Assembly: GCA_025363555.1 (NCBI GenBank)
Contig: JANYDQ010000024.1
Location: 1-63,953 of the forward strand
Direction: 5' to 3'
DNA from: Bacteroidota bacterium
GTDB taxonomy: Bacteria; Bacteroidota; Bacteroidia; 2-12-FULL-35-15
Length of the DNA: 63,953 nt
Part shown: positions 1-63,953 of the stretch, piece after piece
Layout of the letters: each line of letters starts with the position of its first letter
How positions within the stretch are numbered: position 1 is the stretch's first letter
Made by a program: the position numbers and the translations under genes
Notes under the pieces: model-generated
The model's database searches: none
Told to the model about the DNA's origin: nothing
The model's input: only the letters and a program-made list of their open reading frames with translations

Positions 1-72
1 GGTGAAGGATGTGAAATTTTTTCTCTTCAGATTAGAAAAGCTCTTCGCTTAATTTTTTTACTCCCTACAAAA

Positions 73-324
73 TTACGTTGACCCAGTATTTATTACACTT
101 ACGGAATTGCTACCTGCGTTAGTAATATATGCCTTTGTTCCATCAGGGCTGACAGAAACGCCACGAGGAAATGTTCCAACTGGAATTGTAGTTGTAACAG
201 TATTAGTTGCAAGATTAATAACTGATACTGTATTGTCTGCACTGTTCGTTATGAATGCAGTTTGTGCAATACAAATACTAACTGAAATTAGTATTAAAGT
301 TGTTAAGTAAAATTTTCTTTTCAT
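73..324 (-). CDS. secreted YVTN-type beta-propeller repeat protein fragment (83 aa, about 2 blades only)
   Basis: Signal-peptide-like N-terminus MKRKFYLTTLILISVSICIAQ. It is followed by two YVTN-like repeats (ITNSADNTVSVINLATNTV..IPVG.FPRGVSVSPDGTKAYITNAGSNSVSVI). The frame closes with TAA and the downstream frame does not continue the repeats. Confidence 0.45.
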   Translation of the reverse strand: MKRKFYLTTLILISVSICIAQTAFITNSADNTVSVINLATNTVTTTIPVGTFPRGVSVSPDGTKAYITNAGSNSVSVINTGST

Positions 325-644
325 TTTGTTTTTGTTTTTCTTGTCTGCTTACTCTGTTCGGTTTTCAGCTACCCCGTTTGTTCAGCGCAGTCCTACAATT
401 GCTCATAACATATTCTTATGAGAAGTTCTAAAAGTACTAAATATTTAATTGCCAATGTTCCTAAAAAACATAAGTCATTTCCCGGCAGGATATGAAGTTT
501 TTTTAAACAAATAGTTTCTGAATAAAAAAAGTCATAAGAGTATTCTCCATAAAAAAAAATTCCCTAAACAAATACTTTTCCCGCTTTTTTTAAATTTGAT
601 TTACAGATAAATTTTAATTACTAAAACTTTAAACTAAAAATCAA

Positions 645-905
645 ATGAAAAACAAACCTAAATGGTACAACGAAGAAATGGAATTATACTGGCAGAACAT
701 CCTCCCCGAAAGTAGGAAGGCTATGTGTGTTTTGATGAAAGGTAAAAGGGTAAGCTTTAATACTTATATTCATTATTGTAACCGGATAATATGTATTGAA
801 CTTTTTATGAATGGGCACGATGCCAATTCTGCAAGTGATGCTACACGCATTCCGAATGGAACGGTTACTGATTTTTTTAATGAATGGTTAGCTGAATATT
901 TATAG
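645..905 (+). CDS. small hypothetical protein, possible C-terminal helix-turn-helix
   Basis: 86-aa ORF. The segment SASDATRIPNGTVTDFFNEW resembles a turn-plus-recognition helix. It lies upstream of the 21-bp array and Fn3-tail gene, the same layout as the XRE gene at 21736. The AT-rich surroundings make the ORF non-trivial, but there is no strong family match by eye. Confidence 0.3.
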   Translation: MKNKPKWYNEEMELYWQNILPESRKAMCVLMKGKRVSFNTYIHYCNRIICIELFMNGHDANSASDATRIPNGTVTDFFNEWLAEYL

Positions 906-920
906 TATAAATTAAACCAG

Positions 921-947
921 TGTCCGTAATATGACATATTACGGACA
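921..947 (+). terminator. hairpin after the 645-905 ORF (weak terminator candidate)
   Basis: TGTCCGTAAT (921-930) pairs perfectly with ATTACGGACA (938-947) across a 7-nt loop. The following T tract is weak. Confidence 0.3.
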
Positions 948-1210
948 TTGGGTATCCGGATATTTGGCTTGTTTTGAAAGAAAAAATACTTTTGGGGCAT
1001 AAAATTTTATAAACGCAACTCTGATACTAATGACCGTAGTTAATAATAACCTGTTTTTACGTTTCGCCAAAGTACACTTACGGATTGCAATGCCTCATTT
1101 GGTCAAAGAAGATAGAATAATGGAGAGACTTGCAACTACTTTCACGAAATTAAATAAAGGAATCACTCACTTTTATTATAATGATAAAAAGTAACAGCCA
1201 GCAGGCAGCT

Positions 1211-1483
1211 AAAAAGCGGGGGTAGTTTCTTTGTAATGATGTGCAATTATTAAAAAAGCATGCCATGTGAAGATAAAATGGGGTGATTTTTTAAAAATAA
1301 TGGTGATCTTTTGAAGCGAAGTGGGGTGAGTTGGGAACAAAACATTGTGTGGCGAAAAAAAAATGGCATGACGAGGGAACAAAAGATGGAAACGAAAACT
1401 CAAAACATAGCCATTATTTATTTAAAAGATGCCATTGAGAAACGAAAAATAGTCATTCTACAACAAAAGAGGGACAATAAATA
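1211..1483 (+). repeat. degenerate tandem array, 13 units of exactly 21 bp, phased A-tracts
   Basis: Cutting at 1211, 1232, 1253 ... 1463 puts an A-run at the start of almost every unit, followed by a G/T-rich core. Examples: aaaaaGCGGGGGTAG.., aaaaaGCATGCCATG.., taaaaTGGGGTGAT.., aaataATGGTGATC.., acaaaACATTGTGT.., aaaaaATGGCATGA.., acaaaAGATGGAAA.., tcaaaACATAGCCA.., acgaaAAATAGTCA.., acaaaAGAGGGACA... The array ends 45 bp before the ATG at 1528. Confidence 0.6.
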
Positions 1484-1527
1484 GAAACACAATTAAAATT
1501 AATTATTAACTAAATAACTATAAAAAA

Positions 1528-2079
1528 ATGGCAAGAGACCCGCATTTCAACCTGGGAATTTCATCGTACTCCGATGAACAATTAGACAACAAAATTAACT
1601 TGATTGCAGAAAACATGACCGGCAATCCTAATTATACCAATGTGGGCACCAAGGTGACCGACATGGTGGATTCGCAGGCAAGTTACAATGTGATAAAAGG
1701 AAAAAAAGGAACGGTTCTGAATTTTAAACAGATAAAAAAAACAGGACGAAAGGATTTGGTTGATACTATGGTGGTGTTGGGAGAATATGCCCGCGACAAA
1801 TGGCCCCTGGATGTTACCAAATGGAAAACAACAGGGTTCACCATACAGGTATATGACGGTGTGGTGGCAATACCAGTTACTCCTACCAATTTGAAAGCAA
1901 AAGATGCAATGGAGTATAGCCAGGTAGTGATTAGTTATAAAAAAGTGGCGTTTGCCACTCTTTTTGAAGGCAGGCATTGGTTAAAAGGAACGGCCGCCCC
2001 TGTTGATATTACCAATTCGTCTAAAAATTTAAAAATGTTGTTTAAAAGATTGATACAAGGCAAACCTTATAACTTCTAG
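1528..2079 (+). CDS. hypothetical protein, Fn3-tail family paralogue 1 (ends at an in-frame TAG; frame continues to 2181)
   Basis: 183-aa ORF with no signal peptide. The N-terminal LIAENMTGNPNYTNVGTKV aligns with LKFANRLPTYSAIVGVTTAE of the 22389 gene. The C-terminal half looks like a beta-sandwich (PVTPTNLKAKDAMEYSQVVISYKKV). The ORF stops at ..GKPYNF-TAG, and the same frame then reads VRSVGSAGTSEWSAIIVWAP, which is the expected last Fn3 strand. Confidence 0.6.
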   Translation: MARDPHFNLGISSYSDEQLDNKINLIAENMTGNPNYTNVGTKVTDMVDSQASYNVIKGKKGTVLNFKQIKKTGRKDLVDTMVVLGEYARDKWPLDVTKWKTTGFTIQVYDGVVAIPVTPTNLKAKDAMEYSQVVISYKKVAFATLFEGRHWLKGTAAPVDITNSSKNLKMLFKRLIQGKPYNF

Positions 2080-2233
2080 GTGCGCTCTGTGGGCTCTGCC
2101 GGAACAAGCGAATGGAGTGCTATTATAGTTTGGGCTCCGCGTGTGGACCCGGGAGCGGGCGAAGAAAGCGCAAATGCGTAAATGTTGTTTGCGGGCATTT
2201 TTTAATTTACAATCATCATCCTTCTAAAATAAA

Positions 2234-2282
2234 CCTTGCAGTAGACCAATTGTTATGGCACTGCAAGGTTTTATTTTTTTTT
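2234..2282 (+). terminator. rho-independent terminator
   Basis: CCTTGCAGT (2234-2242) pairs with ACTGCAAGG (2260-2268), followed by TTTTATTTTTTTTT. Confidence 0.7.
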
Positions 2283-2495
2283 ACAGGCTACCTTTCCGGA
2301 CGCACATTTTAATTAAAAAAAGTAAATTATTTTTAACCTGACTAACAGTGCCTGCCTCATATCTTATGTGGACTACCAAAATGTGGTATCAAATGATTTC
2401 TTATCTTTGAAATCGCAAAAAAACAGATTACCCTGTTGTTTTTTGAAGTGCTGCCTGTGCAGCGCTTGCAGATGGGCAGAAGGGTAAAAAAAGAA

Positions 2496-3626
2496 ATGTT
2501 ATTTAAACAAATCATAGGACAACAGGCAGTGAAGCAACGGCTGGTGCGCTCCATAAAAGAGGGGCGGATAAGCCATGCCCAATTGTTTTTAGGACCCCAG
2601 GGAAGTGGCAGCCTGGCGCTGGCTTTGGCGTATGCGCAGTTTATTTCGTGCAAAAACAAACAGGAAGATGATGCCTGCGGAACGTGTTCTTCGTGCATTA
2701 AATATAATAAACTTATTCACCCGGATTTGCATTTTGTGTACCCGGTGGCATTGTCCAAAACGATTAGGGTAAGCACCGATTTGGCAGCAGAGTGGAGAGA
2801 AGCATTTTTGGACAATCCCTACATTACGCTGTTTAACTGGTTTGAACAATTGGGCGCGGAAAACAAGCAAGCAGTGATAGGTGTGGACGAAAGTGGAGAG
2901 ATACTTCGCAAATTAAGCCTGACTACTTACGAAAGCGAATATAAAATAATGATTATCTGGCAGGCAGATAAAATGAATATTGGCGCGGCAAACAAACTGT
3001 TGAAAATACTGGAAGAGCCGCCCGATAAAACATTGTTTTTATTGGTATGCGAAAGCGAAGACCAGTTGTTAAGAACCATTTTGTCGAGAACTCAATTAAT
3101 AAAAATTCCGAAAATAACGGATGAAGAATTGATAAAGGCACTGATGGAAAGAAACGGGCTGTCGGCAGAATCGGCAGAAACCACGGCTCACCTGGCAGAT
3201 GGCAACTATGCAGAAGCGCTGATGCTGATAAATGAAAATGAAAACGCGGCACAAAATTTAGCAAGCTTTCAGAAGTTGATGCGGGCTTCGTTTAAATGGA
3301 ATCCAAAAGCAGTAATGAGTTGGATTGACGAAATATCGGCAACAGGCAGAGAGCGTCAAAAGAACTTTTTGAAGTATGCCCTTCACATTGTGCGCGAAAG
3401 CCTCATGTTGAGTTATGCAGACCAAAGTATTGTAAAACTTGGGGTTCACGAACAAAAGTTTGTTACCGACTTTTCTCCGTACATACATTCCAGCAATGCA
3501 GAACGATTTATAGAAGAACTGAACAAAGCCTATTTTCACATGGAACGAAATGCCAATTCGAAAATATTATTTATGGATTTGGCGTTTAAGTTCAATGAAT
3601 TACTAAATTTACCGAAATCAATATAG
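2496..3626 (+). CDS. holB: DNA polymerase III subunit delta-prime
   Basis: GRISHAQLFLGPQGSGSLALALAYAQFISC (clamp-loader AAA+ P-loop-like region), zinc module CGTCSSCIKYNKLIHPDLHFVYP, and LKILEEPP. The ATG at 2496 (MLFKQIIGQQAV) is preferred over the longer ORF start at 2436. Confidence 0.85.
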   Translation: MLFKQIIGQQAVKQRLVRSIKEGRISHAQLFLGPQGSGSLALALAYAQFISCKNKQEDDACGTCSSCIKYNKLIHPDLHFVYPVALSKTIRVSTDLAAEWREAFLDNPYITLFNWFEQLGAENKQAVIGVDESGEILRKLSLTTYESEYKIMIIWQADKMNIGAANKLLKILEEPPDKTLFLLVCESEDQLLRTILSRTQLIKIPKITDEELIKALMERNGLSAESAETTAHLADGNYAEALMLINENENAAQNLASFQKLMRASFKWNPKAVMSWIDEISATGRERQKNFLKYALHIVRESLMLSYADQSIVKLGVHEQKFVTDFSPYIHSSNAERFIEELNKAYFHMERNANSKILFMDLAFKFNELLNLPKSI

Positions 3627-3680
3627 ACAATACAACAAATTAGCAATAAAGCAATTCAACAATAGAACAATATATAAGAT

Positions 3681-5120
3681 ATGGGATGTAGCGGATGTTC
3701 AACAGGCAGAGGATGTAGTACTGCCAGTACCGGTTTGCCGGGAGGATGCAAAAATAATGGCTCGTGTGGAGTAGGAGGATGTAATAAATTAAACGTGTTC
3801 GACTGGCTGGCTAATATGGAATTGCCGGGCGGACAAGCTCCTTTCGACATTGTAGAAGTGAGATTTAAAAACAGCAGGAAAGAATTTTTCAGGAACACCA
3901 TAGGGGTGCAGTTAAATGTTGGAGATGTGGTGGCGGTAGAAGCCATGTCCGGTCACGATATTGGTGTGGTTTCTATTTCGGGCGAACTGGTGCGTTTGCA
4001 AATGCAGAAGAAAAATGTAAAAGCGGATTCGCAGGAAATAAAAAAGATTTACCGCAAAGCCAAACCGTTGGATATTGATAAATGGCTGGAAGCACAGGGG
4101 TTGGAACAACCTACCATGTACCGTGCGCGAACATTTGCGGTGAAGCTAAAACTGGAAATGAAAATTTCGGATGTAGAATACCAGGGCGACAGAACCAAAG
4201 CCATATTTTATTACACAGCTGATGACCGTGTTGATTTTCGTGAACTGATAAAAGTATTGGGTGCCGAATTTAAAGTGCGAATAGAAATGAAACAAATTGG
4301 CTCTCGCCAGGAAGCAGGGCGTTTGGGAGCAATAGGTTCGTGCGGAAGAGAATTGTGCTGTGCCACCTGGCTCACCGATTTTCGTGCCGTATCCACCAGT
4401 GCTGCCCGCTATCAGCAGTTGTCATTAAACCCGCTGAAACTGGCGGGACAATGTGGCAAGTTAAAATGCTGTTTGAACTATGAGCTGGATAGTTACCTGG
4501 ATGCACTTAAAGATTTTCCGGAAGTAGCGAATGTGAAACTGGAAACCGACAAAGGAAGAGCGTTTCATCAAAAGACAGATATTTTCAGACGCACCATGTT
4601 TTTCTCTTACACCAGCGAACCCGATAATTTTATTCCATTGTCTATTGAGCGGGTAAAAGAAATAATGGCACTAAATGCACAAGGCGAAAAACCAGCAGAG
4701 TTGACTATTAAAGTGTTTCCTTCTAAAATAGTAGAACGGGTTCTTGATTATGAAAATGTGGTGGGGCAGGATAGTGTTACCCGGTTTGACAAAACCAGGA
4801 AAAAGAAAAACGTTAAAAACAAAAAACGTAATCCGAACCAGGGAACAAGACCGAATGCAACTGCGGGAGCAGTGCCGAACCAAAATGCAGGAGGAACGCC
4901 TAGAACAAATCCTTCGGCATCAAGACCCGACAGCGGAACACCAAGACCCAATACAAGAACGCCACAACCTAATACCGAAACAAGAGGACCTAATACCGGA
5001 ACACCAAAACCTAATACCGGACCTCCGAAACCGAACAATAACCCGAACAGGCGCAGACCAAATAATAACCGTCCGAGACCAAACAACCCAACTAACAAAC
5101 CCCCGGGAGAAGAAAAATAA
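3681..5120 (+). CDS. PSP1 domain protein (YaaT/RicT-like) with Cys-rich N-terminus and long P/N/T-rich C-terminal tail
   Basis: PSP1 core (GDVVAVEA..GHDIGVVS...KAIFYYTADDRVDFRELIKVL..FKVRIEMKQIG.R). Adjacency to holB matches Bacillus yaaT. The tail is RPNTRTPQPNTETRGPNTGTPKPNTGPPKPNNNPNRRRPNNNRPRPNN. Confidence 0.8.
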   Translation: MGCSGCSTGRGCSTASTGLPGGCKNNGSCGVGGCNKLNVFDWLANMELPGGQAPFDIVEVRFKNSRKEFFRNTIGVQLNVGDVVAVEAMSGHDIGVVSISGELVRLQMQKKNVKADSQEIKKIYRKAKPLDIDKWLEAQGLEQPTMYRARTFAVKLKLEMKISDVEYQGDRTKAIFYYTADDRVDFRELIKVLGAEFKVRIEMKQIGSRQEAGRLGAIGSCGRELCCATWLTDFRAVSTSAARYQQLSLNPLKLAGQCGKLKCCLNYELDSYLDALKDFPEVANVKLETDKGRAFHQKTDIFRRTMFFSYTSEPDNFIPLSIERVKEIMALNAQGEKPAELTIKVFPSKIVERVLDYENVVGQDSVTRFDKTRKKKNVKNKKRNPNQGTRPNATAGAVPNQNAGGTPRTNPSASRPDSGTPRPNTRTPQPNTETRGPNTGTPKPNTGPPKPNNNPNRRRPNNNRPRPNNPTNKPPGEEK

Positions 5121-5174
5121 ATAATCATTGCTCCTGCCATGTTTTAAATGTGGGCAGGGGTATATAGAAAAGGG

Positions 5175-5660
5175 ATGAAAGCCATACAATACACAAAATT
5201 TATTTTTTTATTATCCATTATAATTCCCGTTTTGTTTTTTACTTCCTGCGACCGCGCCCGTATCTTTGAGAAAAACCAGGACATTCCGGAGGAAGGATGG
5301 AAAAAAGACAATGTTATAAAATTTGATGTGGATATAAAAGACCCTTCTACTGCCACTAATTTTTATATAAATGTACGCAATGCAGATGGCTACCCGTTCA
5401 GCAATTTATACCTGTTTATCAAAACCACTTTTCCAAACGGTAAAATGTCGAACGATACGCTGGAGTGTCAACTGGCTGACGAAAAAGGAAAATGGCTGGG
5501 CAGCGGGTTGGGCGATATTTATGATAATCAAATACTGTTTAAGCGTAATGTTCGTTTCCCGATGGCGGGAACCTACAAGTTTGAACTGCAACACGGAATG
5601 CGGGTAGAGCCGGTGTTGCTGATAATGGATGTGGGATTAAGAATTGCAAAAGCAGAATAG
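5175..5660 (+). CDS. gldH: gliding motility lipoprotein GldH
   Basis: Lipobox (LFFTSC). Family-typical motifs: FEKNQDIPEEGWKKDNVIKFDV, YINVRNADGYPFSNLYLFI, GTYKFELQHGMR. The ATG at 5175 is preferred over 5148. Confidence 0.8.
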   Translation: MKAIQYTKFIFLLSIIIPVLFFTSCDRARIFEKNQDIPEEGWKKDNVIKFDVDIKDPSTATNFYINVRNADGYPFSNLYLFIKTTFPNGKMSNDTLECQLADEKGKWLGSGLGDIYDNQILFKRNVRFPMAGTYKFELQHGMRVEPVLLIMDVGLRIAKAE

Positions 5661-5688
5661 CACCACAAAAACAACATCAACAAAAATA

Positions 5689-7947
5689 ATGGTTAAGGAA
5701 AAAGAAGACAAAAAAAAGAAGAGAAGATTCATTATCTGGTTTTGGATACTATTTACATTACCTGTTTTTTCCGTTTTATTATTTGTTCTGGGAGTTCGCA
5801 TGTTTGCCGACCTCCCAGATACGGAAGCGTTACAAAATCCGAAAACAAATTTAGCAACAGAAGTGCTTTCGAGCGATATGAAAGTGCTGGGAAAATATTT
5901 TGCCGAAAACAGAACGAATGTAAAGTTTAAAGATATTTCGCCTAATGTGGTGAATGCTTTAATTGCAACCGAAGATGCCCGTTTTTACAGTCATTCGGGA
6001 GTTGACATTCGTGCATTGGGAAGAGCAGTGTTTGGTGCAATGCACCATAGCGAAAGTAGCGGTGGAGGAAGTACTATTACGCAGCAATTAGCAAAGATGC
6101 TTTTTCCGAGAGAAGATTTGCATGGATTTAAATTGGTGATAAGGAAATTAAAAGAATGGATTATTGCAGTGAAGCTGGAGCGGGAATACACCAAGCAGGA
6201 AATCATTGCCATGTATCTCAACAAATTTGATTTTGTGAATAATGCAGTAGGAATAAAATCGGCTGCGGAAATATATTTTGGCACTACTCCTGATTCTCTT
6301 CGGATTGAACAGGCAGCTGTGCTGGTGGGGATGGCTAAGAACCCGGCAATGTTTAACCCCAACCGTTTTAAATTGAAATCGGAGGGAAGACGGAATACGG
6401 TGCTGCAGCAAATGAATAAATATGGTTTCCTTTCTAATAAACAATTGGACTCTTTACAAAAAATTCCGCTTGCTTTAAATTATCATTCGGCTGACCATAA
6501 TGAAGGGCTTGCTCCTTATTTCAGGGAATACATAAGAGATGTGTTTATGAAAAAGTGGTGTGAGGAAAATCTGAAACCCGATGGAACAAAATACGATGTG
6601 TACAGGGACGGGTTAAAAATATATACTACCATTGATTCCCGCTACCAGCGACACGCAGAGGAAGCGGTGGCGGAACACCTGACGGAATTGCAAGCTTCGT
6701 TTGATAAAGATTGTAAGCAAAAAAGAAATGCTCCGTTTGCATTTAATGTATCCAAAGCAGAAATAAAAGATATACTTCACCAAGGCATGAAGCGTTCGGA
6801 GCGATACCGGATATTGAAAAAAGCAGGGATGAGTGATGATGAGATTGAAAAGAATTTTAATACCAAGATAGCGATGACTGTTTTTTCATGGAAGAGAACC
6901 ATTGATACTGTAATGTCGCCATTTGATTCTATAAAATATTATAAAGGTTTTTTGCAAACGGGGTTTATGTCTATAGAGCCGCAAACGGGTTATATAAAAG
7001 CATGGGTGGGTGGTAATAATCATAAGTTTTTTCAATACGACCATGTGCAGATAGGACATTCGCGGCAAGTCGGTTCTACTTTTAAACCTTTTATATATGC
7101 GCTGGCTATACAGGAAGGGTATTCGCCTTGTTATAAATTGCCGAACGTGAGAACGTGTATTGATATGCCGGAAGGTCAGCCGCAATGGTGCCCTGATAAT
7201 TCGGCTGGAGATGAAAAATGGGAAGGAAGAAGTATTACCCTTCGATTTGCCCTGGCAAATTCGCTGAATTATATTTCTGCTTATTTGATAAAACAATTTT
7301 CTCCGCAGGCGGTAATTACACTGGCAAGAAAAATGGGAATTGTGAGTCCGATTGAGAATGTTCCTTCTATTTGTTTGGGAACTCCGGAAATATCTGTTTT
7401 TGAAATGGTGGGCGCTAATGCTACATTTGCCAATAAAGGGACCTGGATTCAGCCAACTTTTATAACCCGGATAGAAGATAAGAACGGGAAAGTGCTGGAG
7501 GAGTTTAATCCGAAAACGGAAGAGGTGATGAGCGAGGAGAAGGCTTATGTGATGTTGCAGTTGATGAAAGGGGTGGTGGAACTGGGGACGGGAGCAAGAT
7601 TGAGGTCTATGTATAAACTTACTAACCCGATAGCGGGGAAAACGGGCACTACTCAAAATAATTCGGATGGGTGGTTTATGGGGATTACTCCTGAACTGGT
7701 TTCGGGCTGCTGGGTGGGTGCGGAAGACAGGAGTGTTCATTTTAACAGTACGGATAAGGGGCAGGGAGCGGCTATGGCGCTTCCTATTTTTGCTCATTAT
7801 ATGCAGAGGATATATGCTGATAAGACGATTAAGATTTCGAAAGGGGATTTTGATAAACCGGCAAAGAAAATAGAGGTGGAAATGAATTGCGGGAAATATG
7901 ATAAGGAGACAGAAAGCGGAGAAGAGAAGTTTAATGTGGAGGAGTAA
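5689..7947 (+). CDS. mrcA: penicillin-binding protein 1A (bifunctional glycosyltransferase/transpeptidase)
   Basis: GT51 motifs [23 protein letters not shown] and RKLKEW. Transpeptidase motifs STFKP, SLN and KTGTT. The ORF-track start at 5644 is TTG, so the first ATG at 5689 is preferred. Confidence 0.9.
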
Positions 7948-7976
7948 ATAAACATAAATTCGTAATTGGTTGTACT

Positions 7977-8684
7977 ATGAATAAAACAATAAAAAATGCA
8001 GATGAAGCCATTAAAGATATTGGCGACAATGTAACCATTATGCTCGGTGGTTTTGGGTTGTGTGGCATTCCCGAAAATTGTATTACCGCTTTGGTAAAAA
8101 AAGGGGTGAAAGGATTAACTTGTATTTCAAATAATGCAGGAGTGGATGATTTCGGGATTGGCTTGATGCTAAAAACCCGACAGGTAAAAAAAATGATTTC
8201 ATCTTATGTGGGCGAAAATGCAGAGTTTGAAAGACAATTGTTAAGTGGAGAATTGGAAGTAGAATTAATTCCACAAGGAACTTTGGCTACACGATGTCTG
8301 GCTGCAGGATATGGAATGCCTGCGGTATATACTCCTGCTGGTGTAGGAACAGAAGTAGCAATAGGTAAGGAAAGCAGAATGTTTATGGTGGAAGGCGAAG
8401 AAAAAGAGTTTTTGATGGAGATGGCTTTTGACGCTGATTTTGCGATTGTAAAAGCATGGAAAGGTGACAGGCATGGCAATTTAATTTTTCATGAAACAGC
8501 AAGGAACTTTAATCCGATGATGGCAATGGCAGGAAAAATAACTATTGCAGAGGTGGAGGAATTAGTTGAGGCAGGAGAGTTAGAACCCGACCAGGTTCAT
8601 ACTCCCGGAATATATGTACATAGGATTTTCCAGGGAAGTAATTATGAAAAGAGAATTGAGCAACGTACTGTAAGAAAAAAATAA
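7977..8684 (+). CDS. scoA: CoA transferase subunit A (3-oxoacid/acetoacetate CoA-transferase)
   Basis: [18 protein letters not shown] and ELIPQGTLA motifs. Paired with the B subunit. Confidence 0.85.
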
Positions 8685-8693
8685 GCTATAAAT

Positions 8694-9350
8694 ATGTTAG
8701 ACAAAGTTGGAATTGCAAAACGCATTGCAAAAGAAATTAAGGATGGTTATTATGTGAACCTGGGAATTGGGATTCCAACACTGGTAGCTAATTATATTCC
8801 GAAAGGAATAAATGTAGTGCTTCAATCAGAAAATGGATTGCTTGGAATGGGCCCATTTCCTTTTGAAGGGGAAGAAGATTCGGATTTGATAAACGCTGGA
8901 AAACAAACTATAACTACTGTTCCCGGTTCTGCCTTTTTTGATTCGGCAATGAGTTTTGGAATGATTCGCTCGCGGAAAGTGGATTTAACTATTCTGGGCG
9001 CAATGGAAGTTGCCGATAATGGTGATATTGCCAATTGGAAAATTCCGGGAAAGATGGTGAAAGGTATGGGAGGTGCAATGGATTTAGTTGCTTCTGCAAA
9101 AAATATTATTGTGGCGATGCAACATGTGAACAAAGCAGGTGAATCGAAACTATTACCAAAATGCGAATTACCTTTAACCGGAGTTCGGTGCGTAAAAAAA
9201 ATTGTAACCGAATTAGCAGTACTTGATGTTACCCCAGAAGGATTCAAATTATTGGAACGTGCTCCGGGTGTGAGTGTGGAACAAATAAAAAATGCAACTG
9301 GGGGGAGATTGATAATAGAAGGGGATGTGCCGGAGATGGTGATTGATTGA
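8694..9350 (+). CDS. scoB: CoA transferase subunit B
   Basis: VNLGIGIPT, SENGLLG (catalytic Glu region), and MGGAMDLV. Confidence 0.85.
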   Translation: MLDKVGIAKRIAKEIKDGYYVNLGIGIPTLVANYIPKGINVVLQSENGLLGMGPFPFEGEEDSDLINAGKQTITTVPGSAFFDSAMSFGMIRSRKVDLTILGAMEVADNGDIANWKIPGKMVKGMGGAMDLVASAKNIIVAMQHVNKAGESKLLPKCELPLTGVRCVKKIVTELAVLDVTPEGFKLLERAPGVSVEQIKNATGGRLIIEGDVPEMVID

Positions 9351-9391
9351 ATTACTCATTGCTTGGTGGAACGCCTTCCGGTGAAAGGGTA

Positions 9392-11218
9392 ATGAAATAC
9401 TATGTAATGAGAAAATACTTTACTAAACTTAAGTCTCCGTTTTTCATCACTTTAATTTTAATTTCCTTTACGCTTATTTTTTCTGATTATCATTTCAGAT
9501 GGAAAAATGAACAGTGGAAAGGCGCTGTTAATACTGACGCATACTTTTATTATCACTATTTGCCTTCCGTCTTTATAACTCATCATTTAGATACTCCCGA
9601 GCAAAATTCCAAGACGATAAAATATTTTATTGGAACTGCTATTTTTGAAGCACCATTTTTCGCACTTGCCTGTTTTTTTAGTTTTCTACTGCATTATCCG
9701 ATAGACGGGTATTCTATTTTGTTTCCCTTTTTTATTTCTTTAGCCACTTTATTTTATTTGCTGTGGGGATTGTATTTCTTTGGTAAATTTTTACGATTTT
9801 ATTTTATCCCCGAATGGATAATTTGTGTTGCTACTTTTGCTTTGGCATTTTGCACCAATATTTTTTACAATACTGTTGTTGCGCCCGGATGGTGTCATAT
9901 TATAGCTTTTGGACTTGTTTGCTTTTTATTATATCATATTAAAAAACTGTTTGTATGGTTTAATACAAGAAGTTTGCTATTCATTATTGCAACTACTTCT
10001 TTTTTGTTTTTTGTTCGCCCCACTGATGTCCTTATTTTATTAATTGCTCCGTTTCTTGCAGAAGGAAAAACCAATCTAAGAGAAACATTAAAAAATATTA
10101 TTGCTAAAAAAAGAACAATTGGCATTGGATTATTAATTGCTACAATTCCTTTGTTGTGTCAAATTTTGATTTATAAAGTAAGTACCGGTCATTTTTTTGT
10201 TTGGTCTTATACGGGCGAAGGATTTCATTTTCTAAACCCTGAAATTAAAAATGTTTTGTTTAGTTATTCGAAAGGTCTGTTTGTTTATACACCCATTTGT
10301 TTTCTTTCGCTGTTTGGATTAATTGGTGTGCATAAAATAAACCGGTTTTTGTTTTCAGGAATTATTATTACCCTGGCAATAAATGCTTATGTTATTTCTT
10401 CGTGGTGGTGCTGGAATTTCGGATATAGTTTTGGAGCGAGAGCTTTTATAGAGCAATTTCCAATTTATTTTCTTCTTTTTGCCTTTTTGCTTACTACCAT
10501 AAATAAAAAGATTTTAAAAATTTCAATATTTTCCGTTATTATGTTATTGGCATTCCTGAATTTATTTCAAACTTACCAGGCGGAGCGAGGAATTTTGGAT
10601 AAAGATTTTAAAACAAATGCCAAAGGCTATTGGAATGTGTTTTTGAAAACGCGAGGTTGCAGCGAGAAATATTTTCGGTTTCCAGTCGATTCAAGTAAAA
10701 GTAATATGGAAAGAGAAATGGTTTGGTTTAATGATATGGAGAAAAAGGATGATACCTGGATTAACCAACCTACTATTACAAATGAAAACGTACACTCGGG
10801 AAAATATTCGAGTAAGGTAAACAGTCAAAGTAATTATAGTGTCGGGTTAATTAAAAAGATAAATGAAATTCCTTTTTCAAAAAATGTTTTGATAAGAGTT
10901 AGTGGATGGTTTTGTTTGACAGGAAAAGGAAGTAATTCGTTTTTCGCCATTAATTTTGCTAAAGGCGGGAAAGGAATCAACTTTAATACTTTTTTTCTGG
11001 ATGAGAGAATGGAAGAATATGGTAAGTGGGAATATCAAACCTTTGAAATGTATATGCCCAATTTGAATTACTATAAAACCAATTTGGCAGATACTCAAAT
11101 AGAGTTTTATTGTTTTAATAATTCCGAAGTCAATTGTTTTGTTGATGATTTGGACATTGAGATTATTGAATATAAAAAACTGGAACGGCTATTAGATATT
11201 TCGTGGGCAGTTCATTAA
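9392..11218 (+). CDS. polytopic membrane protein, GT-C-like (group A paralogue) with C-terminal jelly-roll/CBM-like domain
   Basis: About 12 hydrophobic spans with an acidic first loop (TDAYFYYHYLPSVF). Motifs are shared with 18067 and 23150 (FVWSYTGEGFHFLNPEIKNVLFSYSKGLFVYTP; SSWWCWNFGYSFGARAF). The C-terminal roughly 165 aa are soluble (VHSGKYSSKV ... CFVDDLDIEI). The ORF-track start at 9347 is TTG; the first ATG is 9392. Confidence 0.6.
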   Translation: MKYYVMRKYFTKLKSPFFITLILISFTLIFSDYHFRWKNEQWKGAVNTDAYFYYHYLPSVFITHHLDTPEQNSKTIKYFIGTAIFEAPFFALACFFSFLLHYPIDGYSILFPFFISLATLFYLLWGLYFFGKFLRFYFIPEWIICVATFALAFCTNIFYNTVVAPGWCHIIAFGLVCFLLYHIKKLFVWFNTRSLLFIIATTSFLFFVRPTDVLILLIAPFLAEGKTNLRETLKNIIAKKRTIGIGLLIATIPLLCQILIYKVSTGHFFVWSYTGEGFHFLNPEIKNVLFSYSKGLFVYTPICFLSLFGLIGVHKINRFLFSGIIITLAINAYVISSWWCWNFGYSFGARAFIEQFPIYFLLFAFLLTTINKKILKISIFSVIMLLAFLNLFQTYQAERGILDKDFKTNAKGYWNVFLKTRGCSEKYFRFPVDSSKSNMEREMVWFNDMEKKDDTWINQPTITNENVHSGKYSSKVNSQSNYSVGLIKKINEIPFSKNVLIRVSGWFCLTGKGSNSFFAINFAKGGKGINFNTFFLDERMEEYGKWEYQTFEMYMPNLNYYKTNLADTQIEFYCFNNSEVNCFVDDLDIEIIEYKKLERLLDISWAVH

Positions 11219-11254
11219 TATAGTTCAATAATTCTTTTCAATTTATTTATTAAA

Positions 11255-13345
11255 ATGCAATTATCGTTTATTAATAATATTTGCAGTCGAACAGACAAGA
11301 ACAAAAGCCTGATTGTTCTGTTATTTTTTATTGTCTTTTTATTTGTCGGCTTATCAATTTATAAAGATTACGGCTTATCCTGGGACGAGGGTACACAGCG
11401 CTCATCAAACGGGTATGTTAATTACAATTTTATTAGATATTATGCCAAAGATCCACTTTTAAACGGATTAGACAAATATCACGGACCCGCCTTTGAACTT
11501 GTTCTTGTTATTGTTGAGAAAATTTTCCATCTTTCCGATACCCGTGAAATTTATTTTATGCGGCACCTCCTTACATTTCTTGTGTTCTTCATTTCCTCTC
11601 TGTTTTTTTATTTACTTGCTTTAAAATTATTTAAAAATTGGAAGCTTGCATTCATCGGGGTTTTGCTATATGTGCTAAGTCCCCATATTTTTTCTCATGC
11701 TTTTTATAATTCAAAAGATTCGATTCTGCTTTCGTTTTTTACCATCAGTATTTATTTACTGATTATGTTTCATGAACGGCAAACTTATTTTTTAGCATTT
11801 ATGTATTCATTTGTGGCTGCCTTCACCATTGATGTAAGAATAGTGGGGATTGTTTTACCTGCCATTTCTTTTCTGTTGCTATTAATTGAACTTGTAACTG
11901 CAATTTGCAATAAAAGAAAACCTGAAATTAATGGTAGTGTGCTGCTGTTTTTTTTATTGCTAATTGCTTTTATCATTTTATTTTGGCCTGTTTTGTGGTT
12001 AAATCCTGTTCATCATTTTCTGGAAGCATTAAAAGAAAACAGCAACTATTATTGGAATTACAAAATTCTTTACTTCGGAAAATATACGTCAGCGCATGAC
12101 TTACCCTGGCATTATTTAATTTTCTGGATTTTTGTTTCTACTCCTGTGATATACTCCGTTTTGTTTCTTACGGGCGCGATATTTTATTGCCAACTGTTTT
12201 TTGTGAAGCCATTTCAATTTGTAAAAGAAAAGAAAAACGAAATGGTAATTTTTATTTGGTTTTCTCTTCCATTAGCGGCAATTGTTTTATTCAAAAGTGT
12301 TGCTTTTGATACCGGACGGCACATGTATTTTATTCATGGAGCATTTATTTTAATTGCAGTTGGTGGCGTTCAAACATTTTATTCGTTGTTTAGAAAAAGA
12401 AAAACGTTTCTTTACTTTTTTAATATTGTCTTGATTTGTTCTTTTGCTGGTGTCATTTATAAAATGATTATAATTCATCCATACGAGCAGTTGTATTTTA
12501 ATGAAGCAATGGGTACTGACATGAATAAAATCAGTACTAACTTTGAAATGGATTACTGGGGCTTGGCTGCCAGGGAAGTTTTAGAAAACATTTTAGCAAA
12601 AGATTCATCATCCAAAATAACACTTTATTCAGAAAATTTTCCTGGAGAATTAAATGCTCAAATTTTATTACCTCTTCAAAGAAAAAGAATTGTTTATACA
12701 AACATTATTGAAAAAGCAAAATACTATATGGCGGATTACAGATGGATTAGAAAGGGGGGATACCCTTATAGTAAAGAGTATTATTCAGCCACTCTTGGTA
12801 ATGCATGTCTTTATACAGCGTTTGTTGTGCGACAAAAAGGAGAAGGATATTCAAAAACGCGAGGCAAAGAACTTATCACTTCGGTTGCTGATTTTGAGAA
12901 TAAGAAAGAGAACAACTGGACGTTCGATAGAATTACAAAACCAAATTCAGCGGCTCACTCGGGTATGTTTTCAACATTCGTGGATAGTGCAAATGAATAT
13001 AGCAATATGTATATATTGCCGACAACCGAAATACTGTTAAATAAAAAAAATGTTGTTCTAAAAACTTCTTTTTGGAAATATGAAACGAAGTCGGGTTCTG
13101 ATGCTAAATTTGTGGTTAGTATTGAATCCAAAAATGGAACATCTTATTTTTGGCAAACCATTAATGAAATATGTACAAAAGAAAAAACATCGGAGTTTGG
13201 ATGGGAAAAAATAACGGGCGAGGTTGATTTACCTGAAATACGATCAAATGGAGATATAATAAAAGTCTATTTGTGGAATGTTGGCAAAAAGCAAATTTTT
13301 ATGGATGATGTGGAAATTCATTTTGTTCAGGAAGCTTATAATTAG
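11255..13345 (+). CDS. GT39/ArnT-PMT_2-like membrane glycosyltransferase (group B) with C-terminal jelly-roll/CBM-like domain
   Basis: First-loop LSWDEGT, then YHGPAFE, and many TM spans. C-terminal AHSGMFSTFV ... KVYLWNVGKKQIFMDDVEIHF. Confidence 0.6.
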   Translation: MQLSFINNICSRTDKNKSLIVLLFFIVFLFVGLSIYKDYGLSWDEGTQRSSNGYVNYNFIRYYAKDPLLNGLDKYHGPAFELVLVIVEKIFHLSDTREIYFMRHLLTFLVFFISSLFFYLLALKLFKNWKLAFIGVLLYVLSPHIFSHAFYNSKDSILLSFFTISIYLLIMFHERQTYFLAFMYSFVAAFTIDVRIVGIVLPAISFLLLLIELVTAICNKRKPEINGSVLLFFLLLIAFIILFWPVLWLNPVHHFLEALKENSNYYWNYKILYFGKYTSAHDLPWHYLIFWIFVSTPVIYSVLFLTGAIFYCQLFFVKPFQFVKEKKNEMVIFIWFSLPLAAIVLFKSVAFDTGRHMYFIHGAFILIAVGGVQTFYSLFRKRKTFLYFFNIVLICSFAGVIYKMIIIHPYEQLYFNEAMGTDMNKISTNFEMDYWGLAAREVLENILAKDSSSKITLYSENFPGELNAQILLPLQRKRIVYTNIIEKAKYYMADYRWIRKGGYPYSKEYYSATLGNACLYTAFVVRQKGEGYSKTRGKELITSVADFENKKENNWTFDRITKPNSAAHSGMFSTFVDSANEYSNMYILPTTEILLNKKNVVLKTSFWKYETKSGSDAKFVVSIESKNGTSYFWQTINEICTKEKTSEFGWEKITGEVDLPEIRSNGDIIKVYLWNVGKKQIFMDDVEIHFVQEAYN

Positions 13346-13443
13346 AAAATGATTCATTGATTTTTCTGTTTTCTTCAAATCATTTTTCTATTTTTGACGA
13401 TAAACAATTATTTAACTGATTTAATCTTTATAAATATTACATA

Positions 13444-14163
13444 ATGTCAATATCCAAATTATCTATCATTATTCCTGCTTATAACGAAGCGGCTACTATT
13501 CATTTTATTTTAAATAAAGTAATTGCAGTTAAATTAATTAATGATATTGAAAAAGAAATTATTATTGTGAACGATTGCTCGAAAGACAAAACACAGGAAG
13601 TGATTGAAACATATATCAAAGAACACGGTGAGTTTAATATCCGGTTGTTTAACCAGGAATATAATCAAGGGAAAGGTGCTGCGCTGCACAAAGGAATTTC
13701 TCTGGCTACAGGAGAATATTTGATAATACAAGATGCCGATTTGGAATACGACCCGGAAGAATATAATATATTGTTAAAGCCAATAATTAATGATTTTGCA
13801 GATGTGGTGTATGGTTCCCGCTTTATGGGAGGAAAGCCACATCGTATTTTATTTTTCTGGCATACATTAGGAAATAAGTTTCTTACTAATCTTTCCAACA
13901 TGTTTACCAATCTGAACTTATCTGATATGGAAACATGTTATAAATTATTTAAAACCGAAATTATACAAAGCATCAAACTAAAAGAAAACCGTTTTGGTTT
14001 TGAACCCGAAGTAACTGCCAAAATTTCCCGTGTTCCTAAAATAAGAATTTACGAAGTTGGTATTTCTTATTATGGACGAACTTATGAAGAAGGAAAAAAG
14101 ATAGGATGGAAAGATGGTTTCAGAGCTATGTGGTGTATATTGAAATATAATCTTTTTTCATAA
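13444..14163 (+). CDS. family 2 glycosyltransferase, polyprenol-phosphate sugar synthase type (DPM1/GtrB/ArnC-like)
   Basis: [42 protein letters not shown] (DXD), and YGSRF.. in a 239-aa soluble protein. Confidence 0.75.
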
Positions 14164-14178
14164 CTATTTTTTCAACTT

Positions 14179-16176
14179 GTGAAAACCCTTAATAATATTG
14201 AAAAAGCATTTGGGTACATAAGTACTAATGTTTGGCTACTACTTTTTGTTATAGCCAATTTTCTTCTTAAAACCTTTCAAATTTCTTCCCAGAGTTTGTA
14301 CGGAGATGAGCCCTATAGTATATTCTGCGCTCAACAATCTATAAATGATTTAATCCCCGTTTTTTTAACAGACCAAAATCCACCTTTACATATTTCTTTA
14401 TTACATGTCTGGATGAATCATTTTGGAATTACAGATGTTTCAGCTAAAATGTTATCTGTTACCTGTAGTGTTTTAGCAAGTGGAATTTTGTTTTTGTTTG
14501 CAAATAAATTTATAGATAAAACAACTGCCATTTTTGTTTCTTTTCTTTTTTTGTTTTCTAATTCACAGCAATACTTTGCTACTGAAGTACGTCCTTATGC
14601 ATTAATTCAACTTTTGTGTATTTCCTCTTTTTATATTTATTATTTACTGCTTATTAATCCGAAATTAAAACACCTCTTCTTTTTATTTATTATAAATCTC
14701 CTGTTAATTTTCACTCACTATCTTACCATTTTTGCCTTTGTTGTTCAGTTTTTAGGTATATTATTTTATTTCAGAAAAAACAGGAAAACGGTTATTTATT
14801 ACTTTATCAGCCAGGTAATGGTGATACTCGTATTACTCCCCTGGCTAAAAATTGCTTTTTCAAATATTCCCAAAAATGGGGCGTTCTGGAATACAATACC
14901 GAACTATTTTGCCTTCAGATGGCATGTTAATATTTTATTAGGAAATGAAGTATTGTATTATGTATTTAACGGGATAGTAATTTGTTCTGTATGTTTATTT
15001 CTGTTGAACAAAAAAATTAATGTATTTAATAAAATTTTTAATTGGAGGTATTATTTAATTTTTCTTCTGCTGTATATTTTACCAATACTATTGAATTTTA
15101 TTGTTGCCCAATATTCGCCCGTATTTACAACCCGGTATTTTCTTTATTCATTATTCGGTTTGTTTTTATTTGTTGCGTATTCTTTTAGTAGCTTAAACAT
15201 TCATTCTGTATTTAAAACTATTTTATTTTTACCGTTCCTTTATCTCCTGTTTACGTCATTTCTTGTGGTCCAGGAACGGCAGGACGATTGGAAACATATA
15301 GTTCCGGACATAGTAAAACTTAAAAAGCCTAATACTTTAGTTTATATATCTGCATCTTATAAATATAAAGACTTTTCGTTTTATTATGACATTGATGCCT
15401 TTAAAGATTATCAGCATACTATTGACCGTCTTGCCAAAGAACATGTTTTTGTTACCCCAATCAATGAATCGAAAGGGTGGGAAAAATTAAATTTCAACTT
15501 AATTCAAAATGTTATTTATGTACAGGCACATAGCCAGTTTGAAGATTCGTTAAATCAAATAAAACCTTATATCGTAAATAAAGGATTTACCGAATGCAAT
15601 CATTTTCAAAAAGGCGGAATACAATATACTGTATTTATTCGCGATACTATGGAATGTTATTCGGCAAAAATAACATCAGAAAATACAAGTGTCGGTTGTG
15701 ATTTATTAGAGCATTATAGTGGCATACATGAAACGACTGATTCTGTTGAAATTTACAAAACCTCTTTTGAGTATCCCGAAAATTGCCCGGCTTACCAGGG
15801 AATAACTGACAAGATAAAATATACAGGAAACCATTCTTTCAGAATAAATGAAGCAAATCAATTTGAATTAGGATTAATAAAACCTAAACATGATTTATTG
15901 AAAAACAAAAAGAATATAAATGTAGCCGCCTATGTTAATGTGGAGGAGGGAAACGATGGTTGGTTAATTGTTTCGGTGGAGAAAGGGCCCCTTACTTTAT
16001 TCAGAAATAATATCTATCTGAAGGAAAGTATTAAAGTATATAATAAATGGCAGAAAATAACTTTGAGTTCTCTTATTCCTGATGATGTACCGGATGATGC
16101 CGTAGTAAAAATATATTTCTGGAACCCGGGGAAGAAAAATATTTTTGTTGATGATTTTTCAATCCAGGTTTTTTAA
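14179..16176 (+). CDS. GT39/ArnT-PMT_2-like membrane glycosyltransferase (group B) with C-terminal jelly-roll/CBM-like domain
   Basis: First-loop YGDEPYS and multi-span topology. The C-terminus KIYFWNPGKKNIFVDDFSIQVF matches 11255 and 9392. It uses a GTG start, with no in-frame ATG near the N-terminus. Confidence 0.6.
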   Translation: MKTLNNIEKAFGYISTNVWLLLFVIANFLLKTFQISSQSLYGDEPYSIFCAQQSINDLIPVFLTDQNPPLHISLLHVWMNHFGITDVSAKMLSVTCSVLASGILFLFANKFIDKTTAIFVSFLFLFSNSQQYFATEVRPYALIQLLCISSFYIYYLLLINPKLKHLFFLFIINLLLIFTHYLTIFAFVVQFLGILFYFRKNRKTVIYYFISQVMVILVLLPWLKIAFSNIPKNGAFWNTIPNYFAFRWHVNILLGNEVLYYVFNGIVICSVCLFLLNKKINVFNKIFNWRYYLIFLLLYILPILLNFIVAQYSPVFTTRYFLYSLFGLFLFVAYSFSSLNIHSVFKTILFLPFLYLLFTSFLVVQERQDDWKHIVPDIVKLKKPNTLVYISASYKYKDFSFYYDIDAFKDYQHTIDRLAKEHVFVTPINESKGWEKLNFNLIQNVIYVQAHSQFEDSLNQIKPYIVNKGFTECNHFQKGGIQYTVFIRDTMECYSAKITSENTSVGCDLLEHYSGIHETTDSVEIYKTSFEYPENCPAYQGITDKIKYTGNHSFRINEANQFELGLIKPKHDLLKNKKNINVAAYVNVEEGNDGWLIVSVEKGPLTLFRNNIYLKESIKVYNKWQKITLSSLIPDDVPDDAVVKIYFWNPGKKNIFVDDFSIQVF

Positions 16177-16212
16177 CTGTCAGGAAAAATAATTCGTTTT
16201 AATTATATAATT

Positions 16213-18021
16213 ATGAAAAAAATATTCTGGACATTATTAGGAACTCTTTTGCTTATTGGTGCAGCCCTTTATAATCAATTTCCGTTAGTAACTTCCGATA
16301 GTGGTACATATATTTTAAGCGGGTTTAAATTTTTTATTCCTGCCGACCGACCTATTGTTTATGGTTTATTTGTTCGCCATTCCAGCTTAGCTGTAAGTTT
16401 ATGGTTTACCATTATTTTTCAATCGCTTATTCTTTCTTATTTACTTTGGCTTACTTTAAATGAATTTGCAAATTCATATGTAGGAAGAACAGGAAAGTTT
16501 TTTATTATTACTTTTCTTGTTTTGTTTACAGGCATAAGCTGGTATTCGAGCCAAATAATGCCCGATGTTTTTACTTGTATTGGTATTCTTGCTTTCGCTT
16601 TACTTTTATTGTCCGAAAGCTCTTTAGGGAAAATAGTTCTTCTATCTGTATTTTTTGTGGGAGCCGCATTAATGCACAATTCTAATAGTGTTATCTTTTC
16701 TTTATTATTAATACTTGTATTGCCATTTGCTATTACTACCAAATTATTTCAAAACAAAATAATTAAAACGCGAAGATTTGTTTTGGTTTTAATTTTAATA
16801 ATTAGTGCATGGCTATTAGCCCCAACCATTAACTATTCTATAAAAGGAGAATTTAAAACTGCAGGCAATCCGCATGCTTTTTTAATGGCTAAATTTATAG
16901 AGAATGGCGCTGTTGACCATTATTTGAATGACGTTTGTGATAGCAGCTTAATAACTTCTATACCCGATTCGGGCTTATATTTAATTAGTCCGAAACATAG
17001 TGAAAAATTTATTGACGTGGAAGGGTTCAGCAAAGCCAATGGAGCGATTATACATCAATGGGATTATTTAGGAACAGAAAACCAACAATTTTATATTATT
17101 AAAGTGTCGAAAGGATATTATAAAATTATTTCTAAAAACAGTAACAAGTGCATAGAGGTTTCAGAAAAAGATACAACCAGTTTAGGCGCACCCCTCATTC
17201 AAAATGATTACAAAGGGAAAGACAATCAGTTATTCAGTTTTAGAAATATAGACAATAAAGATTGCTGGTTTATAGAAAATAAAAAAAGTAAAAAATTACT
17301 GGATATTTCAGGAATAAGCAATGATAACGGTGCAGCCGTTAATCAGTGGAATTTTACAGGAGCAGAAAATCAGCAATTCAGAATTGTAAGATACCCTTAT
17401 TGTTTATGTTTATATAAAGATAAGCTTCCTAATTCGGCTGTTGCCTTTTTATGGGAAAACAATGGTGTGTTTGCTAAAACAGGGGCATGGGCATGGAGTG
17501 AAAATGAATATAAAAAAGTGTTAAGCGACCTTATGTTTTCTCCTAAATATATAGGAATTACTATTGGTGATGCTCTTGTTTCAACTTTGCAACAGTTAAC
17601 ACAAATAGATATTGGAAGCGGGCTTGGAGGATATGACAAAAACAGTTCTCCATACGTAGCAATTGCCAATTGTTTAAAATATGAATTAAAACCTTTTAGC
17701 AATAGCAAGGAAAACAGGTGGGCATTGAATTTTACAGAAATAAATAACAGGAACTTCTGGATTATCGTTTTTTCAATGATTATTATTATTTGCTTCTTCA
17801 AAATTCCATTACTAAGAAAAAGCATCCTGCAACCATTTATAGTATTTATTTATATTTCTTTTTCGGCAATTGTTTGCAATGCATTTGTTACCGGGGCACT
17901 GGCAAATGTTTTAGACCGGTTACAATGTCGCGTGGTTTGGTTTATTCCTATGATTGCGTTGATTTTACTGTGTAATTATTTTATTCCTGTCATTAAAAAG
18001 CATAGATTTTTTAATGAATAA
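16213..18021 (+). CDS. polytopic membrane protein with an internal ricin-B-type beta-trefoil lectin domain
   Basis: TM-rich residues 1-215 and 510-600. The central soluble insert has three (QxW)-like subrepeats: NGAIIHQWDYLGTENQQFYIIKV, GAPLIQNDYKGKDNQLFSFRN and NGAAVNQWNFTGAENQQFRIVR, each preceded by KCIEV/LLDI-type strands. Confidence 0.6.
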   Translation: MKKIFWTLLGTLLLIGAALYNQFPLVTSDSGTYILSGFKFFIPADRPIVYGLFVRHSSLAVSLWFTIIFQSLILSYLLWLTLNEFANSYVGRTGKFFIITFLVLFTGISWYSSQIMPDVFTCIGILAFALLLLSESSLGKIVLLSVFFVGAALMHNSNSVIFSLLLILVLPFAITTKLFQNKIIKTRRFVLVLILIISAWLLAPTINYSIKGEFKTAGNPHAFLMAKFIENGAVDHYLNDVCDSSLITSIPDSGLYLISPKHSEKFIDVEGFSKANGAIIHQWDYLGTENQQFYIIKVSKGYYKIISKNSNKCIEVSEKDTTSLGAPLIQNDYKGKDNQLFSFRNIDNKDCWFIENKKSKKLLDISGISNDNGAAVNQWNFTGAENQQFRIVRYPYCLCLYKDKLPNSAVAFLWENNGVFAKTGAWAWSENEYKKVLSDLMFSPKYIGITIGDALVSTLQQLTQIDIGSGLGGYDKNSSPYVAIANCLKYELKPFSNSKENRWALNFTEINNRNFWIIVFSMIIIICFFKIPLLRKSILQPFIVFIYISFSAIVCNAFVTGALANVLDRLQCRVVWFIPMIALILLCNYFIPVIKKHRFFNE

Positions 18022-18066
18022 TTTTTTATCTGAAGTGAAAACAAAAACAAACTTTACCATTTTTGG

Positions 18067-19803
18067 ATGAACACTTTAAAAGCCATTTTTGAATTTTCTG
18101 TCAAGTATGTTTGCGAACTTGTTTTACTTATTTGCCTTGTTATCACTTTTTATCAGCAGATAAATAACGACAAGTGGAAACAAATTATCCGGTCGGATGG
18201 TTTGGGTTATTATGCTTATTTGCCGGCAGTTTTTATTTATCACGATTGTAAGTTTGAATTCTTAAAAGAGATAGATAAAAACTACAACATGAATCAGTAT
18301 TCCGGTGGGATGATAAAATCAACTCCCCTTGGCAAAGTAAATAAATTTTATGTTGGATTAAGTATTTTTTGGCTGCCATTCTTTTGGCTCGCTCATCTTT
18401 TTACTTTATTTTCGGGAGGGGTAACAGATGGTTATACTTATTACTATCAAATTTTTATTGCTATTGCAGCTAATTTTTATTTGTGGTTAGGGTGTAAATT
18501 TACAAGACGGTTAATTATAAAATATGCTGTTTCCGAAAAAATTTCTGCATTTATTATTTTATTAATTGTGTTTGGAACAAATCTTTCGCACTATGCAACT
18601 TACGATTCAAATGGAACACACGTTTATTCGTTTGCGGCTATTGCGGCTTTTTTACTTTCCAGTCATTCTTTTTTTGAACATCAAAAAAGTAAATATCTTT
18701 ATTGGTGTGCCTTTCTTATCGGGATAATATTTCTTTTGCGCCCATCTAATATATTAGTGATTATACTGTTTCCGTTTTTTACTACGTCATTATATACATT
18801 TATAACATGTATTAAATCACTGAAAAAAGAAATCGCAATTTGTTTTTTAATATTTTTGATTACTATTGTTCTTCAATTTATTTTTTATTTTTTACAAACC
18901 GGGCATTTTATAGTTTGGTCGTATGATGATGAAACATTTAATTTTAGTAAGCCTGAATTTTTAAATGTTCTTTTTAGCTACCGCAAAGGATTGTTTATAT
19001 ATGCTCCTTTAATTTTAGTATCGCTTTCCGGGCTTTATTTTTTATTCAAAAAAAATAAATTTCAATTTTCAGTGCTGTTATTCTTTCTTCTTATTAGCTG
19101 TTATATTATTTCCAGTTGGTGGTGCTGGAGTTACGGATGTTGTTTAGGGCAGCGTTCTTTTGTAGATTATTCAGCCATTTTTGCATTATTATTTTCGTTT
19201 TTGTTTTTGGGCATTTCAAAAAGCAATTATTTAAAAGCATTGTTGTTGGGTTCAGCTCCTCTTTTTATTTTTTATTCAATGATGCTTTCTTTTCAATTTG
19301 AACATAATATTATTAGCTGGGATGAAATGAACAAAGAAAAATTTTGGGCAGTTTTTATGAAAACAGGTGCAGAATATGAAGGGCTTACATCCTCCAAAGG
19401 ATTATTTTCTGGCAATGACGAATACCACCCGGTTTCTATTAAGGCGGCTAACAATTTATTTTTATGTGCAGATGAATTTGTTTCAGACCAATTTATTATG
19501 GTGAATAGAAACGCAAGCCAGGCATGGGAAACATTCAACCTTATAAATGCAGGTGATAATAAAGTTGCTTTTAAAACATATCGTGGAAATTATATTTCTG
19601 CACGATTGGATTCCGGAAGTGTGATTAAATATTCTGTGAATAAATTAAACAATTGGGAAACATTTGAAATGATTCCGTTCGGAGATAAAATAGCCCTCAA
19701 GGCATGTAATGGTAAATATGTATCTTTAAACGGAGACAGGCTTTTTGCCAATTCTGATTGTTTATCAGGTTCCAACTGCTTTTTTACATTGGGGGTAAAA
19801 TAA
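18067..19803 (+). CDS. polytopic membrane protein, GT-C-like (group A paralogue) with C-terminal fascin-like beta-trefoil domain
   Basis: SDGLGYYAYLPAVF, IVWSYDDETFNFSKPEFLNVLFSYRKGLFIYAP and SSWWCWSYGCCLGQRSF. C-terminal VSIKAANNLFLCADE..AWETFNLINAGDNKVAFKTYRGNYISA..NNWETFEMIPFGDKIALKACNGKYVSL. Confidence 0.6.
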   Translation: MNTLKAIFEFSVKYVCELVLLICLVITFYQQINNDKWKQIIRSDGLGYYAYLPAVFIYHDCKFEFLKEIDKNYNMNQYSGGMIKSTPLGKVNKFYVGLSIFWLPFFWLAHLFTLFSGGVTDGYTYYYQIFIAIAANFYLWLGCKFTRRLIIKYAVSEKISAFIILLIVFGTNLSHYATYDSNGTHVYSFAAIAAFLLSSHSFFEHQKSKYLYWCAFLIGIIFLLRPSNILVIILFPFFTTSLYTFITCIKSLKKEIAICFLIFLITIVLQFIFYFLQTGHFIVWSYDDETFNFSKPEFLNVLFSYRKGLFIYAPLILVSLSGLYFLFKKNKFQFSVLLFFLLISCYIISSWWCWSYGCCLGQRSFVDYSAIFALLFSFLFLGISKSNYLKALLLGSAPLFIFYSMMLSFQFEHNIISWDEMNKEKFWAVFMKTGAEYEGLTSSKGLFSGNDEYHPVSIKAANNLFLCADEFVSDQFIMVNRNASQAWETFNLINAGDNKVAFKTYRGNYISARLDSGSVIKYSVNKLNNWETFEMIPFGDKIALKACNGKYVSLNGDRLFANSDCLSGSNCFFTLGVK

Positions 19804-19859
19804 TAAAGTAACTTATATAAAAAAAAAAGCTGTTTTTGTTATTGACAGTAGATTAAACA

Positions 19860-21440
19860 ATGAATAAAATAATTAATAAATCAGAATTCCTTTTTTTTAT
19901 TTTAGTAGTACTGTTAAATCTTTCTCCCGTTTTATCTACTAACTATTTTTGTACCCTTGATGGTGGCTCACACGCCAACAATGCACATATTATAAAAACC
20001 CTGTTAACTTCTTCTCACAGTATTTATTCTGATGTATATAAAATAAATCCCGAATTAGTTCCAAACTGGTCGGGGCATTTCGTATTGGCATTTCTAAGTT
20101 TATTCTTTGCCAATTATGTGTCAGAAAAAATCTTGGTCTGTTCCATTTTAATACTTATCCCGTTTTTTTTCAGAAAAATTGTAAAACTCATCGCTCCCGA
20201 TAATGCAGTGATGTGTTACCTTATTTTTCCCTTTACCCATTATGTGCTGTTATATTTAGGGTTCTTTAATTTTACCATCGGCATTTTATTCTTTTTTATT
20301 ACTGTTTATTTTTATTTAAAACATTCTCTTAATTTTAAATGGCAACACTATATTATTCTCTTCCTTTTATCAGGAGCACTTTACTTTTCCCATCTTTTTG
20401 CTTTTGTCGTTACTATATTTTATTTAGCATTACATTCATTTTTTGTTGCCTTGTTCGATTCTGAAAATACGTTTTGGTATCGTTTGCGAAAAAAAACACT
20501 TCCGGTACTTTTGTGCTCGCTTCCATTTCTGTTACTTACTATAAACTATTTTGCCAACCGACCACCAAAACCTCCCAGCCAGGTTTCCTTTTTACCTGCC
20601 GAAAGAATATGGGTAATGATTAGAGACGGTTATGTTTTTTCGATAGATAATATAGCAGAAAGACCTTTCGCCAGATTGTTTTTCTTTGTACTCATCGTTT
20701 TATTTTTTGTTGTACTTATTAAAGGCATTATTTTCTTTTTCAACAACCCGGACAAAAAGAAGATGGTATGTTTATTTTTTAAAAAACCAGTTTCCTCTTT
20801 CCTGGTACTTGTTATCTTTTTGTTGTCTATGACGTTTGTTTTTCCCGATGGTGACGGGTACGGAGGATTTATAACTTTGCGTTTTATTTATTTTGCAGTT
20901 CTGTTTATGTTATTATTTTCATTGGAGTTAAGTTATTCAGGAAAAAATTTCAATATCCTATTACTGTTTATTGTCGGTTTTTCGTATTTTAATTTAACAG
21001 ATTTTCGTACCAATCAAATTATGTGGACCAATAATGAGCGGCATCAGCTCGAAAAGGCATTTGAGAAAATTCACACTAATTCTTCTTTGTTAACTTTCCG
21101 GCTGCAAAAAAATGACAACTGGTTTTTAGGCCACTTTATGGAATATGCCGGAGCGGATAAAGACATTCTGATATTGAATAATTACGAAGCAGCCGAAAAA
21201 TATTTTCCTGTTATTTATTTGGAAAATAAAACAGCAAAATATACAGCGGGAGAATTCAATCTTTTCATGGGGCAAACATTACAGGGAACTAATGATACCA
21301 TTAAAAAAAAGATAGATTATGTTTTAATATATGGTTTAAAAAATGAAGATACCGAATATACCCAAATGGTGAAAAGTATAGGAAATGAATATAACCTTGT
21401 TTACGATTCGCCACGGGTAAATTTATTTAAGAAACAATAA
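19860..21440 (+). CDS. polytopic membrane protein (possible GT-C-like), unknown function
   Basis: 526 aa with about 10 hydrophobic spans and a soluble C-terminal roughly 150 aa. Co-oriented with the preceding membrane glycosyltransferase-like genes. No recognisable catalytic motif. Confidence 0.45.
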   Translation: MNKIINKSEFLFFILVVLLNLSPVLSTNYFCTLDGGSHANNAHIIKTLLTSSHSIYSDVYKINPELVPNWSGHFVLAFLSLFFANYVSEKILVCSILILIPFFFRKIVKLIAPDNAVMCYLIFPFTHYVLLYLGFFNFTIGILFFFITVYFYLKHSLNFKWQHYIILFLLSGALYFSHLFAFVVTIFYLALHSFFVALFDSENTFWYRLRKKTLPVLLCSLPFLLLTINYFANRPPKPPSQVSFLPAERIWVMIRDGYVFSIDNIAERPFARLFFFVLIVLFFVVLIKGIIFFFNNPDKKKMVCLFFKKPVSSFLVLVIFLLSMTFVFPDGDGYGGFITLRFIYFAVLFMLLFSLELSYSGKNFNILLLFIVGFSYFNLTDFRTNQIMWTNNERHQLEKAFEKIHTNSSLLTFRLQKNDNWFLGHFMEYAGADKDILILNNYEAAEKYFPVIYLENKTAKYTAGEFNLFMGQTLQGTNDTIKKKIDYVLIYGLKNEDTEYTQMVKSIGNEYNLVYDSPRVNLFKKQ

Positions 21441-21697
21441 AATATACATAAGAATTGTTTCGAAGAATAAAACGGTAGAATTAAAAAATCTTAACATTGT
21501 TTTCTTAAAATAATATTCTCAAAGAAATAGAAAAACGTAGAAATGCACCCCCATTTTTTAAAGTATCGTTTTTTTTAATTAACACCAGCCCTTCACTTAT
21601 CAACAAAAAAAGCCAATAAAATTAGTACTTACAGCGATTTTGTAAATTCTCCTTACAAAACTTGCACTATCTGCAATCGCTACTTTTGGGCAATTAA

Positions 21698-21705
21698 TAC
21701 ATTTG
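21698..21705 (+). promoter_or_regulatory. Bacteroidota -7 box candidate (TAnnTTTG) for the XRE gene
   Basis: TACATTTG lies 30 bp upstream of the ATG at 21736. A second match, TACTTTTG, is at 21681-21688. Small inverted repeats (AGCGATT..AATCGCT, TTTGTAA..TTACAAA) lie nearby. Confidence 0.3.
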
Positions 21706-21735
21706 TCGAAAATTAATAAAAACATTTTTTGATTT

Positions 21736-21996
21736 ATGACAGGAGTGAATGTACGAGGGAAATTAATTCGTAAACGGAGAGAAGAAAAAGGGTTATCACT
21801 TTTAGACGTGGCAATAAAAATAGGAAAGTCGGAATCTTATATGAGCAGAATTGAAAACGGAAAAATTAATTTGACAGAGCAATATGAACTAATGATTGTT
21901 ATTATTTTGTGGGACTATTTGGAACATTATCAAAATGAATACGCAACACTTTTCAGGAAAGAGGGCTTGGATAAAAAATTTTTGTACCTGAAATAA
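21736..21996 (+). CDS. XRE-family helix-turn-helix transcriptional regulator
   Basis: GKLIRKRREEKGLSLLDVAIKIGKSESYMSRIENGKINLT is a canonical HTH_3 pattern. The last 7 codons already belong to the 21-bp array. Confidence 0.7.
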   Translation: MTGVNVRGKLIRKRREEKGLSLLDVAIKIGKSESYMSRIENGKINLTEQYELMIVIILWDYLEHYQNEYATLFRKEGLDKKFLYLK

Positions 21997-22353
21997 AAAT
22001 AGTTTTTTAAACTTAAAAAACAATTTTGAAGCAAGAATAAATGATTTTTGAAAGCTGGAAAATCATTTTGTAGCAAAAAGAAATCATTTTTTAAACTTAA
22101 AAAATAATTTTGTAGTAAGAATAAATGATTTTTGAAAGCTGAAAAATCATTTTGTAACAATAATAAATTATTTTTTAAACTTAAAAAACAATTTTGTAGT
22201 AAGAATAAATGATTTTTGAAATGTAGAAAATCATTTTGTAGTAATAATAAATCATTTTTTAACCTTAAAAAACAATTTTGCAAGAAGTAAAAATAGTTTT
22301 TTAAAAGTAAAAAATGATGTTGTAACAATAAAAAATGAATTTTAAACGTAATA
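21976..22353 (+). repeat. tandem array of 18 units of exactly 21 bp, organised as four 84-bp super-repeats
   Basis: Every unit begins AAA(T/C)NATTTT. Examples: aaatcattttttaaacttaaa / aaacaattttgtagtaagaat / aaatgatttttgaaagctgaa / aaatcattttgtaacaataat. Super-repeats at 21997, 22081 and 22165 are roughly 90% identical, and the one at 22249 is more diverged. The array ends 36 bp before the ATG at 22389. Confidence 0.9.
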
Positions 22354-22388
22354 ATAAATTAATATAAACTAAATAACACTAAAATAAA

Positions 22389-23081
22389 ATGGCAGATTTA
22401 ACCTTTGTAGAACCAACAGACCCAAAATTCAGCTTGCAAATATTGAAATTTGCAAACCGATTACCTACTTATTCGGCAATAGTAGGAGTAACCACAGCCG
22501 AAAAAAACAGCGCACTGGCAGATGCCGTATTTTTTGAATACGTTGTAAGCTGGATGGGTGTAAACCGTGCTTTTTCGGTTAGTTCCACTTCTTATAAAGA
22601 CCTTGCCAGGGTTCAAATTGGTGCAGAAGTGCTTCCTGCGGTGCCGCCCACCCCGGTGGCAGATACTCCTCCGGCATTGGTGGAGGCAGGAATTCAAAAG
22701 AGGTTTACTGATTTGGCAGAGCGGATTAAAAAATCTCCGAATTATACTTTTACAATAGGTGAAGCATTAGGAATTGCAAAATCGGTTGCGCCTTTTGTTC
22801 CCGGAGACGGCAAACCAATATTGAAATTGACATTGGTAGAAGGAGGTTTTCCGCAAATTGGATATAAAAAAGGAAAATATCAAAGTTTGATGATTCAGAA
22901 AGAAGACAAAGATGGGGTAATGAATTTATTAACTATTTCTGTTCCTGCAAAATATGTGGACAAAGCAGATATGCCGCTTCAGGGAGTTACTAAAAAAGTG
23001 AAATACAAGGCTATCTATATGTATAAAGGGGCACCGGTGGGCGAATGGAGCGATGTTTTTACAATTACTGTTACGGGGTAA
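22389..23081 (+). CDS. hypothetical protein, Fn3-tail family paralogue 2
   Basis: 230 aa with no signal peptide. It has an N-terminal helical region, the P/T-rich linker AVPPTPVADTPPALVE, and a C-terminal beta-sandwich ending KYKAIYMYKGAPVGEWSDVFTITVTG (Fn3-like Y.Y....G.WS motif). Confidence 0.6.
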   Translation: MADLTFVEPTDPKFSLQILKFANRLPTYSAIVGVTTAEKNSALADAVFFEYVVSWMGVNRAFSVSSTSYKDLARVQIGAEVLPAVPPTPVADTPPALVEAGIQKRFTDLAERIKKSPNYTFTIGEALGIAKSVAPFVPGDGKPILKLTLVEGGFPQIGYKKGKYQSLMIQKEDKDGVMNLLTISVPAKYVDKADMPLQGVTKKVKYKAIYMYKGAPVGEWSDVFTITVTG

Positions 23082-23105
23082 GAAATAAAATAATAAATAG
23101 TGATT

Positions 23106-23139
23106 AAAAAAGTTCTGTGTAAATGCAGAACTTTTTTTT
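23106..23139. terminator. bidirectional rho-independent terminator between convergent genes
   Basis: AAAAAAGTTCTG (23106-23117) pairs with CAGAACTTTTTT (23126-23137). A-run on one side, T-run on the other. Confidence 0.7.
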
Positions 23140-23149
23140 ATTTATAGAC

Positions 23150-24922
23150 TTATTTTACCGCTTTCAAAACAGTTGCTGTTAAATTTAACAGCTTCATTTT
23201 TTTATCTCCATCAATATACACATACGACAGGATTTCATAGTTTTTATTATTTGCCTGTGGCGGAATTAAAACGGATAAATCTATTGGGGCTTTTGTGTTT
23301 TTAATGTCCGAATAATTAAAATCGCGGGAACGGTATTTATATAATTTTCCATCTTTATTAATAACAGTAACTAAATGGGCAGTTATGTCAGATGATGTGT
23401 TTGCGGTATTGGTATCTGCCATTACGGAGGTTATTAAATAATTATCCTGCACATCGTATCCCAAATTTGCGGTCACTGTTATTGATTTAGAAAAAGCAGT
23501 ACCGGCATTTAACAGAGCCGAACTTTCGTTTAGTGATAAATTGCTGCTATATACTTTGTCATATTTTAATGAAAGATTCAGTGCATCTTTGCCATCTGCA
23601 TATTGAGCAGGTTCCAGCCATCTTTTGTCTTCCTCGGTTGCTTCGCCTTTTAAAAATACTCTCCAGTAATATTCTTTAGTGGTAAGAGTGGTATGTAATA
23701 TCCCGTTTTCCGCCTGGTGGGTTTGAAATAAATTAAGATGAATAATAACCAAACTCAATACTAATGCAGTAATTACAACAAGTTGTTTTTTTAACGAAAG
23801 GTAATGAATGAATGCTGCTAACGGAAAAGCCATAAACACATAGCTTTCTACAAAAGGTCGCTGTGCAAACGAACCACCATACCACCAGCAATCCCAGCAG
23901 GAAACAAGATAAGTGTTTACTATGAAGAATATAAAAACGGGGAGAAACAATTCGCGATGTTTTTTAAACAAACTAACAAAACCCCAGATAGCAAAGCACA
24001 TTAAGGGTGTGTACAGCAGCCATCCTTTTTTGTAACTAAATAAAACATTAAGTAAATGTGGTTTTGATAATTGTATTTTTTCGCCCGGATAACTATAAAA
24101 CAACCATTGCCCGGAAACCGATTTCCAATAAATAAGTTGAGGAAGAATAACCAGGAAAGCAACACCGCCAATAACAAAGAGATGATAAAATTTATGTATG
24201 AAAAGTTTTATTCTTGCCCTCATAGAATCTAAACTCCACACCTTCCATAACAATGGAATAATAACTACTACAGCACTTGTAGGGCGAATAAGTACTGATA
24301 TGCCAATACAAAAACCAATGGTTATAGCGTATTTTAATTTTTGAACTTCATACCATTTAATGGTGTTATAAAGCATGATGGCAAAAAATGTAAAAATAAA
24401 ATTATGAGGCATCAATCCGTCATAAGCTGTCATTACAAAATAATTGCTTCCAAACACCAGCAAAGCAATGGTAGCAAAAACAATGGTTTCGCTGAAATAA
24501 AGAGAAAGAATTTTAAATAAATAATAAATACCAAGCAAGGAAAAAAACAAAGCACAGAGCATCATCATCCATTGGTAAGGAGGCGAAAACCCATCTCTGT
24601 CGAAATGAAAGAGCATTGCCATAAAATCGGCAACAAAAAAGAAAGGGGCATATACAAAGGATAAACCCATGGTATATTTCATAACCAATTTATCTTTCGG
24701 TCCTTTGTATGCCTGGTAAAATCCTTCGGTGGTATGATATTTTTCTATAATAGGATTTAACCACACTTCTTTTTTTTCTAAATGTATATCATCATAAATA
24801 AACTGGGCAGGCAGATAGAGATAATAACCAAACACATCCCAATCGAGCCGGGTATGGCGTTTTGAACTATTGAAAACAAAAACGCATAAAAAAAATAAAA
24901 TGAAAATGGATTTCCGTGTCAT
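23150..24922 (-). CDS. polytopic membrane protein, GT-C-like (group A paralogue) with divergent C-terminal beta-rich domain
   Basis: WDVFGYYLYLPAQF, LFYSYPGEKIQLSKPHLLNVLFSYKKGWLLYTP and SCWDCWWYGGSFAQRPF. The C-terminal roughly 170 aa are soluble. Confidence 0.6.
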   Translation of the reverse strand: MTRKSIFILFFLCVFVFNSSKRHTRLDWDVFGYYLYLPAQFIYDDIHLEKKEVWLNPIIEKYHTTEGFYQAYKGPKDKLVMKYTMGLSFVYAPFFFVADFMAMLFHFDRDGFSPPYQWMMMLCALFFSLLGIYYLFKILSLYFSETIVFATIALLVFGSNYFVMTAYDGLMPHNFIFTFFAIMLYNTIKWYEVQKLKYAITIGFCIGISVLIRPTSAVVVIIPLLWKVWSLDSMRARIKLFIHKFYHLFVIGGVAFLVILPQLIYWKSVSGQWLFYSYPGEKIQLSKPHLLNVLFSYKKGWLLYTPLMCFAIWGFVSLFKKHRELFLPVFIFFIVNTYLVSCWDCWWYGGSFAQRPFVESYVFMAFPLAAFIHYLSLKKQLVVITALVLSLVIIHLNLFQTHQAENGILHTTLTTKEYYWRVFLKGEATEEDKRWLEPAQYADGKDALNLSLKYDKVYSSNLSLNESSALLNAGTAFSKSITVTANLGYDVQDNYLITSVMADTNTANTSSDITAHLVTVINKDGKLYKYRSRDFNYSDIKNTKAPIDLSVLIPPQANNKNYEILSYVYIDGDKKMKLLNLTATVLKAVK

Positions 24923-24925
24923 GGT

Positions 24926-26083
24926 TTAATTATTAACTGCGTTTTCTTTTTTCAGCAAATCATACATTTGTTCAATAAAATTATACCCGCAATTAACTAA
25001 ACTCGATTCGTTATAAACAAGCACTATAAAGTCCCGGTTAAGCGTTTGCTCTTTTAAATTTAATTTAGACACCGGGTATTTATCCATACCATTAATTTGG
25101 GGCCAGCCTACTTCTTTGTTATAATACCAGTAAGCAGATTTATCACTCACCAAATTAGGGATATAACTGTCCGTGCCTATCCAGCTCCATACAAAACTAT
25201 CGCCAACCAAAAGAACATTGGGTTTTGTTTTTTGCGTATCTTTTTTAATTATCAAGTTGGGATAATACATCGGGAAAGAAGGAATATCGCGGACCAGGTT
25301 CATTGCCTGCCCTATGTCAGCATCTGTTCTTTCAGGTTGAGTAGTTTCCCTTCCTCCTGCATAATAATAATTCGGCATATCAATATGGCGCATATTTTCC
25401 ATATATTTTATTAATGTATCAGCCGCCAAAGTAGAACCATATATACTCCAATGAATTCCGCATCGCGTAAACAGTGCGTGTTTGGCAGTTGGTTTCAGTT
25501 TTAAAAGAAATTTCCTGAAATCAATATAATTTATTTTTTGTTTTTCAAATTGTTCGGTGTATGCATCATAATTACTCCTTGTTTTTTTTGAAATGTCGTA
25601 TTTGTCGGGCAGAAATTCAGAATAAAAAGCCGACTTACCCGGGGTGATTAAGAACAATAAATCAATGTTCCGCTTCTTTAATTCCGATTGAACATAATAG
25701 AGTTTGTTTACTTTATCAATTACTGCATCTTCTCCAACAAAATCTTTTCCAATAAATCCCTTTGTATATCCTGCACCAAATAAAAAGTGGTTTTTTCCTT
25801 CCTCTACATCTTTTACATTGATGGTATCGAACACAGAATACCCTATTTGATTGTGAAGGCGGGTCAAAAAGGTATGAGTATCCATGTTTTGCTCATAATA
25901 TTTCATCACTGTATCCTGGTAGTTTCCACTCAACCAGTTTTCAAGAGTAAAAGTTGGTTTTGGCATATTAACAATCCCGCCTTGCAGCGGAGTGGCGTTA
26001 AGCCACTGAAAACGGTTTTGAAGAAGTTCCCCGCAAACAGCCAGGAAAAACAAAACAAATAAGCTATGTTTAATTACTTTCAT
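24926..26083 (-). CDS. AlgX/AlgJ-like SGNH-fold protein (putative glycan O-acetyl-transferase/esterase)
   Basis: N-terminal anchor; an HW motif in CGIHWSIYG (DHHW-family-like); LLVGDSF (GDS block). Immediately upstream of, and co-oriented with, 23150-24922. Confidence 0.4.
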   Translation of the reverse strand: MKVIKHSLFVLFFLAVCGELLQNRFQWLNATPLQGGIVNMPKPTFTLENWLSGNYQDTVMKYYEQNMDTHTFLTRLHNQIGYSVFDTINVKDVEEGKNHFLFGAGYTKGFIGKDFVGEDAVIDKVNKLYYVQSELKKRNIDLLFLITPGKSAFYSEFLPDKYDISKKTRSNYDAYTEQFEKQKINYIDFRKFLLKLKPTAKHALFTRCGIHWSIYGSTLAADTLIKYMENMRHIDMPNYYYAGGRETTQPERTDADIGQAMNLVRDIPSFPMYYPNLIIKKDTQKTKPNVLLVGDSFVWSWIGTDSYIPNLVSDKSAYWYYNKEVGWPQINGMDKYPVSKLNLKEQTLNRDFIVLVYNESSLVNCGYNFIEQMYDLLKKENAVNN

Positions 26084-26271
26084 TATCGGTTAAAAGCCGT
26101 TTTGGATATTAAAATATTCATTTCACAAATGTAGAATTTTATATTATAAAACATATCAACAAAATGAAACCTTACTGAAAATCCTGCGTATGATAGAGTA
26201 GGGCTGTTGAAACTTTTGTTTAAAAGTTTTGTAACCACTGTGTTTGTGCAGTCCTTAAAAGGATTACCTTT

Positions 26272-27720
26272 ATGCAAAGTAAAATTATATCAGTCTGCAA
26301 ATTGAAAAACAAGTTGAACCATATCTTTTTTAAAACACTATTAATAGTAGTATTCGTCTGCATGTTGTTTTTTGCAAAAGCGCAATCAAATGTGAATGCG
26401 ATTCCTATTGTAGAAAAATATGTGGTAAGTTATAACGATGTTACCCGTATGAAATTTATGAACGATGACCAGTTATATAACGAAGGCTGGCAATCATTAC
26501 CTCAACCGCAGTTCTGGCAAAAAATAATGCTACTTTCTCCGGATTCGGCAATGATAAGCGTTGCGGGCACCAGGCAGATATTAAATAAAATTGCTTTATG
26601 CGATTGGAATAAAATGACCGAAACGGAACATAACTTTTACAAAGAAAGTTTGCGCTGTGCTAATGGAGTGTGCGAAAGTTCGGACGTATTAGTTACCATT
26701 GGCAAAAAAGATTTTTATGATTATAAAAAAGCAATGCCGATTATTAATCGCTCTATTGATGTGTTCAAACAAAATGGAGTGGACCCATGGTATGCCCAGG
26801 CAATACTATTAATTGAAAGTCCCGGAAAAATGAATACCAAATCAGGAGTGGGAGCTAACGGTCCGTTTCAATTGATGAAAGCCGTAGCCAAAAAAGAAGG
26901 ACTGATAGTAAACGGAAAAATAGATGAACGCACCAATGTAGAAAAATCGGCAATGGGAGCAGCTCGTTTATTAAAAACTATTTGTATTCCTTACACCAAA
27001 ATGATTTTGGACAGCGCGCACCTTGTCTATAACGAAACTGATTTATGGTTTCGCTTATTAGTTTTGCATTCTTATCATGCAGGCGCAGGGAATGTGGCTG
27101 GAGTAATTAAAAAAATAAATCCTTCTGAAGGCGGAATGGCATTGATACAACAAGTATGGCAAACAACCTGGGGAGGATTCAGAAATGCTTCACAAAATTA
27201 TTCGCAGTTAGCATTGGCTGCCTTTTGTAATTTTGATGAACTGGTAATGCAGCAAAAAGATTCGGTGTATTTAATAGATGGCGATAGAATGTATAATTCG
27301 TATTGTACCTGCAAATATGCTCCCTTTGACGAATGCAGCTATTTAGGAAATTGTATTAAGAGTTACCAGTCCGATTTATTAGCCGGAAGTATTCCTTTCG
27401 ATTATTTTGCAGCAAAAGTAAAAGCAGTGCAAACACAATTAAGCGGAATTGCTCCTGCCCAATCTCCTTATACAGATGAACATTTTAATGATATTGGATT
27501 TCAGTTATTGAGAGCACGAAAAATGGATATGGCTTATAAAGTATTCAAATTAAATGAAACTACTTATCCCGGTTCGTGGAGTGTTTATCATGGTTTGGGA
27601 CAAACCTGCCTGATGATGGGACAAAAAACACAAGCATTAGAATATTACCGTAAATCCATAAAACTAAATCCGGATAATGCGGATGGTGCAAAAGCCATTT
27701 CTCAACTAACAAGAAAGTAG
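26272..27720 (+). CDS. lytic transglycosylase (SLT) domain protein with C-terminal TPR repeats
   Basis: ILLIESPGK...GANGPFQLMKAVAKKEG (catalytic Glu-Ser plus GxxQ[LM]) and HSYHAGAGN. C-terminal TPR-like YKVFKLNE..ALEYYRKSIKLNPDNADG. Confidence 0.7.
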   Translation: MQSKIISVCKLKNKLNHIFFKTLLIVVFVCMLFFAKAQSNVNAIPIVEKYVVSYNDVTRMKFMNDDQLYNEGWQSLPQPQFWQKIMLLSPDSAMISVAGTRQILNKIALCDWNKMTETEHNFYKESLRCANGVCESSDVLVTIGKKDFYDYKKAMPIINRSIDVFKQNGVDPWYAQAILLIESPGKMNTKSGVGANGPFQLMKAVAKKEGLIVNGKIDERTNVEKSAMGAARLLKTICIPYTKMILDSAHLVYNETDLWFRLLVLHSYHAGAGNVAGVIKKINPSEGGMALIQQVWQTTWGGFRNASQNYSQLALAAFCNFDELVMQQKDSVYLIDGDRMYNSYCTCKYAPFDECSYLGNCIKSYQSDLLAGSIPFDYFAAKVKAVQTQLSGIAPAQSPYTDEHFNDIGFQLLRARKMDMAYKVFKLNETTYPGSWSVYHGLGQTCLMMGQKTQALEYYRKSIKLNPDNADGAKAISQLTRK

Positions 27721-27727
27721 CAAGTAA

Positions 27728-27767
27728 AAAAAATCGTTTAAGGTTATAAAACCCTGAACGATTTTTT
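27728..27767. terminator. bidirectional terminator hairpin between convergent genes
   Basis: AAAAAATCGTT (27728-27738) pairs with AACGATTTTTT (27757-27767). Confidence 0.55.
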
Positions 27768-27823
27768 ATTTATCCTAACTTAGTATTCAACCAAATTTAA
27801 CTTCTAAGTGAATAAAGTTTTTT

Positions 27824-30478
27824 TTAAAAGTCTTCTCCTTCGGGTTTTTTAGGCTTCTTTAATACTTTCTTTTCCTCTTTTTTGTCTGCTTCGTCCCAAT
27901 TAATTTTTAATTTAGAATCTTCAGCTTTTTGTTTTTTAGTAGTTAGAGTCGAATCTTTTTTAAACAAACCAAACTCTTCTTTCAAAACAGTTTTTAAGGT
28001 TTGTTTTTCCACTTTCAAATCCTTTTTTACATTCTGAACAGCACTTTTCGAATCGTATTTAATTACAGGATGATCCAGTGTACCGGTCATTAGTAAAAAA
28101 ATATTTTTTCTGCCTAACCCATCGTCTGCTATTTCTCCAAACTCATCATTTTCCGTTTTTACTTTCCGCGATTTCTTTGCTAACAGTTCATTCAATGATA
28201 ATTTTACTTTGTAATTAATATCATTGTTAAAAGTATGTGTGCCCGAAGCTATGATATTAATGGCATTCGATTTTACTTCCATTTTTGGGATAGTAACCAT
28301 TTTGTTTTTTATTTCTATTTGATTTTTGAGGGTAGAAAAACGAACGTTTTCCAAATCCTTTAATTCAATAAACCTCGACAAGCTTTTCATTGCTTCCACG
28401 TTATTTAACTCTCCGTTTTCTATTGTCATGTCAGCCCCTGCATATAATTTATCCATGTTGATTTTTAATTCAGGAGATAATTCTGTAGCAAAATTTACTT
28501 TGGCAGAAGCCACCCCCTTTATGTTTTTATCAGTAATGGCAGTCTCGCCAAAGTTTTCAAATTCATAAAACAATTTGGTAATGTTGATAGAATTCATATC
28601 CGAAAAACAGGTAACTAATAGTTTTGTTGTATCGCTTCCATCCACCAAACCGCTCGTAGTAATGTTCCCACCCATAGTAGAAAGTACTACCGGGTCGCAA
28701 ATGAGTTTCTTGTCTTTTAGTTTTATTGTTCCCTGGATATTAGTCGCCTCAAATTTTCGAAACACCAGGTGTTGTATTTCGCTGTTCAGGTTTACGTTGA
28801 TATGTTCAGAAAAACGAAGTTTGTATTTACTGTTCGATTCTTTGGTTTTATCTTTATTGGCAAGCAATTCATTCAAATCAATATTTTTAGAAATAAATGT
28901 GGCATCCACCGTTATATCCTGGTTTTCTTTTAAAATAAAACCCATCATGTTTTTAAAAGTTCCTTTCATATCAAAATCGCTGTGCCCGGCATTTCCGTTA
29001 AACGAATTTATTACCAAATCATTATTATCAAATTTAAAATCTCCGTTAATGGCAGTAAAAGTCATTGAATTATTTTTCAGTTTTAGATTCATGCCGGTAA
29101 TTGATAAATCACCGTTAGTGGTAACTGCATCATAATTTCCTGAAGATATGTTTTTGCCTTCGCCTGTAAATTCAGCATCTATCTTTATCTGCCCTGTAAT
29201 GGTTTCGATGGTATCTATTTTTATGAATTTCTGCAATTCATCTAAACTTAAACTTCCTTTTATTTTTCCATCGAAAGAAGGATTATCCAGGTTGCGGAAT
29301 GAAACTTCTCCTGCTATAGAACCTTTATTAATAGTGGCAGAAAAAGGAATAAGAGTAAGTTCAGAAGGTTGCTTTTTATTCTTGTTTCCATTACTGTAAT
29401 GCCCGTTTAAGTTTACATTATGCAATACTATATTATCTTTTATCCGCGAAATATCCGCATTTTTAATTCCAAAATCGGCAACTACCTGTGGAGTTTGTTT
29501 ATTAGAAAAACTACCTTGAACAGTTGCACTAAAATAAAATTCCCCGTTGCTTTCGTAATCATTTATTTTGCCTTTGTATTTATCAGGAATCAATGACAAT
29601 ACAGATTTTATATCCATATCCTTTCCCTTAATACCAAGGTTTAAAACAGGTTCATTGTTTGCCGCAATCACATTTCCGGTAACCTCAACAACTAAATTTT
29701 CTATTTTAAGTTTACCTTTTGTAATTTTATAAGATGGCATTTCTGTATCCACCGCTAAGTCCACCTGCGAATGAATGTTTTTCTTTTTTATATAAATAGT
29801 GCTGTCGGCTTTGAAATAGTTTACATATACATCACTCACTGTTTCCAGCGAATAATGTTTGTCAGAAAAATTTCCTGACAAATTACTTTTCTTAACAGTT
29901 GCATCTATGCTTTGTCTTGTTTTACTGTTTTTAAAAACAAACCGGACATTATTCAACACAATATCTTCCAGTGCAAACGAAAATGCTGTGTTTGCAGTAT
30001 CTGCAGAAGGTTTCCAGAAATGGTAATTATCATTCCCGTTTTTATCTATTCGTATTTTCAAATTGGCATTATCCACTTCTATCTTTTTGATATGATAATT
30101 TTTTTTGAAAACATCCACAATATTAAACTGGAGAGAAATTTCACCGGCATTAAACAACGTGTCTTTATTAGCACGATTCACAGCTTCTAAAACTTTTATA
30201 TTTTTAAAATCGATAGAAGCATGAGGAAAATTTTTGATTACCGTAAAGTCAATATCCTTTCCGTCCACAATTATTTCGGTGTTCAGTTGTTTGTTTAATT
30301 GCTTCACCACATATTCTTTTACTTCGTTTTGATAATAAATACCAATAATAATACCGGCTCCGATAGCGAGAAATAAAAAAATAAAAAACAAAATCATTAC
30401 CCGCAAAAGAATGCGAAATACGAGCGGGGACTTTTTGGGTGGAAGTACAGGAGGATTACTGATTGGTTCGGTTTCCAT
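27824..30478 (-). CDS. AsmA-family outer-membrane biogenesis protein
   Basis: 884 aa with a single N-terminal TM (ILFFIFLFLAIGAGIIIGIYY). Followed by a long beta-rich repetitive body typical of AsmA/TamB-like proteins and a K/E-rich tail. Confidence 0.7.
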   Translation of the reverse strand: METEPISNPPVLPPKKSPLVFRILLRVMILFFIFLFLAIGAGIIIGIYYQNEVKEYVVKQLNKQLNTEIIVDGKDIDFTVIKNFPHASIDFKNIKVLEAVNRANKDTLFNAGEISLQFNIVDVFKKNYHIKKIEVDNANLKIRIDKNGNDNYHFWKPSADTANTAFSFALEDIVLNNVRFVFKNSKTRQSIDATVKKSNLSGNFSDKHYSLETVSDVYVNYFKADSTIYIKKKNIHSQVDLAVDTEMPSYKITKGKLKIENLVVEVTGNVIAANNEPVLNLGIKGKDMDIKSVLSLIPDKYKGKINDYESNGEFYFSATVQGSFSNKQTPQVVADFGIKNADISRIKDNIVLHNVNLNGHYSNGNKNKKQPSELTLIPFSATINKGSIAGEVSFRNLDNPSFDGKIKGSLSLDELQKFIKIDTIETITGQIKIDAEFTGEGKNISSGNYDAVTTNGDLSITGMNLKLKNNSMTFTAINGDFKFDNNDLVINSFNGNAGHSDFDMKGTFKNMMGFILKENQDITVDATFISKNIDLNELLANKDKTKESNSKYKLRFSEHINVNLNSEIQHLVFRKFEATNIQGTIKLKDKKLICDPVVLSTMGGNITTSGLVDGSDTTKLLVTCFSDMNSINITKLFYEFENFGETAITDKNIKGVASAKVNFATELSPELKINMDKLYAGADMTIENGELNNVEAMKSLSRFIELKDLENVRFSTLKNQIEIKNKMVTIPKMEVKSNAINIIASGTHTFNNDINYKVKLSLNELLAKKSRKVKTENDEFGEIADDGLGRKNIFLLMTGTLDHPVIKYDSKSAVQNVKKDLKVEKQTLKTVLKEEFGLFKKDSTLTTKKQKAEDSKLKINWDEADKKEEKKVLKKPKKPEGEDF

Positions 30479-30499
30479 TGGTTTACAAAGATAAATAAA

Positions 30500-30562
30500 A
30501 TTCGCCTCGTCCCTTCATCCCCTCTGCAAACGAGAGGTGGAGGGACTTACAAGATGGCGAAT
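30500..30562 (-). terminator. long imperfect hairpin/terminator after the 30594-31163 gene
   Basis: ATTCGCC..GTCCCT..CCTCT..AGAGG..AGGGAC..GGCGAAT nested inverted repeats. On the minus strand the hairpin is followed by TTTATTTATCTTTG. Confidence 0.5.
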
Positions 30563-30593
30563 ACAAAATTAGTTTCTAAAATTCATTTATTTT

Positions 30594-31163
30594 TTAAATG
30601 GTTGGCATTTTTTTAAATCCAAACCTGAATCCTATATTAAGCATTACTAAAGGATTTGGCTCTTTATCGTTGAGCAGATAAGAACAGCTTAGCCCGGTAA
30701 CGGGGTAAATGGCGTATCCTTTATTTCTCGGAAAAGGTTTGAAATCATAACCGGTTTCAAAAGCTACTCCTGTGCGGTGGATAATGTATTTGCCATTACC
30801 CATGGAAGAACCAAGCGGGTCTTCTATGTAATTGTCTAAAGCTATTTCATGATTGTGTGCAAACCCTGCACCAAGGTAAAAACCTTTTACAAGAAATAAA
30901 CGGTAGGTAACAGTAATAGCGCCTGCTTCGCGCTGAGGTGAAGTTATATATACTTCTTTTACCCGAAAGTCAACAGCACTTTGTTTTCTGCCGGTTCTGA
31001 AAAAAGCACCAACAGCTCCATGAACCCCACCTGCAAAAGCAGAATGGTATATTCCTCCGCTATAACCTATTTCAAGGTATATCCGGTGGTGATTGTTTAA
31101 TTCCTGTGCGCTTACATTATATGCAAAAACACTTATAACGATTACTACAATTGATTTTTTCAT
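30594..31163 (-). CDS. small outer-membrane beta-barrel (porin-family/OmpW-like) protein
   Basis: Signal peptide MKKSIVVIVISVFAYNVSAQ, alternating aromatic/Gly beta-strand pattern, and a C-terminal strand LNIGFRFGF. Confidence 0.55.
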   Translation of the reverse strand: MKKSIVVIVISVFAYNVSAQELNNHHRIYLEIGYSGGIYHSAFAGGVHGAVGAFFRTGRKQSAVDFRVKEVYITSPQREAGAITVTYRLFLVKGFYLGAGFAHNHEIALDNYIEDPLGSSMGNGKYIIHRTGVAFETGYDFKPFPRNKGYAIYPVTGLSCSYLLNDKEPNPLVMLNIGFRFGFKKMPTI

Positions 31164-31402
31164 TTGCTTTAAATTTTTTATAGATTAGTAATTAAATTTA
31201 TTTGCCCAGTTTTAATTTTGACTTTCATCTTATTTTTGACTTAAGTTGTTATACGATTAGCTTTCATTTTACTTCTATTTCGAGCGTTTTGTAAGTGAAT
31301 CGACTTGACTATCGAAACGCATCGTACCTTGGCCAGGTAGTATCATTACTAGTATATTGCTTTTGTTTTTATGGCTTTAATTTATGCTATTAACTCTTTT
31401 GC

Positions 31403-31612
31403 TTAAGGTCTTGCGGATGCTCCATCCGCGTATGCCGATGCTCTTTTCATGTACGTGAAAATAATTTTCACGTACACGAAAATCATTTCGGGATATGCCG
31501 ATTCTTTTTTAAAGTACTTCAAAGTTTCATCCGCGTATGCCGATGCTCTTAGTTTTTGCAGGAAAGGTATTTTTCGATTACAAAAACTTCCTTCTGCATT
31601 CGGCTTATAATC
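31403..31612 (-). repeat. tandem array of about 10 units of 21 bp with a 105-bp higher-order repeat
   Basis: Units cut at 31424, 31445 ... share GTA/ATA at unit positions 7-9 (atccgcGTAtgccgatgctct, tttcatGTAcgtgaaaataat, tttcacGTAcacgaaaatcat, ttcgggATAtgccgattcttt, tttaaaGTActtcaaagtttc). The 23-mer CATCCGCGTATGCCGATGCTCTT occurs at 31423 and 31528, which is 5 x 21 bp apart. Embedded palindromes include GCGGAT-N5-ATCCGC and GTACGTGAAA-N5-TTTCACGTAC. Confidence 0.75.
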
Positions 31613-32003
31613 CAAAAACAGGGCAAAAACATTTATTTATTCAATCAAAGAACGAAAAACGCTTATTTATAAGCGTACTTTAAAAATTTTGTGAAATTTG
31701 CCTGCCCCTAATATTGCGGGGTTCAGGACTTTTAAAGTAGTAAGGTTCACTACATGGGTTGAGATTATGGTTTAAGTAATTTTATTATAATTGCTTTTAT
31801 ATCTTTTACGAGCGTTTTTTAAAAAGGTTTCACTTTTTGCCAATTATTTTTATTTTGGTTGATTTCAGGGCGTTTCGGAGGCAGTTTTTTTTGCCCGAAA
31901 TAAAAATTTCAGTTTCCGGAAATAAATTTTAATAATAAATGCTTTGACGCATATTCCAAAGAATGTAATTGCGCAAATTGGCGTAACCAATAGCACAATT
32001 AAT

Positions 32004-32011
32004 TATCTTTG
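32004..32011 (+). promoter_or_regulatory. Bacteroidota -7 box candidate (TATCTTTG)
   Basis: TAnnTTTG match 22 bp upstream of the ATG at 32033. This argues against the longer ORF start at 32009. Confidence 0.4.
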
Positions 32012-32032
32012 CATTTCACAAAAATAAATAAT

Positions 32033-32473
32033 ATGAAAACAGCTGAAATAGTAACCGCCAAAGGCGCGATGAAAGTGGAGTTTTACGAAAAAGATGCTCC
32101 GAACACAGTAAAAAACTTTTGCGATTTGGCAAAGAAAGGATTTTATGATGGATTGACCTTTCACAGGGTTATTCCTGATTTTGTAATCCAGGGAGGCTGT
32201 CCTAACGGCACAGGCAGTGGCGGACCGGGCTACAAAATAAAATGTGAACTCACCGGAGGAAACCAGTATCACGACAAAGGTGTGCTTTCCATGGCTCATG
32301 CCGGAAGAGATACAGGAGGTTCGCAATTTTTTATTGTATTGAGTCGTGATCATACTGCTCACCTGGATGGGGTTCATACCTGTTTTGGCAAAGTAGTGGA
32401 AGGGCTGGATGTAATTGATAAAATTCGCCAGGGAGATGTGATTCAAAAGATAACCGTTACCGAAACTGCTTAA
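32033..32473 (+). CDS. ppiB: peptidyl-prolyl cis-trans isomerase, cyclophilin type
   Basis: [38 protein letters not shown] and [15 protein letters not shown]. Confidence 0.9.
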
Positions 32474-32595
32474 AATTTCCACCCGTAAAGGAATTTTACC
32501 ATTCGTGTAATTTTTGAATTGCATGACAGAGCAAACCGTAATTTTGTATTGAAATTCTTTTAATACATAGTAATGTGTTTAATTTTATTTCACAC

Positions 32596-32633
32596 AGGGA
32601 ATGGCACCGTAGCAGCCATTCCCTTATTTATTG
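32596..32633 (+). terminator. rho-independent terminator after the PPIase gene
   Basis: AGGGAATGGC (32596-32605) pairs with GCCATTCCCT (32615-32624), then TATTTATT. Confidence 0.6.
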
Positions 32634-32647
32634 ATACGGATATATTA

Positions 32648-32742
32648 GTACGGATAACGAATTATTTCGAATTTACGAATCCACATCTTATAAAAACGGT
32701 TTAGCTTCGATTCGTAAATTCGTAATAATTGGTTATCCGTAC
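32648..32742 (+). promoter_or_regulatory. 34-bp inverted repeat (32/34 complementary) immediately upstream of the LytS-like kinase gene
   Basis: The left arm is GTACGGATAACGAATTATTTCGAATTTACGAATC (32648-32681). The right arm is GATTCGTAAATTCGTAATAATTGGTTATCCGTAC (32709-32742). The loop is 27 nt and the repeat ends 15 bp before the ATG at 32757. Confidence 0.6.
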
Positions 32743-32756
32743 CCAGTTTATTTCAC

Positions 32757-33815
32757 ATGACACAAAAAAAAATTTACTGGATTTGTCAGCTTGGCGGATG
32801 GTTGATATTTGTTTTGTTTCAATGTGTTTTTGCCCGCCTTAACGGAACTTTCAATTTTAGTTTTGCCGTCAGCCAGTTTATTCTTTTCGTTTTCGGAGTG
32901 CTCATCTCTCATATTTACCGCAGTTTAATTATTCAGTTTGGCTGGTTACGATTAAACACCCTTTTAGTAGTTCCCCTGGTTATTTTTGCTTCTTTGCTTT
33001 TTGCCACGCTTCATGATTATGGACAATATGGAATGGAATCGCTGTTGAATATTGCTGGCAACAGGCATTTGAATAATGTAGTAATTGTTTCGGCAGTGCT
33101 TAACCTTGCATTTGTTTATTTTTTCTGGTCGCTAATTTATTTCCTGTTTCATTTTATTCAGAATTATAAAAAAGCAGAAATTGAAAATTTTAAATGGCAG
33201 GCATCTATCAATGAAATAGAATTGAACAAACTGAAATCGCAATTGAACCCCCACTTTATGTTTAATGCCATGAATAGTATCAGAGCGCTTGTGGACGAAA
33301 ACCCAACGAAATCCAAAGAAGCAATTACCCAGCTTAGTAATCTTTTGCGAAATACTTTGCAAATGGGAAAAAATAAAGTGATTGCTTTTAATGAAGAAAT
33401 AAAAATTGTGAACGATTATTTGGCACTGGAATCGGTTCGTTACGAAGAACGATTGCGAGTAATTATGCAAATAGATGCAAGGAGCCTGGAGTTTGAAGTT
33501 CCTCCCCTGATGATTCAGACACTGGTGGAAAATGGAATTAAACACGGTATTTCGAAATTTACCGAAGGCGGAATTCTGGAAGTGGTGACAAAAGTGGAGA
33601 ATGAAAAATTAATTATTACCATTCGCAACAGCGGGCAGTTAAAAGAGATGGCAGCAACCGACAGCGGTTTCGGGATAAAGAATACACGACAGCGTTTACA
33701 TTTGTTGTATGGTAATGAAGCTTCGCTTAAAATTAAAAATCAGGACTTAATCTATGTAATAACCGAATTAATAATTCCTAAAAATGTGGTAACCTATGAA
33801 AGCAATAATAATTGA
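32757..33815 (+). CDS. sensor histidine kinase, LytS/YehU family
   Basis: About 5 N-terminal TM spans. His_kinase (PF06580-type) box LKSQLNPHFMFNAMNSI, and HATPase motifs LVENGIKHG and GFGIKNTRQRL. Confidence 0.8.
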   Translation: MTQKKIYWICQLGGWLIFVLFQCVFARLNGTFNFSFAVSQFILFVFGVLISHIYRSLIIQFGWLRLNTLLVVPLVIFASLLFATLHDYGQYGMESLLNIAGNRHLNNVVIVSAVLNLAFVYFFWSLIYFLFHFIQNYKKAEIENFKWQASINEIELNKLKSQLNPHFMFNAMNSIRALVDENPTKSKEAITQLSNLLRNTLQMGKNKVIAFNEEIKIVNDYLALESVRYEERLRVIMQIDARSLEFEVPPLMIQTLVENGIKHGISKFTEGGILEVVTKVENEKLIITIRNSGQLKEMAATDSGFGIKNTRQRLHLLYGNEASLKIKNQDLIYVITELIIPKNVVTYESNNN

Positions 33816-34518
33816 TGACGAACGTTTAGCTCGCCAGGAGTTGAAAAATTTATTGGCTGCTTATCCCGAAATACAGGTAGTGGGAGAAGCTGCCAATGCC
33901 GAACAGGCAATGGAAATGATTGAAAAATTAAATCCTGATGTTATATTCCTGGATATTCAGATGCCCGGCAAAAACGGGTTTGAGTTGCTGGAAGAGATAA
34001 GCGGTGTGCCCGAAGTAGTATTTGTTACTGCTTTTGATGAGTATGCCATCCGTGCATTTGAAGTAAATGCGCTGGATTATTTATTGAAACCGATTCAACC
34101 CAGCCGCCTGGCAGAAACAGTAAAAAAGATTTTGGATAAAGAAAGTTTGGACAAACTGGAAACCACTGCGCCTACTTATTTACTTTCGGATAAAGACCAG
34201 GTGTTTGTAAAAGATGGTGACAAATGCTGGTTTGTAAAGTTAAGTGAGGTAAGGCTTTTGGAGTCGGAAGGAAATTATGTAAGAGTACATTTTGATAAAA
34301 ACCATCCGTTGATTCTTCGTTCGTTAAATCAACTGGAAGAACGATTAGATGTAAGAACATTTTTCAGGGCAAGCAGGAAATACATTATTAATCTGAAATG
34401 GGTGGAAGGGATTGAAAACTGGTTTAGCGGAGGCTTGATGGTAACTTTAAAAGGAGGAGAGCGAATAGAACTATCGAGAAGACAAGCAGCAAGGTTAAGG
34501 GGGTTGATGAGTTTATAA
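33796..34518 (+). CDS. LytTR-family response regulator
   Basis: Receiver domain (IIDDE...PDVIFLDIQMPG..GFE...VVFVTAF...ALDYLLKP) followed by a C-terminal LytTR-type DNA-binding domain (..LLESEGNYVRVH...SLNQLEERL....FFRASRKYIINL). Overlaps the kinase gene by 20 nt. Confidence 0.85.
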   Translation: MKAIIIDDERLARQELKNLLAAYPEIQVVGEAANAEQAMEMIEKLNPDVIFLDIQMPGKNGFELLEEISGVPEVVFVTAFDEYAIRAFEVNALDYLLKPIQPSRLAETVKKILDKESLDKLETTAPTYLLSDKDQVFVKDGDKCWFVKLSEVRLLESEGNYVRVHFDKNHPLILRSLNQLEERLDVRTFFRASRKYIINLKWVEGIENWFSGGLMVTLKGGERIELSRRQAARLRGLMSL

Positions 34519-34523
34519 ACTCT

Positions 34524-34599
34524 CGTCATTGCGAGCGTAGCGAAGCAATCTATTGAGAGGAAACATATCAGGGATTGCTTCGCTACGCTCGCAATGACG
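34524..34599. repeat. perfect 27-bp inverted repeat (REP-like palindromic element / bidirectional terminator)
   Basis: CGTCATTGCGAGCGTAGCGAAGCAATC (34524-34550) and its exact reverse complement (34573-34599). It lies between convergent genes. The sequence type recurs in Bacteroidota genomes. Confidence 0.7.
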
Positions 34600-34607
34600 A
34601 ACCCCTT

Positions 34608-35198
34608 TCAGATATTTGAATTTAGAATTTCTGACTTAATATAACTCTGAAGTTCCGGAAAGAAAATTTTAAATTCATTTTCAAACAAACTAAAATGTTC
34701 TTTCAAATCATCTATGGCATATTCCATATTCGATTCAAACTTTGCTCTTCGCGACATTCCGTAAAGCACTTTTTCTATTCCTTCCAGTTTTGAATACCCT
34801 AAAAGAATGTTATGTTCCAGCATGTATTTAGTAAAGTGAACAGATTTTGCAGGAAGAATAGAATAGTTTTTCCTGATGATGGAATAAATGTTTTGCACAA
34901 AAGTGGCTAAGTCAACGTCAGCATAGTCTTTCCAATTGACAGCCAAATAATGGTCGTAATAAATATCCACTATAACGCTTGAATATTTTCTGTATTTTTC
35001 TCTTAGTCTTTGTTTGCTTTGCGCTACCACAGGATGCGAATCGGTAAACGCATCTATTTTTCTGTGAAGTAAAATTCCCTGTTGTATCTCTTTTGAAAAA
35101 TTATTATACGCGCTTCCCTTTACTGAATCAGCAATAAAATTTCCGATAATCAAACCTTCGTTATTACCTGCCAGGTAAAGGTGGGATAGAAAGTTCAT
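34608..35198 (-). CDS. acpH: acyl carrier protein phosphodiesterase
   Basis: N-terminus MNFLSHLYLAG....IGNFIADSVKG matches the AcpH signature. Confidence 0.75.
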   Translation of the reverse strand: MNFLSHLYLAGNNEGLIIGNFIADSVKGSAYNNFSKEIQQGILLHRKIDAFTDSHPVVAQSKQRLREKYRKYSSVIVDIYYDHYLAVNWKDYADVDLATFVQNIYSIIRKNYSILPAKSVHFTKYMLEHNILLGYSKLEGIEKVLYGMSRRAKFESNMEYAIDDLKEHFSLFENEFKIFFPELQSYIKSEILNSNI

Positions 35199-35966
35199 TT
35201 ATAATTTTTTTGCTTCATTCCAATACACATCCATTTCTGCCAGTGTCATTTCACTTAATTGTTTTCCTGCTTTAGCAGCACCTGCTTCCAGGTATTGAAA
35301 CCGTTTGATAAATTTTTTATTTGTTTTTTCCAATGCATCTTCCGGACTGATATTTACAAAACGGGCATAGTTAATCAATGAAAATAAAACGTCACCAAAT
35401 TCATCTTCTATCTTTTCTAAAGGAGCCCCACTATCTACTTCATGTTTTAATTCATTAATCTCTTCCTGGACCTTTTCCCATACCTGTCCTGGGTTTTCCC
35501 AGTCAAAACCCACAGCGCGTGCTTTTTCCTGTATGCGTGATGCTTTTATTAAAGAAGGCAAAGACACAGGAACACCGCCCAATACTGATTTGTTTCCTTC
35601 TTTTAACTTTAATTTTTCCCAGTTTTGTTTTACCTCTTCCTCGTTCGCTACTTTCACATCACCATAAATATGAGGATGACGATGAATTAATTTTTCGCAA
35701 AGCGAATTAATAACATCTGTGATGGTAAACTCATTGGTTTCGGAAGCAATACGGGCATAAAAAACAATGTGCAATAGAATGTCGCCCAGCTCTTTTTTAA
35801 TACCCATCATGTCTTTTTCAATGATGGCATCTGCCAGCTCGTAAGTTTCTTCGATAGTTAAATGTCTCAAACTTTCAATAGTTTGTTTTTTATCCCAGGG
35901 GCATTGCTCTCGCAGTTCGTCCATTATAATAAGTAATCGTTCAAATGCTTTTAATTTTTCTTCCAT
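35199..35966 (-). CDS. mazG: nucleoside triphosphate pyrophosphohydrolase MazG
   Basis: CPWDKKQT, EETYELADAI, ELGDILLHIVFYA, and the second MazG repeat EEINELK...EFGDVLFSLINYA. Confidence 0.9.
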   Translation of the reverse strand: MEEKLKAFERLLIIMDELREQCPWDKKQTIESLRHLTIEETYELADAIIEKDMMGIKKELGDILLHIVFYARIASETNEFTITDVINSLCEKLIHRHPHIYGDVKVANEEEVKQNWEKLKLKEGNKSVLGGVPVSLPSLIKASRIQEKARAVGFDWENPGQVWEKVQEEINELKHEVDSGAPLEKIEDEFGDVLFSLINYARFVNISPEDALEKTNKKFIKRFQYLEAGAAKAGKQLSEMTLAEMDVYWNEAKKL

Positions 35967-36084
35967 TGGTTATATTTTTGAATTGCAAATTTAATGCTAT
36001 TGAGTTTATAACAACTATCGTGGAAGCCAATAATTTTAATAATTTTGTGTGCTTTTAAAAAAAGCAAACCTTCAATCTGTTTTA

Positions 36085-37182
36085 ATGCAAAATATTCGAA
36101 TCCATTTTAAGTTACTTATTTTCTTTTTTGTTCCTGTTTTACTTCAGGCACAAGATTCACAAACCCATGATTTCATAGTTTCAGCCCAGGGGCACACAGG
36201 TTATATTATTGCTCACCATAGCAATATGTCACAGTTAATTAAAGGACATCTTTTCGGGGGCGAATTAAACTATGTTTTCAGAACTGATGGCAGCAAGCCC
36301 TGGCAGCAAATTCATAAATATCCTGAAATAGGAATGTGTGTACTGCACATGGATTTGGCAAACCCTCGGCAATTAGGAACTTTAGAAGCGTTGTATCCTT
36401 ATACTAATATTCGTTTGAATAAATTAAATAAAAAAACGAGCGTGAACCTTCGGTTAGGTTTGGGTTTGGGTTATATTACCAAGCCATTCGACAGATTAAC
36501 CAATCATCAAAACAACGCGATAGGCTCTCACTTAAACGGTTTTGTAAATTTGCGACTTAACATTGCAAGAATGCTTTCTAAATCCTGGCGATTGGATGCG
36601 GGTGTGGGGTTAAGTCATGCTTCCAATGGTGCTATTACAACTCCCAACCTGGGACTAAACATGGCTAGTATTAATGTGGGAATAGGTTATGTGTTCGGAA
36701 ATAAAAGCCTGGAATTGAAAAAAGATTCGATTGCAAAAGCAAAAAAAGAATGGCATCCTTCTATCATTGCTGTGGCAGGAATAAAGGAAATGATGCCTCC
36801 GGGAACACAACGCTACATGGCTTATGGCTTGATGGTAAATTTTTATCACAACTCGAATTATAAAAACAAAGTGGGTGGTGGTTTGGAAGTGTCGTATAAT
36901 AATTCGTTAAAAAAATTACTGGGAGATGATTCATTAAGTTTTTCAAATTCCAATTTGCTTCGTGCGGGAATAAAATTTTGTTACTCGTTTAATATGCACC
37001 GCGTGTCTCTTCCTATTGATTTTGGTGTTTACTTTTATGATAACAGAAATTATGACGGAAGATTTTTTCATCGTATCGGAATAAGATACATGGTTACCAA
37101 ACACATCATAGCAAACGTTACTTTAATTACCCATTGGGCGGTAGCCGATTATTTTGAATGGGGATTAGGATACCAGTTTTAA
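36085..37182 (+). CDS. acyloxyacyl hydrolase / PagL-like lipid A deacylase family outer-membrane protein
   Basis: Signal peptide LLIFFFVPVLLQAQ and beta-barrel pattern. HxSNG motif in GVGLSHASNGAITTPNLGLN. The ORF-track start at 36049 is GTG; the ATG at 36085 is preferred. Confidence 0.55.
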   Translation: MQNIRIHFKLLIFFFVPVLLQAQDSQTHDFIVSAQGHTGYIIAHHSNMSQLIKGHLFGGELNYVFRTDGSKPWQQIHKYPEIGMCVLHMDLANPRQLGTLEALYPYTNIRLNKLNKKTSVNLRLGLGLGYITKPFDRLTNHQNNAIGSHLNGFVNLRLNIARMLSKSWRLDAGVGLSHASNGAITTPNLGLNMASINVGIGYVFGNKSLELKKDSIAKAKKEWHPSIIAVAGIKEMMPPGTQRYMAYGLMVNFYHNSNYKNKVGGGLEVSYNNSLKKLLGDDSLSFSNSNLLRAGIKFCYSFNMHRVSLPIDFGVYFYDNRNYDGRFFHRIGIRYMVTKHIIANVTLITHWAVADYFEWGLGYQF

Positions 37183-37208
37183 ACAATAATACAATTTGAA
37201 ATTCGAAA

Positions 37209-37940
37209 ATGAAAAAATTAATTGCTTTTTCTTTACTTATATTTACAATGTTTTTTTCTTCCTGCAAAAAAGATAATGCCTGCGATTGTATTAAACGAAC
37301 AGGCAATATTGAAATGACGAAGCGATGGGTAAGCAACTTCGACAAAATATATGTGGAAGATAATTTAAACATTTTTATTACCCAGGACGCTACTTTTGAT
37401 GTGGAAGTGGAAGCAGGAAAAAATGTGGGCTGGTTAATAGAAACCGAAGTGTCGGGCGGTACATTAACTATTAAAAATAAAAACAGGTGTAACTGGACGC
37501 GCAGTTACAGTAAACCATTGAACGTATATATTCACATGCCTGTTATAAAATACATAACTTCTGATGGGACAGGAACTATTAAAAGTACGAATACAATAAC
37601 CACCGACAATTTTGATTTGCAAATAAAAAACTCGGGCAATATGGAATTAAGTGTAAATAATACTACCGTTACTTCTCATATTTTTGGGTACGGAGATGTA
37701 ACACTAAGCGGAACCACCCACGAACACGATGCCGATATTGGCGGGAGTTCGTTTTTAAATTGTCAGAATTTGAACACAGCTGTTACTTATGTTCATACCT
37801 TTACCACGGGGCAATGTTATGTTTACGCAACAAATTTGTTAATCTGTAACATTGGTTTAAACGGGGACGTGTATTGTTACGGGCACCCAACAACTGTCCA
37901 AAAAACAAAAACAGGTGATGGCCAACTTTATCTTGAATAA
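37209..37940 (+). CDS. lipoprotein with head GIN (DUF2807) domain
   Basis: Lipobox FFSSC. Repetitive beta-helix-like segments (FDKIYVEDNLNIFITQDATFDVEVEAGKNV..TEVSGGTLTIKNKN; GTGTIKS; GNMELSV; GDVTLSG). Confidence 0.55.
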   Translation: MKKLIAFSLLIFTMFFSSCKKDNACDCIKRTGNIEMTKRWVSNFDKIYVEDNLNIFITQDATFDVEVEAGKNVGWLIETEVSGGTLTIKNKNRCNWTRSYSKPLNVYIHMPVIKYITSDGTGTIKSTNTITTDNFDLQIKNSGNMELSVNNTTVTSHIFGYGDVTLSGTTHEHDADIGGSSFLNCQNLNTAVTYVHTFTTGQCYVYATNLLICNIGLNGDVYCYGHPTTVQKTKTGDGQLYLE

Positions 37941-37943
37941 AAA

Positions 37944-38684
37944 ATGAAAACTCCAAAAATAAGAATACATTTTATTTTCAGACTTCTCCTTTTCTGGATG
38001 TTGTATTTTGCATTATTCAGAATATCGTTTATTATTTATCACCACGCCCGTATCCTGGACGGGCAACATTCAGAAACAGGATTAAGTTTTCTGTATGGTT
38101 TACGATTAGATTTATCTGCCGCTACCGGAGCCATCATTATTCCCTTTATATTATGGGTGTTTCAGCAGTTTTATAAAAGCAGGTTAATTCATCTTATTAA
38201 CCTTGGATATAATTTTTTGCTCATTACTTTAGTTGCTGTATTGAGTGTAATTAATTTAAAGGTGTATGGCGAATGGGGCACTCTGCTTGGCACAAGAGCA
38301 TTAAAATATTTTCTTTCTCCAAAAGAAGTTCTCTCCTTTATTTCCTTCTGGTCGGTATTGCTTTTAATTGTTTCCTCGGGAGTGTTCGCCTACATGGGCA
38401 TAAAATCTTACAGAAGATACATCACTAATTTTTCTTCCCCGATTGAAAACCCGGGATTAAAATGGGCTTACATTATGCTGGTTCCTGTTTTTATTATTGT
38501 TGCATTGCGCGGAGGGCTGCAAAATATTCCGGTAAACGAAACGACTGCCGCCTATTCTGATTTCCCGATTAACAATATAATAGCTACTAACAACATTTGG
38601 TACCTGGCACATACTTTTTTAGATCCCGCAGCAGATGCTGATTTTTTTGCTCCGGAGCCTTTGATTCCTGCACCCAAGGAATAA
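37944..38684 (+). CDS. membrane protein resembling only the N-terminal transmembrane module of LTA-synthase/sulfatase-family proteins
   Basis: Five hydrophobic spans with the typical opening (RLLLFWMLYFALFRISFIIYH ... GLRLDLSAA). No sulfatase/alkaline-phosphatase domain follows, and the next gene starts at 38695 with its own signal peptide. Confidence 0.4.
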   Translation: MKTPKIRIHFIFRLLLFWMLYFALFRISFIIYHHARILDGQHSETGLSFLYGLRLDLSAATGAIIIPFILWVFQQFYKSRLIHLINLGYNFLLITLVAVLSVINLKVYGEWGTLLGTRALKYFLSPKEVLSFISFWSVLLLIVSSGVFAYMGIKSYRRYITNFSSPIENPGLKWAYIMLVPVFIIVALRGGLQNIPVNETTAAYSDFPINNIIATNNIWYLAHTFLDPAADADFFAPEPLIPAPKE

Positions 38685-38694
38685 ACACGAGCAG

Positions 38695-40032
38695 ATGATA
38701 AAAAAACAGTTTCTTCCTTATCTCTTTATTATATTCATTTTTTATTCTACTACTTCTTTTTCTCAAACTAAAAAGAAAAGAAGATGGGCAGACTTAATAG
38801 ATACTACCTCAAAGGTAAGCAGCGGGATGCTTTGCGAAGATTACATTTACAAACCATACATACGCACCGTGCAGTTGCATGACGAAAGTTTCGAACTTTC
38901 TCAACCTGTTTTAAGTCTTGGTTCAGACGAAAAATTAATATTGTCTTTCGATGATTTGGATGCGGATAATAAAAATTATATGTACACCCTCATTCATTGT
39001 ACTGCCGACTGGAAGACGGATGACTTGAGCACCGGAGAATATATAGAAGGTTTTTCGGACAATGTAATTGTTGACTATAAATATTCTTTAAACACGCTTC
39101 AAAATTTTACACATTACAGTGTAGTGTTTCCGAACGATAATATGAAAGTTACAAAATCAGGAAATTATATTTTGAAAGTTTACCAGGATGGGAAGCCGGA
39201 CAATTTGGTTTTAACAAAGCGATTGCTGGTGTTTGAGAATAAAGTAACCGTAAATGCGAGAGTAAAACCGGCAAGCATTATTGAGTACCGCACGTTTAAA
39301 CAGGAAATAGATTTTTCTGTATTTCACCAGGAATATCCAATTACGGACCCTTACCAGGATTTGAAAATTGTGATTACACAAAATAACCGGTGGGACAATG
39401 CAAAAACAAATCTGAAACCATTATTTGTGAAAGATGATGAACTGGTATATGATTATGATGATGTGAACGTGTTTGATGGAGGCAGCGAATTCAGGGTGTT
39501 CGATATAAAAAGTATTCGTTATCATTCCGAACGGATAAAAAATATTTATAAAGACACCCTTGGAAACCATGTGGAACTGCAACCTGACGAAAAACGTTCG
39601 TTTAAAAGATATTCTTCAGCTGTTGATATGAATGGAAATTACATTATCAGAATCCAGGAAGGAAACCATAGCGACATAGAAGCAGATTATTGTTACGTTA
39701 GTTTTTTTATTCCATACGATGATGCATTTTCGGCTGGAAACCTTTATGTAGCAGGGGCTTTTAACGATTGGAGATTTATGCCTGAAAACCAGATGAAATA
39801 TAATCCCAAACGATTTGGCTATGAATGCACGTTATATTTAAAACAGGGATTTTATAATTACGAATACATTTTTATACCCAAAGGGGAAACAGAAGCAGAC
39901 CAAACCTTTATTGAAGGCATGCACCAGGAAACAGAAAACGACTACACTATTTATGTCTATCATCATCAAACCGGAACTTTTTATGACCAGTTGATTGGGC
40001 TAAAGAGATTGAATTCGGTGAAAGACAGGTAA
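38695..40032 (+). CDS. DUF5103 / type IX secretion system plug-like protein
   Basis: Signal peptide. IRTVQLHDESFELSQPVLSLGSDEKLILSFDDLDADNKNYMYTLIHCTADWKTDDLSTGEYIEGF, SGNYILKVYQDG, and a C-terminal E-set/CBM48-like part (YVAGAFNDW). Confidence 0.55.
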   Translation: MIKKQFLPYLFIIFIFYSTTSFSQTKKKRRWADLIDTTSKVSSGMLCEDYIYKPYIRTVQLHDESFELSQPVLSLGSDEKLILSFDDLDADNKNYMYTLIHCTADWKTDDLSTGEYIEGFSDNVIVDYKYSLNTLQNFTHYSVVFPNDNMKVTKSGNYILKVYQDGKPDNLVLTKRLLVFENKVTVNARVKPASIIEYRTFKQEIDFSVFHQEYPITDPYQDLKIVITQNNRWDNAKTNLKPLFVKDDELVYDYDDVNVFDGGSEFRVFDIKSIRYHSERIKNIYKDTLGNHVELQPDEKRSFKRYSSAVDMNGNYIIRIQEGNHSDIEADYCYVSFFIPYDDAFSAGNLYVAGAFNDWRFMPENQMKYNPKRFGYECTLYLKQGFYNYEYIFIPKGETEADQTFIEGMHQETENDYTIYVYHHQTGTFYDQLIGLKRLNSVKDR

Positions 40033-40170
40033 GGTTATGGGGCGAATTTGCTAATAAAAAACATTTAAAAAGTCCAAAAAGGTTTCGACACCACCCATGC
40101 AGTAGATCCATACCTGGCAGTGGTAATTCTTTTTTTTAAAATACATTATTTTATTAGATAACACAACAAA

Positions 40171-40995
40171 CTATTCCTCATGAATAGTTAGCAGTGGAAT
40201 GTGCGTATGAAAAGCCATTTTCTTGGTATGGCGTTCGCTTAGCATATCCGCAAATAAAGCATGTTTTCGGGGAATCATGATTAATAAATCGGCATTTTGT
40301 TCGTCAATCACTTTATTGATGCCGTCTACCACATCACCTTCGGGTAAATGAATGGAGTGGGGGATGGTATCAAAAATTTTATCCAGCAACATTCCGCTCA
40401 CTGTTTTGTCGTAATTCAATAATTGATGAGGAGCGATAACGTTTACTATTTTCAGTTTGGATTGAAACGAGGTGCAGAGATTTTTTATTTGGGCGATGGC
40501 AGAACTGTGTTCTATCTTTTCGAAATCGGTGGCAAACACTATAGTGTGGATGGGCTGAAAACGGGCTGACAAGGGGATGACAAGGGTGGAGCAACGGAGG
40601 TGGCGAATAACTACGGTGGTACTGCTCCCGATTAACCGTTCGGAGAGTGCGCTAGCACCGGTTATTCCCATTACTATTAAATCAAAGTTTTTTTCTCTCA
40701 CCACATCTGTAAGCGATTCGAGCAAAAACCCGGGGCTTACCAGGCAATCAGTGGCGGGTGTGTAGTTACATTTGGCGGAAATTTCATCTGCTGTTTTTTT
40801 AAGCGTTGCCATGCTGTCGTTGTCCAGTTCGTCATACGAGGTAAGAACCACGGGCATGCCTGTGGCTACAACAGGCATGGGGTACACATATATAAAAGTA
40901 ACTTTAGCGCCAGTGTGTTTTGCTAATTGAACAGCATAGGTGGCTGCATTTATTGATGGTTCCGAAAAATCCGTAGCTATTAGAATATTGTTCAT
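40171..40995 (-). CDS. universal stress protein (tandem Usp domains)
   Basis: MNNILIATDFSE...A..YA, DLIVMGITGAS, a second half IVFATDF...ADLLIMIPRKH, and PLLTI. Confidence 0.8.
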   Translation of the reverse strand: MNNILIATDFSEPSINAATYAVQLAKHTGAKVTFIYVYPMPVVATGMPVVLTSYDELDNDSMATLKKTADEISAKCNYTPATDCLVSPGFLLESLTDVVREKNFDLIVMGITGASALSERLIGSSTTVVIRHLRCSTLVIPLSARFQPIHTIVFATDFEKIEHSSAIAQIKNLCTSFQSKLKIVNVIAPHQLLNYDKTVSGMLLDKIFDTIPHSIHLPEGDVVDGINKVIDEQNADLLIMIPRKHALFADMLSERHTKKMAFHTHIPLLTIHEE

Positions 40996-41170
40996 AGTAT
41001 AGGTGTTTTGATTGCGGTGATAAAAGTAATATAAAATTCTATTTTTGTCAGTAATATTATAATGATTAATTTCGCTGACTTTGAAAAAGTGAAAAGTTTT
41101 TATTTACCAAAGGTTCTACCTTTTGAAAAAGGCGAATCTTTTGTTCAAATCAGGAATCACCAATAAAACT

Positions 41171-43597
41171 ATGTGGGCAGCAATAGCACGATTTATTTTA
41201 CGTAACCGATTAATAATACTGATAGTGCTTTCGGGGATTACGGTGTTCTTCGGTTATTTTGCACATAAAGCAGAGATTAGTTACGAATCCCCCAAGTTGC
41301 TTCCCGACCACGATTCCACAGCCATAGAATACAAAGCATTTAAAAAGCGTTTCGGACAGGATGGAAGTGTAATGTTTATCGGGATAAACGATGAAGGACT
41401 TTATAAACTGGAACGATTTAATGAATGGTTTGATTTAGGCAATGCGCTAAAAAAGGTAAAAGGGGTTAAAAATGTGGCATCCATTGCCCGGCTTAGCAAT
41501 GTAATTAAAAACGATAGTTTAAGTACTTTTGAATGGAAACCATTAATTACGCATCGCCCGGTAGTGCAGGCAGAAGTGGATAGTTTGCATGATAAAGTAA
41601 TGAACCTGCCTTTTTACAGAGATTTTATTTACAACGATTCTGCCCATTCTACTCTAATGGCAATAACATTTGAAGGGAAACAGTTAAATACCAAAAACAG
41701 GTTAGAGATTGTAGATTCCATTAAAAAGCAGGTGGATAAATTTGTTGCTTTGTCTCATGCAGAAGTGCATTTTTCAGGAATGCCTTATGTGCGAACTGCC
41801 GTAGCCAGGAAAATTCAGGAAGAGATGACCTTGTTTGTAATGCTTGCCTTACTTGTTACCGGACTTATTTTATTTTTGTTTTTCAGGAGCATATTGCCCG
41901 TTGTGTTTTCGCTTGCGGTTGCATTTATCGGGGTCATCTGGTCGTTCGGATTTTTAGTTTTATTCGGGTACCAGATTTCTGTACTTACCGTATTAATCCC
42001 TCCCTTGCTTATTGTAATAGGAGTTCCCAATTGCATTATGCTGCTCAATAAATACCACAGGGAATACAACGTACACGGAAACCAGATGAAAGCATTATCC
42101 CGCTCTATCGAAAAAGTAGGGGTGTCGTTGTTCCTGGCAAATGTAACTACTGCCATTGGTTTTGCGGTATTCTGCTCCACAGACAGTAAGTTGCTTTTCG
42201 AATTCGGGTTAATTTCCTCTATCAGTGTTATTTTTACGTATGTCATTTCGATGATGATGGTGCCTATCGTATTTAGTTATTTGCCCGAACCATCCTTAAA
42301 GCATACCAAGCACCTGGAAGGGAAAGCAACCACCGGAATACTTAAAAAAGTAGATTACATTGTGCACCACCATCGCCCGGCTATTTATACCACCGTGATT
42401 ATTATTGTTGTTATTTCTCTCTATGGAATGACCAGGATATTGCCATTAGGTTATGTGGTGGATGATTTGCCAACCAAAGATCCCATTTTGGTTGATTTAA
42501 AATATTTTGAAAAAGATTATCACGGGGTATTGCCGTTTGAAATAAGTGTGGATACTAAAAAACCAAAAGGAGTAATTGCCGATGGGGGGCGAACGCTTTA
42601 TAAAATCGATCGGTTGCAAAAACTTTTTAAAAAGTATCCCGAATTCTCCCGGGCGCTTTCGGTGGTGGAAGGAATTAAATTTATGAATCAGTCATTCAAT
42701 GAGGGTAAACCCAAAGCTTACCGATTGCCGGGAGCCATAGAACTTCAAAAACTGAACGACTTTGTGGGAAGCAGTTTAAAAGGAAAAGGCAATGAACTGG
42801 AAGCGTTTATTGACAGTACCAAACAATATACCCGCATCAGTATTCAAATGAAAGATTTGGGCTCCATCAGGATGAAAGGACTTATAGACACCTTGGAGCC
42901 ACGCATTGACAGTATTTTTAATTTTGATTATGAATCCAATAAAATGCTTGCTAATTATAAGGTAGTGATTACGGGCAACAGTTTAATGTTTTTGAAAGGG
43001 AATGCTTTTTTGGTAGAAAACTTATTGGAAAGTGTGTTGCTTGCCATTATTTTAATTGCAATTGTAATGTTCACTTTATTTATGTCGCCCCGGATGGTTT
43101 TAATTTCTGTTATTCCAAGTTTGGTTCCTCTTATCATTACGGCAGGTTTAATGGGATTTTTCAACATCCATTTAAAACCATCTACTATATTAATTTTCAG
43201 CATTGCCTTCGGAATCTCATCAGATGGTACCATGTATTTCTTAACAAAATACCGCCAGGAATTAAAGAATCATCAGGGCAGTATTTCCAAAACTGTATCA
43301 TTAGCCATTCGCGAAACAGGAGTAAGCATGATATATACCGCTATCATTTTGTTTTGCGGTTTCGGAATTTTCTCTGCTTCAGGATTTGGCGGAACACAAG
43401 CCTTAGGGATTTTGATTTCTGTTACACTGTTACTAGCCTATTGTTCCAACCTGGTATTGTTACCTTGCTTTTTATTAACGCTGGAAAGGCGCTTGACCAC
43501 CAAAGCATTTTTATCGGAGCCGTTAATTGAGGTTTTTGATGAAGAAGAAGACATAGATTTGGATGAATTGAAAATTGATGACAAGTCCGGCACATAA
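41171..43597 (+). CDS. RND-superfamily / MMPL-type membrane transporter
   Basis: Two 6-TM bundles separated by large soluble loops, with SSD-like segments (VLIPPLLIVIGVPNCIMLLNKY; IAFGISSDGTMYFLTKYRQE). The ORF-track start at 41123 is TTG; the ATG at 41171 is preferred. Confidence 0.7.
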   Translation: MWAAIARFILRNRLIILIVLSGITVFFGYFAHKAEISYESPKLLPDHDSTAIEYKAFKKRFGQDGSVMFIGINDEGLYKLERFNEWFDLGNALKKVKGVKNVASIARLSNVIKNDSLSTFEWKPLITHRPVVQAEVDSLHDKVMNLPFYRDFIYNDSAHSTLMAITFEGKQLNTKNRLEIVDSIKKQVDKFVALSHAEVHFSGMPYVRTAVARKIQEEMTLFVMLALLVTGLILFLFFRSILPVVFSLAVAFIGVIWSFGFLVLFGYQISVLTVLIPPLLIVIGVPNCIMLLNKYHREYNVHGNQMKALSRSIEKVGVSLFLANVTTAIGFAVFCSTDSKLLFEFGLISSISVIFTYVISMMMVPIVFSYLPEPSLKHTKHLEGKATTGILKKVDYIVHHHRPAIYTTVIIIVVISLYGMTRILPLGYVVDDLPTKDPILVDLKYFEKDYHGVLPFEISVDTKKPKGVIADGGRTLYKIDRLQKLFKKYPEFSRALSVVEGIKFMNQSFNEGKPKAYRLPGAIELQKLNDFVGSSLKGKGNELEAFIDSTKQYTRISIQMKDLGSIRMKGLIDTLEPRIDSIFNFDYESNKMLANYKVVITGNSLMFLKGNAFLVENLLESVLLAIILIAIVMFTLFMSPRMVLISVIPSLVPLIITAGLMGFFNIHLKPSTILIFSIAFGISSDGTMYFLTKYRQELKNHQGSISKTVSLAIRETGVSMIYTAIILFCGFGIFSASGFGGTQALGILISVTLLLAYCSNLVLLPCFLLTLERRLTTKAFLSEPLIEVFDEEEDIDLDELKIDDKSGT

Positions 43598-43635
43598 TGA
43601 ATTTTATAATAACGAATAATTAACGAACCAATAAA

Positions 43636-44499
43636 ATGAAAGGAATAATTTTAGCCGGTGGTTCCGGCACTCGTTTACATCCGTTAACACTTGCTGTTAG
43701 CAAACAGTTAATGCCTGTGTACGACAAACCAATGATTTACTATCCGCTCTCTGTTTTAATGATGGCGGGTATTTCAGAGATATTAATTATTTCCACTCCT
43801 CACGATTTACCAAATTTCGAACGGTTGTTAGGAAACGGAAATTCGCTCGGATGCAGGTTCAGTTATGCTGTCCAGGAAATCCCCAACGGACTGGCACAGG
43901 CATTTGTGTTAGGAGAGAAATTTATTGGCAATGATAAAGTAGCATTAGTTCTTGGTGATAATATTTTTTATGGTGCAGGATTGGGGCGACTATTGCAGCA
44001 ACATCAAAATCCGGAAGGAGGAGTGGTTTTTGCTTATCACGTTTCCGATCCGGAGAGATATGGTGTGGTGGAATTTGATAAAAACGAAAACGCAATTTCT
44101 ATTGAAGAAAAACCTGCTCATCCCAAATCAAATTACGCGGTACCCGGATTATATTTTTACGATAACTCGGTTGTTCAGGTTGCAAAAACACTGAAACCAA
44201 GTCTGAGAGGGGAATATGAAATTACGGATGTAAACAAATACTATTTACAACAGGGAAAACTAAAAGTGGCTATTTTAGACCGCGGCACTGCATGGTTAGA
44301 CACCGGTACATTTGCATCGCTTACCCAGGCGGGGCAGTTTGTACAAGTAATAGAAGAACGCCAGGGACTAAGAATCGGATGCATTGAAGAAGTTGCCTAC
44401 AGAATGGGGTACATTAATAAAGAACAATTGCTTATACTTGCAGAGCCATTATTGAAAAGCGGCTATGGGGTATATTTGAAAAACCTGGTTAATCAATAA
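43636..44499 (+). CDS. rfbA: glucose-1-phosphate thymidylyltransferase
   Basis: [61 protein letters not shown] and GTAWLDTGT. Confidence 0.92.
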
Positions 44500-44515
44500 A
44501 ACAACTTAAATAATT

Positions 44516-45448
44516 ATGAAAATATTAATTACCGGAGGTGCAGGTTTTATTCCATCTTATCTGGCAGAAAAATTAGCTGAAAAGCCGGAAAACAAAATAG
44601 TAATTGTAGATAATTTTCTCACCGGCAAACCAGAGAAAATTCCGACTTCACAACACAACAACATAAAATTTATTAAATGTGATGTGAACGATTTCAAAGA
44701 TATTTCTGGCGTGTTTTATTCTTATTCCTTCGATTATGTGTTTCATTACGCAGCAATGGTGGGCGTTACCCGTACACAGGAAAACCCCGTAAGCGTGCTC
44801 GAAGATATATACGGCATCAGGAATGTGTTAAACCTTTCCAAAAACACAGGAGTGAAACGCGTTTATTTTTCTTCATCATCCGAAGTATATGGCGAGCCGG
44901 TAGAGTTTCCGCAAAACGAACACACCACCCCATTAAATTCCCGCCTGCCTTATGCCATTGTGAAAAACGTAGGCGAATCTTATTTGAAATCTTATAAGCA
45001 GGAATTTGATTTGGATTACACTATTTTCCGTTTCTTCAATACTTATGGACCAAAACAAAGCAAAGATTTTGTGGTTTCTAAATTTATTTCTTCCGCATTG
45101 TCGGGAAAAGATATTACCATTTATGGCGATGGTTCACAAACCCGCACCTTTTGCTACATCGAGGATAACATTACTGCTACTACCCATGCTTTTTATGAAA
45201 ATAAATTTGTTAACGATGTGGTAAACATAGGAGGCGACATTGAAATTTCTATTCTTGATTTAGCAAAGCTGATTATTAAATTAACCAAATCTTCTTCCGG
45301 CATAGTTCATTTACCTGCCCTGAAAGATGGTGATATGACGCGCAGAAAACCTGATGTTACAAAAATGAAACAGTTGCTTAAAAAAGAAAATATTAACCTG
45401 GAAGAAGGATTAAAAAAAGTATTACAAAACACTTCTTATATTATATAA
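44516..45448 (+). CDS. NAD-dependent epimerase/dehydratase (UDP-glucuronate decarboxylase-like SDR)
   Basis: ILITGGAGFIPSYL Rossmann motif, SSSEVYG, YAIVK (YxxxK), and GDGSQTRTFCYI. Confidence 0.7.
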   Translation: MKILITGGAGFIPSYLAEKLAEKPENKIVIVDNFLTGKPEKIPTSQHNNIKFIKCDVNDFKDISGVFYSYSFDYVFHYAAMVGVTRTQENPVSVLEDIYGIRNVLNLSKNTGVKRVYFSSSSEVYGEPVEFPQNEHTTPLNSRLPYAIVKNVGESYLKSYKQEFDLDYTIFRFFNTYGPKQSKDFVVSKFISSALSGKDITIYGDGSQTRTFCYIEDNITATTHAFYENKFVNDVVNIGGDIEISILDLAKLIIKLTKSSSGIVHLPALKDGDMTRRKPDVTKMKQLLKKENINLEEGLKKVLQNTSYII

Positions 45449-45451
45449 CCA

Positions 45452-46435
45452 TTGTCCAATAGGAGCATTGCATATCAACAGGAGATAGAGCTGGCGCTGA
45501 AGGATAAAATTTACGGCTCTCACCCTAAAGAACTTTACGAGCCTATTTCTTACATCATGTCGTTAGGTGGCAAACGCCTCCGACCGGTATTTGTATTAAT
45601 GGCTTGCGATTTTTTCGGGGGCGATACTGCCAAAGCCATCCATCCTGCCATAGCAGTAGAACTGTTTCATAACTTCACGCTCGTGCACGATGATATAATG
45701 GACAATGCACCCTTGCGCAGAAGTCAACCTACCGTTCATGAAAAATGGAACGGCAACACTGCTATTTTATCTGCCGATGCCATGATGGTGAAAGCCTACC
45801 AGGAACTCTGTAAAGCCGACAATTCAATGCTTCCCAAGCTGCTCGATATTTTCAGCGACACCGCGGTAAAGGTTTGCGAAGGTCAGCAACTCGACATGAA
45901 TTTCGAAAAACTTTCCAAAGTTCCCATCCTTCATTATTTAAAAATGATTGAATTAAAAACGGCTGTGCTGTTAGCCGGAAGTTTAAAAATGGGTGCTATT
46001 ATTGGGGGCGCAAGAGACGAAGATGCCCAGTCTCTTTATAATTTTGGCAAACATATTGGCATTGCCTTTCAATTGCAGGACGATATTTTAGACGTTTTTG
46101 CCGATTCCGAAAAATTCGGCAAACAAAAAGGAGGGGACATCATTGCCAATAAAAAAACATATCTTTTACTCAAAGCAATTGAATTAGCCGAAGGAAACCG
46201 GTATATGAATGAAGAATTGCAGCAGTGGATCAACGCTCCAGAATTTAATGCTGCCGAAAAAGTGGAAGCCGTTACCAACATCTACAATTTTTTAAACGTA
46301 AAAGAACTGGCTCACCAGGAAATGAAAAAACAATACGACATTGCTCTCAAACATCTTCACCCTATCCCGGTTACCCAGTCAAAAAAAGATGAACTCATTT
46401 CGTTCGCCCAAAGTTTAATGGTTCGACAGATATGA
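45452..46435 (+). CDS. polyprenyl diphosphate synthase
   Basis: GGKRLRP, first Asp-rich motif LVHDDIMD, KTAVL, second motif FQLQDDILD, and GKQKGGDI. It apparently uses a TTG start because no ATG lies upstream of the conserved N-terminal region. Confidence 0.85.
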   Translation: MSNRSIAYQQEIELALKDKIYGSHPKELYEPISYIMSLGGKRLRPVFVLMACDFFGGDTAKAIHPAIAVELFHNFTLVHDDIMDNAPLRRSQPTVHEKWNGNTAILSADAMMVKAYQELCKADNSMLPKLLDIFSDTAVKVCEGQQLDMNFEKLSKVPILHYLKMIELKTAVLLAGSLKMGAIIGGARDEDAQSLYNFGKHIGIAFQLQDDILDVFADSEKFGKQKGGDIIANKKTYLLLKAIELAEGNRYMNEELQQWINAPEFNAAEKVEAVTNIYNFLNVKELAHQEMKKQYDIALKHLHPIPVTQSKKDELISFAQSLMVRQI

Positions 46436-46481
46436 GGTCACCAATTACGAATCAATATCAATTTCCAAATCGAAATTTTAA

Positions 46482-47261
46482 ATGTATAGGGGTGAGGTCA
46501 AACAAATGAATTATTTATTAATCATACCTCGTGCGTTGTGGAAAACCTTTTTTATTCTCAACTTTGTCCTTGGCTTAATCGTTCTTTATCCTTTCTTTTT
46601 TATCCTCCTATCAAAAAGAAAATGGTTCCCGCTTGCCTACCGCCTCAAGCGGTTTTGGGCTCGGTGGATAATGATTGTTCCCCTCTTGTTTTATAAAATA
46701 ACCTGGAAAACAAAAAAAGAAAACCTTCCACAGCCCTGTATTTATTGCGCCAACCATGCTTCTTACCTGGACATTGTGCTTAGCTATTTAGTCATTCCCA
46801 AATTTTTTGTCTTTATGGGAAAACAGGAATTGGACAGGGTGCCTCTCTTCCGCATTTTTTTCAAAGACATGAACATTCTTGTGAACCGTCAAAACCTCAA
46901 ATCCTCTCACCGGGCTTTTGTTCGCGCCGGTGTCGACATTGACCGTGGACAGGCAGTTTTTATTTTTCCCGAAGCCGGAATTTCAAGTTCCGGAAAACTA
47001 AGAGGATTCAAAAACGGAGCATTCAAACTCGCCATCGAAAAACAAATTCCCGTAGTGCCCATCACCTATCTCAACAACTGGAAACTTATACAAAATGGCG
47101 GATTTTTTAAAACCACCGGCAAACCTGGCATTTCTCGCGTAGTGGTTCACCCGCCAATATCCACCATCGGCATGAGTCAGGAAGATTTAATACCTTTGCG
47201 CACGCAGGTTTATAATATCATACAAAACGAACTTAACAACCATACCAATGAAAATAGATAA
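46482..47261 (+). CDS. plsC: 1-acyl-sn-glycerol-3-phosphate acyltransferase
   Basis: N-terminal TM, HX4D box CANHASYLDI, and FPEAGIS block. An alternative ATG is at 46506. Confidence 0.75.
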   Translation: MYRGEVKQMNYLLIIPRALWKTFFILNFVLGLIVLYPFFFILLSKRKWFPLAYRLKRFWARWIMIVPLLFYKITWKTKKENLPQPCIYCANHASYLDIVLSYLVIPKFFVFMGKQELDRVPLFRIFFKDMNILVNRQNLKSSHRAFVRAGVDIDRGQAVFIFPEAGISSSGKLRGFKNGAFKLAIEKQIPVVPITYLNNWKLIQNGGFFKTTGKPGISRVVVHPPISTIGMSQEDLIPLRTQVYNIIQNELNNHTNENR

Positions 47262-47538
47262 TCAAACCGTGGACAAAATTGCCCACCTTGCCCGCCTCGA
47301 ATTTCAAAACGAAGCAAAAGAAGCCATCATTAAAGATATGAACAGCATGCTGGCTTTCATCGAAAAACTCAACGAACTCGACACCACCTCTATTGAACCT
47401 CTTATATATATGAGTGACGAAGTGAACAACCTGCGCGAAGACGAAGTGAAACCCGAAATTACCCAAACCGAAGGACTAAAAAACGCCTCCAAACACGATT
47501 CCGATTATATAAAAGTTCCCAAAGTAATAAACAAATAA
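47248..47538 (+). CDS. gatC: Asp-tRNA(Asn)/Glu-tRNA(Gln) amidotransferase subunit C
   Basis: VDKIAHLARLEF...E......M...L.FIEKLNELDT..IEP in a 96-aa protein. Confidence 0.85.
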   Translation: MKIDNQTVDKIAHLARLEFQNEAKEAIIKDMNSMLAFIEKLNELDTTSIEPLIYMSDEVNNLREDEVKPEITQTEGLKNASKHDSDYIKVPKVINK

Positions 47539-47675
47539 CTACCCTCCGCATCTGTTGGGGATAACGGGAATTCCTTCATTAAGAAATGCTCAGATAAGTT
47601 CTTTTAAGGTTCAACAAGATAATTTTATATCTTCGGGCTTTCTCTTTTTAAATATTTACAGTTAGTTTTATTGGT

Positions 47676-48890
47676 TTGAAAAAGTGGGATGCTTTTATTA
47701 GGTTATTAAAAAAACCTTCGTTTATTTTTGGGATGTATGTGGTGGTAGCTGCGGGTGCTGCTATTCACCTGGAATTGTTTGATATTTTTTCGTCTTACCG
47801 CGAAGGTACTGCCGATTTTATTTTGAACAGTTCGATGAATAATTATATCATTTACCAGGATTCGTTTCTGCATTTGATTCATCACGAGATGATGTATGGT
47901 TATCATTGGAGTGAGTATTATGACTGGTATTTGTATAGCCCTTCTTTTCCTTTTTTAATTATGCCGTTTGCGTTGTTGCCAAAATATATCGGTGTGGTGG
48001 TGTGGTGTGTTTTTAATGCGCTGGCTTTGTTTTATGGTATTAAACTATTGAATATAGAGGAAAGGAAAAAAGTTTTTATATGGTGGTTTGTGTTGCAGGA
48101 GTTGATTATTTCTATTCAGAATGTGCAGGTGAACCCGCTTGTGGCTGCGTTATTTATTTTTACGTTTGTTGCTTTTGAACGAAAAAAAGTGGGCGTAGCG
48201 GCATTAATTATTGCTTGCAGTTTGTTTATTAAAGTTTTTGGTATTGTGGGGGCTTCTTTGTTTATTCTCTATCCGCAACGGTTAAAATTTATTGGGTATT
48301 TAATTTTTTGGTGCGGTGTGGTGTTTTTTTTGCCGCTGGTTTTCATTTCGTTTGATGAATTGATGAAACAATACATGGGATGGTACAGTACCATTATCAA
48401 TCTTCATAGTACCAATGTAAACGACTTTTCGGTAATGCAGTTGTTGTCTTCTTTTTTTCGTTTCAGCTTGAGCGATGCATTGAGGTATTCCATTCAGGGG
48501 ACGGCAGTTATTTTATTTTGTGTAAAATATATTCGTTACAAATCGTTTGGCGATTCGCAATTTCGATTATTGTTTTTAGCTTCCATATTGGTATGGACTA
48601 CTATTTTTAATAATGCTGTCGAATCGCCCAGTTTTATTATAGCTATAACAGGAGTTTCCATTTGGTACATAGCCGATGCAAAGAGCAAATTGAATTTGGT
48701 GTTACTTATCCTGGCACTTATTTTAACCAGTTTTTCGCATTCGGATTTGTTTCCACGGTATGTGCGCGATAATTTTATTGACCCGTTTACCTTAAAATGC
48801 TTACCTTGTTTCTTAATTTGGTTGAAAATAGAGTATGAATTAGTGTTTAGAAAAAAAGAAATGCCTGCAAGAATACATGTCGGAAAATAA
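47676..48890 (+). CDS. polytopic membrane protein, DUF2029/GT87-like (GT-C type) glycosyltransferase candidate
   Basis: 404 aa, about 10 TM spans. A TTG start is needed to keep the first TM intact. The stop overlaps the GT2 gene by 14 nt, which suggests coupling. Confidence 0.4.
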   Translation: MKKWDAFIRLLKKPSFIFGMYVVVAAGAAIHLELFDIFSSYREGTADFILNSSMNNYIIYQDSFLHLIHHEMMYGYHWSEYYDWYLYSPSFPFLIMPFALLPKYIGVVVWCVFNALALFYGIKLLNIEERKKVFIWWFVLQELIISIQNVQVNPLVAALFIFTFVAFERKKVGVAALIIACSLFIKVFGIVGASLFILYPQRLKFIGYLIFWCGVVFFLPLVFISFDELMKQYMGWYSTIINLHSTNVNDFSVMQLLSSFFRFSLSDALRYSIQGTAVILFCVKYIRYKSFGDSQFRLLFLASILVWTTIFNNAVESPSFIIAITGVSIWYIADAKSKLNLVLLILALILTSFSHSDLFPRYVRDNFIDPFTLKCLPCFLIWLKIEYELVFRKKEMPARIHVGK

Positions 48891-49617
48891 AAATACTATT
48901 GTTGATCTGGATATTATCCAGCCGTGTTACAACCCTTTACCGGGCTGGGAGCAGTCGGTATGGCTGCATTATACTGATGTAATGGAACTGCTGCCGGGGG
49001 TTGCTGTTAATTTAATAATTGTAAACGATGGTTCAGTAAAAAACATAGATGACAAGACTGTGCAATTTTTGAAAGAAAGAATAAAGGATTTTCAATATAT
49101 TAGTTACGAACCTAACAGAGGAAAAGGGAATGCCTTGCGAACCGGTATAAAGGCAAGTAAAGGGCGGCTCCAGATTTATACAGATATAGATTTTCCATAC
49201 GAATTAATTCACATTAAAGAAATTTACGAGTTGCTTGTGCAGGGTGCGGATATTGTTTCGGGTGTGAGGAAAAAAAATTATTACCAGACACTTTCGCCTC
49301 AACGATGGCTGGCTTCTAAAATGTCCCAGATATTAAATCGCTTGTTTTTGCGTTTGCCTTTTAACGATACACAATCGGGATTGAAAGGAATAAACAGGAA
49401 AGGACGCATGATTTTTTTGCGAACCACTATAGAGCGTTACCTGGCAGACACCGAGTTCCTGGCGCTTGCGGCAAAAACGAGAAAATTAAAATTGGTTCCA
49501 CACGAGGTTTCGCTTCGCGAAGGAATTATACTTTCTAAAATGAGTTTCAACACATTTATGCGCGAGTTCAGAAATTTCATTACCGTTTATTCCATTGTAT
49601 TTAAAAGAAAAGCTTAA
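48877..49617 (+). CDS. family 2 glycosyltransferase (ArnC/GtrB-like)
   Basis: IIQPCYNP, LIIVNDGS, NRGKGNALRTG, YTDIDFPY (DxD), and SGLKG. Confidence 0.65.
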   Translation: MSENKNTIVDLDIIQPCYNPLPGWEQSVWLHYTDVMELLPGVAVNLIIVNDGSVKNIDDKTVQFLKERIKDFQYISYEPNRGKGNALRTGIKASKGRLQIYTDIDFPYELIHIKEIYELLVQGADIVSGVRKKNYYQTLSPQRWLASKMSQILNRLFLRLPFNDTQSGLKGINRKGRMIFLRTTIERYLADTEFLALAAKTRKLKLVPHEVSLREGIILSKMSFNTFMREFRNFITVYSIVFKRKA

Positions 49618-49620
49618 GCC

Positions 49621-50391
49621 ATGCTGAAAATATTGCTAACCTTTGATTTGGAAGAATTTGATGTGCCGGAAGAATACGGAAATAAAATTCCGTTTGAAAA
49701 ACAAATTGAAGTTTCTACGACTGGACTTCACAAAGTAATTGCTCTTTTAGACAAACACCAAATTGTGTGCACTTTTTTTACCACCGCCACTTATGCGCTG
49801 CAACAGCCGGAACTGGTAAAAGCGATTGCAAAGAATCATGAAGTAGCGTCTCACGGGTATTATCATTCTTCGTTCAAGGCAGAGGATTTAAGAAATTCGA
49901 AAGAGGCATTGGAAAAAATTATTTTGAAACCGGTAACGGGTTTTAGAATGGCACGACTTGCGCCTGTTGATGACAATGAAATAGAAAAAGCAGGGTACAG
50001 CTATAACTCTTCTATGAATCCTACTTTCATTCCCGGACGATATAATCACCTGAACAAACCACGGACAGCCTTTTTTATCGGTAAGGTGTTAACTATTCCT
50101 ACTTCAGTTTCTCCCAATATCCGTGTGCCGTTGTTTTGGTTAAGTTTTAAAAATTTTCCGTTATGGTATTTTAAATTGCTGTTAAAAAAAACATTGAAGC
50201 GCGACAAAATGGTTTCACTTTATTTTCACCCCTGGGAATTTACGGATATTAAAAACTACCAGCTTCCAAAATACATTAGTAAGCATAGTGGAGATGTTAT
50301 GCTGGAAAGACTGGAAGAGATAATTACGGAACTGAAAACTAAGGCGGAGTTTATAACAATGCAGGATTTTGCAAGAGGATTTAAACGATAA
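49621..50391 (+). CDS. polysaccharide deacetylase (CE4) family protein
   Basis: LLTFDLEEFD (Asp-pair motif 1), ATFFTT, EVASHGYYH (His motif 2), and YFHPWEF. Confidence 0.65.
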   Translation: MLKILLTFDLEEFDVPEEYGNKIPFEKQIEVSTTGLHKVIALLDKHQIVCTFFTTATYALQQPELVKAIAKNHEVASHGYYHSSFKAEDLRNSKEALEKIILKPVTGFRMARLAPVDDNEIEKAGYSYNSSMNPTFIPGRYNHLNKPRTAFFIGKVLTIPTSVSPNIRVPLFWLSFKNFPLWYFKLLLKKTLKRDKMVSLYFHPWEFTDIKNYQLPKYISKHSGDVMLERLEEIITELKTKAEFITMQDFARGFKR

Positions 50392-50405
50392 TCTATTACC
50401 CCTAA

Positions 50406-50846
50406 TTATTTACTCAATAACTCTTTTACAATAGTCGAAATTACTTTTCCATCTGCTTTTCCTGCTAATTGTTTGGAAGCCGCCCCCATCACTTTTCCCA
50501 TGTCGGAAGGAGAAGTGGCACCTACAGATAAAATTATTGCGGCAACTTCTGTTCTGATATTATCTTCACTCATTTGTTTTGGTAAATATGCCTCTATGAC
50601 TGCAGCTTGTGCCAATTCCACTTCTGCCAGTTCAGGGCGGTTTTGAGTGTTATATACATCAGCAGTTTCTTTGCGTTGCTTCACCATTTTCAATAATGCC
50701 TTTTGTTCGGTTTCATCCGAATAACCCTCGGGAGAGGTTTTTAAAATAATAATTGCGGATTTAATAGCACGAAGTGCTTCCAGTTTTGCAGCATCCCTGA
50801 CTAACATTGCCGTTTTTATTTCGGTATTTATTTTTTCTTCAATCAT
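50406..50846 (-). CDS. GatB/YqeY domain protein
   Basis: I..IKTAM...D..KL..LR.IKSAI, EAYLPKQMSEDNIRTEV, and MGKVMGAASKQLAGKADGK. Confidence 0.85.
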   Translation of the reverse strand: MIEEKINTEIKTAMLVRDAAKLEALRAIKSAIIILKTSPEGYSDETEQKALLKMVKQRKETADVYNTQNRPELAEVELAQAAVIEAYLPKQMSEDNIRTEVAAIILSVGATSPSDMGKVMGAASKQLAGKADGKVISTIVKELLSK

Positions 50847-50902
50847 GGTTTTAAATTTTTATTGGGAAGCGAAATTAATAAAAAGTAATGCAACATATAA
50901 AT

Positions 50903-50941
50903 AAAAAACGCCCCGAATAACTTTTCAGTTATCTTGGGGCG
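50903..50941 (-). terminator. orphan terminator-like hairpin (minus strand)
   Basis: CGCCCC..ATAACT tttc AGTTAT..GGGGCG. On the minus strand it is followed by TTTTTTAT. No minus-strand gene lies upstream of it, and it sits 57 nt upstream of the yqeY-like start codon. Confidence 0.4.
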
Positions 50942-51087
50942 CGAAACCTCTGGGTGGTGGTTTTTTAATTTTAATCTCTAATCAATAATATAGACGCTTA
51001 TAATGGACAAAAGGTTGCATGGGAATGAAAAAATCATTTAAAATATGTAATTTTATGGACAAATATTTACACCATACAAACCACTTT

Positions 51088-51759
51088 ATGAATTTCAGGA
51101 AGCTTTTTAATTTATTTGTATTTCTGCCCTTTTGCCTTTCATTAGCTTCATTTCATTGCATTACCAGCGAGTGGACATTAAAAAAAAGCAGCGATGGAGT
51201 AACCGTTTATAACCGGGAAGTAGATAATTCTTTGATAAAAGAACTGAAAGCAGTAACGCAAATAAAAACGACACTTTCAAGTATCATTGCCCTGTTGAAC
51301 GACCGCGAAACGTACCCTCAATGGGTATATAAATGTGAAAAATCGTACATGGTTAAAAAAATAAGCGAGTCGGAAGCAATTTATTACCAGGATGTTTCTG
51401 CGCCCTGGCCCATTGATAATCGCGATTTTGTGGTGAACGTGGAAGTGGTGCAAAATTCGAAAACCAAAGTGGTAACTCAAAGTTCTACCTGTATTCCTGA
51501 TTACATTAAAAAATTGGAGGCACATGTGAGAATAACCGAATTTAAAGCATCGTGGACACTGACCCCGATAAAAAACGGGTTAGTTAATTGTGAGTATCAA
51601 CTGCTCGTAGACCCGGGAGGCAACCTGCCTGCCTGGCTGGTTAACCTGGCTGCTGTTGACGGACCGTTTGAAACCATAGTTAATTTAAGAGAATGGGTTT
51701 TAAAAGACAAATACCAAAAAACTACTTTCCCTTTTATTAAGGAATTGGAACAAAAATAA
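51088..51759 (+). CDS. START/SRPBCC lipid-binding domain protein (secreted)
   Basis: Signal peptide MNFRKLFNLFVFLPFCLSLASF. START-like WTLKKSSDGVTVYNREV..., PQWVYKC, SAPWPIDNRDFVV, and PAWLVN. Earlier in-frame ATGs exist from 51019. Confidence 0.6.
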   Translation: MNFRKLFNLFVFLPFCLSLASFHCITSEWTLKKSSDGVTVYNREVDNSLIKELKAVTQIKTTLSSIIALLNDRETYPQWVYKCEKSYMVKKISESEAIYYQDVSAPWPIDNRDFVVNVEVVQNSKTKVVTQSSTCIPDYIKKLEAHVRITEFKASWTLTPIKNGLVNCEYQLLVDPGGNLPAWLVNLAAVDGPFETIVNLREWVLKDKYQKTTFPFIKELEQK

Positions 51760-51785
51760 AGTAGATTTGTGAACTTTTATTAACT

Positions 51786-52667
51786 ATGACAAACCAGTTT
51801 TCTGAATCAGTTTCCCAAAAGAACGATGAAAAATTAATTGATGTGGAAAAAGCCATATCCGTTAAAAATCCAAAGCTGTATAAGTTTTTACCGCGGTTTA
51901 TCTTGAATTATATCAAACGAACCATTCACCAGGATGGCTTGAACGATGCTGCTCATCGTCATAAAAATGAATGGGGGCATGATTTTGTAGATGCCACGAT
52001 GAAAGAATTTAACATTACCGTAAAATGTATTGGTACAGAAAACATACCCGCACAAGGTGGAATAATAATGGCAGCTAATCATCCGTTAGGCGGATTGGAT
52101 GGGATAGCCTTTATAGATGCTGTAGGAGATTACAGAAAAGACGTTAAATTTTTCGTGAATGATTTATTAATGGCTTTAAAAAATTTCGACCCTTTGTTTG
52201 TTCCGGTCAATAAGCATGGAAAAAATTCGGTTGATTATACCAAAACAATGGAAGAAGTTTATTCTTCTGATAACTGTATCATGATTTTTCCTGCGGGATT
52301 GGTTTCTCGGAGACAAAAAGCCGGTGTGATTGAAGATTTGGTATGGAAAAAAAGTTTTATTACCAAGTCTGTGCAGTACAAAAAAAATATTTTGCCGGTG
52401 TATATTGATGCCCGCAATTCTGATTTTTTTTACAATTTTGCCTATTGGCGCAAAAAAATAGGCGTAAAAGCCAATCTCGAGATGTTTTTCCTGCCCGATG
52501 AAATGTATAAGCAAAAAGGGAAAACAATAACGTTTACTTTTGGAAAAGAAATTCCCTGGGAAACATTTACAAAAGAACATGCGCCTGATTATTGGGCGAA
52601 CAGGGTAAAGCAGCATGTATATGCCTTGCATTCAGGAGACAAAAAGATGATGGTGCCAACGATTTAA
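51786..52667 (+). CDS. lysophospholipid/lyso-aminolipid O-acyltransferase (PlsC/OlsA/GlsA-like)
   Basis: HX4D-type block ANHPLGGLDG and FPAGLVSRR block. Adjacent to the hemolysin-like N-acyltransferase. Confidence 0.6.
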   Translation: MTNQFSESVSQKNDEKLIDVEKAISVKNPKLYKFLPRFILNYIKRTIHQDGLNDAAHRHKNEWGHDFVDATMKEFNITVKCIGTENIPAQGGIIMAANHPLGGLDGIAFIDAVGDYRKDVKFFVNDLLMALKNFDPLFVPVNKHGKNSVDYTKTMEEVYSSDNCIMIFPAGLVSRRQKAGVIEDLVWKKSFITKSVQYKKNILPVYIDARNSDFFYNFAYWRKKIGVKANLEMFFLPDEMYKQKGKTITFTFGKEIPWETFTKEHAPDYWANRVKQHVYALHSGDKKMMVPTI

Positions 52668-52727
52668 AATTACAGATTGCAAATTTCAAATTAGGTAGAA
52701 TCCAAAACAAAAATAAAAAATACAAAA

Positions 52728-53657
52728 ATGCAAAACATTATAGAACCAGTTGCTTTACACATTCTTCAGGCAGAACTTTCACAAGAACTATTTGTACGCA
52801 CAACCAATAACGGAGAAAACGAAATTTACATCATCACTTATCATGATTCGCCAAATGTGATGAGAGAAATCGGGCGTTTGCGTGAAGTAACCTTCAGGGC
52901 TTCGGGTGGCGGAACAGGTAAAGAAATTGATATTGATGATTATGACACCGCCGACGCTCCTTACAAGCAACTTATTGTTTGGAGTCCGGAAGAAAAAGAA
53001 ATTGTGGGGGGCTATCGGTTTATTAAATGCGGAGAAGCACCTGTGGGTGAGGACGGAGTGGTGCAGCTTGCCACCACCGAATATTTTTATTTTTCGCAAC
53101 AATTTATAAAGGACTATGTTCCTTATACCATAGAGCTGGGGCGTTCATTTGTTCAACCCAAATTTCAACCCGCTATTGATAACCGCAAGGGCTTATTTTC
53201 GCTGGATAATCTATGGGACGGATTGGGTGCGATACTAGTAGATAACCCGGATATAAAATATTTTTATGGCAAAGTAACCATGTACACCCATTTTAATGTT
53301 CATGCCCGCGACATGATTCTTGCATTTATGCAATATTATTTTCCTGATAAAGACAAACTGGTTTATCCTAAAACCCCGGTTCCGATAAAAACAGATGTTT
53401 CCGAATTTTTAAAATCTATCGAAGGATTGGATTATAAGGACGGGCATAAAATATTAAGTCAGAAGGTGAGGGCACTTGGCGAAAATGTCCCTCCGTTAGT
53501 AAATGCTTATATGAATCTTTCATTGACCATGAAAATGTTTGGAACTGCACCCAATTCTCATTTCGGGGATGTGGAAGAAACGGGAATAATGGTAACTATT
53601 GCCGATATTTACCAGACGAAGATGGAACGGCATGTGGCGACTTATCGCAAGAAATGA
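52728..53657 (+). CDS. GNAT-type N-acyltransferase (OlsB/GlsB-like, hemolysin-like family)
   Basis: EIGRLREVTFRASGGGTGKEIDIDDYD, LIVWSPEEKEIVGGYRF, and ELGRSFVQPKFQ. Confidence 0.65.
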   Translation: MQNIIEPVALHILQAELSQELFVRTTNNGENEIYIITYHDSPNVMREIGRLREVTFRASGGGTGKEIDIDDYDTADAPYKQLIVWSPEEKEIVGGYRFIKCGEAPVGEDGVVQLATTEYFYFSQQFIKDYVPYTIELGRSFVQPKFQPAIDNRKGLFSLDNLWDGLGAILVDNPDIKYFYGKVTMYTHFNVHARDMILAFMQYYFPDKDKLVYPKTPVPIKTDVSEFLKSIEGLDYKDGHKILSQKVRALGENVPPLVNAYMNLSLTMKMFGTAPNSHFGDVEETGIMVTIADIYQTKMERHVATYRKK

Positions 53658-53669
53658 TTTTTGTTTTTT

Positions 53670-54557
53670 TTAGGCATTAATAACAGTTCTTAACTGTTTT
53701 TCATTTAATAACCTGTTCACTCTTTTTTCTGCAATTTGTTTTTTTGTTTCCAGCCATTTGTCCCCGGCCATTTTAATGAGCAATTTATCAAATGGAATTA
53801 TCATAAAGTTAAAAAGCCCTTCCAGTTGTGTTTTAAAGGTAGTTGCAATTTTGCGATAGCTAACCGAAAAACCCCCTTCCAGGTAAGTCATATAATGCCA
53901 GTAGCCGCTTGGCATAAAAATGCTGTCGCCCGGTTCAAGGATGATGTCGTACCCTTTTACATAACGTAAGCCGGGATACTTTTCATAATCGGGATTATCC
54001 ACATTAATCAGTGAATACGTGTTTAACGGCAAACAATACAGCAAATCCCTGTATTCAGGAGCAAAAAGAACCACCCGTTTTTTGCCACCAAACTGGGTAA
54101 GCAGCACATTGGACATATCCACATCATAATGTATTCTCACCTTGGTATCTTTTCCTCCGAAAAACATGTGAGCGGTTTTGTCCAAAATACCTTTAAACAG
54201 TTCCGGGCATGGATATTCTTCTCGAAGACCGGGATTGAATTTAAAAAGGTTGAACAAAAAAATACGAAAATGGGTGTATTCGTTTTTAGCAATAATGTTT
54301 AGAAATTCCGAAAAGTTCATTTTTAAATCAGCCGAAGTAAATGCTGAAGCCGAACCTTTAGGGTTGCGATTGTCGAATACATCCACTTTCACATTTCCCA
54401 TTTTTTCCTTAAAGTAATCAAGCGACCATTTTTGAGCCGAAATAGTGTTTTCGGTAAGTCCTTTTATAACCACAGGTGTTTGAGTTTTCAAATATTTCCT
54501 GTTAAATTCTTCTGTGCTGATGTTGCGCACAACATCTGCCTTTAATGATAAATCCAT
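53670..54557 (-). CDS. cupin-like / JmjC domain protein
   Basis: PVVIKG...W, FFGGKDTKVRIHYD (His-x-Asp), VLFAP, and FMPSGYWHYM (second His). Confidence 0.65.
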   Translation of the reverse strand: MDLSLKADVVRNISTEEFNRKYLKTQTPVVIKGLTENTISAQKWSLDYFKEKMGNVKVDVFDNRNPKGSASAFTSADLKMNFSEFLNIIAKNEYTHFRIFLFNLFKFNPGLREEYPCPELFKGILDKTAHMFFGGKDTKVRIHYDVDMSNVLLTQFGGKKRVVLFAPEYRDLLYCLPLNTYSLINVDNPDYEKYPGLRYVKGYDIILEPGDSIFMPSGYWHYMTYLEGGFSVSYRKIATTFKTQLEGLFNFMIIPFDKLLIKMAGDKWLETKKQIAEKRVNRLLNEKQLRTVINA

Positions 54558-54765
54558 AGAAGTAGTTTTTTAATTTTTTTATTTATTGGACGTTTTATTT
54601 TAATGTTAGTTTATTTATACTACGTTTTAAAACGGTTTTCTTAGAATTTTTTGCTACAAATTTTATTCCAATCACCGCCTTTTTTTAACCTTACAAAGTT
54701 CCAACTATTAGGTGCAACGATTATTATATAATTTTAGGGTATTATTATAAATTGAAGGGGTAAAT

Positions 54766-54891
54766 TAGCTCCTTATATAAATATATTAGCTCCTTATATA
54801 AATATATTAGCTCCTCATATAAATGTATTTGCTCCTTATATAAATATATTAGCTCCTCATATAAATGTATTTGCTCCTCATAAATCTTGTT
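54766..54891 (+). repeat. tandem array of 6 units of 21 bp (alternating unit variants, 42-bp higher order)
   Basis: The units in order are TTAGCTCCTTATATAAATATA twice, TTAGCTCCTCATATAAATGTA, TTTGCTCCTTATATAAATATA, TTAGCTCCTCATATAAATGTA, and a decayed TTTGCTCCTCATAAATCTTGT. The array lies in the divergent intergenic region between the JmjC-like gene and engB. Confidence 0.9.
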
Positions 54892-54959
54892 TTGCTATTA
54901 ATATACTATGGACTTACCACTTTTTAAGCTAATTTCGCAAAAAAATAAGTAGAGATACC

Positions 54960-55565
54960 ATGGAAATAAAAACCGCACAATTTGTAATGAGCAATACGGA
55001 AGTGGCCAAATGCCCGAAACCCGATATGCCCGAATATGCTTTTATTGGCAGAAGTAACGTAGGAAAATCTTCTCTTATTAATATGCTTTGCACCCGGAAC
55101 AATATGGCAAAAACTTCGGGCAAGCCCGGCAAAACGCAACTTATCAACCATTTTATAATCAATGCCAACTGGTACCTGGTCGATTTGCCCGGTTACGGAT
55201 ATGCCACCGTTTCCAAAGAAAGAAAGGAAACATGGGTAAAATTTTTGCAGGATTACATCCTCGAACGCCAAAACCTGATGTGTATGTTTGTACTTTTAGA
55301 TTCGCGTATTCCCATGCAAAAAATAGATTTGGAATTTATGAACTGGCTGGGCGAAAATCAGATTGCCTTTGTGATGGTTTTCACCAAAACAGACAAACTA
55401 TCCAAAAAACAATTTGCCGACAACATTGCTGCCTACAAAAAGGACATGAGTGCCCACTGGGATGAACTACCCAAATGTTTTTATACTTCAGCCGAAAAAA
55501 AAACCGGGAGAGACGAAATTCTCGATTTTATAGCCCAAAGCAATAAGTTATTTAAAAAAGTTTAA
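54960..55565 (+). CDS. engB: ribosome biogenesis GTP-binding protein YihA/EngB
   Basis: G1 GRSNVGKSSLIN, DLPGYGYA, and TKTDK. Confidence 0.9.
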   Translation: MEIKTAQFVMSNTEVAKCPKPDMPEYAFIGRSNVGKSSLINMLCTRNNMAKTSGKPGKTQLINHFIINANWYLVDLPGYGYATVSKERKETWVKFLQDYILERQNLMCMFVLLDSRIPMQKIDLEFMNWLGENQIAFVMVFTKTDKLSKKQFADNIAAYKKDMSAHWDELPKCFYTSAEKKTGRDEILDFIAQSNKLFKKV

Positions 55566-55582
55566 GATTTGCCAAAGAATCT

Positions 55583-55590
55583 TATATTTG
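55583..55590 (+). promoter_or_regulatory. Bacteroidota -7 box candidate (TATATTTG)
   Basis: TAnnTTTG match about 90 nt upstream of the ATG at 55682. Confidence 0.3.
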
Positions 55591-55681
55591 CACCCCGATT
55601 TGAAAAAACGGGTAAATGTTTTAGTAATAAAACTTTATAACAATAAATCAATTTAACAAAAAACAATATAACAATAAAAAA

Positions 55682-57883
55682 ATGAGTGTATTAGAAAGAT
55701 TACGTAAACGTTCGGGATTGTTAGTAGCAATAGTAGGTTTGGCTTTATTAGCCTTTGTACTAACGGGCTTATTCGAAAAAGGTTTTTCCGGAAGCAGCAC
55801 AAGAGCTGTTGGCGAGATAAACGGCAAGGCAATAGAATACATTCCGTTTGATACCAAGGTGAAAGAAGCGATTGAAAATCAGAAGAAGAACGGGCAGAAA
55901 ACCACCTTAACACCCGAAGAAACCGACCAGACTGTGCAACAGGTATGGAACCAAACTATCAACGAAGAAGTGATGAACAAGGAATATGAGAAATTAGGAA
56001 TTGCTGTTTCTGACGAAGAACTTTATGACTTAATGGTGGACCACCCGCATAGTGCTTTGGTACGAAACCTTAGCGACCAGCAGGGAAAAGTTTCACAAAT
56101 GTTTGCCGACCCGAGAACAGGACAAATAAGCCCTGCCAAAATTAAAGAATTTACCCAGAAAATGACCGATGAACAGGAACAAAACTGGACAAAACTGGAA
56201 GAATATATTAAACAGGTGCGTACAGTAGAAAAATATAATAACCTTGTAAAAAAAGGATTGTACATTCCTACTGCATTTGCAAAGCGCGAATACATAGCCA
56301 CCAACACCAATGCTACTGTTCGTTTTGTCTATAAACCATTTAAAACGATAGTGGACAGCACCTTGAAACCAACAGATGCAGAATTAGATTCGTATTATAA
56401 AGAACACCAAAACGAATTTAAGCAGGAAGCATCGCGCAAGTTCGAATATGTAGCTTTTGATATTTTACCAACTCCTGAAGATTTTGATATTGCAAAAAAG
56501 GCAATGGAAAAAACAGCAGAAGAATTTAAAACAAAAAAAATCGCTGATGATTCAGCGTATGTAGTTTCAGAATCGGAAACAAGAAATTTTGATATGACTT
56601 ATCATACCAAAGGAACATTATCCCCTGTAATAGATTCGGCAGCATTTAAAGCAGAGGTAGGAATTGTAATGGGACCCTACCTGGAAAACGGAACATTTAA
56701 AATATTTAAAGTAGAAGCCACCAAAATTTCAGCAGATTCGGCAAAAGTTCGCCATTGCTTAATAGCTTATAAAGGAGCGTCATCGGCCGCACCAACTGTT
56801 ACCCGTTCTAAAGAACAGGCAAAAGCAATGGCTGACAGCCTTGCTAACTTATTAAGAAAGAAAAAAGGTGACTTCAAAGATTTTGTAGCCAAATACTCTG
56901 ACGATATGGGGGGTAAAAACGCACAGCCGGATCCGAAAAACCCAAAGAAATTTGTGATGGGTAAAGACGGAGAATATGGCTGGATAAATGCAAAAAGCGG
57001 GTTTGTAGAACCATTTAAAAATGGCGGATTAGATGGTAAAAAAGGAGAGATAGTAGTGGTAGAAGCTCAATTTGGTTATCATATTATGGAAATAGAAGAT
57101 TCCAAAGGCAAACAAACAAAAGTGCAGGTTTCTTCTATTGAAACCAAAGTGGGACCAAGCAGCAAAACCATGCAGCAGGTGTATGTAAAAGCTTCTGAAT
57201 TTGCCGGAAAAAACAATACCAATGAATTGTTTCAGAAAGCAGTTATTGATCAAAAATTAAACAAACGAATTGCCGACAATATTAAAGAGAACGATAAAAC
57301 CATTGCAGGTATTGAATCTCCGAGAAGCCTGGTAAGATGGGTGTACGATAATAAAAAAGGAACTGTATCGGAAGCACAGGAGTTTGGCGATAAGTTTGTA
57401 GTAGGTGTAATAACCGAAACCAAAGAAAAAGGCACAGGTACTATGGAAGATGTAAAAGATGCATTGACTGCAAAAGTGATTAAAAAGAAAAAAAGTGAGC
57501 AGTTAATAAAAGAAGCTGGTGATGCTGCATCCTCCGGAAAAACAATTGAAGAGGTGGCTGCAAAAATGAAAGTTCAGTTATCACAGCCTTACCCGAATGT
57601 TAATTTTGCTTCCGCACCGGGAGTTCCTGATTTGGCTTCTGATGGTAGTTTTTTAGGTACTGTTGCCGGCTTAAAAGTAAAAACAATGAGCAAACCGATT
57701 GTTGCAAACGATGGTGTGTTTGTGGTATATGTAGATTCAAAAACAGATGCCCCTGCACAGAAAGAATATAAAGCACAACAGGCAGTTCAAATTTCCGCTA
57801 TTACTCAGCGGGTAGATTACGAAGTATATGATGCTCTTAAACAAAATGCAAACGTTACCGAACACCTGGTTAGGTTTTATTAA
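55682..57883 (+). CDS. periplasmic chaperone / peptidyl-prolyl isomerase, PpiD/SurA-like
   Basis: N-terminal anchor GLLVAIVGLALLAFVLTGLF, a SurA_N-like region, and a parvulin-like segment AKVRHCLIAYKG...GYGWINAKSGFVEPF...FGYHIMEI. Confidence 0.7.
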   Translation: MSVLERLRKRSGLLVAIVGLALLAFVLTGLFEKGFSGSSTRAVGEINGKAIEYIPFDTKVKEAIENQKKNGQKTTLTPEETDQTVQQVWNQTINEEVMNKEYEKLGIAVSDEELYDLMVDHPHSALVRNLSDQQGKVSQMFADPRTGQISPAKIKEFTQKMTDEQEQNWTKLEEYIKQVRTVEKYNNLVKKGLYIPTAFAKREYIATNTNATVRFVYKPFKTIVDSTLKPTDAELDSYYKEHQNEFKQEASRKFEYVAFDILPTPEDFDIAKKAMEKTAEEFKTKKIADDSAYVVSESETRNFDMTYHTKGTLSPVIDSAAFKAEVGIVMGPYLENGTFKIFKVEATKISADSAKVRHCLIAYKGASSAAPTVTRSKEQAKAMADSLANLLRKKKGDFKDFVAKYSDDMGGKNAQPDPKNPKKFVMGKDGEYGWINAKSGFVEPFKNGGLDGKKGEIVVVEAQFGYHIMEIEDSKGKQTKVQVSSIETKVGPSSKTMQQVYVKASEFAGKNNTNELFQKAVIDQKLNKRIADNIKENDKTIAGIESPRSLVRWVYDNKKGTVSEAQEFGDKFVVGVITETKEKGTGTMEDVKDALTAKVIKKKKSEQLIKEAGDAASSGKTIEEVAAKMKVQLSQPYPNVNFASAPGVPDLASDGSFLGTVAGLKVKTMSKPIVANDGVFVVYVDSKTDAPAQKEYKAQQAVQISAITQRVDYEVYDALKQNANVTEHLVRFY

Positions 57884-57919
57884 TAGAAGAAAGTCTTCCC
57901 TATATAATAGGAGATTCAT

Positions 57920-57955
57920 AATCCCGGTTCAGAGTTCTGAACCGGGATTTTTTAT
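57920..57955 (+). terminator. rho-independent terminator
   Basis: AATCCCGGTTCAG pairs with CTGAACCGGGATT, followed by TTTTTATTT. Confidence 0.8.
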
Positions 57956-58020
57956 TTGGAAATGTATGAATCATTTTTATACCTTTACACTCGTATAATT
58001 TTAAACAAAAACAATTAACT

Positions 58021-58491
58021 ATGAAAAAAATAATGTTAAGTCTGGTTGCTGTAGCAATAATGTTTGCAACCTCCAATGCACAGGACAAAAAGGCTCCTGC
58101 ACAAAAATCTCCTGAACAACGCGCAGAGCGTTATCTTCAGAGATTGAATGAAGAGTATGTTTTAACAGAAGCACAAAAGCCAAAAGTGAAAGAATTTATT
58201 TTGAAGCGCGAAGAAGCCCGCGATGAGTTACGAAAAAAATATGCGGATGATAATAATGCCTATGCTACGGAGTTTAAAAAAGCAAATGCCGAAGCAGACA
58301 AAGGAATAAAAGAATTATTAACTCCTGAACAGATAGAACACCAAAAACAATACATAAAAGAAGTAAGAGAAAAAAACAAAGAGAACGCTGAAAAACGAAA
58401 AACAGCTCCTTCAGCACCGGCAAATTCTCCGGCTAACAAGGAAGAAAAAGCACCGGCAAAAACTCCACCACCACCTTCTTCACCTAAATAA
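58021..58491 (+). CDS. secreted K/E-rich protein with LTxxQ-like motifs (Spy/CpxP-like?) and P-rich tail
   Basis: Signal peptide MKKIMLSLVAVAIMFATSNAQ, LTEAQKPKV and LTPEQIEHQ motifs, and the tail APSAPANSPANKEEKAPAKTPPPPSSPK. Confidence 0.5.
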   Translation: MKKIMLSLVAVAIMFATSNAQDKKAPAQKSPEQRAERYLQRLNEEYVLTEAQKPKVKEFILKREEARDELRKKYADDNNAYATEFKKANAEADKGIKELLTPEQIEHQKQYIKEVREKNKENAEKRKTAPSAPANSPANKEEKAPAKTPPPPSSPK

Positions 58492-58499
58492 GTATTAAT

Positions 58500-58533
58500 A
58501 AAGTCCCGACCACCAACAGTCGGGACTTTTTTA
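58500..58533 (+). terminator. rho-independent terminator
   Basis: GTCCCGAC (58503-58510) pairs with GTCGGGAC (58519-58526), followed by TTTTTTATTT. Confidence 0.8.
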
Positions 58534-58740
58534 TTTGTTTCAATGTGGTTACAAAAAGTGTTAGTGCAAAAACATCAAATCTGCCTTCATTGAAGTAAAA
58601 AAATTGTTTTTATAACCATAACCCCCTTTTTTTATCACCTTTTCTTCCATTTAGTTAATAATTTGTAATTTAATCTTCAAAAAAGAGGGGGTGTTAATAA
58701 AATAATAATACTTTTTTGACACTACCTACCCCAAAAGATA

Positions 58741-58748
58741 TACTTTTG
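58741..58748 (+). promoter_or_regulatory. Bacteroidota -7 box candidate (TACTTTTG) for glnN
   Basis: TAnnTTTG match 134 nt upstream of the ATG at 58882. This would give a roughly 125-nt leader. Confidence 0.35.
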
Positions 58749-58771
58749 TCCCCCGAAAATGAAAAAGCAAA

Positions 58772-58857
58772 TAGCGAACAGGCAATAGTGAATAGAAAAC
58801 AAAGAGTTCAAAATAAACAACAACCACTATTCGCTATTGCCTGTTTCCTATTCGCTA
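58772..58857 (+). promoter_or_regulatory. long imperfect hairpin in the putative glnN leader
   Basis: AACAGGCAATAGTGAATAG (58777-58795) pairs with CTATTCGCTATTGCCTGTT (58827-58845) in 18 of 19 positions, with a 31-nt loop. The outer pairing TAGCG/CGCTA follows a 7-nt bulge. There is no T-run after the hairpin. Confidence 0.5.
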
Positions 58858-58881
58858 ACTAATAACTAAAAACTAAAAACC

Positions 58882-61071
58882 ATGGCTTTCCACAGATTTA
58901 AAGCATTAGAAACAGTACTTTCGAGAGTACCGGTAGAAGTTACGATGCCAAGTAACAAAGTATCCGAATTTTTTGGCGAAAATGTGTTTGGCATAGATGC
59001 TATGCGCGAGTATTTATCGGACGAAGCGTTCGGCAGTGTGATGGCTGCCATGGAACAAGGTACACAGATAGAACGCAAAATGGCTGACCAGGTGGCAGCA
59101 AGTATGAAAATATGGGCAAACTCGAAAGGGGCTACTCATTATACTCACTGGTTTCAGCCACTAACAGGGGCAACTGCCGAAAAGCATGATGCTTTTTTTG
59201 AACCTACAGAAGGCGGCAGAGCTATTGAGCGTTTTGGAGGTAGCCAGTTGGTGCAGCAGGAACCCGATGCTTCCAGTTTCCCAAACGGGGGCATTCGTAA
59301 TACCTTTGAAGCAAGAGGATATACCGGCTGGGACCCTACTTCTCCTGCTTTCGTAATGGGGAAAACATTGTGTATCCCTACCATCTTTGTTTCTTACACT
59401 GGTGAAGCACTGGATTTTAAAACTCCTTTATTAAAAGCATTGAATGTGTTAGACAAAGCCGCTGTGGATGTTTGCCAGTATTTCGATAAAAACGTTACGA
59501 AAGTAATTGCCACCCTGGGCTGGGAGCAGGAATATTTTTTGGTGGATGAAGCATTATTTAACGCCCGCCCTGATTTGGCAATGACCGGGCGCGCTTTGTT
59601 CGGACATGCCCCCTCCAAAGGGCAACAGCTGGACGACCATTATTTTGGTTCGATACCCGACAGGGCTACTCATTTTATGCGCGATTTTGAAGTGGAATCT
59701 TTAAAGTTAGGCATTCCTGTAAAAACTCGTCACAATGAAGTGGCTCCTAACCAGTTTGAATGTGCGCCTGTGTTTGAGGAGTGCAACCTGGCTGTGGACC
59801 ACAACCAGTTATTGATGGATGTGATGGAAAAAGTTGCCCGCAGGCATAACTTCCGTGTGTTGCTTCACGAAAAACCTTTTGCAGGAGTGAACGGAAGCGG
59901 CAAGCACAACAACTGGAGCATGAGTACCAACACCGGCAAAAATTTATTGAGTCCCGGAAAAACTCCTAAAACCAATTTGCAGTTTCTTACTTTCTTTATC
60001 AATACCGTAAAAGCGGTTCACGATAACGCTGATTTGTTGCGTGCTTCCATCGCGTCAGCAAATAACGATCATCGTTTGGGAGCCAACGAAGCTCCTCCGG
60101 CTATTATGTCTGTTTTTTTGGGAACTCAACTTTCTAAAGTGCTGGATGAATTGGAAACTAAAGTAAAAACTGGCAAAATGAGTCCTGACGAAAAAACAGC
60201 ATTGAAGCTGGGTGTGGGTAAAATTCCTGATATTCTTTTAGACAATACGGATAGAAACCGTACTTCTCCATTTGCATTTACAGGAAATAAATTTGAATTC
60301 CGTGCTGTGGGTTCTTCGGCTAACTGTGCCGGACCAATGACTGTGCTGAATGCAATTATGGCTGACCAGTTGGTAAAGTTTAAACGCGATGTGGATGATT
60401 TGATTAAAAAGAATGTGGAAAAAGACGAAGCTATTTTCCAGGTGTTGAGAAAATGTATTATTGATTCTAAAAAAATTCGATTTGAAGGAAATGGCTATGG
60501 TGAGGAATGGGTGAAAGAAGCTGCAAAGCGCGGACTGTCGAATATTAAAACCACCCCGGAGGCTTTGGAGGCTTTTGTTTCTACTCAATCTTTAAATATT
60601 TTTGTTCGCAACCATATAATGAACGACAGGGAACAACATGCACGTTATGATATTTATTTGGAAACTTATACCAAGAAAATCCAGATTGAATCGCGCGTGA
60701 TGGCTGATTTGGCTTTGAACCACATTATTCCGACAGCTATTAAATATCAAAGCACGTTGATTGATAACGTGAAAGGGTTGAAAGAAATAATGAGCCCGGC
60801 TGATTTTAAAAAGAATGCAAACATACAACTGGAAATGATTACTGAAATTTCAGACCACATCAATATTATTAAAACCAAGGTGGACGCGATGACGGAAGCC
60901 AGGAGAAAAGCTAACCAAATTGCCGATGTAAAAAAACAAGCGGTTGATTATTGCGAAAAAGTGAAATCTTATTTTGACACTATTCGTTACCATGTGGATA
61001 AGCTGGAATTGATTATAGATGACGAAGCCTGGCCTCTGCCTAAATACAGGGAGTTGCTGTTTACGAAGTAG
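58882..61071 (+). CDS. glnN: glutamine synthetase type III
   Basis: 729 aa. GSIII-typical motifs: ATHYTHWFQPLTG, EPDASSFPNGG, KTRHNEVAPNQFE, NGSGKHNNWS, NRTSPFAFTGNKFEFRAVGSS. Confidence 0.92.
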   Translation: MAFHRFKALETVLSRVPVEVTMPSNKVSEFFGENVFGIDAMREYLSDEAFGSVMAAMEQGTQIERKMADQVAASMKIWANSKGATHYTHWFQPLTGATAEKHDAFFEPTEGGRAIERFGGSQLVQQEPDASSFPNGGIRNTFEARGYTGWDPTSPAFVMGKTLCIPTIFVSYTGEALDFKTPLLKALNVLDKAAVDVCQYFDKNVTKVIATLGWEQEYFLVDEALFNARPDLAMTGRALFGHAPSKGQQLDDHYFGSIPDRATHFMRDFEVESLKLGIPVKTRHNEVAPNQFECAPVFEECNLAVDHNQLLMDVMEKVARRHNFRVLLHEKPFAGVNGSGKHNNWSMSTNTGKNLLSPGKTPKTNLQFLTFFINTVKAVHDNADLLRASIASANNDHRLGANEAPPAIMSVFLGTQLSKVLDELETKVKTGKMSPDEKTALKLGVGKIPDILLDNTDRNRTSPFAFTGNKFEFRAVGSSANCAGPMTVLNAIMADQLVKFKRDVDDLIKKNVEKDEAIFQVLRKCIIDSKKIRFEGNGYGEEWVKEAAKRGLSNIKTTPEALEAFVSTQSLNIFVRNHIMNDREQHARYDIYLETYTKKIQIESRVMADLALNHIIPTAIKYQSTLIDNVKGLKEIMSPADFKKNANIQLEMITEISDHINIIKTKVDAMTEARRKANQIADVKKQAVDYCEKVKSYFDTIRYHVDKLELIIDDEAWPLPKYRELLFTK

Positions 61072-61114
61072 TGAATAGTTCATTGGTTTATTAGTTCATT
61101 AGTTCATTAGTAAA

Positions 61115-61148
61115 AGAGGGATAACGAAAGTTGCCCTCTTTTTTTTTA
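61115..61148 (+). terminator. rho-independent terminator after glnN
   Basis: AGAGGG (61115-61120) pairs with CCCTCT (61134-61139), followed by nine T. Confidence 0.7.
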
Positions 61149-61365
61149 TATTTTGCAGAAATCGAAAATAATCATACATTTGCCGAACAAAAGTTCACAA
61201 AAAATGCAAACAGAAAACCACTCATTTAGTGCAATGCCTCTGAAAGGCAGTGTTTGTAAACACACTCACCGCCTAAGTTTTAAAAATAAAATTTATTCCC
61301 ATATACTAAAGTCCGGCAACGAAAAGATTCGAAGCCGGATTTTTAGTTTTAATGGAAAATCTTCA

Positions 61366-61470
61366 ATTGCAGATAGAACAACTACAACAGCAGATACCGC
61401 ATCTTTAATTGCAGATACCACATCTTTAATTGCAGATAGAAAATCTACAACGGCAGATTTTTTATCTATA
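61366..61470 (+). repeat. tandem array of 5 units of 21 bp, each carrying an AGAT-N5-ATCT palindrome
   Basis: The five units are attgcAGATagaacaACTaca, acagcAGATaccgcATCTtta, attgcAGATaccacATCTtta, attgcAGATagaaaATCTaca and acggcAGATtttttATCTata. The array is followed by the AT palindrome ACTGTTTTTTTTAAAAAAACAGT. Confidence 0.85.
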
Positions 61471-61656
61471 ACTGTTTTTTTTAAAAAAACAGTTTTCCGA
61501 ATTAAGGTATTAGTTCAATTAGTTAACTATAAAAGTATATATATCAATAATTTATGAAAATTTTGAATTTTGTCCGTAAAATCAAACACTCCGGTTTTGC
61601 AAAGGGCAAATTAAAAAAAGAAAGGAGTGAAAAAATAACTTAATACCCAAAAAGAA

Positions 61657-62424
61657 ATGAAAAAAAATCAAATTACATTCGACATGATTTATGATGTCGT
61701 AACAAAAAAATGCAAAAGCAAGAAAGTCCTGAAAAAAAACCAGCCCATTATTATAATGGTAATTTTTCACACTTTTCCTGACGTGCTTTCCGATTTAAAC
61801 AATTATTTTTTAACCGCCAAAACGTATGTTAACACCACCTCTCACCTGGCGGTGGCTGCGGCAAAGCTGGCTATTTTAAACCCATTGGTTACCGGCAGTG
61901 CCGAGGCGTGGGATGTAATTTACCCGGCTTCGGTGGGCGATAATTCCACCCACAACAACCGCACAAAGCGTAACATTTTGATTGGAAAAATTGAACATTG
62001 TTTGCTCGATATTTATGATAATATCCCGGCAGATTTGTGGACAGTGGACGACAGGAGCGCCCTGCGCAGACCGCTGAAAGCAGTTACTCACACACACAGC
62101 ACTGTGTATCCAAATGCACCAACCATTGAAGTAAATAATATTCAGCATTTGGGAATAACTTTGAAAATGGTGAATCCGGCTACACCTGGCTCACAGCAGG
62201 TTCCGGCAAAACAGCACATGCACCTGGAAACTTGTATAGGTGCTGCCGGTTTGGCTGATGCCGATATTCCATGGGCAGGAGGCGAAGAGGTTACTCATTT
62301 TTTGCATTCCATTCATTTTTCGGAAGTGCAGGTAGGCAAAACCGCTTATTTTCGGGTTTGTTACGAAAGCACCCGCAAGGAACGCAGTGTATATAGCGCG
62401 ATTTGCAAAGCAGTGATTGCTTAA
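61657..62424 (+). CDS. hypothetical protein, Fn3-tail family paralogue 3
   Basis: No signal peptide. The C-terminus ends VQVGKTAYFRVCYESTRKERSVYSAICKAVIA (Fn3-like Y.FRV motif). An alternative start at 61756 (MVIFHTFPDVLSDLNNY) aligns better with the N-termini of the other two paralogues. Confidence 0.55.
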   Translation: MKKNQITFDMIYDVVTKKCKSKKVLKKNQPIIIMVIFHTFPDVLSDLNNYFLTAKTYVNTTSHLAVAAAKLAILNPLVTGSAEAWDVIYPASVGDNSTHNNRTKRNILIGKIEHCLLDIYDNIPADLWTVDDRSALRRPLKAVTHTHSTVYPNAPTIEVNNIQHLGITLKMVNPATPGSQQVPAKQHMHLETCIGAAGLADADIPWAGGEEVTHFLHSIHFSEVQVGKTAYFRVCYESTRKERSVYSAICKAVIA

Positions 62425-62448
62425 AATAAATTTTGATGATTAAAAAAA

Positions 62449-62486
62449 ACAATCCTGCTTTAAAAAAGGCGGGATTGTTTTTTTTT
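62449..62486 (+). terminator. rho-independent terminator
   Basis: ACAATCCTGC pairs with GCGGGATTGT (one G-U pair), followed by TTTTTTTTT. Confidence 0.7.
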
Positions 62487-62663
62487 GAAAATGAAAAAAA
62501 AAGGAAAAAAGCAGAACTCCTTTTAAAATAAAAGAGTAAGCGCCCACAAAGCAGTGCGGGGTAGTATAAGACAGGCGGGGAAAAAACATACACCTGGTAA
62601 GGTACGCCCCAGAAAAAAAAGTATTTGTAATTAATTAATGTTTAATTTTAAAAACTATAAACA

Positions 62664-63068
62664 ATGAAAAAGTTAATTTTAGTTGTAATGGGAGTAATGT
62701 TATTATTCGCATTTACGTTAGGCAATATTTCAACAATTTCAGCAGGCAATAATGATCATAATGCTAAAAATGTGAAAGAGTCAGAAAAGAAAATCCCAGT
62801 TAATGGAACTGCAACATCAAAAGATGGGTGTACATTTCATGCTGTAGGCGATTATAGTGTTTGGTCTGGTACTTTTACAGGCACGGTTACCTGCGGAGGG
62901 CCAAATCCTCCTTGCAAATCTTCGGGTACTACGTATTCATTTGCTTTAGGTGTAAATCCCGATACCGGTGAACTTTCACTTCTTAATGGCGATCATGGTG
63001 GTTGGAATGAAATTTCATCTGATGCTGATTTAGTACGTCAAATATCTGACATAATAAGGGGAAAGTAA
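62664..63068 (+). CDS. small secreted hypothetical protein (Cys-containing)
   Basis: Signal peptide MKKLILVVMGVMLLFAFTLG, 134 aa, 3 Cys in the mature part, and its own terminator. Confidence 0.5.
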   Translation: MKKLILVVMGVMLLFAFTLGNISTISAGNNDHNAKNVKESEKKIPVNGTATSKDGCTFHAVGDYSVWSGTFTGTVTCGGPNPPCKSSGTTYSFALGVNPDTGELSLLNGDHGGWNEISSDADLVRQISDIIRGK

Positions 63069-63081
63069 ATTAAAAATAATT

Positions 63082-63113
63082 AAACAGGCGTTATGGAAAT
63101 AACGCCTGTTTTT
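63082..63113 (+). terminator. rho-independent terminator
   Basis: ACAGGCGTTA pairs with TAACGCCTGT across a 6-nt loop, followed by TTTT. Confidence 0.75.
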
Positions 63114-63126
63114 AAAAACATGAAAC

Positions 63127-63768
63127 ATGAGAAAAACAATCTTTTATTTAGTCATTCTGATTTGTAATACTGCCATTGGGCAAACTTATTATTCTGAATA
63201 TAAATTGACCGTTGTGGATGATAAAAATCTGAGCGAGAAAATAAAAACTAAAGATAAGGAGGCAAAAGAACTAATGGAACAAATGTTTCCAAAACCTATA
63301 TCAGCCACCTTTTCATTAAAAGTAATTTCGAACGAAAGATATGCTTATTTAAAGGTGACATTAGACAGCGCAGGTATGCCGAACCTCTCCGTCTCCGGTG
63401 ATGTGCTATTTGTTGATTATACTAAAAATCTCTGTTACGATATGAAAACAAAATCTTATTTTTATTCTAAGCCCAACAAAATAAAAAGTGCCCCTATAAT
63501 TGTAAATGCCAATTTATTTAAGGAGGTGTTCATAGACGTGAAAGATACTATCATTGTTACATTCGACAAAATGATGCCGAAATTTATGACCAATCAATAC
63601 ATGTTTACAAACAATACGTGCGGTATAACAAAAATTCAGACAGGAAGAACCTTATTGACATTAGTAAAATTTCAGGAGCAAAAATTCGACCTTGATAAGG
63701 TGGCCGAAATATTTGAAAATAGTTGTGATAAAAAAACAAAAGATATCAATACTTTGTTTTTAAGGTAG
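63127..63768 (+). CDS. secreted hypothetical protein
   Basis: Signal peptide MRKTIFYLVILICNTAIGQ, 213 aa. No motif I can name with confidence; possibly similar to GLPGLI-family proteins, unverified. Confidence 0.45.
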   Translation: MRKTIFYLVILICNTAIGQTYYSEYKLTVVDDKNLSEKIKTKDKEAKELMEQMFPKPISATFSLKVISNERYAYLKVTLDSAGMPNLSVSGDVLFVDYTKNLCYDMKTKSYFYSKPNKIKSAPIIVNANLFKEVFIDVKDTIIVTFDKMMPKFMTNQYMFTNNTCGITKIQTGRTLLTLVKFQEQKFDLDKVAEIFENSCDKKTKDINTLFLR

Positions 63769-63953
63769 CCGTAGCAGCGTCCCTTGCTGGTGTTCAAAGT
63801 CTAAAATAGTCCCCCCGTTGGGCGTAGTTGTGCCGTGAATCATTTATCAAGATGACAAAGATAAGTGAATGTTGTATAAAAGATGATAGCAGGTCTATCA
63901 TAAGCAATGTGCAAGCATAGCTTATAAACCACCTCTCGGTGCTTTTTGAGTAA

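Follow-up and report, generated by a model that had tools for sequence, protein, structure and literature searches.

What might a bacterium do with a chromosomal island that encodes seven polytopic membrane proteins beside a single soluble glycosyltransferase? The island lies in a 63,953-nt contig of a Bacteroidota bacterium (JANYDQ010000024.1; hereafter, the window). The reading that we favour, with a probability of about 0.65, is that this variable island constitutes an expanded, flippase-less polyprenol-phosphate-sugar/GT-C system acting outside the cytoplasm; its role is probably to decorate or build an envelope glycan.

Gene content of the island

A preliminary description of the window had placed seven multi-span membrane ORFs (here M1-M7) within 17 kb, together with a DPM1/GtrB/ArnC-like GT2 gene and an AlgX/SGNH-like gene co-oriented with the seventh membrane ORF, and had reported no Wzx, Wzy, Wzz, ABC-exporter or nucleotide-sugar genes. 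The ORF listing confirms all of these genes and their positions, the sequence motifs quoted in that description are present, and Pfam finds no domain of the latter types in the ten island ORFs. Each of M1-M7 has 8-11 hydrophobic segments, and the gaps between plus-strand genes of the island are 15-98 bp. Two absences count against the favoured reading: neither the island nor the whole window contains a GtrA, SMR, MATE or Wzx-type flippase gene, and the island contains no acceptor-synthesis genes.

The GT2 gene (13444-14163, plus strand) encodes a soluble protein of 239 aa that has no TM segments, matches PF00535 at 5.6e-35 (Pfam) and carries a DAD motif at residues 97-99. The best PDB matches are DPMS of P. 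furiosus (5mlz; 3.5e-14, residues 4-220 of 239), GtrB (5ekp) and ArnC (9hwj), as the preliminary description had led us to expect. NCBIfam matches include AglJ, ArnC, Dol-P-hexose transferase and PpgS; because GT2 falls under every NCBIfam equivalog cut-off, neither sugar nor lipid is assigned, and this counts against the favoured reading. We conclude that the class is supported at the level of sequence, that is, that GT2 is probably a DPM1/GtrB/ArnC-type enzyme and a putative polyprenol-phosphate sugar synthase. A processive polysaccharide synthase is ruled out by the length of the protein, the lack of a TM segment and the DPMS best match. Beyond the island, the window contains another GtrB-like GT2 that is paired with a GT87 (47676-49617).

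These results bear on the reading that the membrane proteins use undecaprenyl-pyrophosphate oligosaccharides, as ligases, polymerases or oligosaccharyltransferases, and that GT2 is an ordinary cytoplasmic transferase, with no common monophosphate donor. We consider this highly improbable: the nearest solved relatives of GT2 are all polyprenol-monophosphate synthases, with alignment extending to residue 220 of 239, and neither an initiating phosphoglycosyltransferase (Pfam) nor Wzx is found in the island.

The AlgX/SGNH-like gene (24926-26083, minus strand; PF16822 ALGX, 2.3e-17) lies 3 bp upstream of M7, on the same strand and in an operon with it, and encodes a protein with one TM segment, an N-terminal anchor. 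In L031, a homologue (30% identity) adjoins a cluster of GT2 and GT-C genes. The protein is a putative periplasmic glycan O-acetyltransferase or esterase. The plus-strand genes between M6 and M7 (21736-23081) probably do not belong to the system. They are a small HTH gene (21736-21996; ORF listing) and a soluble ORF of 230 aa (22389-23081) with no Pfam match, and between the two lies a tandem repeat of 42/84 nt (21992-22351). In one relative, too, an HTH gene and a 230-aa gene lie beside the island.

Families of the seven membrane proteins

The ORF of M1 (plus strand, about 11 TM segments) is open from 9347 (9347-11218, 623 aa), and homologues start at Met21, that is, at 9407, giving a gene of 9407-11218; the start proposed earlier, 9392, is Met16. 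The AlphaFold (AF2) model of M1 has pLDDT 90.1 and pTM 0.87. In Foldseek searches with this model, the membrane part matches GT-C structures only (PglB, EmbA/B/C, ALG12 and STT3) and the C-terminal part matches CBM16 and CBM22; the A1 profile matches CBM22-1 (4xun) at E 3e-3. The first-loop residue Asp44 is invariant. M5 (18067-19803, plus strand; 578 aa) and M7 (23150-24922, minus strand; 590 aa) are paralogues of M1 and of each other, as had been noted from the motifs TDAYFYY, SDGLGYY and WDVFGYY of M1, M5 and M7, with 30-33% identity over ~400 aa (blastp, E 1e-46 to 7e-58; M5 vs. M1, 33% identity and E 7e-58; M7 vs. M1/M5, E 1e-46 and 6e-46). M7, in addition, matches PMT_2 (9.1e-8) and Glyco_transf_22 (1e-5), both above the Pfam gathering score. 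The model thus supports a predicted GT-C fold for M1, and paralogy supports the same assignment for M5 and M7. All three proteins also show weak matches, over ~290 membrane-domain residues (E 2e-4 to 3e-8), to the LA_3751/LA_3752 putative glycosyltransferases (NCBIfam NF047440) and to Pfam DUF6541/DUF6311, but the scores, 20-33 bits, are far under the 200-bit cut-off. To our knowledge, these families are uncharacterised as well.

M2 (11255-13345, plus strand; 696 aa) and M3 (14179-16176, plus strand; 665 aa) have the first-loop motifs WDE and GDE, in the sequences LSWDEGT and YGDEPYS that the preliminary description had singled out. Pfam matches to PMT_2 are weak for M2 (2.6e-5, under the gathering score), for M3 (3e-3) and likewise for an M3 orthologue in L086 (49% identity); in the M2/M3 family alignment, A5, 8 of 11 members match PMT_2 (best, 5.9e-13), and the top PDB match is ArnT (5ezm, E 0.056). 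These similarities support placing M2 and M3 in a PMT_2/ArnT-like GT-C family.

The resemblance of M2 and M3 to PMT_2 and their Asp-Glu motif in the first loop also speak for protein O-glycosylation. [quoted passage not shown] According to a 2025 review, the reducing-end sugar of that glycan is mannose, and the OTase, ligase and core flippase 'remain undiscovered' (PMC12871550), which leaves a gap for a reducing-end mannose transferase; GT2, moreover, is unusually conserved across orders (65-88% identity). However, the model in the same review is en-bloc transfer from Und-PP, and Pfam detects no PF02366 (PMT), MIR or PMT_4TMC in the island. A phylum-wide step would be expected to have a conserved transferase, whereas close relatives differ in how many GT-C genes they have and of which types, and the M6 family is small; the CBM and lectin modules suggest glycan, not peptide, acceptors. 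We regard this reading as very unlikely.

M6 (19860-21440, plus strand; 526 aa) has about 11 TM segments and a C-terminal alpha/beta domain. Its family has 47 matches and no Pfam model, and Asp34, in 'TLDG', is near-invariant. With the AF2 model (pLDDT 92.3, pTM 0.93), the top 12 Foldseek matches are all GT-C (STT3, PglB, DPY19 and AftA) and the next matches have probabilities <0.15, supporting a GT-C fold for M6 as modelled. The best structural matches, STT3 and PglB, are oligosaccharyltransferases, enzymes that use pyrophosphate-linked donors. This counts against the favoured reading and, with the presence of PglB among the M1 matches, argues for use of pyrophosphate-linked oligosaccharides; but the WWDxG motif is absent from all seven membrane proteins. 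Acidic first-loop residues are kept in every membrane-protein family of the island.

M4 (16213-18021, plus strand; 602 aa, 10 TM segments) belongs to a membrane family of 5,896 50%-clusters for which Pfam, PDB and profile searches gave no match; the lack of a detectable relative of known structure counts against the favoured reading. An internal ricin-B beta-trefoil (~nt 16969-17382; RicinB_lectin_2, 5.2e-29, Pfam), with three Q-x-F repeats at a spacing of 48 aa, interrupts the loop that follows TM7; this insert is missing from homologues of 440-490 aa. Asp29, Asp118, His155, Cys242 and Cys399 are invariant in the family, and the Cys pair, which flanks the insert, fits a periplasmic disulfide. 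In L088, an M4-family gene adjoins Wzz and Wzy_C, which fits a polysaccharide acceptor; this neighbourhood and weak EpsG matches in 2 of 40 M4 relatives are also what use of pyrophosphate-linked oligosaccharides would lead one to expect. M4 is a putative GT-C enzyme, probably of a fourth island family. The earlier proposal of a GT-C-like battery therefore stands for six of the seven proteins, whose folds or families are supported by AlphaFold and Foldseek (M1, M6), paralogy (M5, M7) or PMT_2/ArnT similarity (M2, M3), and not for M4.

Fused modules and variation among genomes

M1, M2 and M3 bear one homologous, C-terminal CBM16/22-like jelly-roll (~nt 10694-11176, 12851-13330 and 15802-16170) on differing membrane domains (blastp; hhalign, 99.7%). 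M5 ends in a fascin/FRG1/DUF7910-type beta-trefoil (~nt 19450-19782), which on its own matches DUF7910 (1.8e-9), FRG1 (5e-7) and Fascin (1.3e-6), all exceeding cut-offs. With the M4 ricin domain, which is not C-terminal, a lectin-type module is verified in five of the seven proteins. The swapped lectin-type modules of the preliminary description are thus supported, as modules shuffled between unrelated GT-C domains, for M1-M5; the tails of M6 and M7 (in M7, the C-terminal 150 aa) gave no lectin match, and that of M7 no significant match. The positive-inside charge pattern on the model helices puts the C-terminal modules in the periplasm. Judged by fold, the modules may bind sugars.

In four genomes with an island at the same chromosomal site, the count of membrane GT genes is 1, 3, at least 5 or 7, and GT2 is always present (77-88% identity). 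The whole island of L087 is GT2 plus a ricin-less M4 homologue; in one relative, a DUF6311 protein takes the place of M3-M6. Genomic linkage is supported more widely: other genomes have GT2 orthologues (65-88% identical) beside GT-C genes, and clusters that join GT2 to GT-C genes of the island families recur across Bacteroidota, so that the arrangement is not unique to the window. Chryseobacterium, for instance, has a GT2-GT-C-GT-C operon. Among 80 loci picked solely by presence of an M1-like gene, 17 have a GT2 orthologue (65-85% identity) in the flanks retrieved, often directly adjacent. Counting against the favoured reading, many M1-family genes elsewhere have no GT2 within 10 kb (e.g. L004). 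Tight GT2-GT-C pairing, including the two-gene island, is typical of monophosphate-donor systems and argues against pyrophosphate-linked donors.

The same comparison bears on a periplasmic assembly line, in which the GT-C set would build a branched homopolymer from one lipid-linked sugar while the CBMs hold the growing chain. Consistent with this are seven transferases vs. one donor synthase without Wzx/Wzy/ABC genes, a self-contained island in several genomes, tandem CBMs in some homologues (L012 and L022; 759-767 aa), and EmbA/B/C among the full-length M1 Foldseek matches, with the same GT-C plus C-terminal CBM architecture. But a primer, an initiating enzyme and an outer-membrane export gene are all absent, side-chain addition better fits a minimal island of GT2 and a single membrane gene, and close relatives differ in gene content, as modification loci do. 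We consider an assembly line unlikely.

Proposed pathway and known relatives

According to the favoured reading of a polyprenol-phosphate-sugar/GT-C system, GT2 would use a nucleotide sugar, at the cytoplasmic face, to load one monosaccharide onto polyprenol (undecaprenol) phosphate; a flippase encoded outside the island would bring the lipid-linked sugar to the periplasmic face; and there it would be the common donor for a GT-C set whose members fall into four or more unrelated families (M1/M5/M7, M2/M3, M6 and probably M4), with the conserved first-loop Asp or Asp-Glu on the periplasmic side. The periplasmic jelly-rolls and beta-trefoils would bind acceptor glycan or product, and we propose that the enzymes, which would all add the same sugar, thereby differ in the position or linkage at which they add it. 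The glycan may be O-antigen, capsule, a glycoprotein glycan or a dedicated polymer, and the AlgX-like protein would O-acetylate or de-esterify it.

Three known systems invite comparison. In the three-component Gtr system of O-antigen modification, GtrA is the flippase, GtrB the Und-P-glucose synthase and GtrC a serotype-specific GT-C enzyme. GT136 pentofuranose systems are related to the Gtr type (PMC11127046). Like both, the island links a DPM1/GtrB-class GT2 to GT-C transferases, combines one conserved donor synthase with variable, exchangeable GT-C enzymes and varies among relatives. Unlike Gtr, it has no GtrA, SMR or MATE flippase gene, and instead of a single GT-C gene it has up to seven, drawn from four or more families. 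The two TM helices at the C terminus of GtrB have no counterpart in its GT2, its GT-C enzymes bear CBM or trefoil modules, and it lies outside any recognisable O-antigen locus or prophage.

Mycobacterial EmbA/B/C and AftA-D are GT-C enzymes fed by decaprenyl-phosphate-arabinose or polyprenol-phosphate-mannose, and Emb/Aft build arabinan from decaprenyl-phosphate-arabinose. The island resembles them in serving many GT-C enzymes from a single, here proposed, lipid-monophosphate donor, in the combination in M1 of a GT-C membrane domain with a C-terminal periplasmic CBM (a Foldseek match to EmbA/B/C) and in the AftA match of M6. However, sequence similarity is not detectable (Foldseek identities, 8-12%), the island proteins, which have about 11 TM segments and one small CBM, are half as large, the host is a diderm of a different phylum, and the donor synthase is DPM1-type rather than PRPP-dependent.

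In protein O-mannosyltransferases (PMT, GT39), 7 TM segments are followed by a MIR beta-trefoil, which occupies loop 5, and by 4 further TM segments; ArnT is GT83. The earlier view of the island as a bacterial analogue of PMT plus MIR has parallels in the PMT_2 matches and Asp-Glu motifs of M2 and M3 and in the layout of M4 (~7 TM segments and, beyond a periplasmic-loop beta-trefoil, 3 more). But the PMT, MIR and PMT_4TMC domains are missing, the M4 membrane part has no detectable PMT similarity, its trefoil is ricin-type and missing in many family members, and M2 and M3 have a C-terminal jelly-roll and no loop trefoil; EmbA/B/C and Gtr-type systems are closer. The logic of the island is already known; it is carried by enzyme families that are uncharacterised.

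Gene content of the island and the soluble glycosyltransferase GT2

The island (9347–26083) contains seven genes for polytopic membrane proteins, M1–M7, each with 8–11 hydrophobic segments, together with a gene for a soluble glycosyltransferase, GT2. On the plus strand lie, in order, M1 (9347–11218, 623 aa; 603 aa from the alternative start at 9407), M2 (11255–13345, 696 aa), GT2 (13444–14163, 239 aa), M3 (14179–16176, 665 aa), M4 (16213–18021, 602 aa), M5 (18067–19803, 578 aa), and M6 (19860–21440, 526 aa), with intergenic gaps of 15–98 bp among these seven genes. On the minus strand lie M7 (23150–24922, 590 aa) and, in the same operon, a gene for an AlgX-like SGNH protein (24926–26083, 385 aa). 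The ORFs reported in a preliminary description were all found, at the positions given, the motifs quoted there are present in the sequences, and, as stated there, no island ORF has a Pfam match to Wzx, Wzy, Wzz, an ABC transporter, or a nucleotide-sugar enzyme. The island ORFs also lack Pfam matches to GtrA-, SMR-, MATE-, or Wzx-type flippases, a search of the entire window for small multi-TM ORFs, as candidates for a GtrA-like flippase, gave none, and no acceptor-synthesis genes lie within the island. The G+C content of the island (0.30–0.315) is lower than that of either flank (0.37–0.41 upstream, 0.33–0.39 downstream); the low value fits either a variable or exchanged locus or membrane-protein codon bias. 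Genes for DNA polymerase III delta', PSP1, GldH, a class A PBP, and CoA-transferase A/B occupy the upstream flank and assign the window to Bacteroidota. A scan for promoters and terminators, the coverage of which does not extend to Bacteroidota promoters, gave counts at or below shuffle expectation.

A tandem repeat (21992–22351; period 42/84 nt, ~8 or 4 copies, 75–84% matches) is flanked by a small HTH gene (21736–21996) and a 230-aa soluble ORF belonging to no family (22389–23081), and in a relative, too, an HTH gene lies beside the island, as does a 230-aa gene. Immediately past the downstream end of the island, an 884-aa ORF with no Pfam match (27824–30478, minus strand) adjoins an SLT-TPR lytic transglycosylase gene (26272–27720). 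Toward the two ends of the window are a DUF805b RNA motif (346–378, minus strand; 36.5 bits vs. gathering score 35.6) and a group II intron that the window end truncates, leaving its 5' part (63885–63953; RF01999, 40.7 bits).

GT2 has no TM segment, carries a DAD motif at residues 97–99, and matches PF00535 at 5.6e-35. Its best solved relatives are the dolichol-phosphate-mannose synthase of Pyrococcus (DPMS; 5mlz, 3.5e-14, with the alignment reaching residue 220), the GtrB of Synechocystis, and ArnC. Its NCBIfam matches (AglJ, ArnC, Dol-P-hexose transferase, and PpgS) all score far under the equivalog cut-offs: 97.7 vs. 325 bits for AglJ, the best, 55.8 vs. 529 for ArnC, and 49.6 vs. 370 for PpgS. 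The solved relatives, set against the sub-cut-off NCBIfam scores, therefore support assignment of GT2, as a putative member, to the polyprenol-phosphate sugar synthase class (DPM1/GtrB/ArnC/PpgS), with the sugar left unassigned. A processive synthase is rejected on the basis of the length of GT2, its lack of a TM segment, and its similarity to DPMS, in agreement with the class proposed in the preliminary description.

Outside the island, at 47676–49617 (context 41123–50391), there is another gene pair of the lipid-linked-sugar type, in which a gene for a GT87 protein (PimE-like GT-C, 3.4e-19) overlaps by 14 nt a gene for a 246-aa GT2 having GtrB as its sole PDB matches. Upstream of this pair are genes for an MMPL transporter, a sugar nucleotidyltransferase, an epimerase/dehydratase, a polyprenyl synthase, and an acyltransferase, and after it a gene for a polysaccharide deacetylase.

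GT-C assignment of the membrane domains

To M1 and M6, whose membrane parts find nothing in profile searches of PDB sequences, the GT-C assignment comes through structural models. The AlphaFold2 model of M1 (built with 37 homologues) is confident (pLDDT 90.1, pTM 0.87), and Foldseek comparison of its membrane part with the PDB returns PglB, EmbA/B/C, ALG12, and STT3. The AlphaFold2 model of M6, a protein matching nothing in Pfam or NCBIfam, is also confident (pLDDT 92.3, pTM 0.93), and its top 12 Foldseek matches are all GT-C proteins (STT3, PglB, AftA, and DPY19, a C-mannosyltransferase), with the probability dropping below 0.15 beyond them. The predicted fold of M1 and M6 is thus GT-C, and paralogy extends the prediction to M5 and M7: as had been proposed, M1, M5, and M7 are paralogues (30–33% identity over ~400 residues; blastp E 1e-46 to 7e-58). 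Recent local duplication is rejected as their origin, because mutual identity is just 30–33% and M1 has orthologues of its own at 50–65%. M7 in addition matches PMT_2 and Glyco_transf_22 above the gathering scores. Alignment of the M6 profile with the M1 profile by hhalign is marginal (probability 49%).

M2 and M3 match PMT_2 (PF13231) weakly, under the gathering score. Within an alignment of 11 M2/M3-type proteins from related loci, eight match PMT_2 (best 5.9e-13), and the M2/M3-type profile finds ArnT (5ezm) as its top PDB match, colinear over 350 residues (E 0.056). The match is to the generic PMT_2 model and not to PF02366, and features of GT39 PMT proteins are missing, there being no MIR and no PMT_4TMC (PF16192) Pfam match. 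An acidic residue soon after TM1 is conserved in every family: Asp44 is invariant in the M1 family, Asp34 is present in at least 90% of M6-family sequences, Asp-Glu is present in at least 90% of M2/M3-family sequences, and Asp29 is invariant in the M4 family. Because of the model and Foldseek matches, the paralogy, the PMT_2/ArnT matches, and the conserved acidic residue, the GT-C assignment is supported for six of the seven membrane proteins, and these six represent three or more unrelated sequence families.

The seventh protein, M4, belongs to a very large family that forms 5,896 clusters when grouped at 50% identity (E up to 1e-3) and whose members are mostly 440–490 aa long; the family has no Pfam model, no PDB sequence relative, and no solved relative. 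Its membrane domain gave nothing significant in Pfam (searched with M4 plus 29 and 40 relatives), in NCBIfam, in PDB profile searches, or in hhalign comparison with the M1 and M6 profiles; hhalign comparison with the PMT_2-like family gave a match to the first loop only, at a probability of 17.5%, which is not significant. Invariant Asp, Tyr, Arg, and His positions occur in the family, and by prediction these are on the periplasmic side.

The oligosaccharyltransferase-like structural matches of M6 raise the possibility that the membrane proteins use pyrophosphate-linked donors. A regular-expression search for the WWDxG motif found it in none of M1–M7, so membership of M6 in the oligosaccharyltransferases (STT3/PglB/AglB, GT66) is rejected; since the motif is lacking and GT2 belongs to the monophosphate class, we regard use of pyrophosphate-linked donors as very improbable.

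Putative sugar-binding modules and their predicted orientation

The C-terminal ~150 residues of M1, M2, and M3 are mutually homologous (blastp, 25–29% identity), and in comparisons of M2/M3-type with M1-type profiles this module aligns (probability 99.7%, E 1.8e-25), but the membrane domains do not. No Pfam model matches the module. The M1-type profile finds CBM22-1 of Xyn10C (4xun, E 3e-3), and the last ~160 residues of the M1 model match CBM16 (3oeb and 2zey; TM ~0.57 on target) and CBM22 in Foldseek; for these reasons the module, as judged from profile and model, is a CBM4/16/22-like jelly-roll with a putative carbohydrate-binding function. M4 carries a ricin-B trefoil (5.2e-29; PF14200 at 101 bits and PF00652 at 39.5 bits, above gathering) with three Q-x-F repeats spaced by 48 residues, located between TM7 and TM8, and exactly this insert is missing from about half of M4 relatives. 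M5 ends in a trefoil of the fascin/FRG1/DUF7910 type (PF25490 at 38.2, PF06229 at 30, and PF06268 at 29 bits, all exceeding cut-offs). For M6 the model shows a small alpha/beta domain as the tail, whereas the C-terminal domain of M7 gave nothing in Pfam, in the PDB, or in hhalign comparison with the CBM profile. Membrane domains of the M1/M5 type come in four forms in other genomes: without a module (430–460 aa), with a single jelly-roll (~600 aa), with a double jelly-roll (759–767 aa), and with the trefoil. Module swapping, as claimed in the preliminary description, is real, and the 'lectin' label given there holds for five of the seven proteins, the tails of M6 and M7 being unassigned.

Topology was deduced, rather than measured, by comparing where the model helices of M1 and M6 lie with how Lys and Arg are distributed. 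This suggests for both proteins an N-terminus inside, ~11 TM segments, and a C-terminal domain outside, with the first-loop Asp, like the remaining conserved loops, probably on the outer side, in agreement with the periplasmic modules expected in the preliminary description. By the same reasoning M4 would comprise 7 TM segments, a 300-residue periplasmic loop containing the ricin insert, and 3 TM segments, and the invariant Cys pair flanking the insert would fit a periplasmic disulfide. This predicted layout of M4 does resemble PMT plus MIR, the analogy first drawn for the island; it is a looser parallel than those with Gtr or Emb/Aft systems.

Linkage to GT2 in other genomes and the proposed role of the island

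At least 567 M1 relatives, essentially all in Bacteroidota, came to light when a single genome from each species was scanned; they include Flavobacteriales, Bacteroidales, Chitinophagales, and Chryseobacterium-labelled MAGs. A GT2 orthologue (65–85% identity) is present in the fetched flanks of at least 17 of the 80 M1-relative loci kept, a lower bound because many of these loci are incomplete, and is often the immediate upstream neighbour of an M5-like/M1-like tandem. One operon of Chryseobacterium, situated between unrelated genes, has the order GT2 (315 aa), GT22-like GT-C (396 aa), GT2 (240 aa), M5-like, M1-like (locus L011). A MAG labelled Chryseobacterium gleum (L059) likewise has the GT2, M5-like, M1-like operon. 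In a further genome, an AlgX-like gene also adjoins such a cluster of GT2 and GT-C genes. Elsewhere, an M1 orthologue (locus L004, 10001–11812; 52% identity) stands alone, with pyruvate carboxylase on one side and, on the other, a BREX defence cluster accompanied by a small T9SS-CTD protein, and with no GT2 within 10 kb; the donor synthase therefore need not be linked.

The site after CoA-transferase B holds islands of differing content in four genomes. In the window the site has the seven membrane genes; in a second genome (L003 and a sister contig) it has M1, a 637-aa protein, GT2, and a DUF6311 protein; in a third (L086) it has a 635-aa protein, GT2 (88%), M6-like, M4-like, and M3-like proteins, and a 629-aa protein; and in a fourth (L087) it has a ricin-less M4 homologue and GT2 (77% identity), and nothing else. 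The membrane genes at this site are 28–60% identical and vary in number. Because GT2 is kept at all four islands while the membrane genes vary, GT2 is, by sequence comparison, the conserved anchor. The two-gene island is the best argument that M4 would also use the lipid-linked sugar, and this context speaks for the putative GT-C assignment of M4. Use of a lipid-phosphate-linked donor by the GT-C proteins is putative, on the basis of genomic linkage to GT2.

On the basis of folds, homologies, and linkage, the best reading of the island, with a probability of roughly two in three, is a polyprenol-phosphate-sugar/GT-C system. According to this reading, GT2 would load a sugar on the lipid at the cytoplasmic face, the charged lipid would cross the membrane via a flippase not encoded in the island, each GT-C enzyme would add the sugar at a different position of an envelope glycan, the periplasmic CBM and trefoil modules would bind acceptor or product, and the AlgX-like SGNH protein would modify acetyl esters of the glycan. 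Gtr three-component systems, GT136 systems (PMC11127046), and mycobacterial Emb/Aft enzymes have the same logic, and, as in Gtr systems, GT2 and GT-C are encoded together, in the window and recurrently in other genomes; however, the dedicated small flippase gene expected of Gtr-like systems (GtrA, SMR, or MATE) is absent from this island. A lead from Flavobacterium collinsii ('two novel tandem genes') proved to be of Wza/Wzz type and unrelated. At one locus (L088) an M4-family member comes after Wzz and Wzy_C.

Seven transferases on a single donor and an Emb-like architecture would also suit an Emb/Aft-like assembly line, in which the GT-C set makes a homopolymer outside the cytoplasm; as the island has no primer or export genes and minimal islands hold one transferase, we consider this unlikely. 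Also unlikely is a reading in which one polyprenol-phosphate sugar is polymerised and branched in the periplasm by a modular set of CBM-tethered GT-C enzymes, without Wzx/Wzy, a synthase, or an ABC transporter. If true, the island would be for Bacteroidota, a Gram-negative phylum, what arabinan/mannan synthesis is for mycobacteria, and the glycan structure would be reprogrammed as GT-C genes are gained or lost and their modules exchanged at one hotspot of fixed chromosomal position. Protein O-glycosylation by the island GT-C enzymes, to which the PMT_2-like character of M2 and M3 would lend itself, appears improbable, since a phylum-wide step should not depend on genes that differ between close relatives and since the modules suggest glycan acceptors. 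According to a 2025 review (PMC12871550), the O-glycan of Bacteroidota begins with mannose, and its transferase, its ligase, and the flippase for its core are undiscovered.

Set against known systems, the island is new in the families themselves, three without a Pfam model; in how many GT-C genes a single synthase would supply; and in the shuffling of one jelly-roll among unrelated GT-C families, its exchange for trefoils, the fixed hotspot, and the lack of a flippase gene. At least three membrane families (the M1/M5/M7, M6, and M4 types) have no Pfam model or characterised member and, should they prove to be glycosyltransferases, would found new CAZy GT families. Cultivable relatives, such as Chryseobacterium with its GT2-GT-C-GT-C operon, offer a compact testable locus that could reveal how fused sugar-binding modules steer GT-C enzymes to acceptors and how envelope glycans diversify at a hotspot in Bacteroidota. 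The island also bears on those steps of glycan biosynthesis in the Bacteroidota periplasm that are still missing, among them a flippase for sugars linked through a monophosphate.

Follow-up and report, generated by a model that had tools for sequence, protein, structure and literature searches.

A 21-bp-phased repeat array upstream of an uncharacterised Fn3-tail gene family: a putative protein-docking control element

What could a tandem array of 21-bp repeats be doing between a gene for a small regulator and a gene of an uncharacterised family? The question is raised by a 63,953-nt contig of a Bacteroidota bacterium (the window, meaning the whole stretch of DNA analysed), in which a reading of the letters alone (the sequence-only reading) had described eighteen perfectly phased units and proposed that they form curved DNA or a binding platform for the adjacent XRE protein. 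The features concerned are these.

21698-21705, + strand: TACATTTG, an exact TAnnTTTG match resembling the Bacteroidota -7 box, 31 nt before the XRE ATG
21736-21996, + strand: XRE-family HTH gene, 86 aa, whose stop codon abuts the array
21930-22328, - strand: 132-aa ORF with an LLLQNDF-like heptad, a mechanical ORF call judged to be no gene
21976-21996, + strand: marginal "unit 0", within the final seven XRE codons
21997-22353, + strand: array of 17 head-to-tail 21-bp units (Tandem Repeats Finder and register listing)
21997, 22081, 22165 and 22249, + strand: starts of the 84-bp blocks, each of four unit types in fixed order
22105-22112, + strand: TAATTTTG, an exact TAnnTTTG match in unit 6
22354-22388, + strand: A-rich stretch of 35 nt between the final unit and the p230 ATG at 22389
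22389-23081, + strand: p230, 230 aa, member of a large uncharacterised family
23106-23137, + strand: terminator-like hairpin and T-run of the intrinsic type, closing the unit 3′ of p230

The existence of the array as described, beyond chance, is confirmed. Each unit consists of a core, AAAT-N-ATTTT, followed by a variable spacer of about 10 bp, and Tandem Repeats Finder reports the whole as 4.3 copies of an 84-bp period (21992-22351, 84% matches, score 473), as 8.3 copies at period 42 and as 16.6 copies at period 21. The four unit types and 84-bp super-repeats that had been noted earlier are present, with copies 1-3 at 88-90% identity (74-76/84) and copy 4 at 76-81%. Units one, two, three and four places apart have mean identities of 0.59, 0.73, 0.59 and 0.85; the higher values at even lags mean that a 42-bp alternation is also present. 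The register, counted from 21976, does not slip anywhere, so that the perfect phasing claimed for the array stands, but the number of units is better given as seventeen clear ones and a marginal eighteenth. Specifically, unit 0 is in register, lacks both the start motif and the dyad, and shares about 12 of its 21 positions with a unit consensus (counted by hand); only by counting it does the array start within the last seven XRE codons, the clear units running from 21997. The start motif AAA(T/C)NATTTT, once ascribed to every unit, is found in 13 of the 18, whereas the description of many unit starts as 9-bp palindromes is borne out by an AAAT-N-ATTT dyad in ten of them. The gap to the next ATG is 35 nt and not 36. 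Allowing up to three mismatches, the unit pattern occurs six times in the window against 0.35 expected, always inside the array, and the units are absent from the rest of the window; AAATNATTTT has 28 matches in the window, 14 of them inside the array, the G+C content of which is 16.8%. The dyad score of the unit consensus is 5.91 of 8, compared with 4.70 ± 0.31 for column shuffles, none of 500 of which reaches this value.

Comparison at the DNA level covered 18 distinct lineages with 30 loci that have enough upstream sequence, and in all of them about 6-17 units in 21-bp phase form an array that ends 18-100 bp before the ATG of the p230 homologue. The lineages span two phyla, Bacteroidota and Verrucomicrobiota; MAGs of the latter and the complete genome of Ferruginibacter albus are among them. 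A stringent 21-bp phasing detector, run over 282 kb of homologous-locus DNA, gave a signal just upstream of the homologue in 30/30 such loci and none elsewhere in their flanks; the six loci that gave no signal comprise one that lacks the p230 gene and five with ≤149 bp of upstream sequence. Likewise, a lag of 21, 42 or 63 is the top autocorrelation lag in 18/18 distinct arrays, as compared with 8.5% of background windows. Across the inspected arrays the sequence turns over completely and the 21-bp period is constant: G+C ranges from 17% to 74%, and the units range from AAATCATTTTGTAG.. to CATCCGTTAACGTTAACGCGT, TGYRGCAGTACA-N9, CTCTGGAGCGACGGCGGAGCG and GGGTGCGCCGTCGTTCCCGGT. Since the arrays are non-coding, the only reason known to us for them to hold 21.0 bp is that this length is two helical turns. 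The unit consensi are dyad-symmetric above column-shuffled controls (fraction ≤ 0.02) in 12 of the 18 arrays, and in the remaining six the symmetry is marginal or absent.

It is informative to examine two loci, L005 and L013, which share 95.5-97.8% identity in their flanking genes and show 4.5-9.5% divergence at 4-fold degenerate sites. Their arrays are 33.8% diverged with zero indels, the spacer being 295 bp in each, and the array with the following 55 bp evolves about 3-7 times faster than the 4-fold sites. The A-runs and T-runs of the core are unchanged, so that the core is kept and the intervening spacer sequence is free to vary. In 8/11 units the central base swaps between G and C, a behaviour to be expected of a position that lies on the dyad axis of a symmetric dimer. 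Concerted evolution or recombinational replacement, and not a relaxed spacer, may lie behind this rapid divergence.

Which neighbour does the array belong with? The upstream gene is an XRE regulator, as had been thought (Pfam HTH_3 E = 1.2e-7, HTH_31 E = 1.6e-7), and the order XRE-array-p230 is kept in seven lineages, the window and six relatives, with the array beginning at the XRE stop codon. Within this clade the overall identity of the XRE proteins is just 29-53%, their recognition-helix segment IGK..SY.S..E.G is invariant, and all seven arrays carry the core AAT(C/G)ATT; in L014 and L031 the XRE proteins are closely similar and the core is the same, while the remaining unit sequence is very different. 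Nonetheless, seven other and more distant lineages (L016, L019, L017, L027, L028, L034 and L035) have a 21-bp array before the homologue and no adjacent XRE gene, and L016 and L019 among them retain AATCATT, so that the core shared in the XRE clade could be a matter of common descent and not of XRE recognition. What is conserved together with the array is the p230 gene that follows it, not XRE, and the partnership with XRE proposed by the sequence-only reading is in this sense only half sustained: the gene order is kept, but the array tracks p230. PWM scans of the XRE promoters at seven loci found no unit-like site that reaches the lower quartile of the array units (the best site upstream of the window's XRE gene scores 8.6, against an array-unit median of 15.2), and an autoregulatory operator there was accordingly set aside.

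In the AF2 model (pLDDT 84.5), a Pro-rich linker joins the helical hairpin of the p230 N-terminus (H11-32, H36-74) to an Fn3-like beta-sandwich at the C-terminus, and this sandwich matches only generic Fn3 domains in Foldseek searches of the PDB and BFVD. By eye there is no signal peptide, and no match was found in Pfam, PHROG, PADLOC, NCBIfam or the PDB sequence profile. The family comprises 2,429 clusters at 50% identity, and up to three of its modules occur per genome. BLAST and the family HMM identify no paralogue of p230 or of XRE within the window. The gene had been called Fn3-tail paralogue 2, a designation that we do not retain: BLAST, HMM and hhalign comparisons are all non-significant, and the supposed paralogue is at best a structural analogue. 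Arrays also stand before sequence-unrelated Fn3-tail genes of the window at 1247-1477 and perhaps at 61354-61458. The context in the window is chromosomal (GldH, PBP1, DNA pol III delta′), with glycosyltransferases near the array; the glycosyltransferase island is a setting peculiar to this clade. Full-text literature searches returned nothing on the combination of array and p230.

The likeliest reading of the array is a control element of an undescribed kind on which protein docks, in preference to chance or assembly error. More specifically, we tentatively favour, while stopping short of calling it probable, a helically phased multi-operator that gates p230, with the XRE protein as the likeliest binder in the window's clade. 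The 21-bp unit would supply two turns of B-DNA, and each dyad-symmetric core of about 9-11 bp (AAAT-N-ATTT in the window) would receive one dimer of a sequence-specific DNA-binding protein, the spacer behind it being fixed in length and free in sequence. Every core would then lie on the same helix face, and because neighbouring dimers could touch, the entire 360-bp spacer would be occupied cooperatively, including the last units, which would overlap the promoter or 5′ region of p230. The predicted outcome is a steep on/off gate on p230, by promoter occlusion or, if p230 is read through from the XRE promoter, by a roadblock. In the window's clade the binder would most likely be the 86-aa XRE protein encoded immediately upstream. 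The 35-nt stretch is too short for a full promoter and leader, and any p230-specific promoter would therefore have to overlap the final array units. Also in keeping with the multi-operator, there is no terminator-like site between the XRE gene and p230 and there is one after p230. The sequence-only reading had likewise pointed to a one-face, two-turn array of mostly dyad-symmetric sites of a type that would suit a dimeric HTH protein; overall, its interpretation is partly supported.

What would distinguish such a multi-operator from known switches of the XRE or Cro-CI type (434, lambda, SinR)? These resemble the present locus in having an HTH_3 gene beside its presumed target and a dyad core with A/T-rich arms, and the L014 units, which read ACAATAATGATTATTGT, are reminiscent of their ACAA-N-TTGT operators. 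An adjacent HTH_3 gene is present in the window and six relatives and missing from the seven distant lineages; dyad-symmetric sites of about 9-20 bp are present in the window, with significant symmetry in 12/18 arrays. Classical switches of this type have 2-6 operators that are not placed head-to-tail at a fixed 21 bp, unlike the 17 units here, and here no operator is found at the XRE gene's own promoter. Ten to seventeen operators are, to our knowledge, far above the number in known XRE switches; this multiplicity, the arrays that lack an XRE gene and the 6/18 arrays with weak dyads would all count against an XRE multi-operator. The ARG boxes of ArgR/AhrC, which are 18-bp imperfect palindromes with a gap of about 3 bp and hence some 21 bp from centre to centre, share the palindromic operator, the two-turn period, a single oligomer on one face and the overlap with a promoter. 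They differ in that they are paired where 6-17 copies occur here, in their cores, and in requiring ArgR, which is not found here. The P2 C repressor is a regulator of the same class as Apl and Cox, with operators spaced about two turns apart. Apl of phage 186 and Cox of P2 (10.1101/784983) are small regulators that form polymers on direct repeats in phase with the helix, and BldC of Streptomyces forms head-to-tail multimers on such repeats (PMC5859096). The analogy with this class extends to a small DNA-binding protein, direct repeats in helix register and cooperative multimers that give a switch, and ends at repeats one turn apart in 2-7 copies and at proteins that, the P2 C type excepted, are not XRE/HTH_3. 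We know of no link between these small regulators and an Fn3-tail gene family.

The promoter motifs of the locus add little to this picture. TACATTTG is a candidate promoter of the XRE gene and possibly of the whole XRE-array-p230 unit, although TAnnTTTG has a background of about 1.1 matches per kb on the + strand of the window. The box at 22105-22112, to which attention had been drawn, is an exact match and not a conserved feature: TAnnTTTG is absent from 9 of 14 related arrays and never stands at a consistent distance from the ATG, which removes the -7 box as the purpose of the repeat. Sigma-54 and ECF motifs, and a Shine-Dalgarno sequence with a mini-ORF, were judged by eye, and neither reading fits the A+T-rich and the G+C-rich arrays together.

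It is also worth considering a second reading, possible if doubtful, in which the array and p230 together form an ancient, self-contained two-part module working on an undescribed principle, with the two-turn period and the copy range conserved and the sequence not. An example would be an array-templated nucleoprotein or an epigenetic bistable switch with a fast co-evolving, module-specific recognition code. The arrays at 1247-1477 and perhaps 61354-61458 would then be further instances.

Rather unlikely, in our estimation, is a docking platform for a protein other than XRE, either p230 itself or an unlinked factor, or a structural nucleoprotein complex of the iteron, centromere or decoy kind, the purpose of which would not simply be transcriptional control of the neighbouring gene. 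Several observations lend themselves to such a platform. The p230 gene is the sole universally linked gene; the module of array and gene is free-standing, with unrelated neighbours and a downstream gene that is usually convergent; within a single MAG, the arrays of the paralogues L016 and L019 differ from that of L021; and the geometry is that of textbook iteron and centromere arrays. As a binder, however, p230 itself is a poor candidate. It has no RHH, HTH or ParB match and no recognisable DNA-binding fold, the family is acidic to neutral (median pI 6.1) with no consistently basic segment, and its N-terminal sequence does not track array type, L019 and L021 being very similar over the N-terminal 60 residues (compared by eye) and different in their arrays. 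Furthermore, no Rep, ParA, ParM or ParB gene was found nearby, and three members used as queries have no homologue among 72,556 plasmids (PLSDB), 50,697 phages (INPHARED) or IMG/VR, which also speaks against a mobile or viral origin.

The two named precedents for such a platform can be compared directly. Plasmid iterons, such as the seven tandem 22-bp repeats of the R6K gamma origin and those of pSC101, P1, F and RK2, are head-to-tail direct repeats of about 20 bp, placed about two turns apart on one face in several to many copies beside a co-inherited gene; the present array, with 17 units of exactly 21 bp, falls within the range of repeats of about 17-22 bp at about two turns. It differs in its period of 21 and not 22 bp, in its mostly dyad-symmetric units, in lacking a gene for a winged-helix Rep initiator, a DnaA box and an A+T-rich unwinding element, and in its chromosomal location, where a genome has up to three modules, with no plasmid homologue. 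The neighbours are XRE, p230 and glycosyltransferases, and membership among the iterons finds no support. Partition centromeres are tandem repeats that double as autoregulatory operators upstream of their own operon, among them parC of R1 (10 × 11 bp, bound by ParR), sopC of F (12 × 43 bp, each with an inverted repeat) and tubC of pBtoxis (bound by TubR). The likeness lies in a many-copy phased array directly upstream of linked genes and, by analogy, would extend to a dimer per unit, a protein filament on DNA and co-evolution of array and protein. Here there is no ParA, ParM or TubZ motor gene among the annotated or Pfam-scanned neighbours of the examined loci, no RHH or ParB fold was detected in p230, and its family is missing from the plasmid and phage collections; a centromere likewise finds no support.

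We consider it improbable that the array acts as RNA, as an intercistronic spacer or 5′ leader whose motifs bind an RNA-binding protein or ribosomes (at mini-ORFs) or fold. The XRE gene and p230 have no terminator between them, the gap from array to ATG is 18-36 bp in the window and L015, the folds of many arrays are more stable than those of shuffled sequences (z between -4 and -8), and the cores of some A+T-rich arrays yield ATGs in an A-rich context that open mini-ORFs. Against this, z is about 0 in L015, L034 and L031, so that no structure is universal; the window's cores allow just A-U stems of 4-5 pairs; the G+C-rich unit consensi have, by eye, no + strand ATG; and with fold z running from -8 to about 0 and no Rfam match at E ≤ 1, a structured RNA family was set aside. 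We know of no RNA rationale for an exact spacing of 21 nt.

We give similarly little credence to a contingency (VNTR) element, in which gain or loss of 21-bp units or of 42-, 63- or 84-bp blocks would shift p230 expression between cells, a unit two turns long preserving the phase of the elements on either side. Recent block duplications are indicated by higher-order blocks (42, 63 or 84 bp) whose copies are 85-90% identical, and there are also a scaffold gap within the L004 array, a 64-bp deletion at the proximal edge in L030, frequent contig ends at the array and, in one MAG, poly-C tracts just upstream of arrays. The spacer is nonetheless constant for a given protein among independent short-read assemblies (L005-L008 all have 295 bp, L031-L033 have 306 bp, and L035 and L036 have 325 bp, with which the gene spacing of L037 agrees), though variation could be hidden in consensus assemblies of this kind. 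In addition, L005 and L013 differ by 34% in sequence and are equal in unit number, and units only 59-85% alike are poor substrates for slippage.

Very improbable is an intrinsically curved, A-tract-phased DNA of the UP-element kind that needs no specific protein, although the A- and T-runs stand at fixed phase in the window's units and L005 and L013 are predicted to be moderately curved (ratio 0.72 in the former and 0.62 in the latter, where shuffles give 0.92). In a wedge model for which phased and unphased A-tract controls behaved correctly, the window array has an end-to-end/contour ratio of 0.909; its shuffles give 0.920 ± 0.057, and the window as a whole gives 0.938 ± 0.043. A further nine arrays are straight, including all the G+C-rich ones, which have no A-tracts; the strong curvature that had been predicted thus finds no support.

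It is scarcely credible that the array encodes a protein built of 7-residue repeats, for instance the 132-aa ORF on the minus strand, or is an assembly artefact: 21 bp is seven codons, one open frame spans the window array and gene callers call or extend ORFs through related arrays, but no one frame on either strand stays open throughout the homologous arrays, four of them (L005, L012, L015 and L026) have stops in six of six frames, the window array is closed on the + strand and that of L021 on the - strand, and in L013 the open frame is shifted in register with respect to the core, while the artefact that had been named as fatal to the case is countered by homologous arrays in 18 lineages from independent projects, one a complete isolate genome, and by an independent contig that matches the array start. 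The locus is not CRISPR either, as was originally stated, since the units are contiguous, with no unique spacers, the "spacer" half recurs as four types, and Pfam scans of 30 of the longer ORFs, including all that flank the array, found no cas domain.

If the multi-operator reading is true, a large Fn3-tail family (2,429 clusters at 50% identity), nameless in every library searched, would have each of its members under an unusually long phased operator array of frozen geometry and fast-changing sequence. This would be a natural case of extreme operator multiplicity giving ultrasensitive or all-or-none control, in phyla where the regulation of transcription is little understood, and a clean system for the co-evolution of a regulator's specificity with its repeated target. 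The family and its relatives could also be found by a simple genomic signature, 21-bp phasing in an array that lies 20-100 bp before the ATG. On the practical side, such arrays break short-read assemblies and lead gene callers to spurious ORFs and spuriously extended N-termini, and the copy number given for the window rests on assembled sequence of this assembly-breaking type. A public contig with an identical XRE gene, L001, terminates within the first unit, which fits a repeat that breaks short-read assemblies.

An array of seventeen 21-bp units, arranged head-to-tail, separates an XRE-type regulator gene from p230, which encodes a helical N-domain followed by an Fn3-like C-domain. GldH, PBP1 and DNA polymerase III delta' are encoded in the same window and place it on a Bacteroidota chromosome.

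21736-21996: HTH_3/XRE gene, 86 aa, flanking the array
21997-22353: array
22389-23081: p230 gene, 230 aa, no Pfam match
23106-23137: terminator-like hairpin following the p230 gene

The sequence-only reading counted eighteen phased units. The phasing is exact, with no slip anywhere in a 21-bp register, and 17 units are clear; the putative first (21976-21996), inside the last XRE codons, is marginal. Not every unit starts AAA(T/C)NATTTT as proposed: 13 of the 18 do, and 10 contain the AAAT-N-ATTT dyad (the core; the rest of the unit is spacer). Tandem Repeats Finder reports periods of 84 (score 473, 84% matches, 4.3 copies), 42 (8.3 copies) and 21 (16.6 copies). The 84-bp super-repeats, described as about 90% alike in the first three copies, are indeed 88–90% identical in blocks 1–3 (block 4, 76–81%), and unit identity is 0.85 at a four-unit lag and 0.73 at a two-unit lag. 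A scan of the 64-kb window for the unit motif gave 6 matches against 0.35 expected, all within the array and none elsewhere.

This array alone would be a curiosity were its period not conserved across phyla. The loci carrying p230 homologues (L-numbers) come from contigs of metagenomes, genomes in GTDB and a single complete genome. Wherever enough sequence is available upstream, a 21-bp-phased array ends 18–100 bp before the homologue's ATG.

Repeat units upstream of p230 homologues
L005-L008: GAAATGATTTTTTAGTGGTAG-type, 11 copies
L012: AAAATAATCATTT(A/C)CGGAAG, about 10 copies
L013: CAAAAAAATCATTCTGTTGCG, 11 copies
L014: GCACAATAATGATTATTGTGT-like, about 9-10 copies
L015: GAAGAATAAAATGAATTAGGA, about 13 copies
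L016, L019: CTT(A/C)AAAAATCATT(C/T)TTCAGG, 10-11 copies
L021: TCATCCGTCAAGCCTCACGAA, 11 copies
L009, L010: CATCCGTTAACGTTAACGCGT, at least 7 copies
L027: CTGAATGGCTCAGCAAGCTTC, 8-9 copies
L028: GGGTGCGCCGTCGTTCCCGGT, 6 copies, 74% G+C
L017, L023-25: TTGCTAACCGGTAGCCAA-like, about 14 copies
L030-33: GAAAAAAATCATTTTGGGGAA, 10-11 copies
L034 (F. albus): TG(C/T)(A/G)GCAGTACA-N9, 14 copies
L035-37 (Verrucomicrobiota): CTCTGGAGCGACGGCGGAGCG, about 10 copies

All 18 distinct arrays have 21, 42 or 63 as their top autocorrelation lag, compared with 8.5% of background windows. Likewise, in each of the 30 loci that extend far enough upstream, a stringent 21-bp-phase detector gave a signal just 5′ of the homologue; over 282 kb it gave none elsewhere in the locus flanks. 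At L029, the only locus where part of the upstream sequence is present yet no array can be seen, that sequence covers just 149 bp. Several contigs begin or stop at the array. Gene callers read related arrays as heptad N-terminal extensions (GDNDELL x5, GIxHPxA x8, EDSILGT x4), so the pattern reaches further, distant family members. Judged from these sequences, retention of exactly 21 bp across 27–100% protein identity and 17–74% G+C cannot be chance, even among lineages that are phylogenetically non-independent. It is surprising that an exact period has been held across two phyla while the sequence turned over completely, and this can be tested directly.

Several local features accompany these arrays. 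The most distant one inspected (L028:2142-2300, with PEP-CTERM and PATR neighbours) has six direct units and then an inverted one that forms, with the preceding unit, a perfect inverted repeat of ~16 bp. A subgroup of distant family members (P0095, P0246, P0248, P0249 and P0252) has a conserved N-terminal segment in common (..LRWGDPNLRWGDPSYLLEPGDPGYV..KPKKHMKRKPYLP..), placed after the array, itself translated in heptads, and before the family domain; it may be a genuine additional domain, or untranslated but conserved sequence that has been read in frame. All three p230 paralogues of one Chitinophaga-labelled MAG have a poly-C tract just 5′ of the array (L016:3645-3675, L019:3668-3700, L021:1-100), of 9–11 C and followed by a GTCC..GGAC hairpin in L016 and L019, and in L021 a long run at the contig end that is possibly an artefact; this homopolymer may be phase-variable.

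What could hold the period constant? A coding function is rejected, as open frames differ among loci in strand and register: the window array has a single open frame (minus strand, 132 aa), those of L016 and L019 are open on + frame 2 only, that of L021 on the + strand only and that of L013 in another register relative to the core, and in the arrays of L005, L012, L015 and L026 each of the six frames is interrupted by stops. Once coding is excluded, two turns of B-DNA are the sole established reason for a period of exactly 21.0 bp, and consecutive units would then expose one helix face. In 12 of 18 arrays the unit consensus shows more dyad symmetry than column-shuffled controls (for example AAAT-N-ATTT, CCGTCA-N4-TGACGG, GTTAACGTTAAC, TGTA-N4-TACA and CACAATAAT-G-ATTATTGTG), and together period and dyads support the earlier suggestion of a one-face platform for a dimeric protein.

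It is informative to compare L005 with L013, whose flanking genes are 95.5–97.8% identical, with 4.5–9.5% divergence at 4-fold degenerate sites and 7% in the other intergenic region. Their arrays, both 295 bp, diverge by 33.8% with zero indels. The core A-run and T-run are unchanged throughout, the central base is swapped G<->C in 8 of 11 units, and spacer positions are altered in up to 10 of 11; this is what would be produced by a symmetric dimer touching the dyad arms, with a linker fixed in length only. The entire XRE–p230 spacer (L005:4198-4492, L013:3706-4000), the 55 bp beyond the array included, is 27–34% diverged at equal length between lineages whose flanking genes are 2–5% different; the control region would have undergone concerted evolution at great speed or been replaced by recombination.

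Protein binding, cooperativity and the sign of control are inferences. Our leading model, which we rate at slightly under even odds, treats the array as a phased multi-operator gating the Fn3-tail gene, probably occupied by the XRE protein in the window's clade. There, XRE dimers would probably fill the array cooperatively along one face. In seven lineages of this clade (at least 48% protein identity) the XRE stop codon abuts the first unit; their XREs share just 29–53% mutual identity, the recognition segment IGK..SY.S..E.G is invariant, and AAT(C/G)ATT is kept in 7 of 7 arrays. Between L014 and L031 the XREs are closely alike and the core is identical, in units that otherwise differ greatly. 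The XRE as binder, proposed from the sequence, is thus plausible for this clade, but seven loci (L016, L019, L017, L027, L028, L034 and L035) have an array and no adjacent XRE; that the array follows p230 and not XRE is the main weakness of the model. In addition, the AATCATT core retained in L016 and L019 and a hand alignment of the L021 and L016 units (~15 of 20 positions) indicate arrays related by descent, and the clade's common core may partly reflect ancestry. A search of XRE promoters for unit-like sites found none.

We give lower weight to another binder or a structural nucleoprotein complex. Of the loci with no adjacent XRE, L017 has a divergent TetR gene and L027 a divergently oriented gene for a small unclassified protein with an HTH-like stretch (read by eye), beside a 24-bp palindrome. 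The p230 protein has little resemblance to a DNA binder (family median pI 6.1, no DNA-binding fold), and its N-terminus does not follow array type. An RNA-level role is also of lower weight: fold z-scores range from -8 to about 0, against a universal RNA structure, and an Rfam search of the arrays matched no family. Lower weight likewise goes to a copy-number contingency element. In short-read consensus assemblies, spacer length is constant within each of three independent-assembly sets, L004 has a scaffold gap in the array, and L030, one of four assemblies with identical P0010 protein, has a 64-bp deletion. This deletion (L030:3934-3960 versus L031:3870-3960), flanked by short ATTTTG direct repeats, removes the final unit together with 43 bp of promoter-proximal unique sequence.

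Other readings are not supported. Strong planar curvature, predicted earlier, is not borne out: in a wedge-model trajectory (phased and unphased A-tract controls, 0.25 and 0.997), the window array scored 0.909 against 0.920 +/- 0.057 for shuffles, and most homologous arrays, including all G+C-rich ones, are straight. The array is not an iteron or centromere (chromosomal; no Rep, ParA or ParM gene; no plasmid relatives), an artefact (homologous arrays occur in independent projects and a complete genome) or, as already recognized, a CRISPR (neither spacers nor cas genes). The TAnnTTTG promoter box noted earlier in one unit is not conserved among related arrays.

The array-to-ATG gap is short (35 nt in the window, 18 nt in L015), and any p230-specific promoter would therefore have to overlap the last units; alternatively, since no terminator was found between the XRE gene and p230, the latter may be read through across the array from the XRE promoter. 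Three loci with differing arrays (L016:3936-3994, L019:3936-3994, L027:3945-4000) conserve TT(T/C)ATTTTTTAAC(C/T)(C/T)TAAAACC(T/A)CA between array and ATG, a candidate core promoter or leader element of the Fn3-tail gene.

Four kinds of known system come closest in array geometry: plasmid iterons (R6K has tandem 22-bp units), repeat-built centromeres doubling as operators (parC, sopC, tubC), tandem ARG boxes (spaced 21 bp centre to centre) and the helically phased direct repeats on which the small regulators Apl, Cox and BldC polymerise. By analogy, the array would work like these, with a multiplicity exceeding any known XRE switch. Phased operator arrays are already known, and here a proposed one is joined to an uncharacterised, widespread gene family; our literature search found no description of the module, and we consider it unlikely that it acts by an undescribed principle.

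In the p230 model (AF2, pLDDT 84.5), a long helical hairpin at the N-terminus is followed by a linker rich in proline, then by two short helices, and at the C-terminus by an Fn3-like beta-sandwich. Foldseek returned generic Fn3 domains only, and searches of Pfam, PHROGs, PADLOC, NCBIfam and a PDB sequence profile returned nothing. A word-indexed search found 18 relatives and an exhaustive profile search 2,429 representative clusters at E <= 1e-3 (293 reaching 1e-30), every listed source name being "hypothetical protein". Members occur in cultured Ferruginibacter albus (Chitinophagia) and in Chthoniobacterales (Verrucomicrobiota); collections of viruses, phages and plasmids yielded none. In the window's clade the module sits within a conserved island (9347-21440 and 23150-26083) of PMT_2/ArnT-like membrane glycosyltransferases, GT2, a ricin-lectin protein and an AlgX-like SGNH protein, kept in part in L004-8, L012, L014, L015 and L031 and not at more distant loci.

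The window contains other 21-bp repeats.

1247-1477: second, degenerate 21-bp-phased array, about 11 units
4934-5032: coding (7-codon) repeat, CGGAACACCAAAACCTAATAC x4.7, in PSP1-domain gene 3681-5120
54720-54905: third array, ATTAGCTCC(T/C)(T/C)ATATAAAT(A/G)T, about 7 copies, 90-94% identity
61354-61458: five units, ..ATCTTTAATTGCAGAT, strongly dyad-symmetric

The coding repeat is unrelated to the intergenic arrays. Two looser units precede the third array, which has a cupin/JmjC-like gene (53670-54557, -) on one side and an EngB/YsxC-type GTPase gene (54960-55565, +) on the other; no Fn3-tail gene is linked to it, and the dyad symmetry of its unit is non-significant. The second ends ~50 bp 5′ of a 183-aa ORF (1528-2079, +; no Pfam match) that lacks the last ~28 residues of its homologues (P0272-P0275, 210–240 aa). 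With three N-terminal helices and a Pfam fn3 domain (29.4 bits), these share the architecture of p230; in sequence, similarity to p230 is not significant (hhalign E = 0.2), an "NPNYT" motif being all that the two families have in common. The five units at 61354-61458, over which a mechanical ORF (61153-61557) is probably spurious, lie ~200 bp 5′ of a 255-aa ORF (61657-62424; no Pfam match) whose C-terminal sequence (GKTAYFRVCYES..RSVYSAICKAVI) resembles the Fn3 last-strand pattern.

Follow-up and report, generated by a model that had tools for sequence, protein, structure and literature searches.

Plasmid iterons such as those of F, R6K, pSC101 and P1 are direct repeats of about 17 to 22 bp, spaced by about 21 to 22 bp, which lie on one face of the helix upstream of the Rep gene, whose product binds them. 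Related iterons soon differ in sequence but retain their spacing and arrangement. The type II/III partition centromeres (parC of R1 and pSK41; tubC) consist of 4 to 10 short tandem repeats upstream of the operon for ParR or TubR, and these small DNA-binding proteins coat the centromere array as a filament and autoregulate. Where phased A-tracts or curved DNA lie upstream of promoters, function comes from repetition in helical phase and not from a specific sequence.

We analyzed a stretch of 63,953 nucleotides of Bacteroidota DNA (referred to here as the window). An initial annotation, made from the sequence alone, had described a recurrent module of three parts: a small HTH gene, an array with a 21-bp period and a gene for a protein with an Fn3-like tail. 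Like iterons, the arrays are helically phased tandem repeats directly upstream of a gene. The module itself was found to have two parts, array and gene, the HTH gene being limited to the close clade of one copy.

RESULTS

Tandem arrays with a 21-bp period precede three genes

The annotation had reported an array upstream of each of the three genes, and our analysis bears this out (z of 5.8 to 9.2 at lag 21). A fourth 21-bp array had escaped it. The arrays, none of which is assigned a strand, are as follows.

Array 1, 1216-1488 (1211-1483 in the initial annotation): about 13 degenerate 21-bp units, core AAAAnATrGCC/ATGG
Array 2, 21981-22358: about 18 units of 21 bp, core AAAAT(G/C)ATTTT
Array 3, 61332-61497: about 6 to 8 units of 21 bp, ATCTTTAATTGCAGATACCAC
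Fourth array, about 54730-54905: about 7 to 8 units of 21 bp, ATTAGCTCCTYATATAAATRT, upstream of an EngB-type GTPase gene

TRF recovered array 2 at 21992-22351 (periods 21/42/84) and array 3 at 61355-61458 (period 21); the corresponding lag-21 z values are 9.0 and 9.2. Array 1 is too degenerate for TRF detection. Its self-match at lag 21 (0.46) exceeds that of shuffled sequence (0.30 +/- 0.028; z = 5.8), and harmonics appear at lags 42 and 63. Its core is common to the array of homologue L008. The units of array 2 are in perfect register, with higher-order repeats of 42/84 bp (lag-42 match, 0.71). This array overlaps the 3' end of the HTH gene (21736-21996), starting in its final codons, and has stops in all three plus-strand frames. 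The fourth array gave the highest z of these (12.2), and the gene downstream of it encodes the GTPase, not an Fn3 protein. A CRISPR array was rejected, as the repeating element is the complete 21-bp unit, linker and all, and there are no unique spacers.

The array-preceded proteins share an architecture

The three genes downstream of arrays 1 to 3 are listed below.

Copy 1, ORF 1528-2079 (read-through 1528-2181), plus strand: in-frame TAG at 2077-2079
Copy 2, 22389-23081, plus strand: 230 aa, helical N-terminal part, P/T-rich linker, C-terminal Fn3 sandwich
Copy 3, 61657-62424, plus strand: 255 aa, helical N-terminal part, Fn3 C-terminal domain

The AF2 model of copy 2 (pLDDT 84.5) has strands at 145-229. 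Foldseek returned Fn3 domains as top matches, and this domain was the only part of the model to be matched. We detected no match for copy 2 in Pfam, NCBIfam, PHROGs, PADLOC or PDB sequences. Its relatives form 2429 clusters at E<=1e-3 and 1354 at E<=1e-10, and we quote the family size as at least 1354 clusters. Copy 2 belongs to a large family without a name, a Pfam model or a known function. As annotated, it carries a P/T-rich linker and sits in a GT-C island, with PMT_2/Alg9-like genes as neighbors.

Copy 1, if read through the TAG, would be a protein of 217 aa ending with the Fn3 G strand; all four of its homologues (4/4) have Gln at the position of the TAG. In copy 3, the first approximately 30 residues are poorly conserved, and its true start may for this reason be the Met at codon 34. 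A structure search with copy 3 gave 66 PDB matches at E<=1e-3, and all 50 of those listed are Fn3/Ig-like sandwiches. An Fn3 fold was thus found for all three copies, for copy 1 by way of its homologue P0020, which carries PF00041; the window proteins themselves score below the Pfam threshold of PF00041. The C-terminal Fn3-type motif attributed to all three holds as far as the domain is concerned, with the reservation that in copy 1 the motif lies past an in-frame stop. As had been noted, none of the three has a signal peptide or a TM segment, and none has a hydrophobic N-terminus. We rejected a role as T9SS cargo, given the lack of a hydrophobic N-terminus and of any PF18962 (Por_Secre_tail) match.

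The three genes had also been called paralogues, a claim that did not survive comparison. Pairwise BLASTP gave E values of 0.09 to 29 and hhalign probabilities below 1%, and a profile built from 164 sequences of the copy-2 family scored about 0 bits against copies 1 and 3 (hmmsearch). The copies appear from their sequences to share an architecture only, and paralogy cannot be shown. Sequence comparison yielded no solved relatives; by fold, the Fn3 domain alone matches.

Housekeeping genes (holB-like, glnA and the GT-C genes) flank the copies in the window. All-against-all clustering of the ORFs flanking the family loci yielded no conserved partner gene. A phage or defense origin was rejected, as no copy-2 family member was present on the viral contigs searched and PADLOC returned nothing for the three proteins. 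In PHROGs, the Fn3 region of P0020 weakly matched a minor tail protein.

An XRE gene accompanies one clade

A small HTH ORF had been described before two of the three genes. The relevant features are as follows.

Upstream box, 21698-21705: TAnnTTTG, upstream of the HTH gene
HTH gene, 21736-21996, plus strand: XRE family, 86 aa, directly upstream of array 2
ORF 645-905, plus strand: 86 aa, called HTH in the initial annotation, AACTAAA in its leader

This description stands for 21736-21996, which matched PF01381 (E 1.2e-7, 32.1 bits; cut-off 23) and PF13560 (E 1.6e-7, 32.0 bits; cut-off 27), with weak matches to controller-protein models. It does not stand for ORF 645-905, in which no HTH or other domain was detected in Pfam, NCBIfam, PHROGs or PADLOC; this ORF is probably a real gene, and its membership in the module is putative. 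Besides the window, orthologues of the HTH gene occupy the same position only in L001-L003 and L016-L019, and the gene adjoins the array in six related loci. The HTH profile had no match in 80 other (metagenome) family loci, though most of these carry arrays. The XRE gene thus did not co-occur with the arrays across the family, and we rejected it as their universal partner. It is a lineage-specific companion of the module, present only among the close relatives of copy 2. Moreover, two loci without the HTH gene (L020 and L023) share an AATCATT core with the loci that bear it.

Promoters and leaders around the arrays

We identified the following elements on the plus strand.

963-994: Bacteroidetes-type promoter, full consensus TTTG-N20-TACTTTTG, upstream of array 1
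61152-61182: Bacteroidetes-type promoter, full consensus TTTG-N19-TACATTTG, upstream of array 3 and just past the glnA terminator
22359-22388: leader of copy 2, A-rich and G-poor, with AACTAAATAAC at 22367-22377
23106-23137: intrinsic-terminator-like hairpin and T run, after copy 2

Tandem Bacteroidetes promoters within array 2 were considered and rejected, as the spacing of the TTTG/TAnnTTTG-like motifs does not fit. Scans for sigma-70 promoters were uninformative, with the exception of an artefact-like TGGACA-17-GACAAT in every unit of one array (L045).

The 11-mer AACTAAATAAC occurs exactly twice in the window (0.14 expected), identically at 1508-1518 and 22367-22377. This identity had been taken to mean that the leader was duplicated together with the gene. 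Its core, AACTAAA, is also present in the leaders of glnA, ORF 645-905 and one copy-3 homologue, and is better read as a likely general leader motif of the source organism. Because the core stands in these other leaders too, the shared 11-mer is poor evidence for co-duplication of leader and gene.

The period is conserved and the unit sequence is not

Upstream of copy-2 family genes, a 21/42/63-bp array was present at 8/8 genome loci and 44/72 metagenome loci, compared with none of 164 control windows from the same loci. The best lag was 21, 42 or 63 in 58/72 upstream regions versus 17/164 controls, and likewise in 44 of the 47 strong arrays. The arrays comprise 5 to 23 head-to-tail units of 21 bp, many end 16 to 60 nt before the ATG, and many are GC-rich and without A-tracts. 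The period persists across 30 to 72% GC, several phyla and protein identities down to about 25%. Homologues of copies 1 and 3 in other organisms are array-preceded as well, with the 21-bp period and unrelated sequence. The conserved gene-plus-array organization proposed for the window is therefore far more general than had been seen, extending to homologues of all three copies. In the first 248 kb of DNA examined, arrays lay only upstream of these genes, at one other site and in one coding repeat. A full-text literature search found such arrays nowhere described. Taken at the sequence level, the organization strongly supports a dedicated mechanism that would act in cis.

The sequence of the unit turns over fast. 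Below about 80% protein identity, similarity between units is at background, and three paralogues in one MAG (approximately 80% identical by eye) have two different unit types. Even the degenerate arrays hold their register, with no indels. In L001 and L017, whose HTH protein and product differ at few residues by eye, the 11-bp core is kept and the 10-bp linker is replaced. Cores exist at the family level: TCAT in copy-2 arrays, CAGTTG in copy-3 arrays and AAAACATAGC in copy-1 arrays. No core is universal among the 47 strong arrays, TCAT and GTCA being modestly enriched (12/47 and 9/47). Dyad symmetry is significant in 10 of 47 unit consensuses versus 2.4 expected, for example in AAAAT-S-ATTTT, TAAGGAATTCCTTA, CCACAGGCCTGTGG and CGACCCGTACGGGTCG; it is likewise not universal, reaching significance in about a fifth of the arrays.

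Contigs very often break, or show N gaps, within arrays, and poly-C tracts and an (ACTAT)n microsatellite adjoin some of them. Near-identical loci from different samples carry identical arrays (L010/11/12, L028/29/30, L053/63, L067/68 and L093/94). The diverged pair L093 and L097 differs by about one unit; assemblies collapse population variation.

DISCUSSION

Our leading reading, to which we give a probability of about 40%, is that the arrays are DNA binding sites phased along one face of the helix, at which a putative binder controls the downstream gene in cis. The array would be a cis-acting DNA element of 5 to 23 head-to-tail units. A spacing of 21 bp corresponds to exactly two helix turns, so every unit would present the same face. 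Placed over or just upstream of the promoter or leader of a small cytoplasmic helical and Fn3 protein, the array may be coated cooperatively along this face by a protein, much as at plasmid iterons or partition centromeres, which would give switch-like control of the gene. Repression is the most likely direction, because many arrays end so close to the ATG. We infer protein binding, the identity of the binder and the direction of regulation. In the copy-2 clade, the adjoining XRE repressor would be the obvious candidate binder, and its position next to the array in six related loci counts for this reading. For the rest of the family, autoregulation by the product is the alternative, because the product is the only co-inherited protein there; the neutral pI of the copy-2 product and its lack of a recognizable DNA-binding fold count against it as binder. 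The reading is favored by the constant period, its enrichment upstream of family genes, the scarcity of other such arrays in the first 248 kb, the indel-free register, the lack of coding signal, the excess of dyads, the retained 11-bp core beside a replaced linker, and the cores that last within families. GT and AC mismatches are balanced (141 versus 178) and folding is symmetric between strands (more stable on the plus strand in 23 arrays and on the minus strand in 29), so duplex DNA sites fit better than RNA. Several findings weigh against phased binding sites. With unit sequence at background below about 80% identity, a sequence-specific binder would have to co-evolve very fast; with full-consensus promoters ahead of them, arrays 1 and 3 would be part of the transcript; the AATCATT core is the same with and without the HTH gene; and significant dyads are restricted to about one array in five.

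A related reading, possible if doubtful, is a new class of cis element in which selection acts on the 21-bp period and the homogeneity of the units, and not on their sequence, and which is coupled across several bacterial phyla to small helical and Fn3 cytoplasmic proteins; these proteins might be the readers of the array or assemble on it. In that case each gene copy would have a private, fast-evolving "address", allowing orthogonal switch-like control of many copies per genome. If DNA architecture independent of sequence is the whole function, units in phase would sum their bend or flexibility into a coherent curve or loop at the promoter, for example through RNA polymerase wrapping, nucleoid protein binding, or temperature or supercoiling sensing, and selection would see period and homogeneity only. 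This model best explains a period that persists while the sequence is free, and it accommodates two unit types in one genome and a fourth array before an unrelated gene. In the Bolshoy wedge model, periodic arrays are predicted to be curved, real and position-permuted ones alike (end-to-end/contour 0.2 to 0.95), and the summed twist per unit is 699 to 737 degrees, near two full turns; however, the real units had no clear excess of predicted curvature (median percentile 0.30; 7% below the 5th percentile). It also leaves unexplained the tie to one protein architecture, the enriched dyads and the cores within families, and we consider it unlikely.

An array might instead form part of the mRNA. 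As an extended 5' UTR built of 21-nt repeats, it would offer sites for multiple copies of a protein (the product being one possibility) or govern how stable the message is or how it is translated. The full-consensus promoters upstream of arrays 1 and 3 favor such a leader, as do the absence of a terminator between the HTH ORF and array 2, the distribution of TAnnTTTG boxes in 30 low-GC loci (0 in 4.2 kb from array to ATG versus 8 in 8 kb upstream), the arrays that end 16 to 45 nt from the ATG, a median folding z of -2.4, and a stem-GTCAT-stem unit in three arrays of unrelated sequence (L026, L060 and L025). Folding carries no strand-specific signal, though, and G.U mismatches do not outnumber A.C ones, either in total or among the ten best dyads. 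For AT-rich arrays, array 2 among them, hardly any stable RNA structure is to be expected, and the strict 21-nt period is left unexplained. In L045 a terminator abuts the start of the array, which means that transcription has to start from a promoter inside the array or downstream of it. Rfam 15 at gathering threshold returned nothing at the window arrays; its matches in the window, a group II intron fragment and DUF805b RNA, are both away from them. An RNA leader seems to us quite improbable. Less probable still is a contingency locus or neutral satellite, in which a recombination-prone copy number tunes or switches expression, or the repeats hitch-hike, the period being inherited and not selected. 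The contig breaks and N gaps, the neighboring poly-C and (ACTAT)n tracts, the 42/63/84-bp higher-order repeats typical of unequal crossing-over and the one-unit difference between L093 and L097 would suit it. Yet arrays are identical in the five sets of near-identical loci from different samples, a neutral unit length would drift away from the multiples of 21 found in 44/47 strong arrays across phyla, and arrays could persist to 25% protein identity only under selection. Heptad-repeat micro-proteins (7 aa = 21 nt) encoded on either strand are hardly credible, and we rejected them. ORFs do run through some arrays (21930-22328, minus strand; 61153-61557, plus strand; 1081-1485 in L010), and several unit differences in L010 fall on third positions of a NATALII frame. 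No frame or strand is consistently open, however: array 2 is open only on the minus strand and L020/L023 only on the plus strand, and L016, L018 and L019 have no open frame. Variability is flat across codon positions in most arrays, without 3-periodicity; the two 134-aa ORFs have no relationship beyond the repeat, and the L010 ORF crosses the (ACTAT)n tract, the length of which depends on the sample.

The genes of a protein family of well over 1000 clusters bear a conspicuous upstream signature, which escapes current annotation and breaks metagenome assemblies. As a strong genomic marker, the array can serve to locate these genes and to flag assembly gaps. The constant 21-base spacing, combined with a freely changing repeat, suggests a gene control element of a kind not yet described. 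If spacing is conserved across phyla with free sequence, the arrays would offer an unusual example, accessible to experiment, in which DNA geometry and not sequence is what is conserved. If a protein reads the arrays, each copy would supply a protein and an operator that form an orthogonal pair in nature, with a very large number of sites, of relevance to bistable switches and synthetic biology.

Among described systems, iterons share the helical phasing, and differ in that the loci here are chromosomal, in varied non-mobile contexts, with no plasmid or phage neighbors and no AT-rich unwinding region, DnaA boxes or replication genes seen. The product is a helical and Fn3 protein, not a winged-helix Rep, and had no Pfam, NCBIfam or PDB sequence match. 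Unlike partition centromeres, the loci have no ParM/TubZ-type motor gene and no conserved neighbor, and the only recognizable DNA-binding protein, the XRE protein, is confined to one clade. That protein is a typical small member of the group of XRE/Cro-C1 repressors and restriction-modification controller (C) proteins, and by analogy the core AAAAT-S-ATTTT would be a dyad of the kind bound by such dimers. However, known operators of this group have 2 to 3 sites, versus 5 to 23 units in strict 21-bp register here, and the array core also stands in loci without the HTH gene. Phased A-tracts differ from the many arrays that are GC-rich and lack A-tracts, and from units that are no more bent than permuted ones. 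The CsrB/RsmZ sponge RNAs and multi-site RNA leaders resemble the arrays in their many evenly spaced repeats, some of them potential hairpins with a GTCAT loop, whereas here the loop motif is found in a minority of arrays, with no Rfam match and no strand-specific structural signal.

Results

The three ORFs reported at 1528, 22389 and 61657 (copies 1, 2 and 3) were present as described in the initial annotation, and the 21-bp arrays claimed before all three showed significant periodicity. The lag-21 self-match of array 1 was 0.46, compared to 0.30 ± 0.03 for shuffled sequence (z 5.8), and harmonics appeared at 42 and 63; z reached 9.0 in array 2 and 9.2 in array 3. Written in 21-nt rows, the three arrays kept perfect register with zero indels. 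Array 1 was the most degenerate, too much so to be called by Tandem Repeats Finder.

Genes and 21-bp arrays in the window
1528-2079: copy 1, ORF of 183 aa
21992-22351: array 2, periods 21, 42 and 84 (Tandem Repeats Finder)
22389-23081: copy 2, ORF of 230 aa
54730-54905: fourth 21-bp array, unit ATTAGCTCCTYATATAAATRT, about 7-8 units, lag-21 z 12
61355-61458: array 3, period 21 (Tandem Repeats Finder)
61657-62424: copy 3, ORF of 255 aa

The fourth array is flanked by a divergent gene (53670-54557, minus strand) and an EngB-type GTPase gene (54960-55565), with no Fn3 gene downstream; arrays of this type are thus not strictly confined to the three families. The same period also occurs inside an ORF, at 4881-5060, where the repeat encodes a heptapeptide, TP-K/R-PNTG, within the P/N/T-rich C-terminal tail of a PSP1-like protein (3681-5120). 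The window further holds a DUF805b RNA motif (346-378, minus strand) and the 5' end of a group II intron (RF01999, 63885-63953), cut by the window end.

Word-indexed searches with the three proteins returned just 18, 5 and 12 clusters. An exhaustive profile search for the copy-2 family yielded 2429 representative clusters at E ≤ 1e-3 (1354 at ≤ 1e-10, 293 at ≤ 1e-30), nearly all of 225-235 aa and every named one "hypothetical." Wherever upstream DNA existed, a 21-bp array preceded the gene, its unit sequence varying by locus.

Arrays upstream of homologues in related loci
L001: copy-2 homologue, unit GTGGTAGAAAATGATTTCAGA
L005: copy-2 homologue, unit TTAGTGGAGGTGGAAAATGAT
L006: copy-2 homologue, unit CATCTGTTAACGTTAACGCGT
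L008: copy-1 homologue, AAACATAGCAACG...
L106: copy-1 homologue, AAGAGGGCTCTTTCTGGAGAA
L109: copy-1 homologue, 13-unit array
L010: copy-3 homologue, AATGCGACTGCTTTAATAATA
L013: copy-3 homologue, AAACAGTTGTTTCTTTGAAAA
L111: copy-3 homologue, degenerate ACAGTTG array

Contig starts and N gaps were very frequent inside arrays, which indicates that arrays break assemblies. The 11 loci from GTDB genomes were all Bacteroidota MAGs. We also scanned 80 metagenome loci from a different family branch (29-55% identity to the query, P0037), 72 of them with at least 170 nt upstream. An array counted as strong when its self-match reached 60% or more across 84 nt. Family members elsewhere did carry the array: it was present in 8/8 genome loci with upstream sequence, and a strong array with a best lag of 21, 42 or 63 in 44/72 metagenome loci, compared to 0/164 control windows taken within the same loci. 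One of these three values was the best lag in 58/72 loci and 17/164 controls. In the 248 kb examined before the metagenome scan, just two such arrays were not upstream of these genes: a coding repeat and a further intergenic site, the latter in the window. Family genes range from 36 to 71% GC. Some leaders carry a Shine-Dalgarno sequence and others are A/C-rich without one, so several phyla are represented.

Hypermutable simple repeats adjoin some arrays. An (ACTAT)n microsatellite upstream of a copy-3 homologue (L010, 1128-1190; L011, 1-82) differs in length between two samples, and in one Chitinophaga MAG all three copy-2 paralogues have poly-C tracts (9 to >50 C) upstream of their arrays (L020, about 5560; L023, about 5570; L025, 1-85).

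Copies 1 to 3 had been described as paralogues, a claim that we could not sustain. Pairwise BLASTP gave E values of 0.09 to 29, and when the three family alignments were compared profile to profile, probabilities stayed below 1%. A 164-sequence copy-2 profile likewise remained below 1% against the others, though with colinear alignments, and with the copy-2 family HMM, copies 1 and 3, like their homologues, scored about 0 bits. What the three proteins have in common is architecture. In the confident predicted model of copy 2 (pLDDT 84.5), a pair of long helices, joined by a P/T-rich linker to two short ones, precedes a seven-strand sandwich; in Foldseek, the sandwich alone was matched, to Fn3 domains. 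The copy 3 model was weaker (pLDDT 60); its C-terminal sandwich had 66 PDB matches at E ≤ 1e-3, and 50/50 of those listed were Fn3/Ig-like sandwiches. For copy 1, PF00041 was found in a homologue. Neither a hydrophobic N-terminus nor a TM segment was found in any copy, in agreement with the claimed absence of both signal peptide and TM.

The copy 1 ORF ends at an in-frame TAG (2077-2079) right after ...KPYNF, where 4/4 homologues have Gln, and the Fn3 G strand that the product lacks, VRSVGSAGTSEWS..., is encoded in the 33 codons past it. Because records from three contigs carry this truncated 183-aa product, the TAG is probably a genuine nonsense mutation or pseudogene. Given this interruption and the degeneracy of its array, copy 1 may be decaying. 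In copy 3, the first 30 or so codons (61657-61755) are rich in lysine and show poor conservation across homologues, and Met34 is nearly invariant; the true start codon may lie at about 61756.

The initial annotation proposed a three-part module that begins with an HTH gene. ORF 21736-21996 indeed encodes an XRE-type HTH protein (PF01381, E 1.2e-7), and the same assignment for ORF 645-905 found zero matches across the four libraries searched. A profile of five HTH proteins detected the XRE gene in the window, L001-L003 and L016-L019, and in 0/80 other loci. Clustering of all flanking ORFs revealed no recurrent partner family other than the XRE gene. Because this gene is restricted to one clade and no other flanking family recurs, the module is array plus gene, the HTH gene having joined it in one lineage only. 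The GT-C neighborhood is a trait of the same clade. Copy 2 does lie in a GT-C island, its neighbors being PMT_2/Alg9-like membrane glycosyltransferases, a GT2 and an AlgX-like protein. The unusually dense island recurs in related MAGs (L001, L016-L019).

The glycosylation island around copy 2
9347-21440 and 23150-26083: large multi-pass membrane proteins in a row; two match PMT_2, one also Alg9-like
Also in the island: GT2, ricin-lectin-domain protein, DUF7910/fascin-like protein, AlgX-like SGNH protein

Searches of viral contigs, PADLOC and PDB sequences turned up no relatives; PHROGs gave just one weak Fn3-region match, for a copy-1 homologue.

The window holds just two instances of the 11-mer AACTAAATAAC (0.14 expected), which lie 10-20 nt ahead of the start codons of copies 1 and 2. 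Its identity before both genes stands, but it is no evidence for the proposed duplication of leader with gene, since the AACTAAA core occurs in three other leaders. It is found twice in the glnA leader (58864 and 58871; ATG at 58882), in that of ORF 645, and three times in tandem before the copy-3 homologue of L013. We therefore take the 11-mer for a general leader motif of the organism, rich in A and poor in G. The leader of glnA (type III glutamine synthetase; 58767-58880) includes a long inverted repeat (about 58767-58856) and then tandem AACTAAA heptamers right before the ATG; no Rfam family matched this leader. Directly after the glnA stop codon, ahead of the terminator, lie 4.5 tandem copies of an 8-bp unit (TAGTTCAT, 61076-61111).

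The Bacteroidetes promoter consensus (TTTG-N19/20-TAnnTTTG) occurs upstream of array 1 (963-994) and array 3 (61152-61182), two of six full-consensus matches in 64 kb. Array 2 directly follows the HTH ORF with no terminator between them, and a clear terminator lies downstream of copy 2. The array-to-ATG gap ranged from 16 to 374 nt, and no TAnnTTTG box fell within it in 30 low-GC loci. In L045, the array begins right at a terminator, which means that the promoter of this locus must lie inside the array or downstream of it. Taken together, arrays coincide with the promoter/leader region or border on it. At 23 nearly identical units, the L045 array (1938-2421) is the longest seen. Each unit and the next form a sigma-70-like TGGACA-17-GACAAT pair, as one 8-mer serves as both hexamers at the 21-bp period.

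The period did not drift: in 44/47 strong arrays the best lag was a multiple of 21. The unit sequence itself turns over quickly. The best circular match of unit consensuses was 18/21 at ≥95% protein identity, 15/21 at 80-95%, and about 10/21, the background level, below 80%. One Chitinophaga MAG has two unit types (AAGAATCATTCTT... and GACGGGTCATCCGTC...) before three similar paralogues (about 80% identical by eye). The proteins of L001 and L017 are by eye just a few residues apart; between these two loci an 11-bp core was retained and the 10-bp linker swapped. Short cores (TCAT, CAGTTG, AAAACATAGC) were kept within families. Dyad symmetry is enriched, yet not universal: an inverted repeat beat 95% of shuffles in 10/47 unit consensuses, compared to 2.4 expected.

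Discussion

A coding explanation of the arrays was rejected. The open frame swaps strand or vanishes within one protein family, variability lacks 3-periodicity, and ORFs through the arrays are unrelated beyond the repeat, one also crossing a length-variable microsatellite. With coding excluded, 21 bp is naturally read as two helical turns of 10.5 bp. The statement with the best support is that the array is a helical-phase-dependent, DNA-level cis element tied to expression of the downstream gene. We favor, at a probability of roughly 40%, the reading that the units would be phased putative protein-binding sites; the core-plus-linker units, dyads, family-level cores and, in this clade, the adjacent XRE gene point to it.

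The main rival, a sequence-independent architectural role of the array DNA, would account better than putative binding sites for a free sequence at a fixed period, but leaves the link to one protein architecture unexplained; we consider it unlikely. In a wedge-model calculation the arrays were predicted to be curved, and real units were no more bent than position-permuted ones. A repetitive RNA leader seems still less probable. Strand-specific RNA structure finds no support, given balanced stem mismatches (141 G-T, not above 178 A-C), symmetric folding (plus strand more stable in 23 arrays, minus strand in 29) and the lack of any Rfam match to the arrays. That the arrays are contingency loci or neutral satellites is less probable again. 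Arrays were identical in loci from different samples, so copy number is not obviously hypervariable.

No entry for the module was found in Pfam, NCBIfam or Rfam, nor any paper on such arrays in the full-text literature. That it is categorically new is doubtful. Closest in the layout of array plus gene are plasmid iterons upstream of rep and, likewise, partition centromeres upstream of parR/tubR. Both differ from the module in protein and genomic context, and the module comes without partner genes. On account of these misfits, we filed it under neither the iterons nor the partition centromeres that it resembles in layout.
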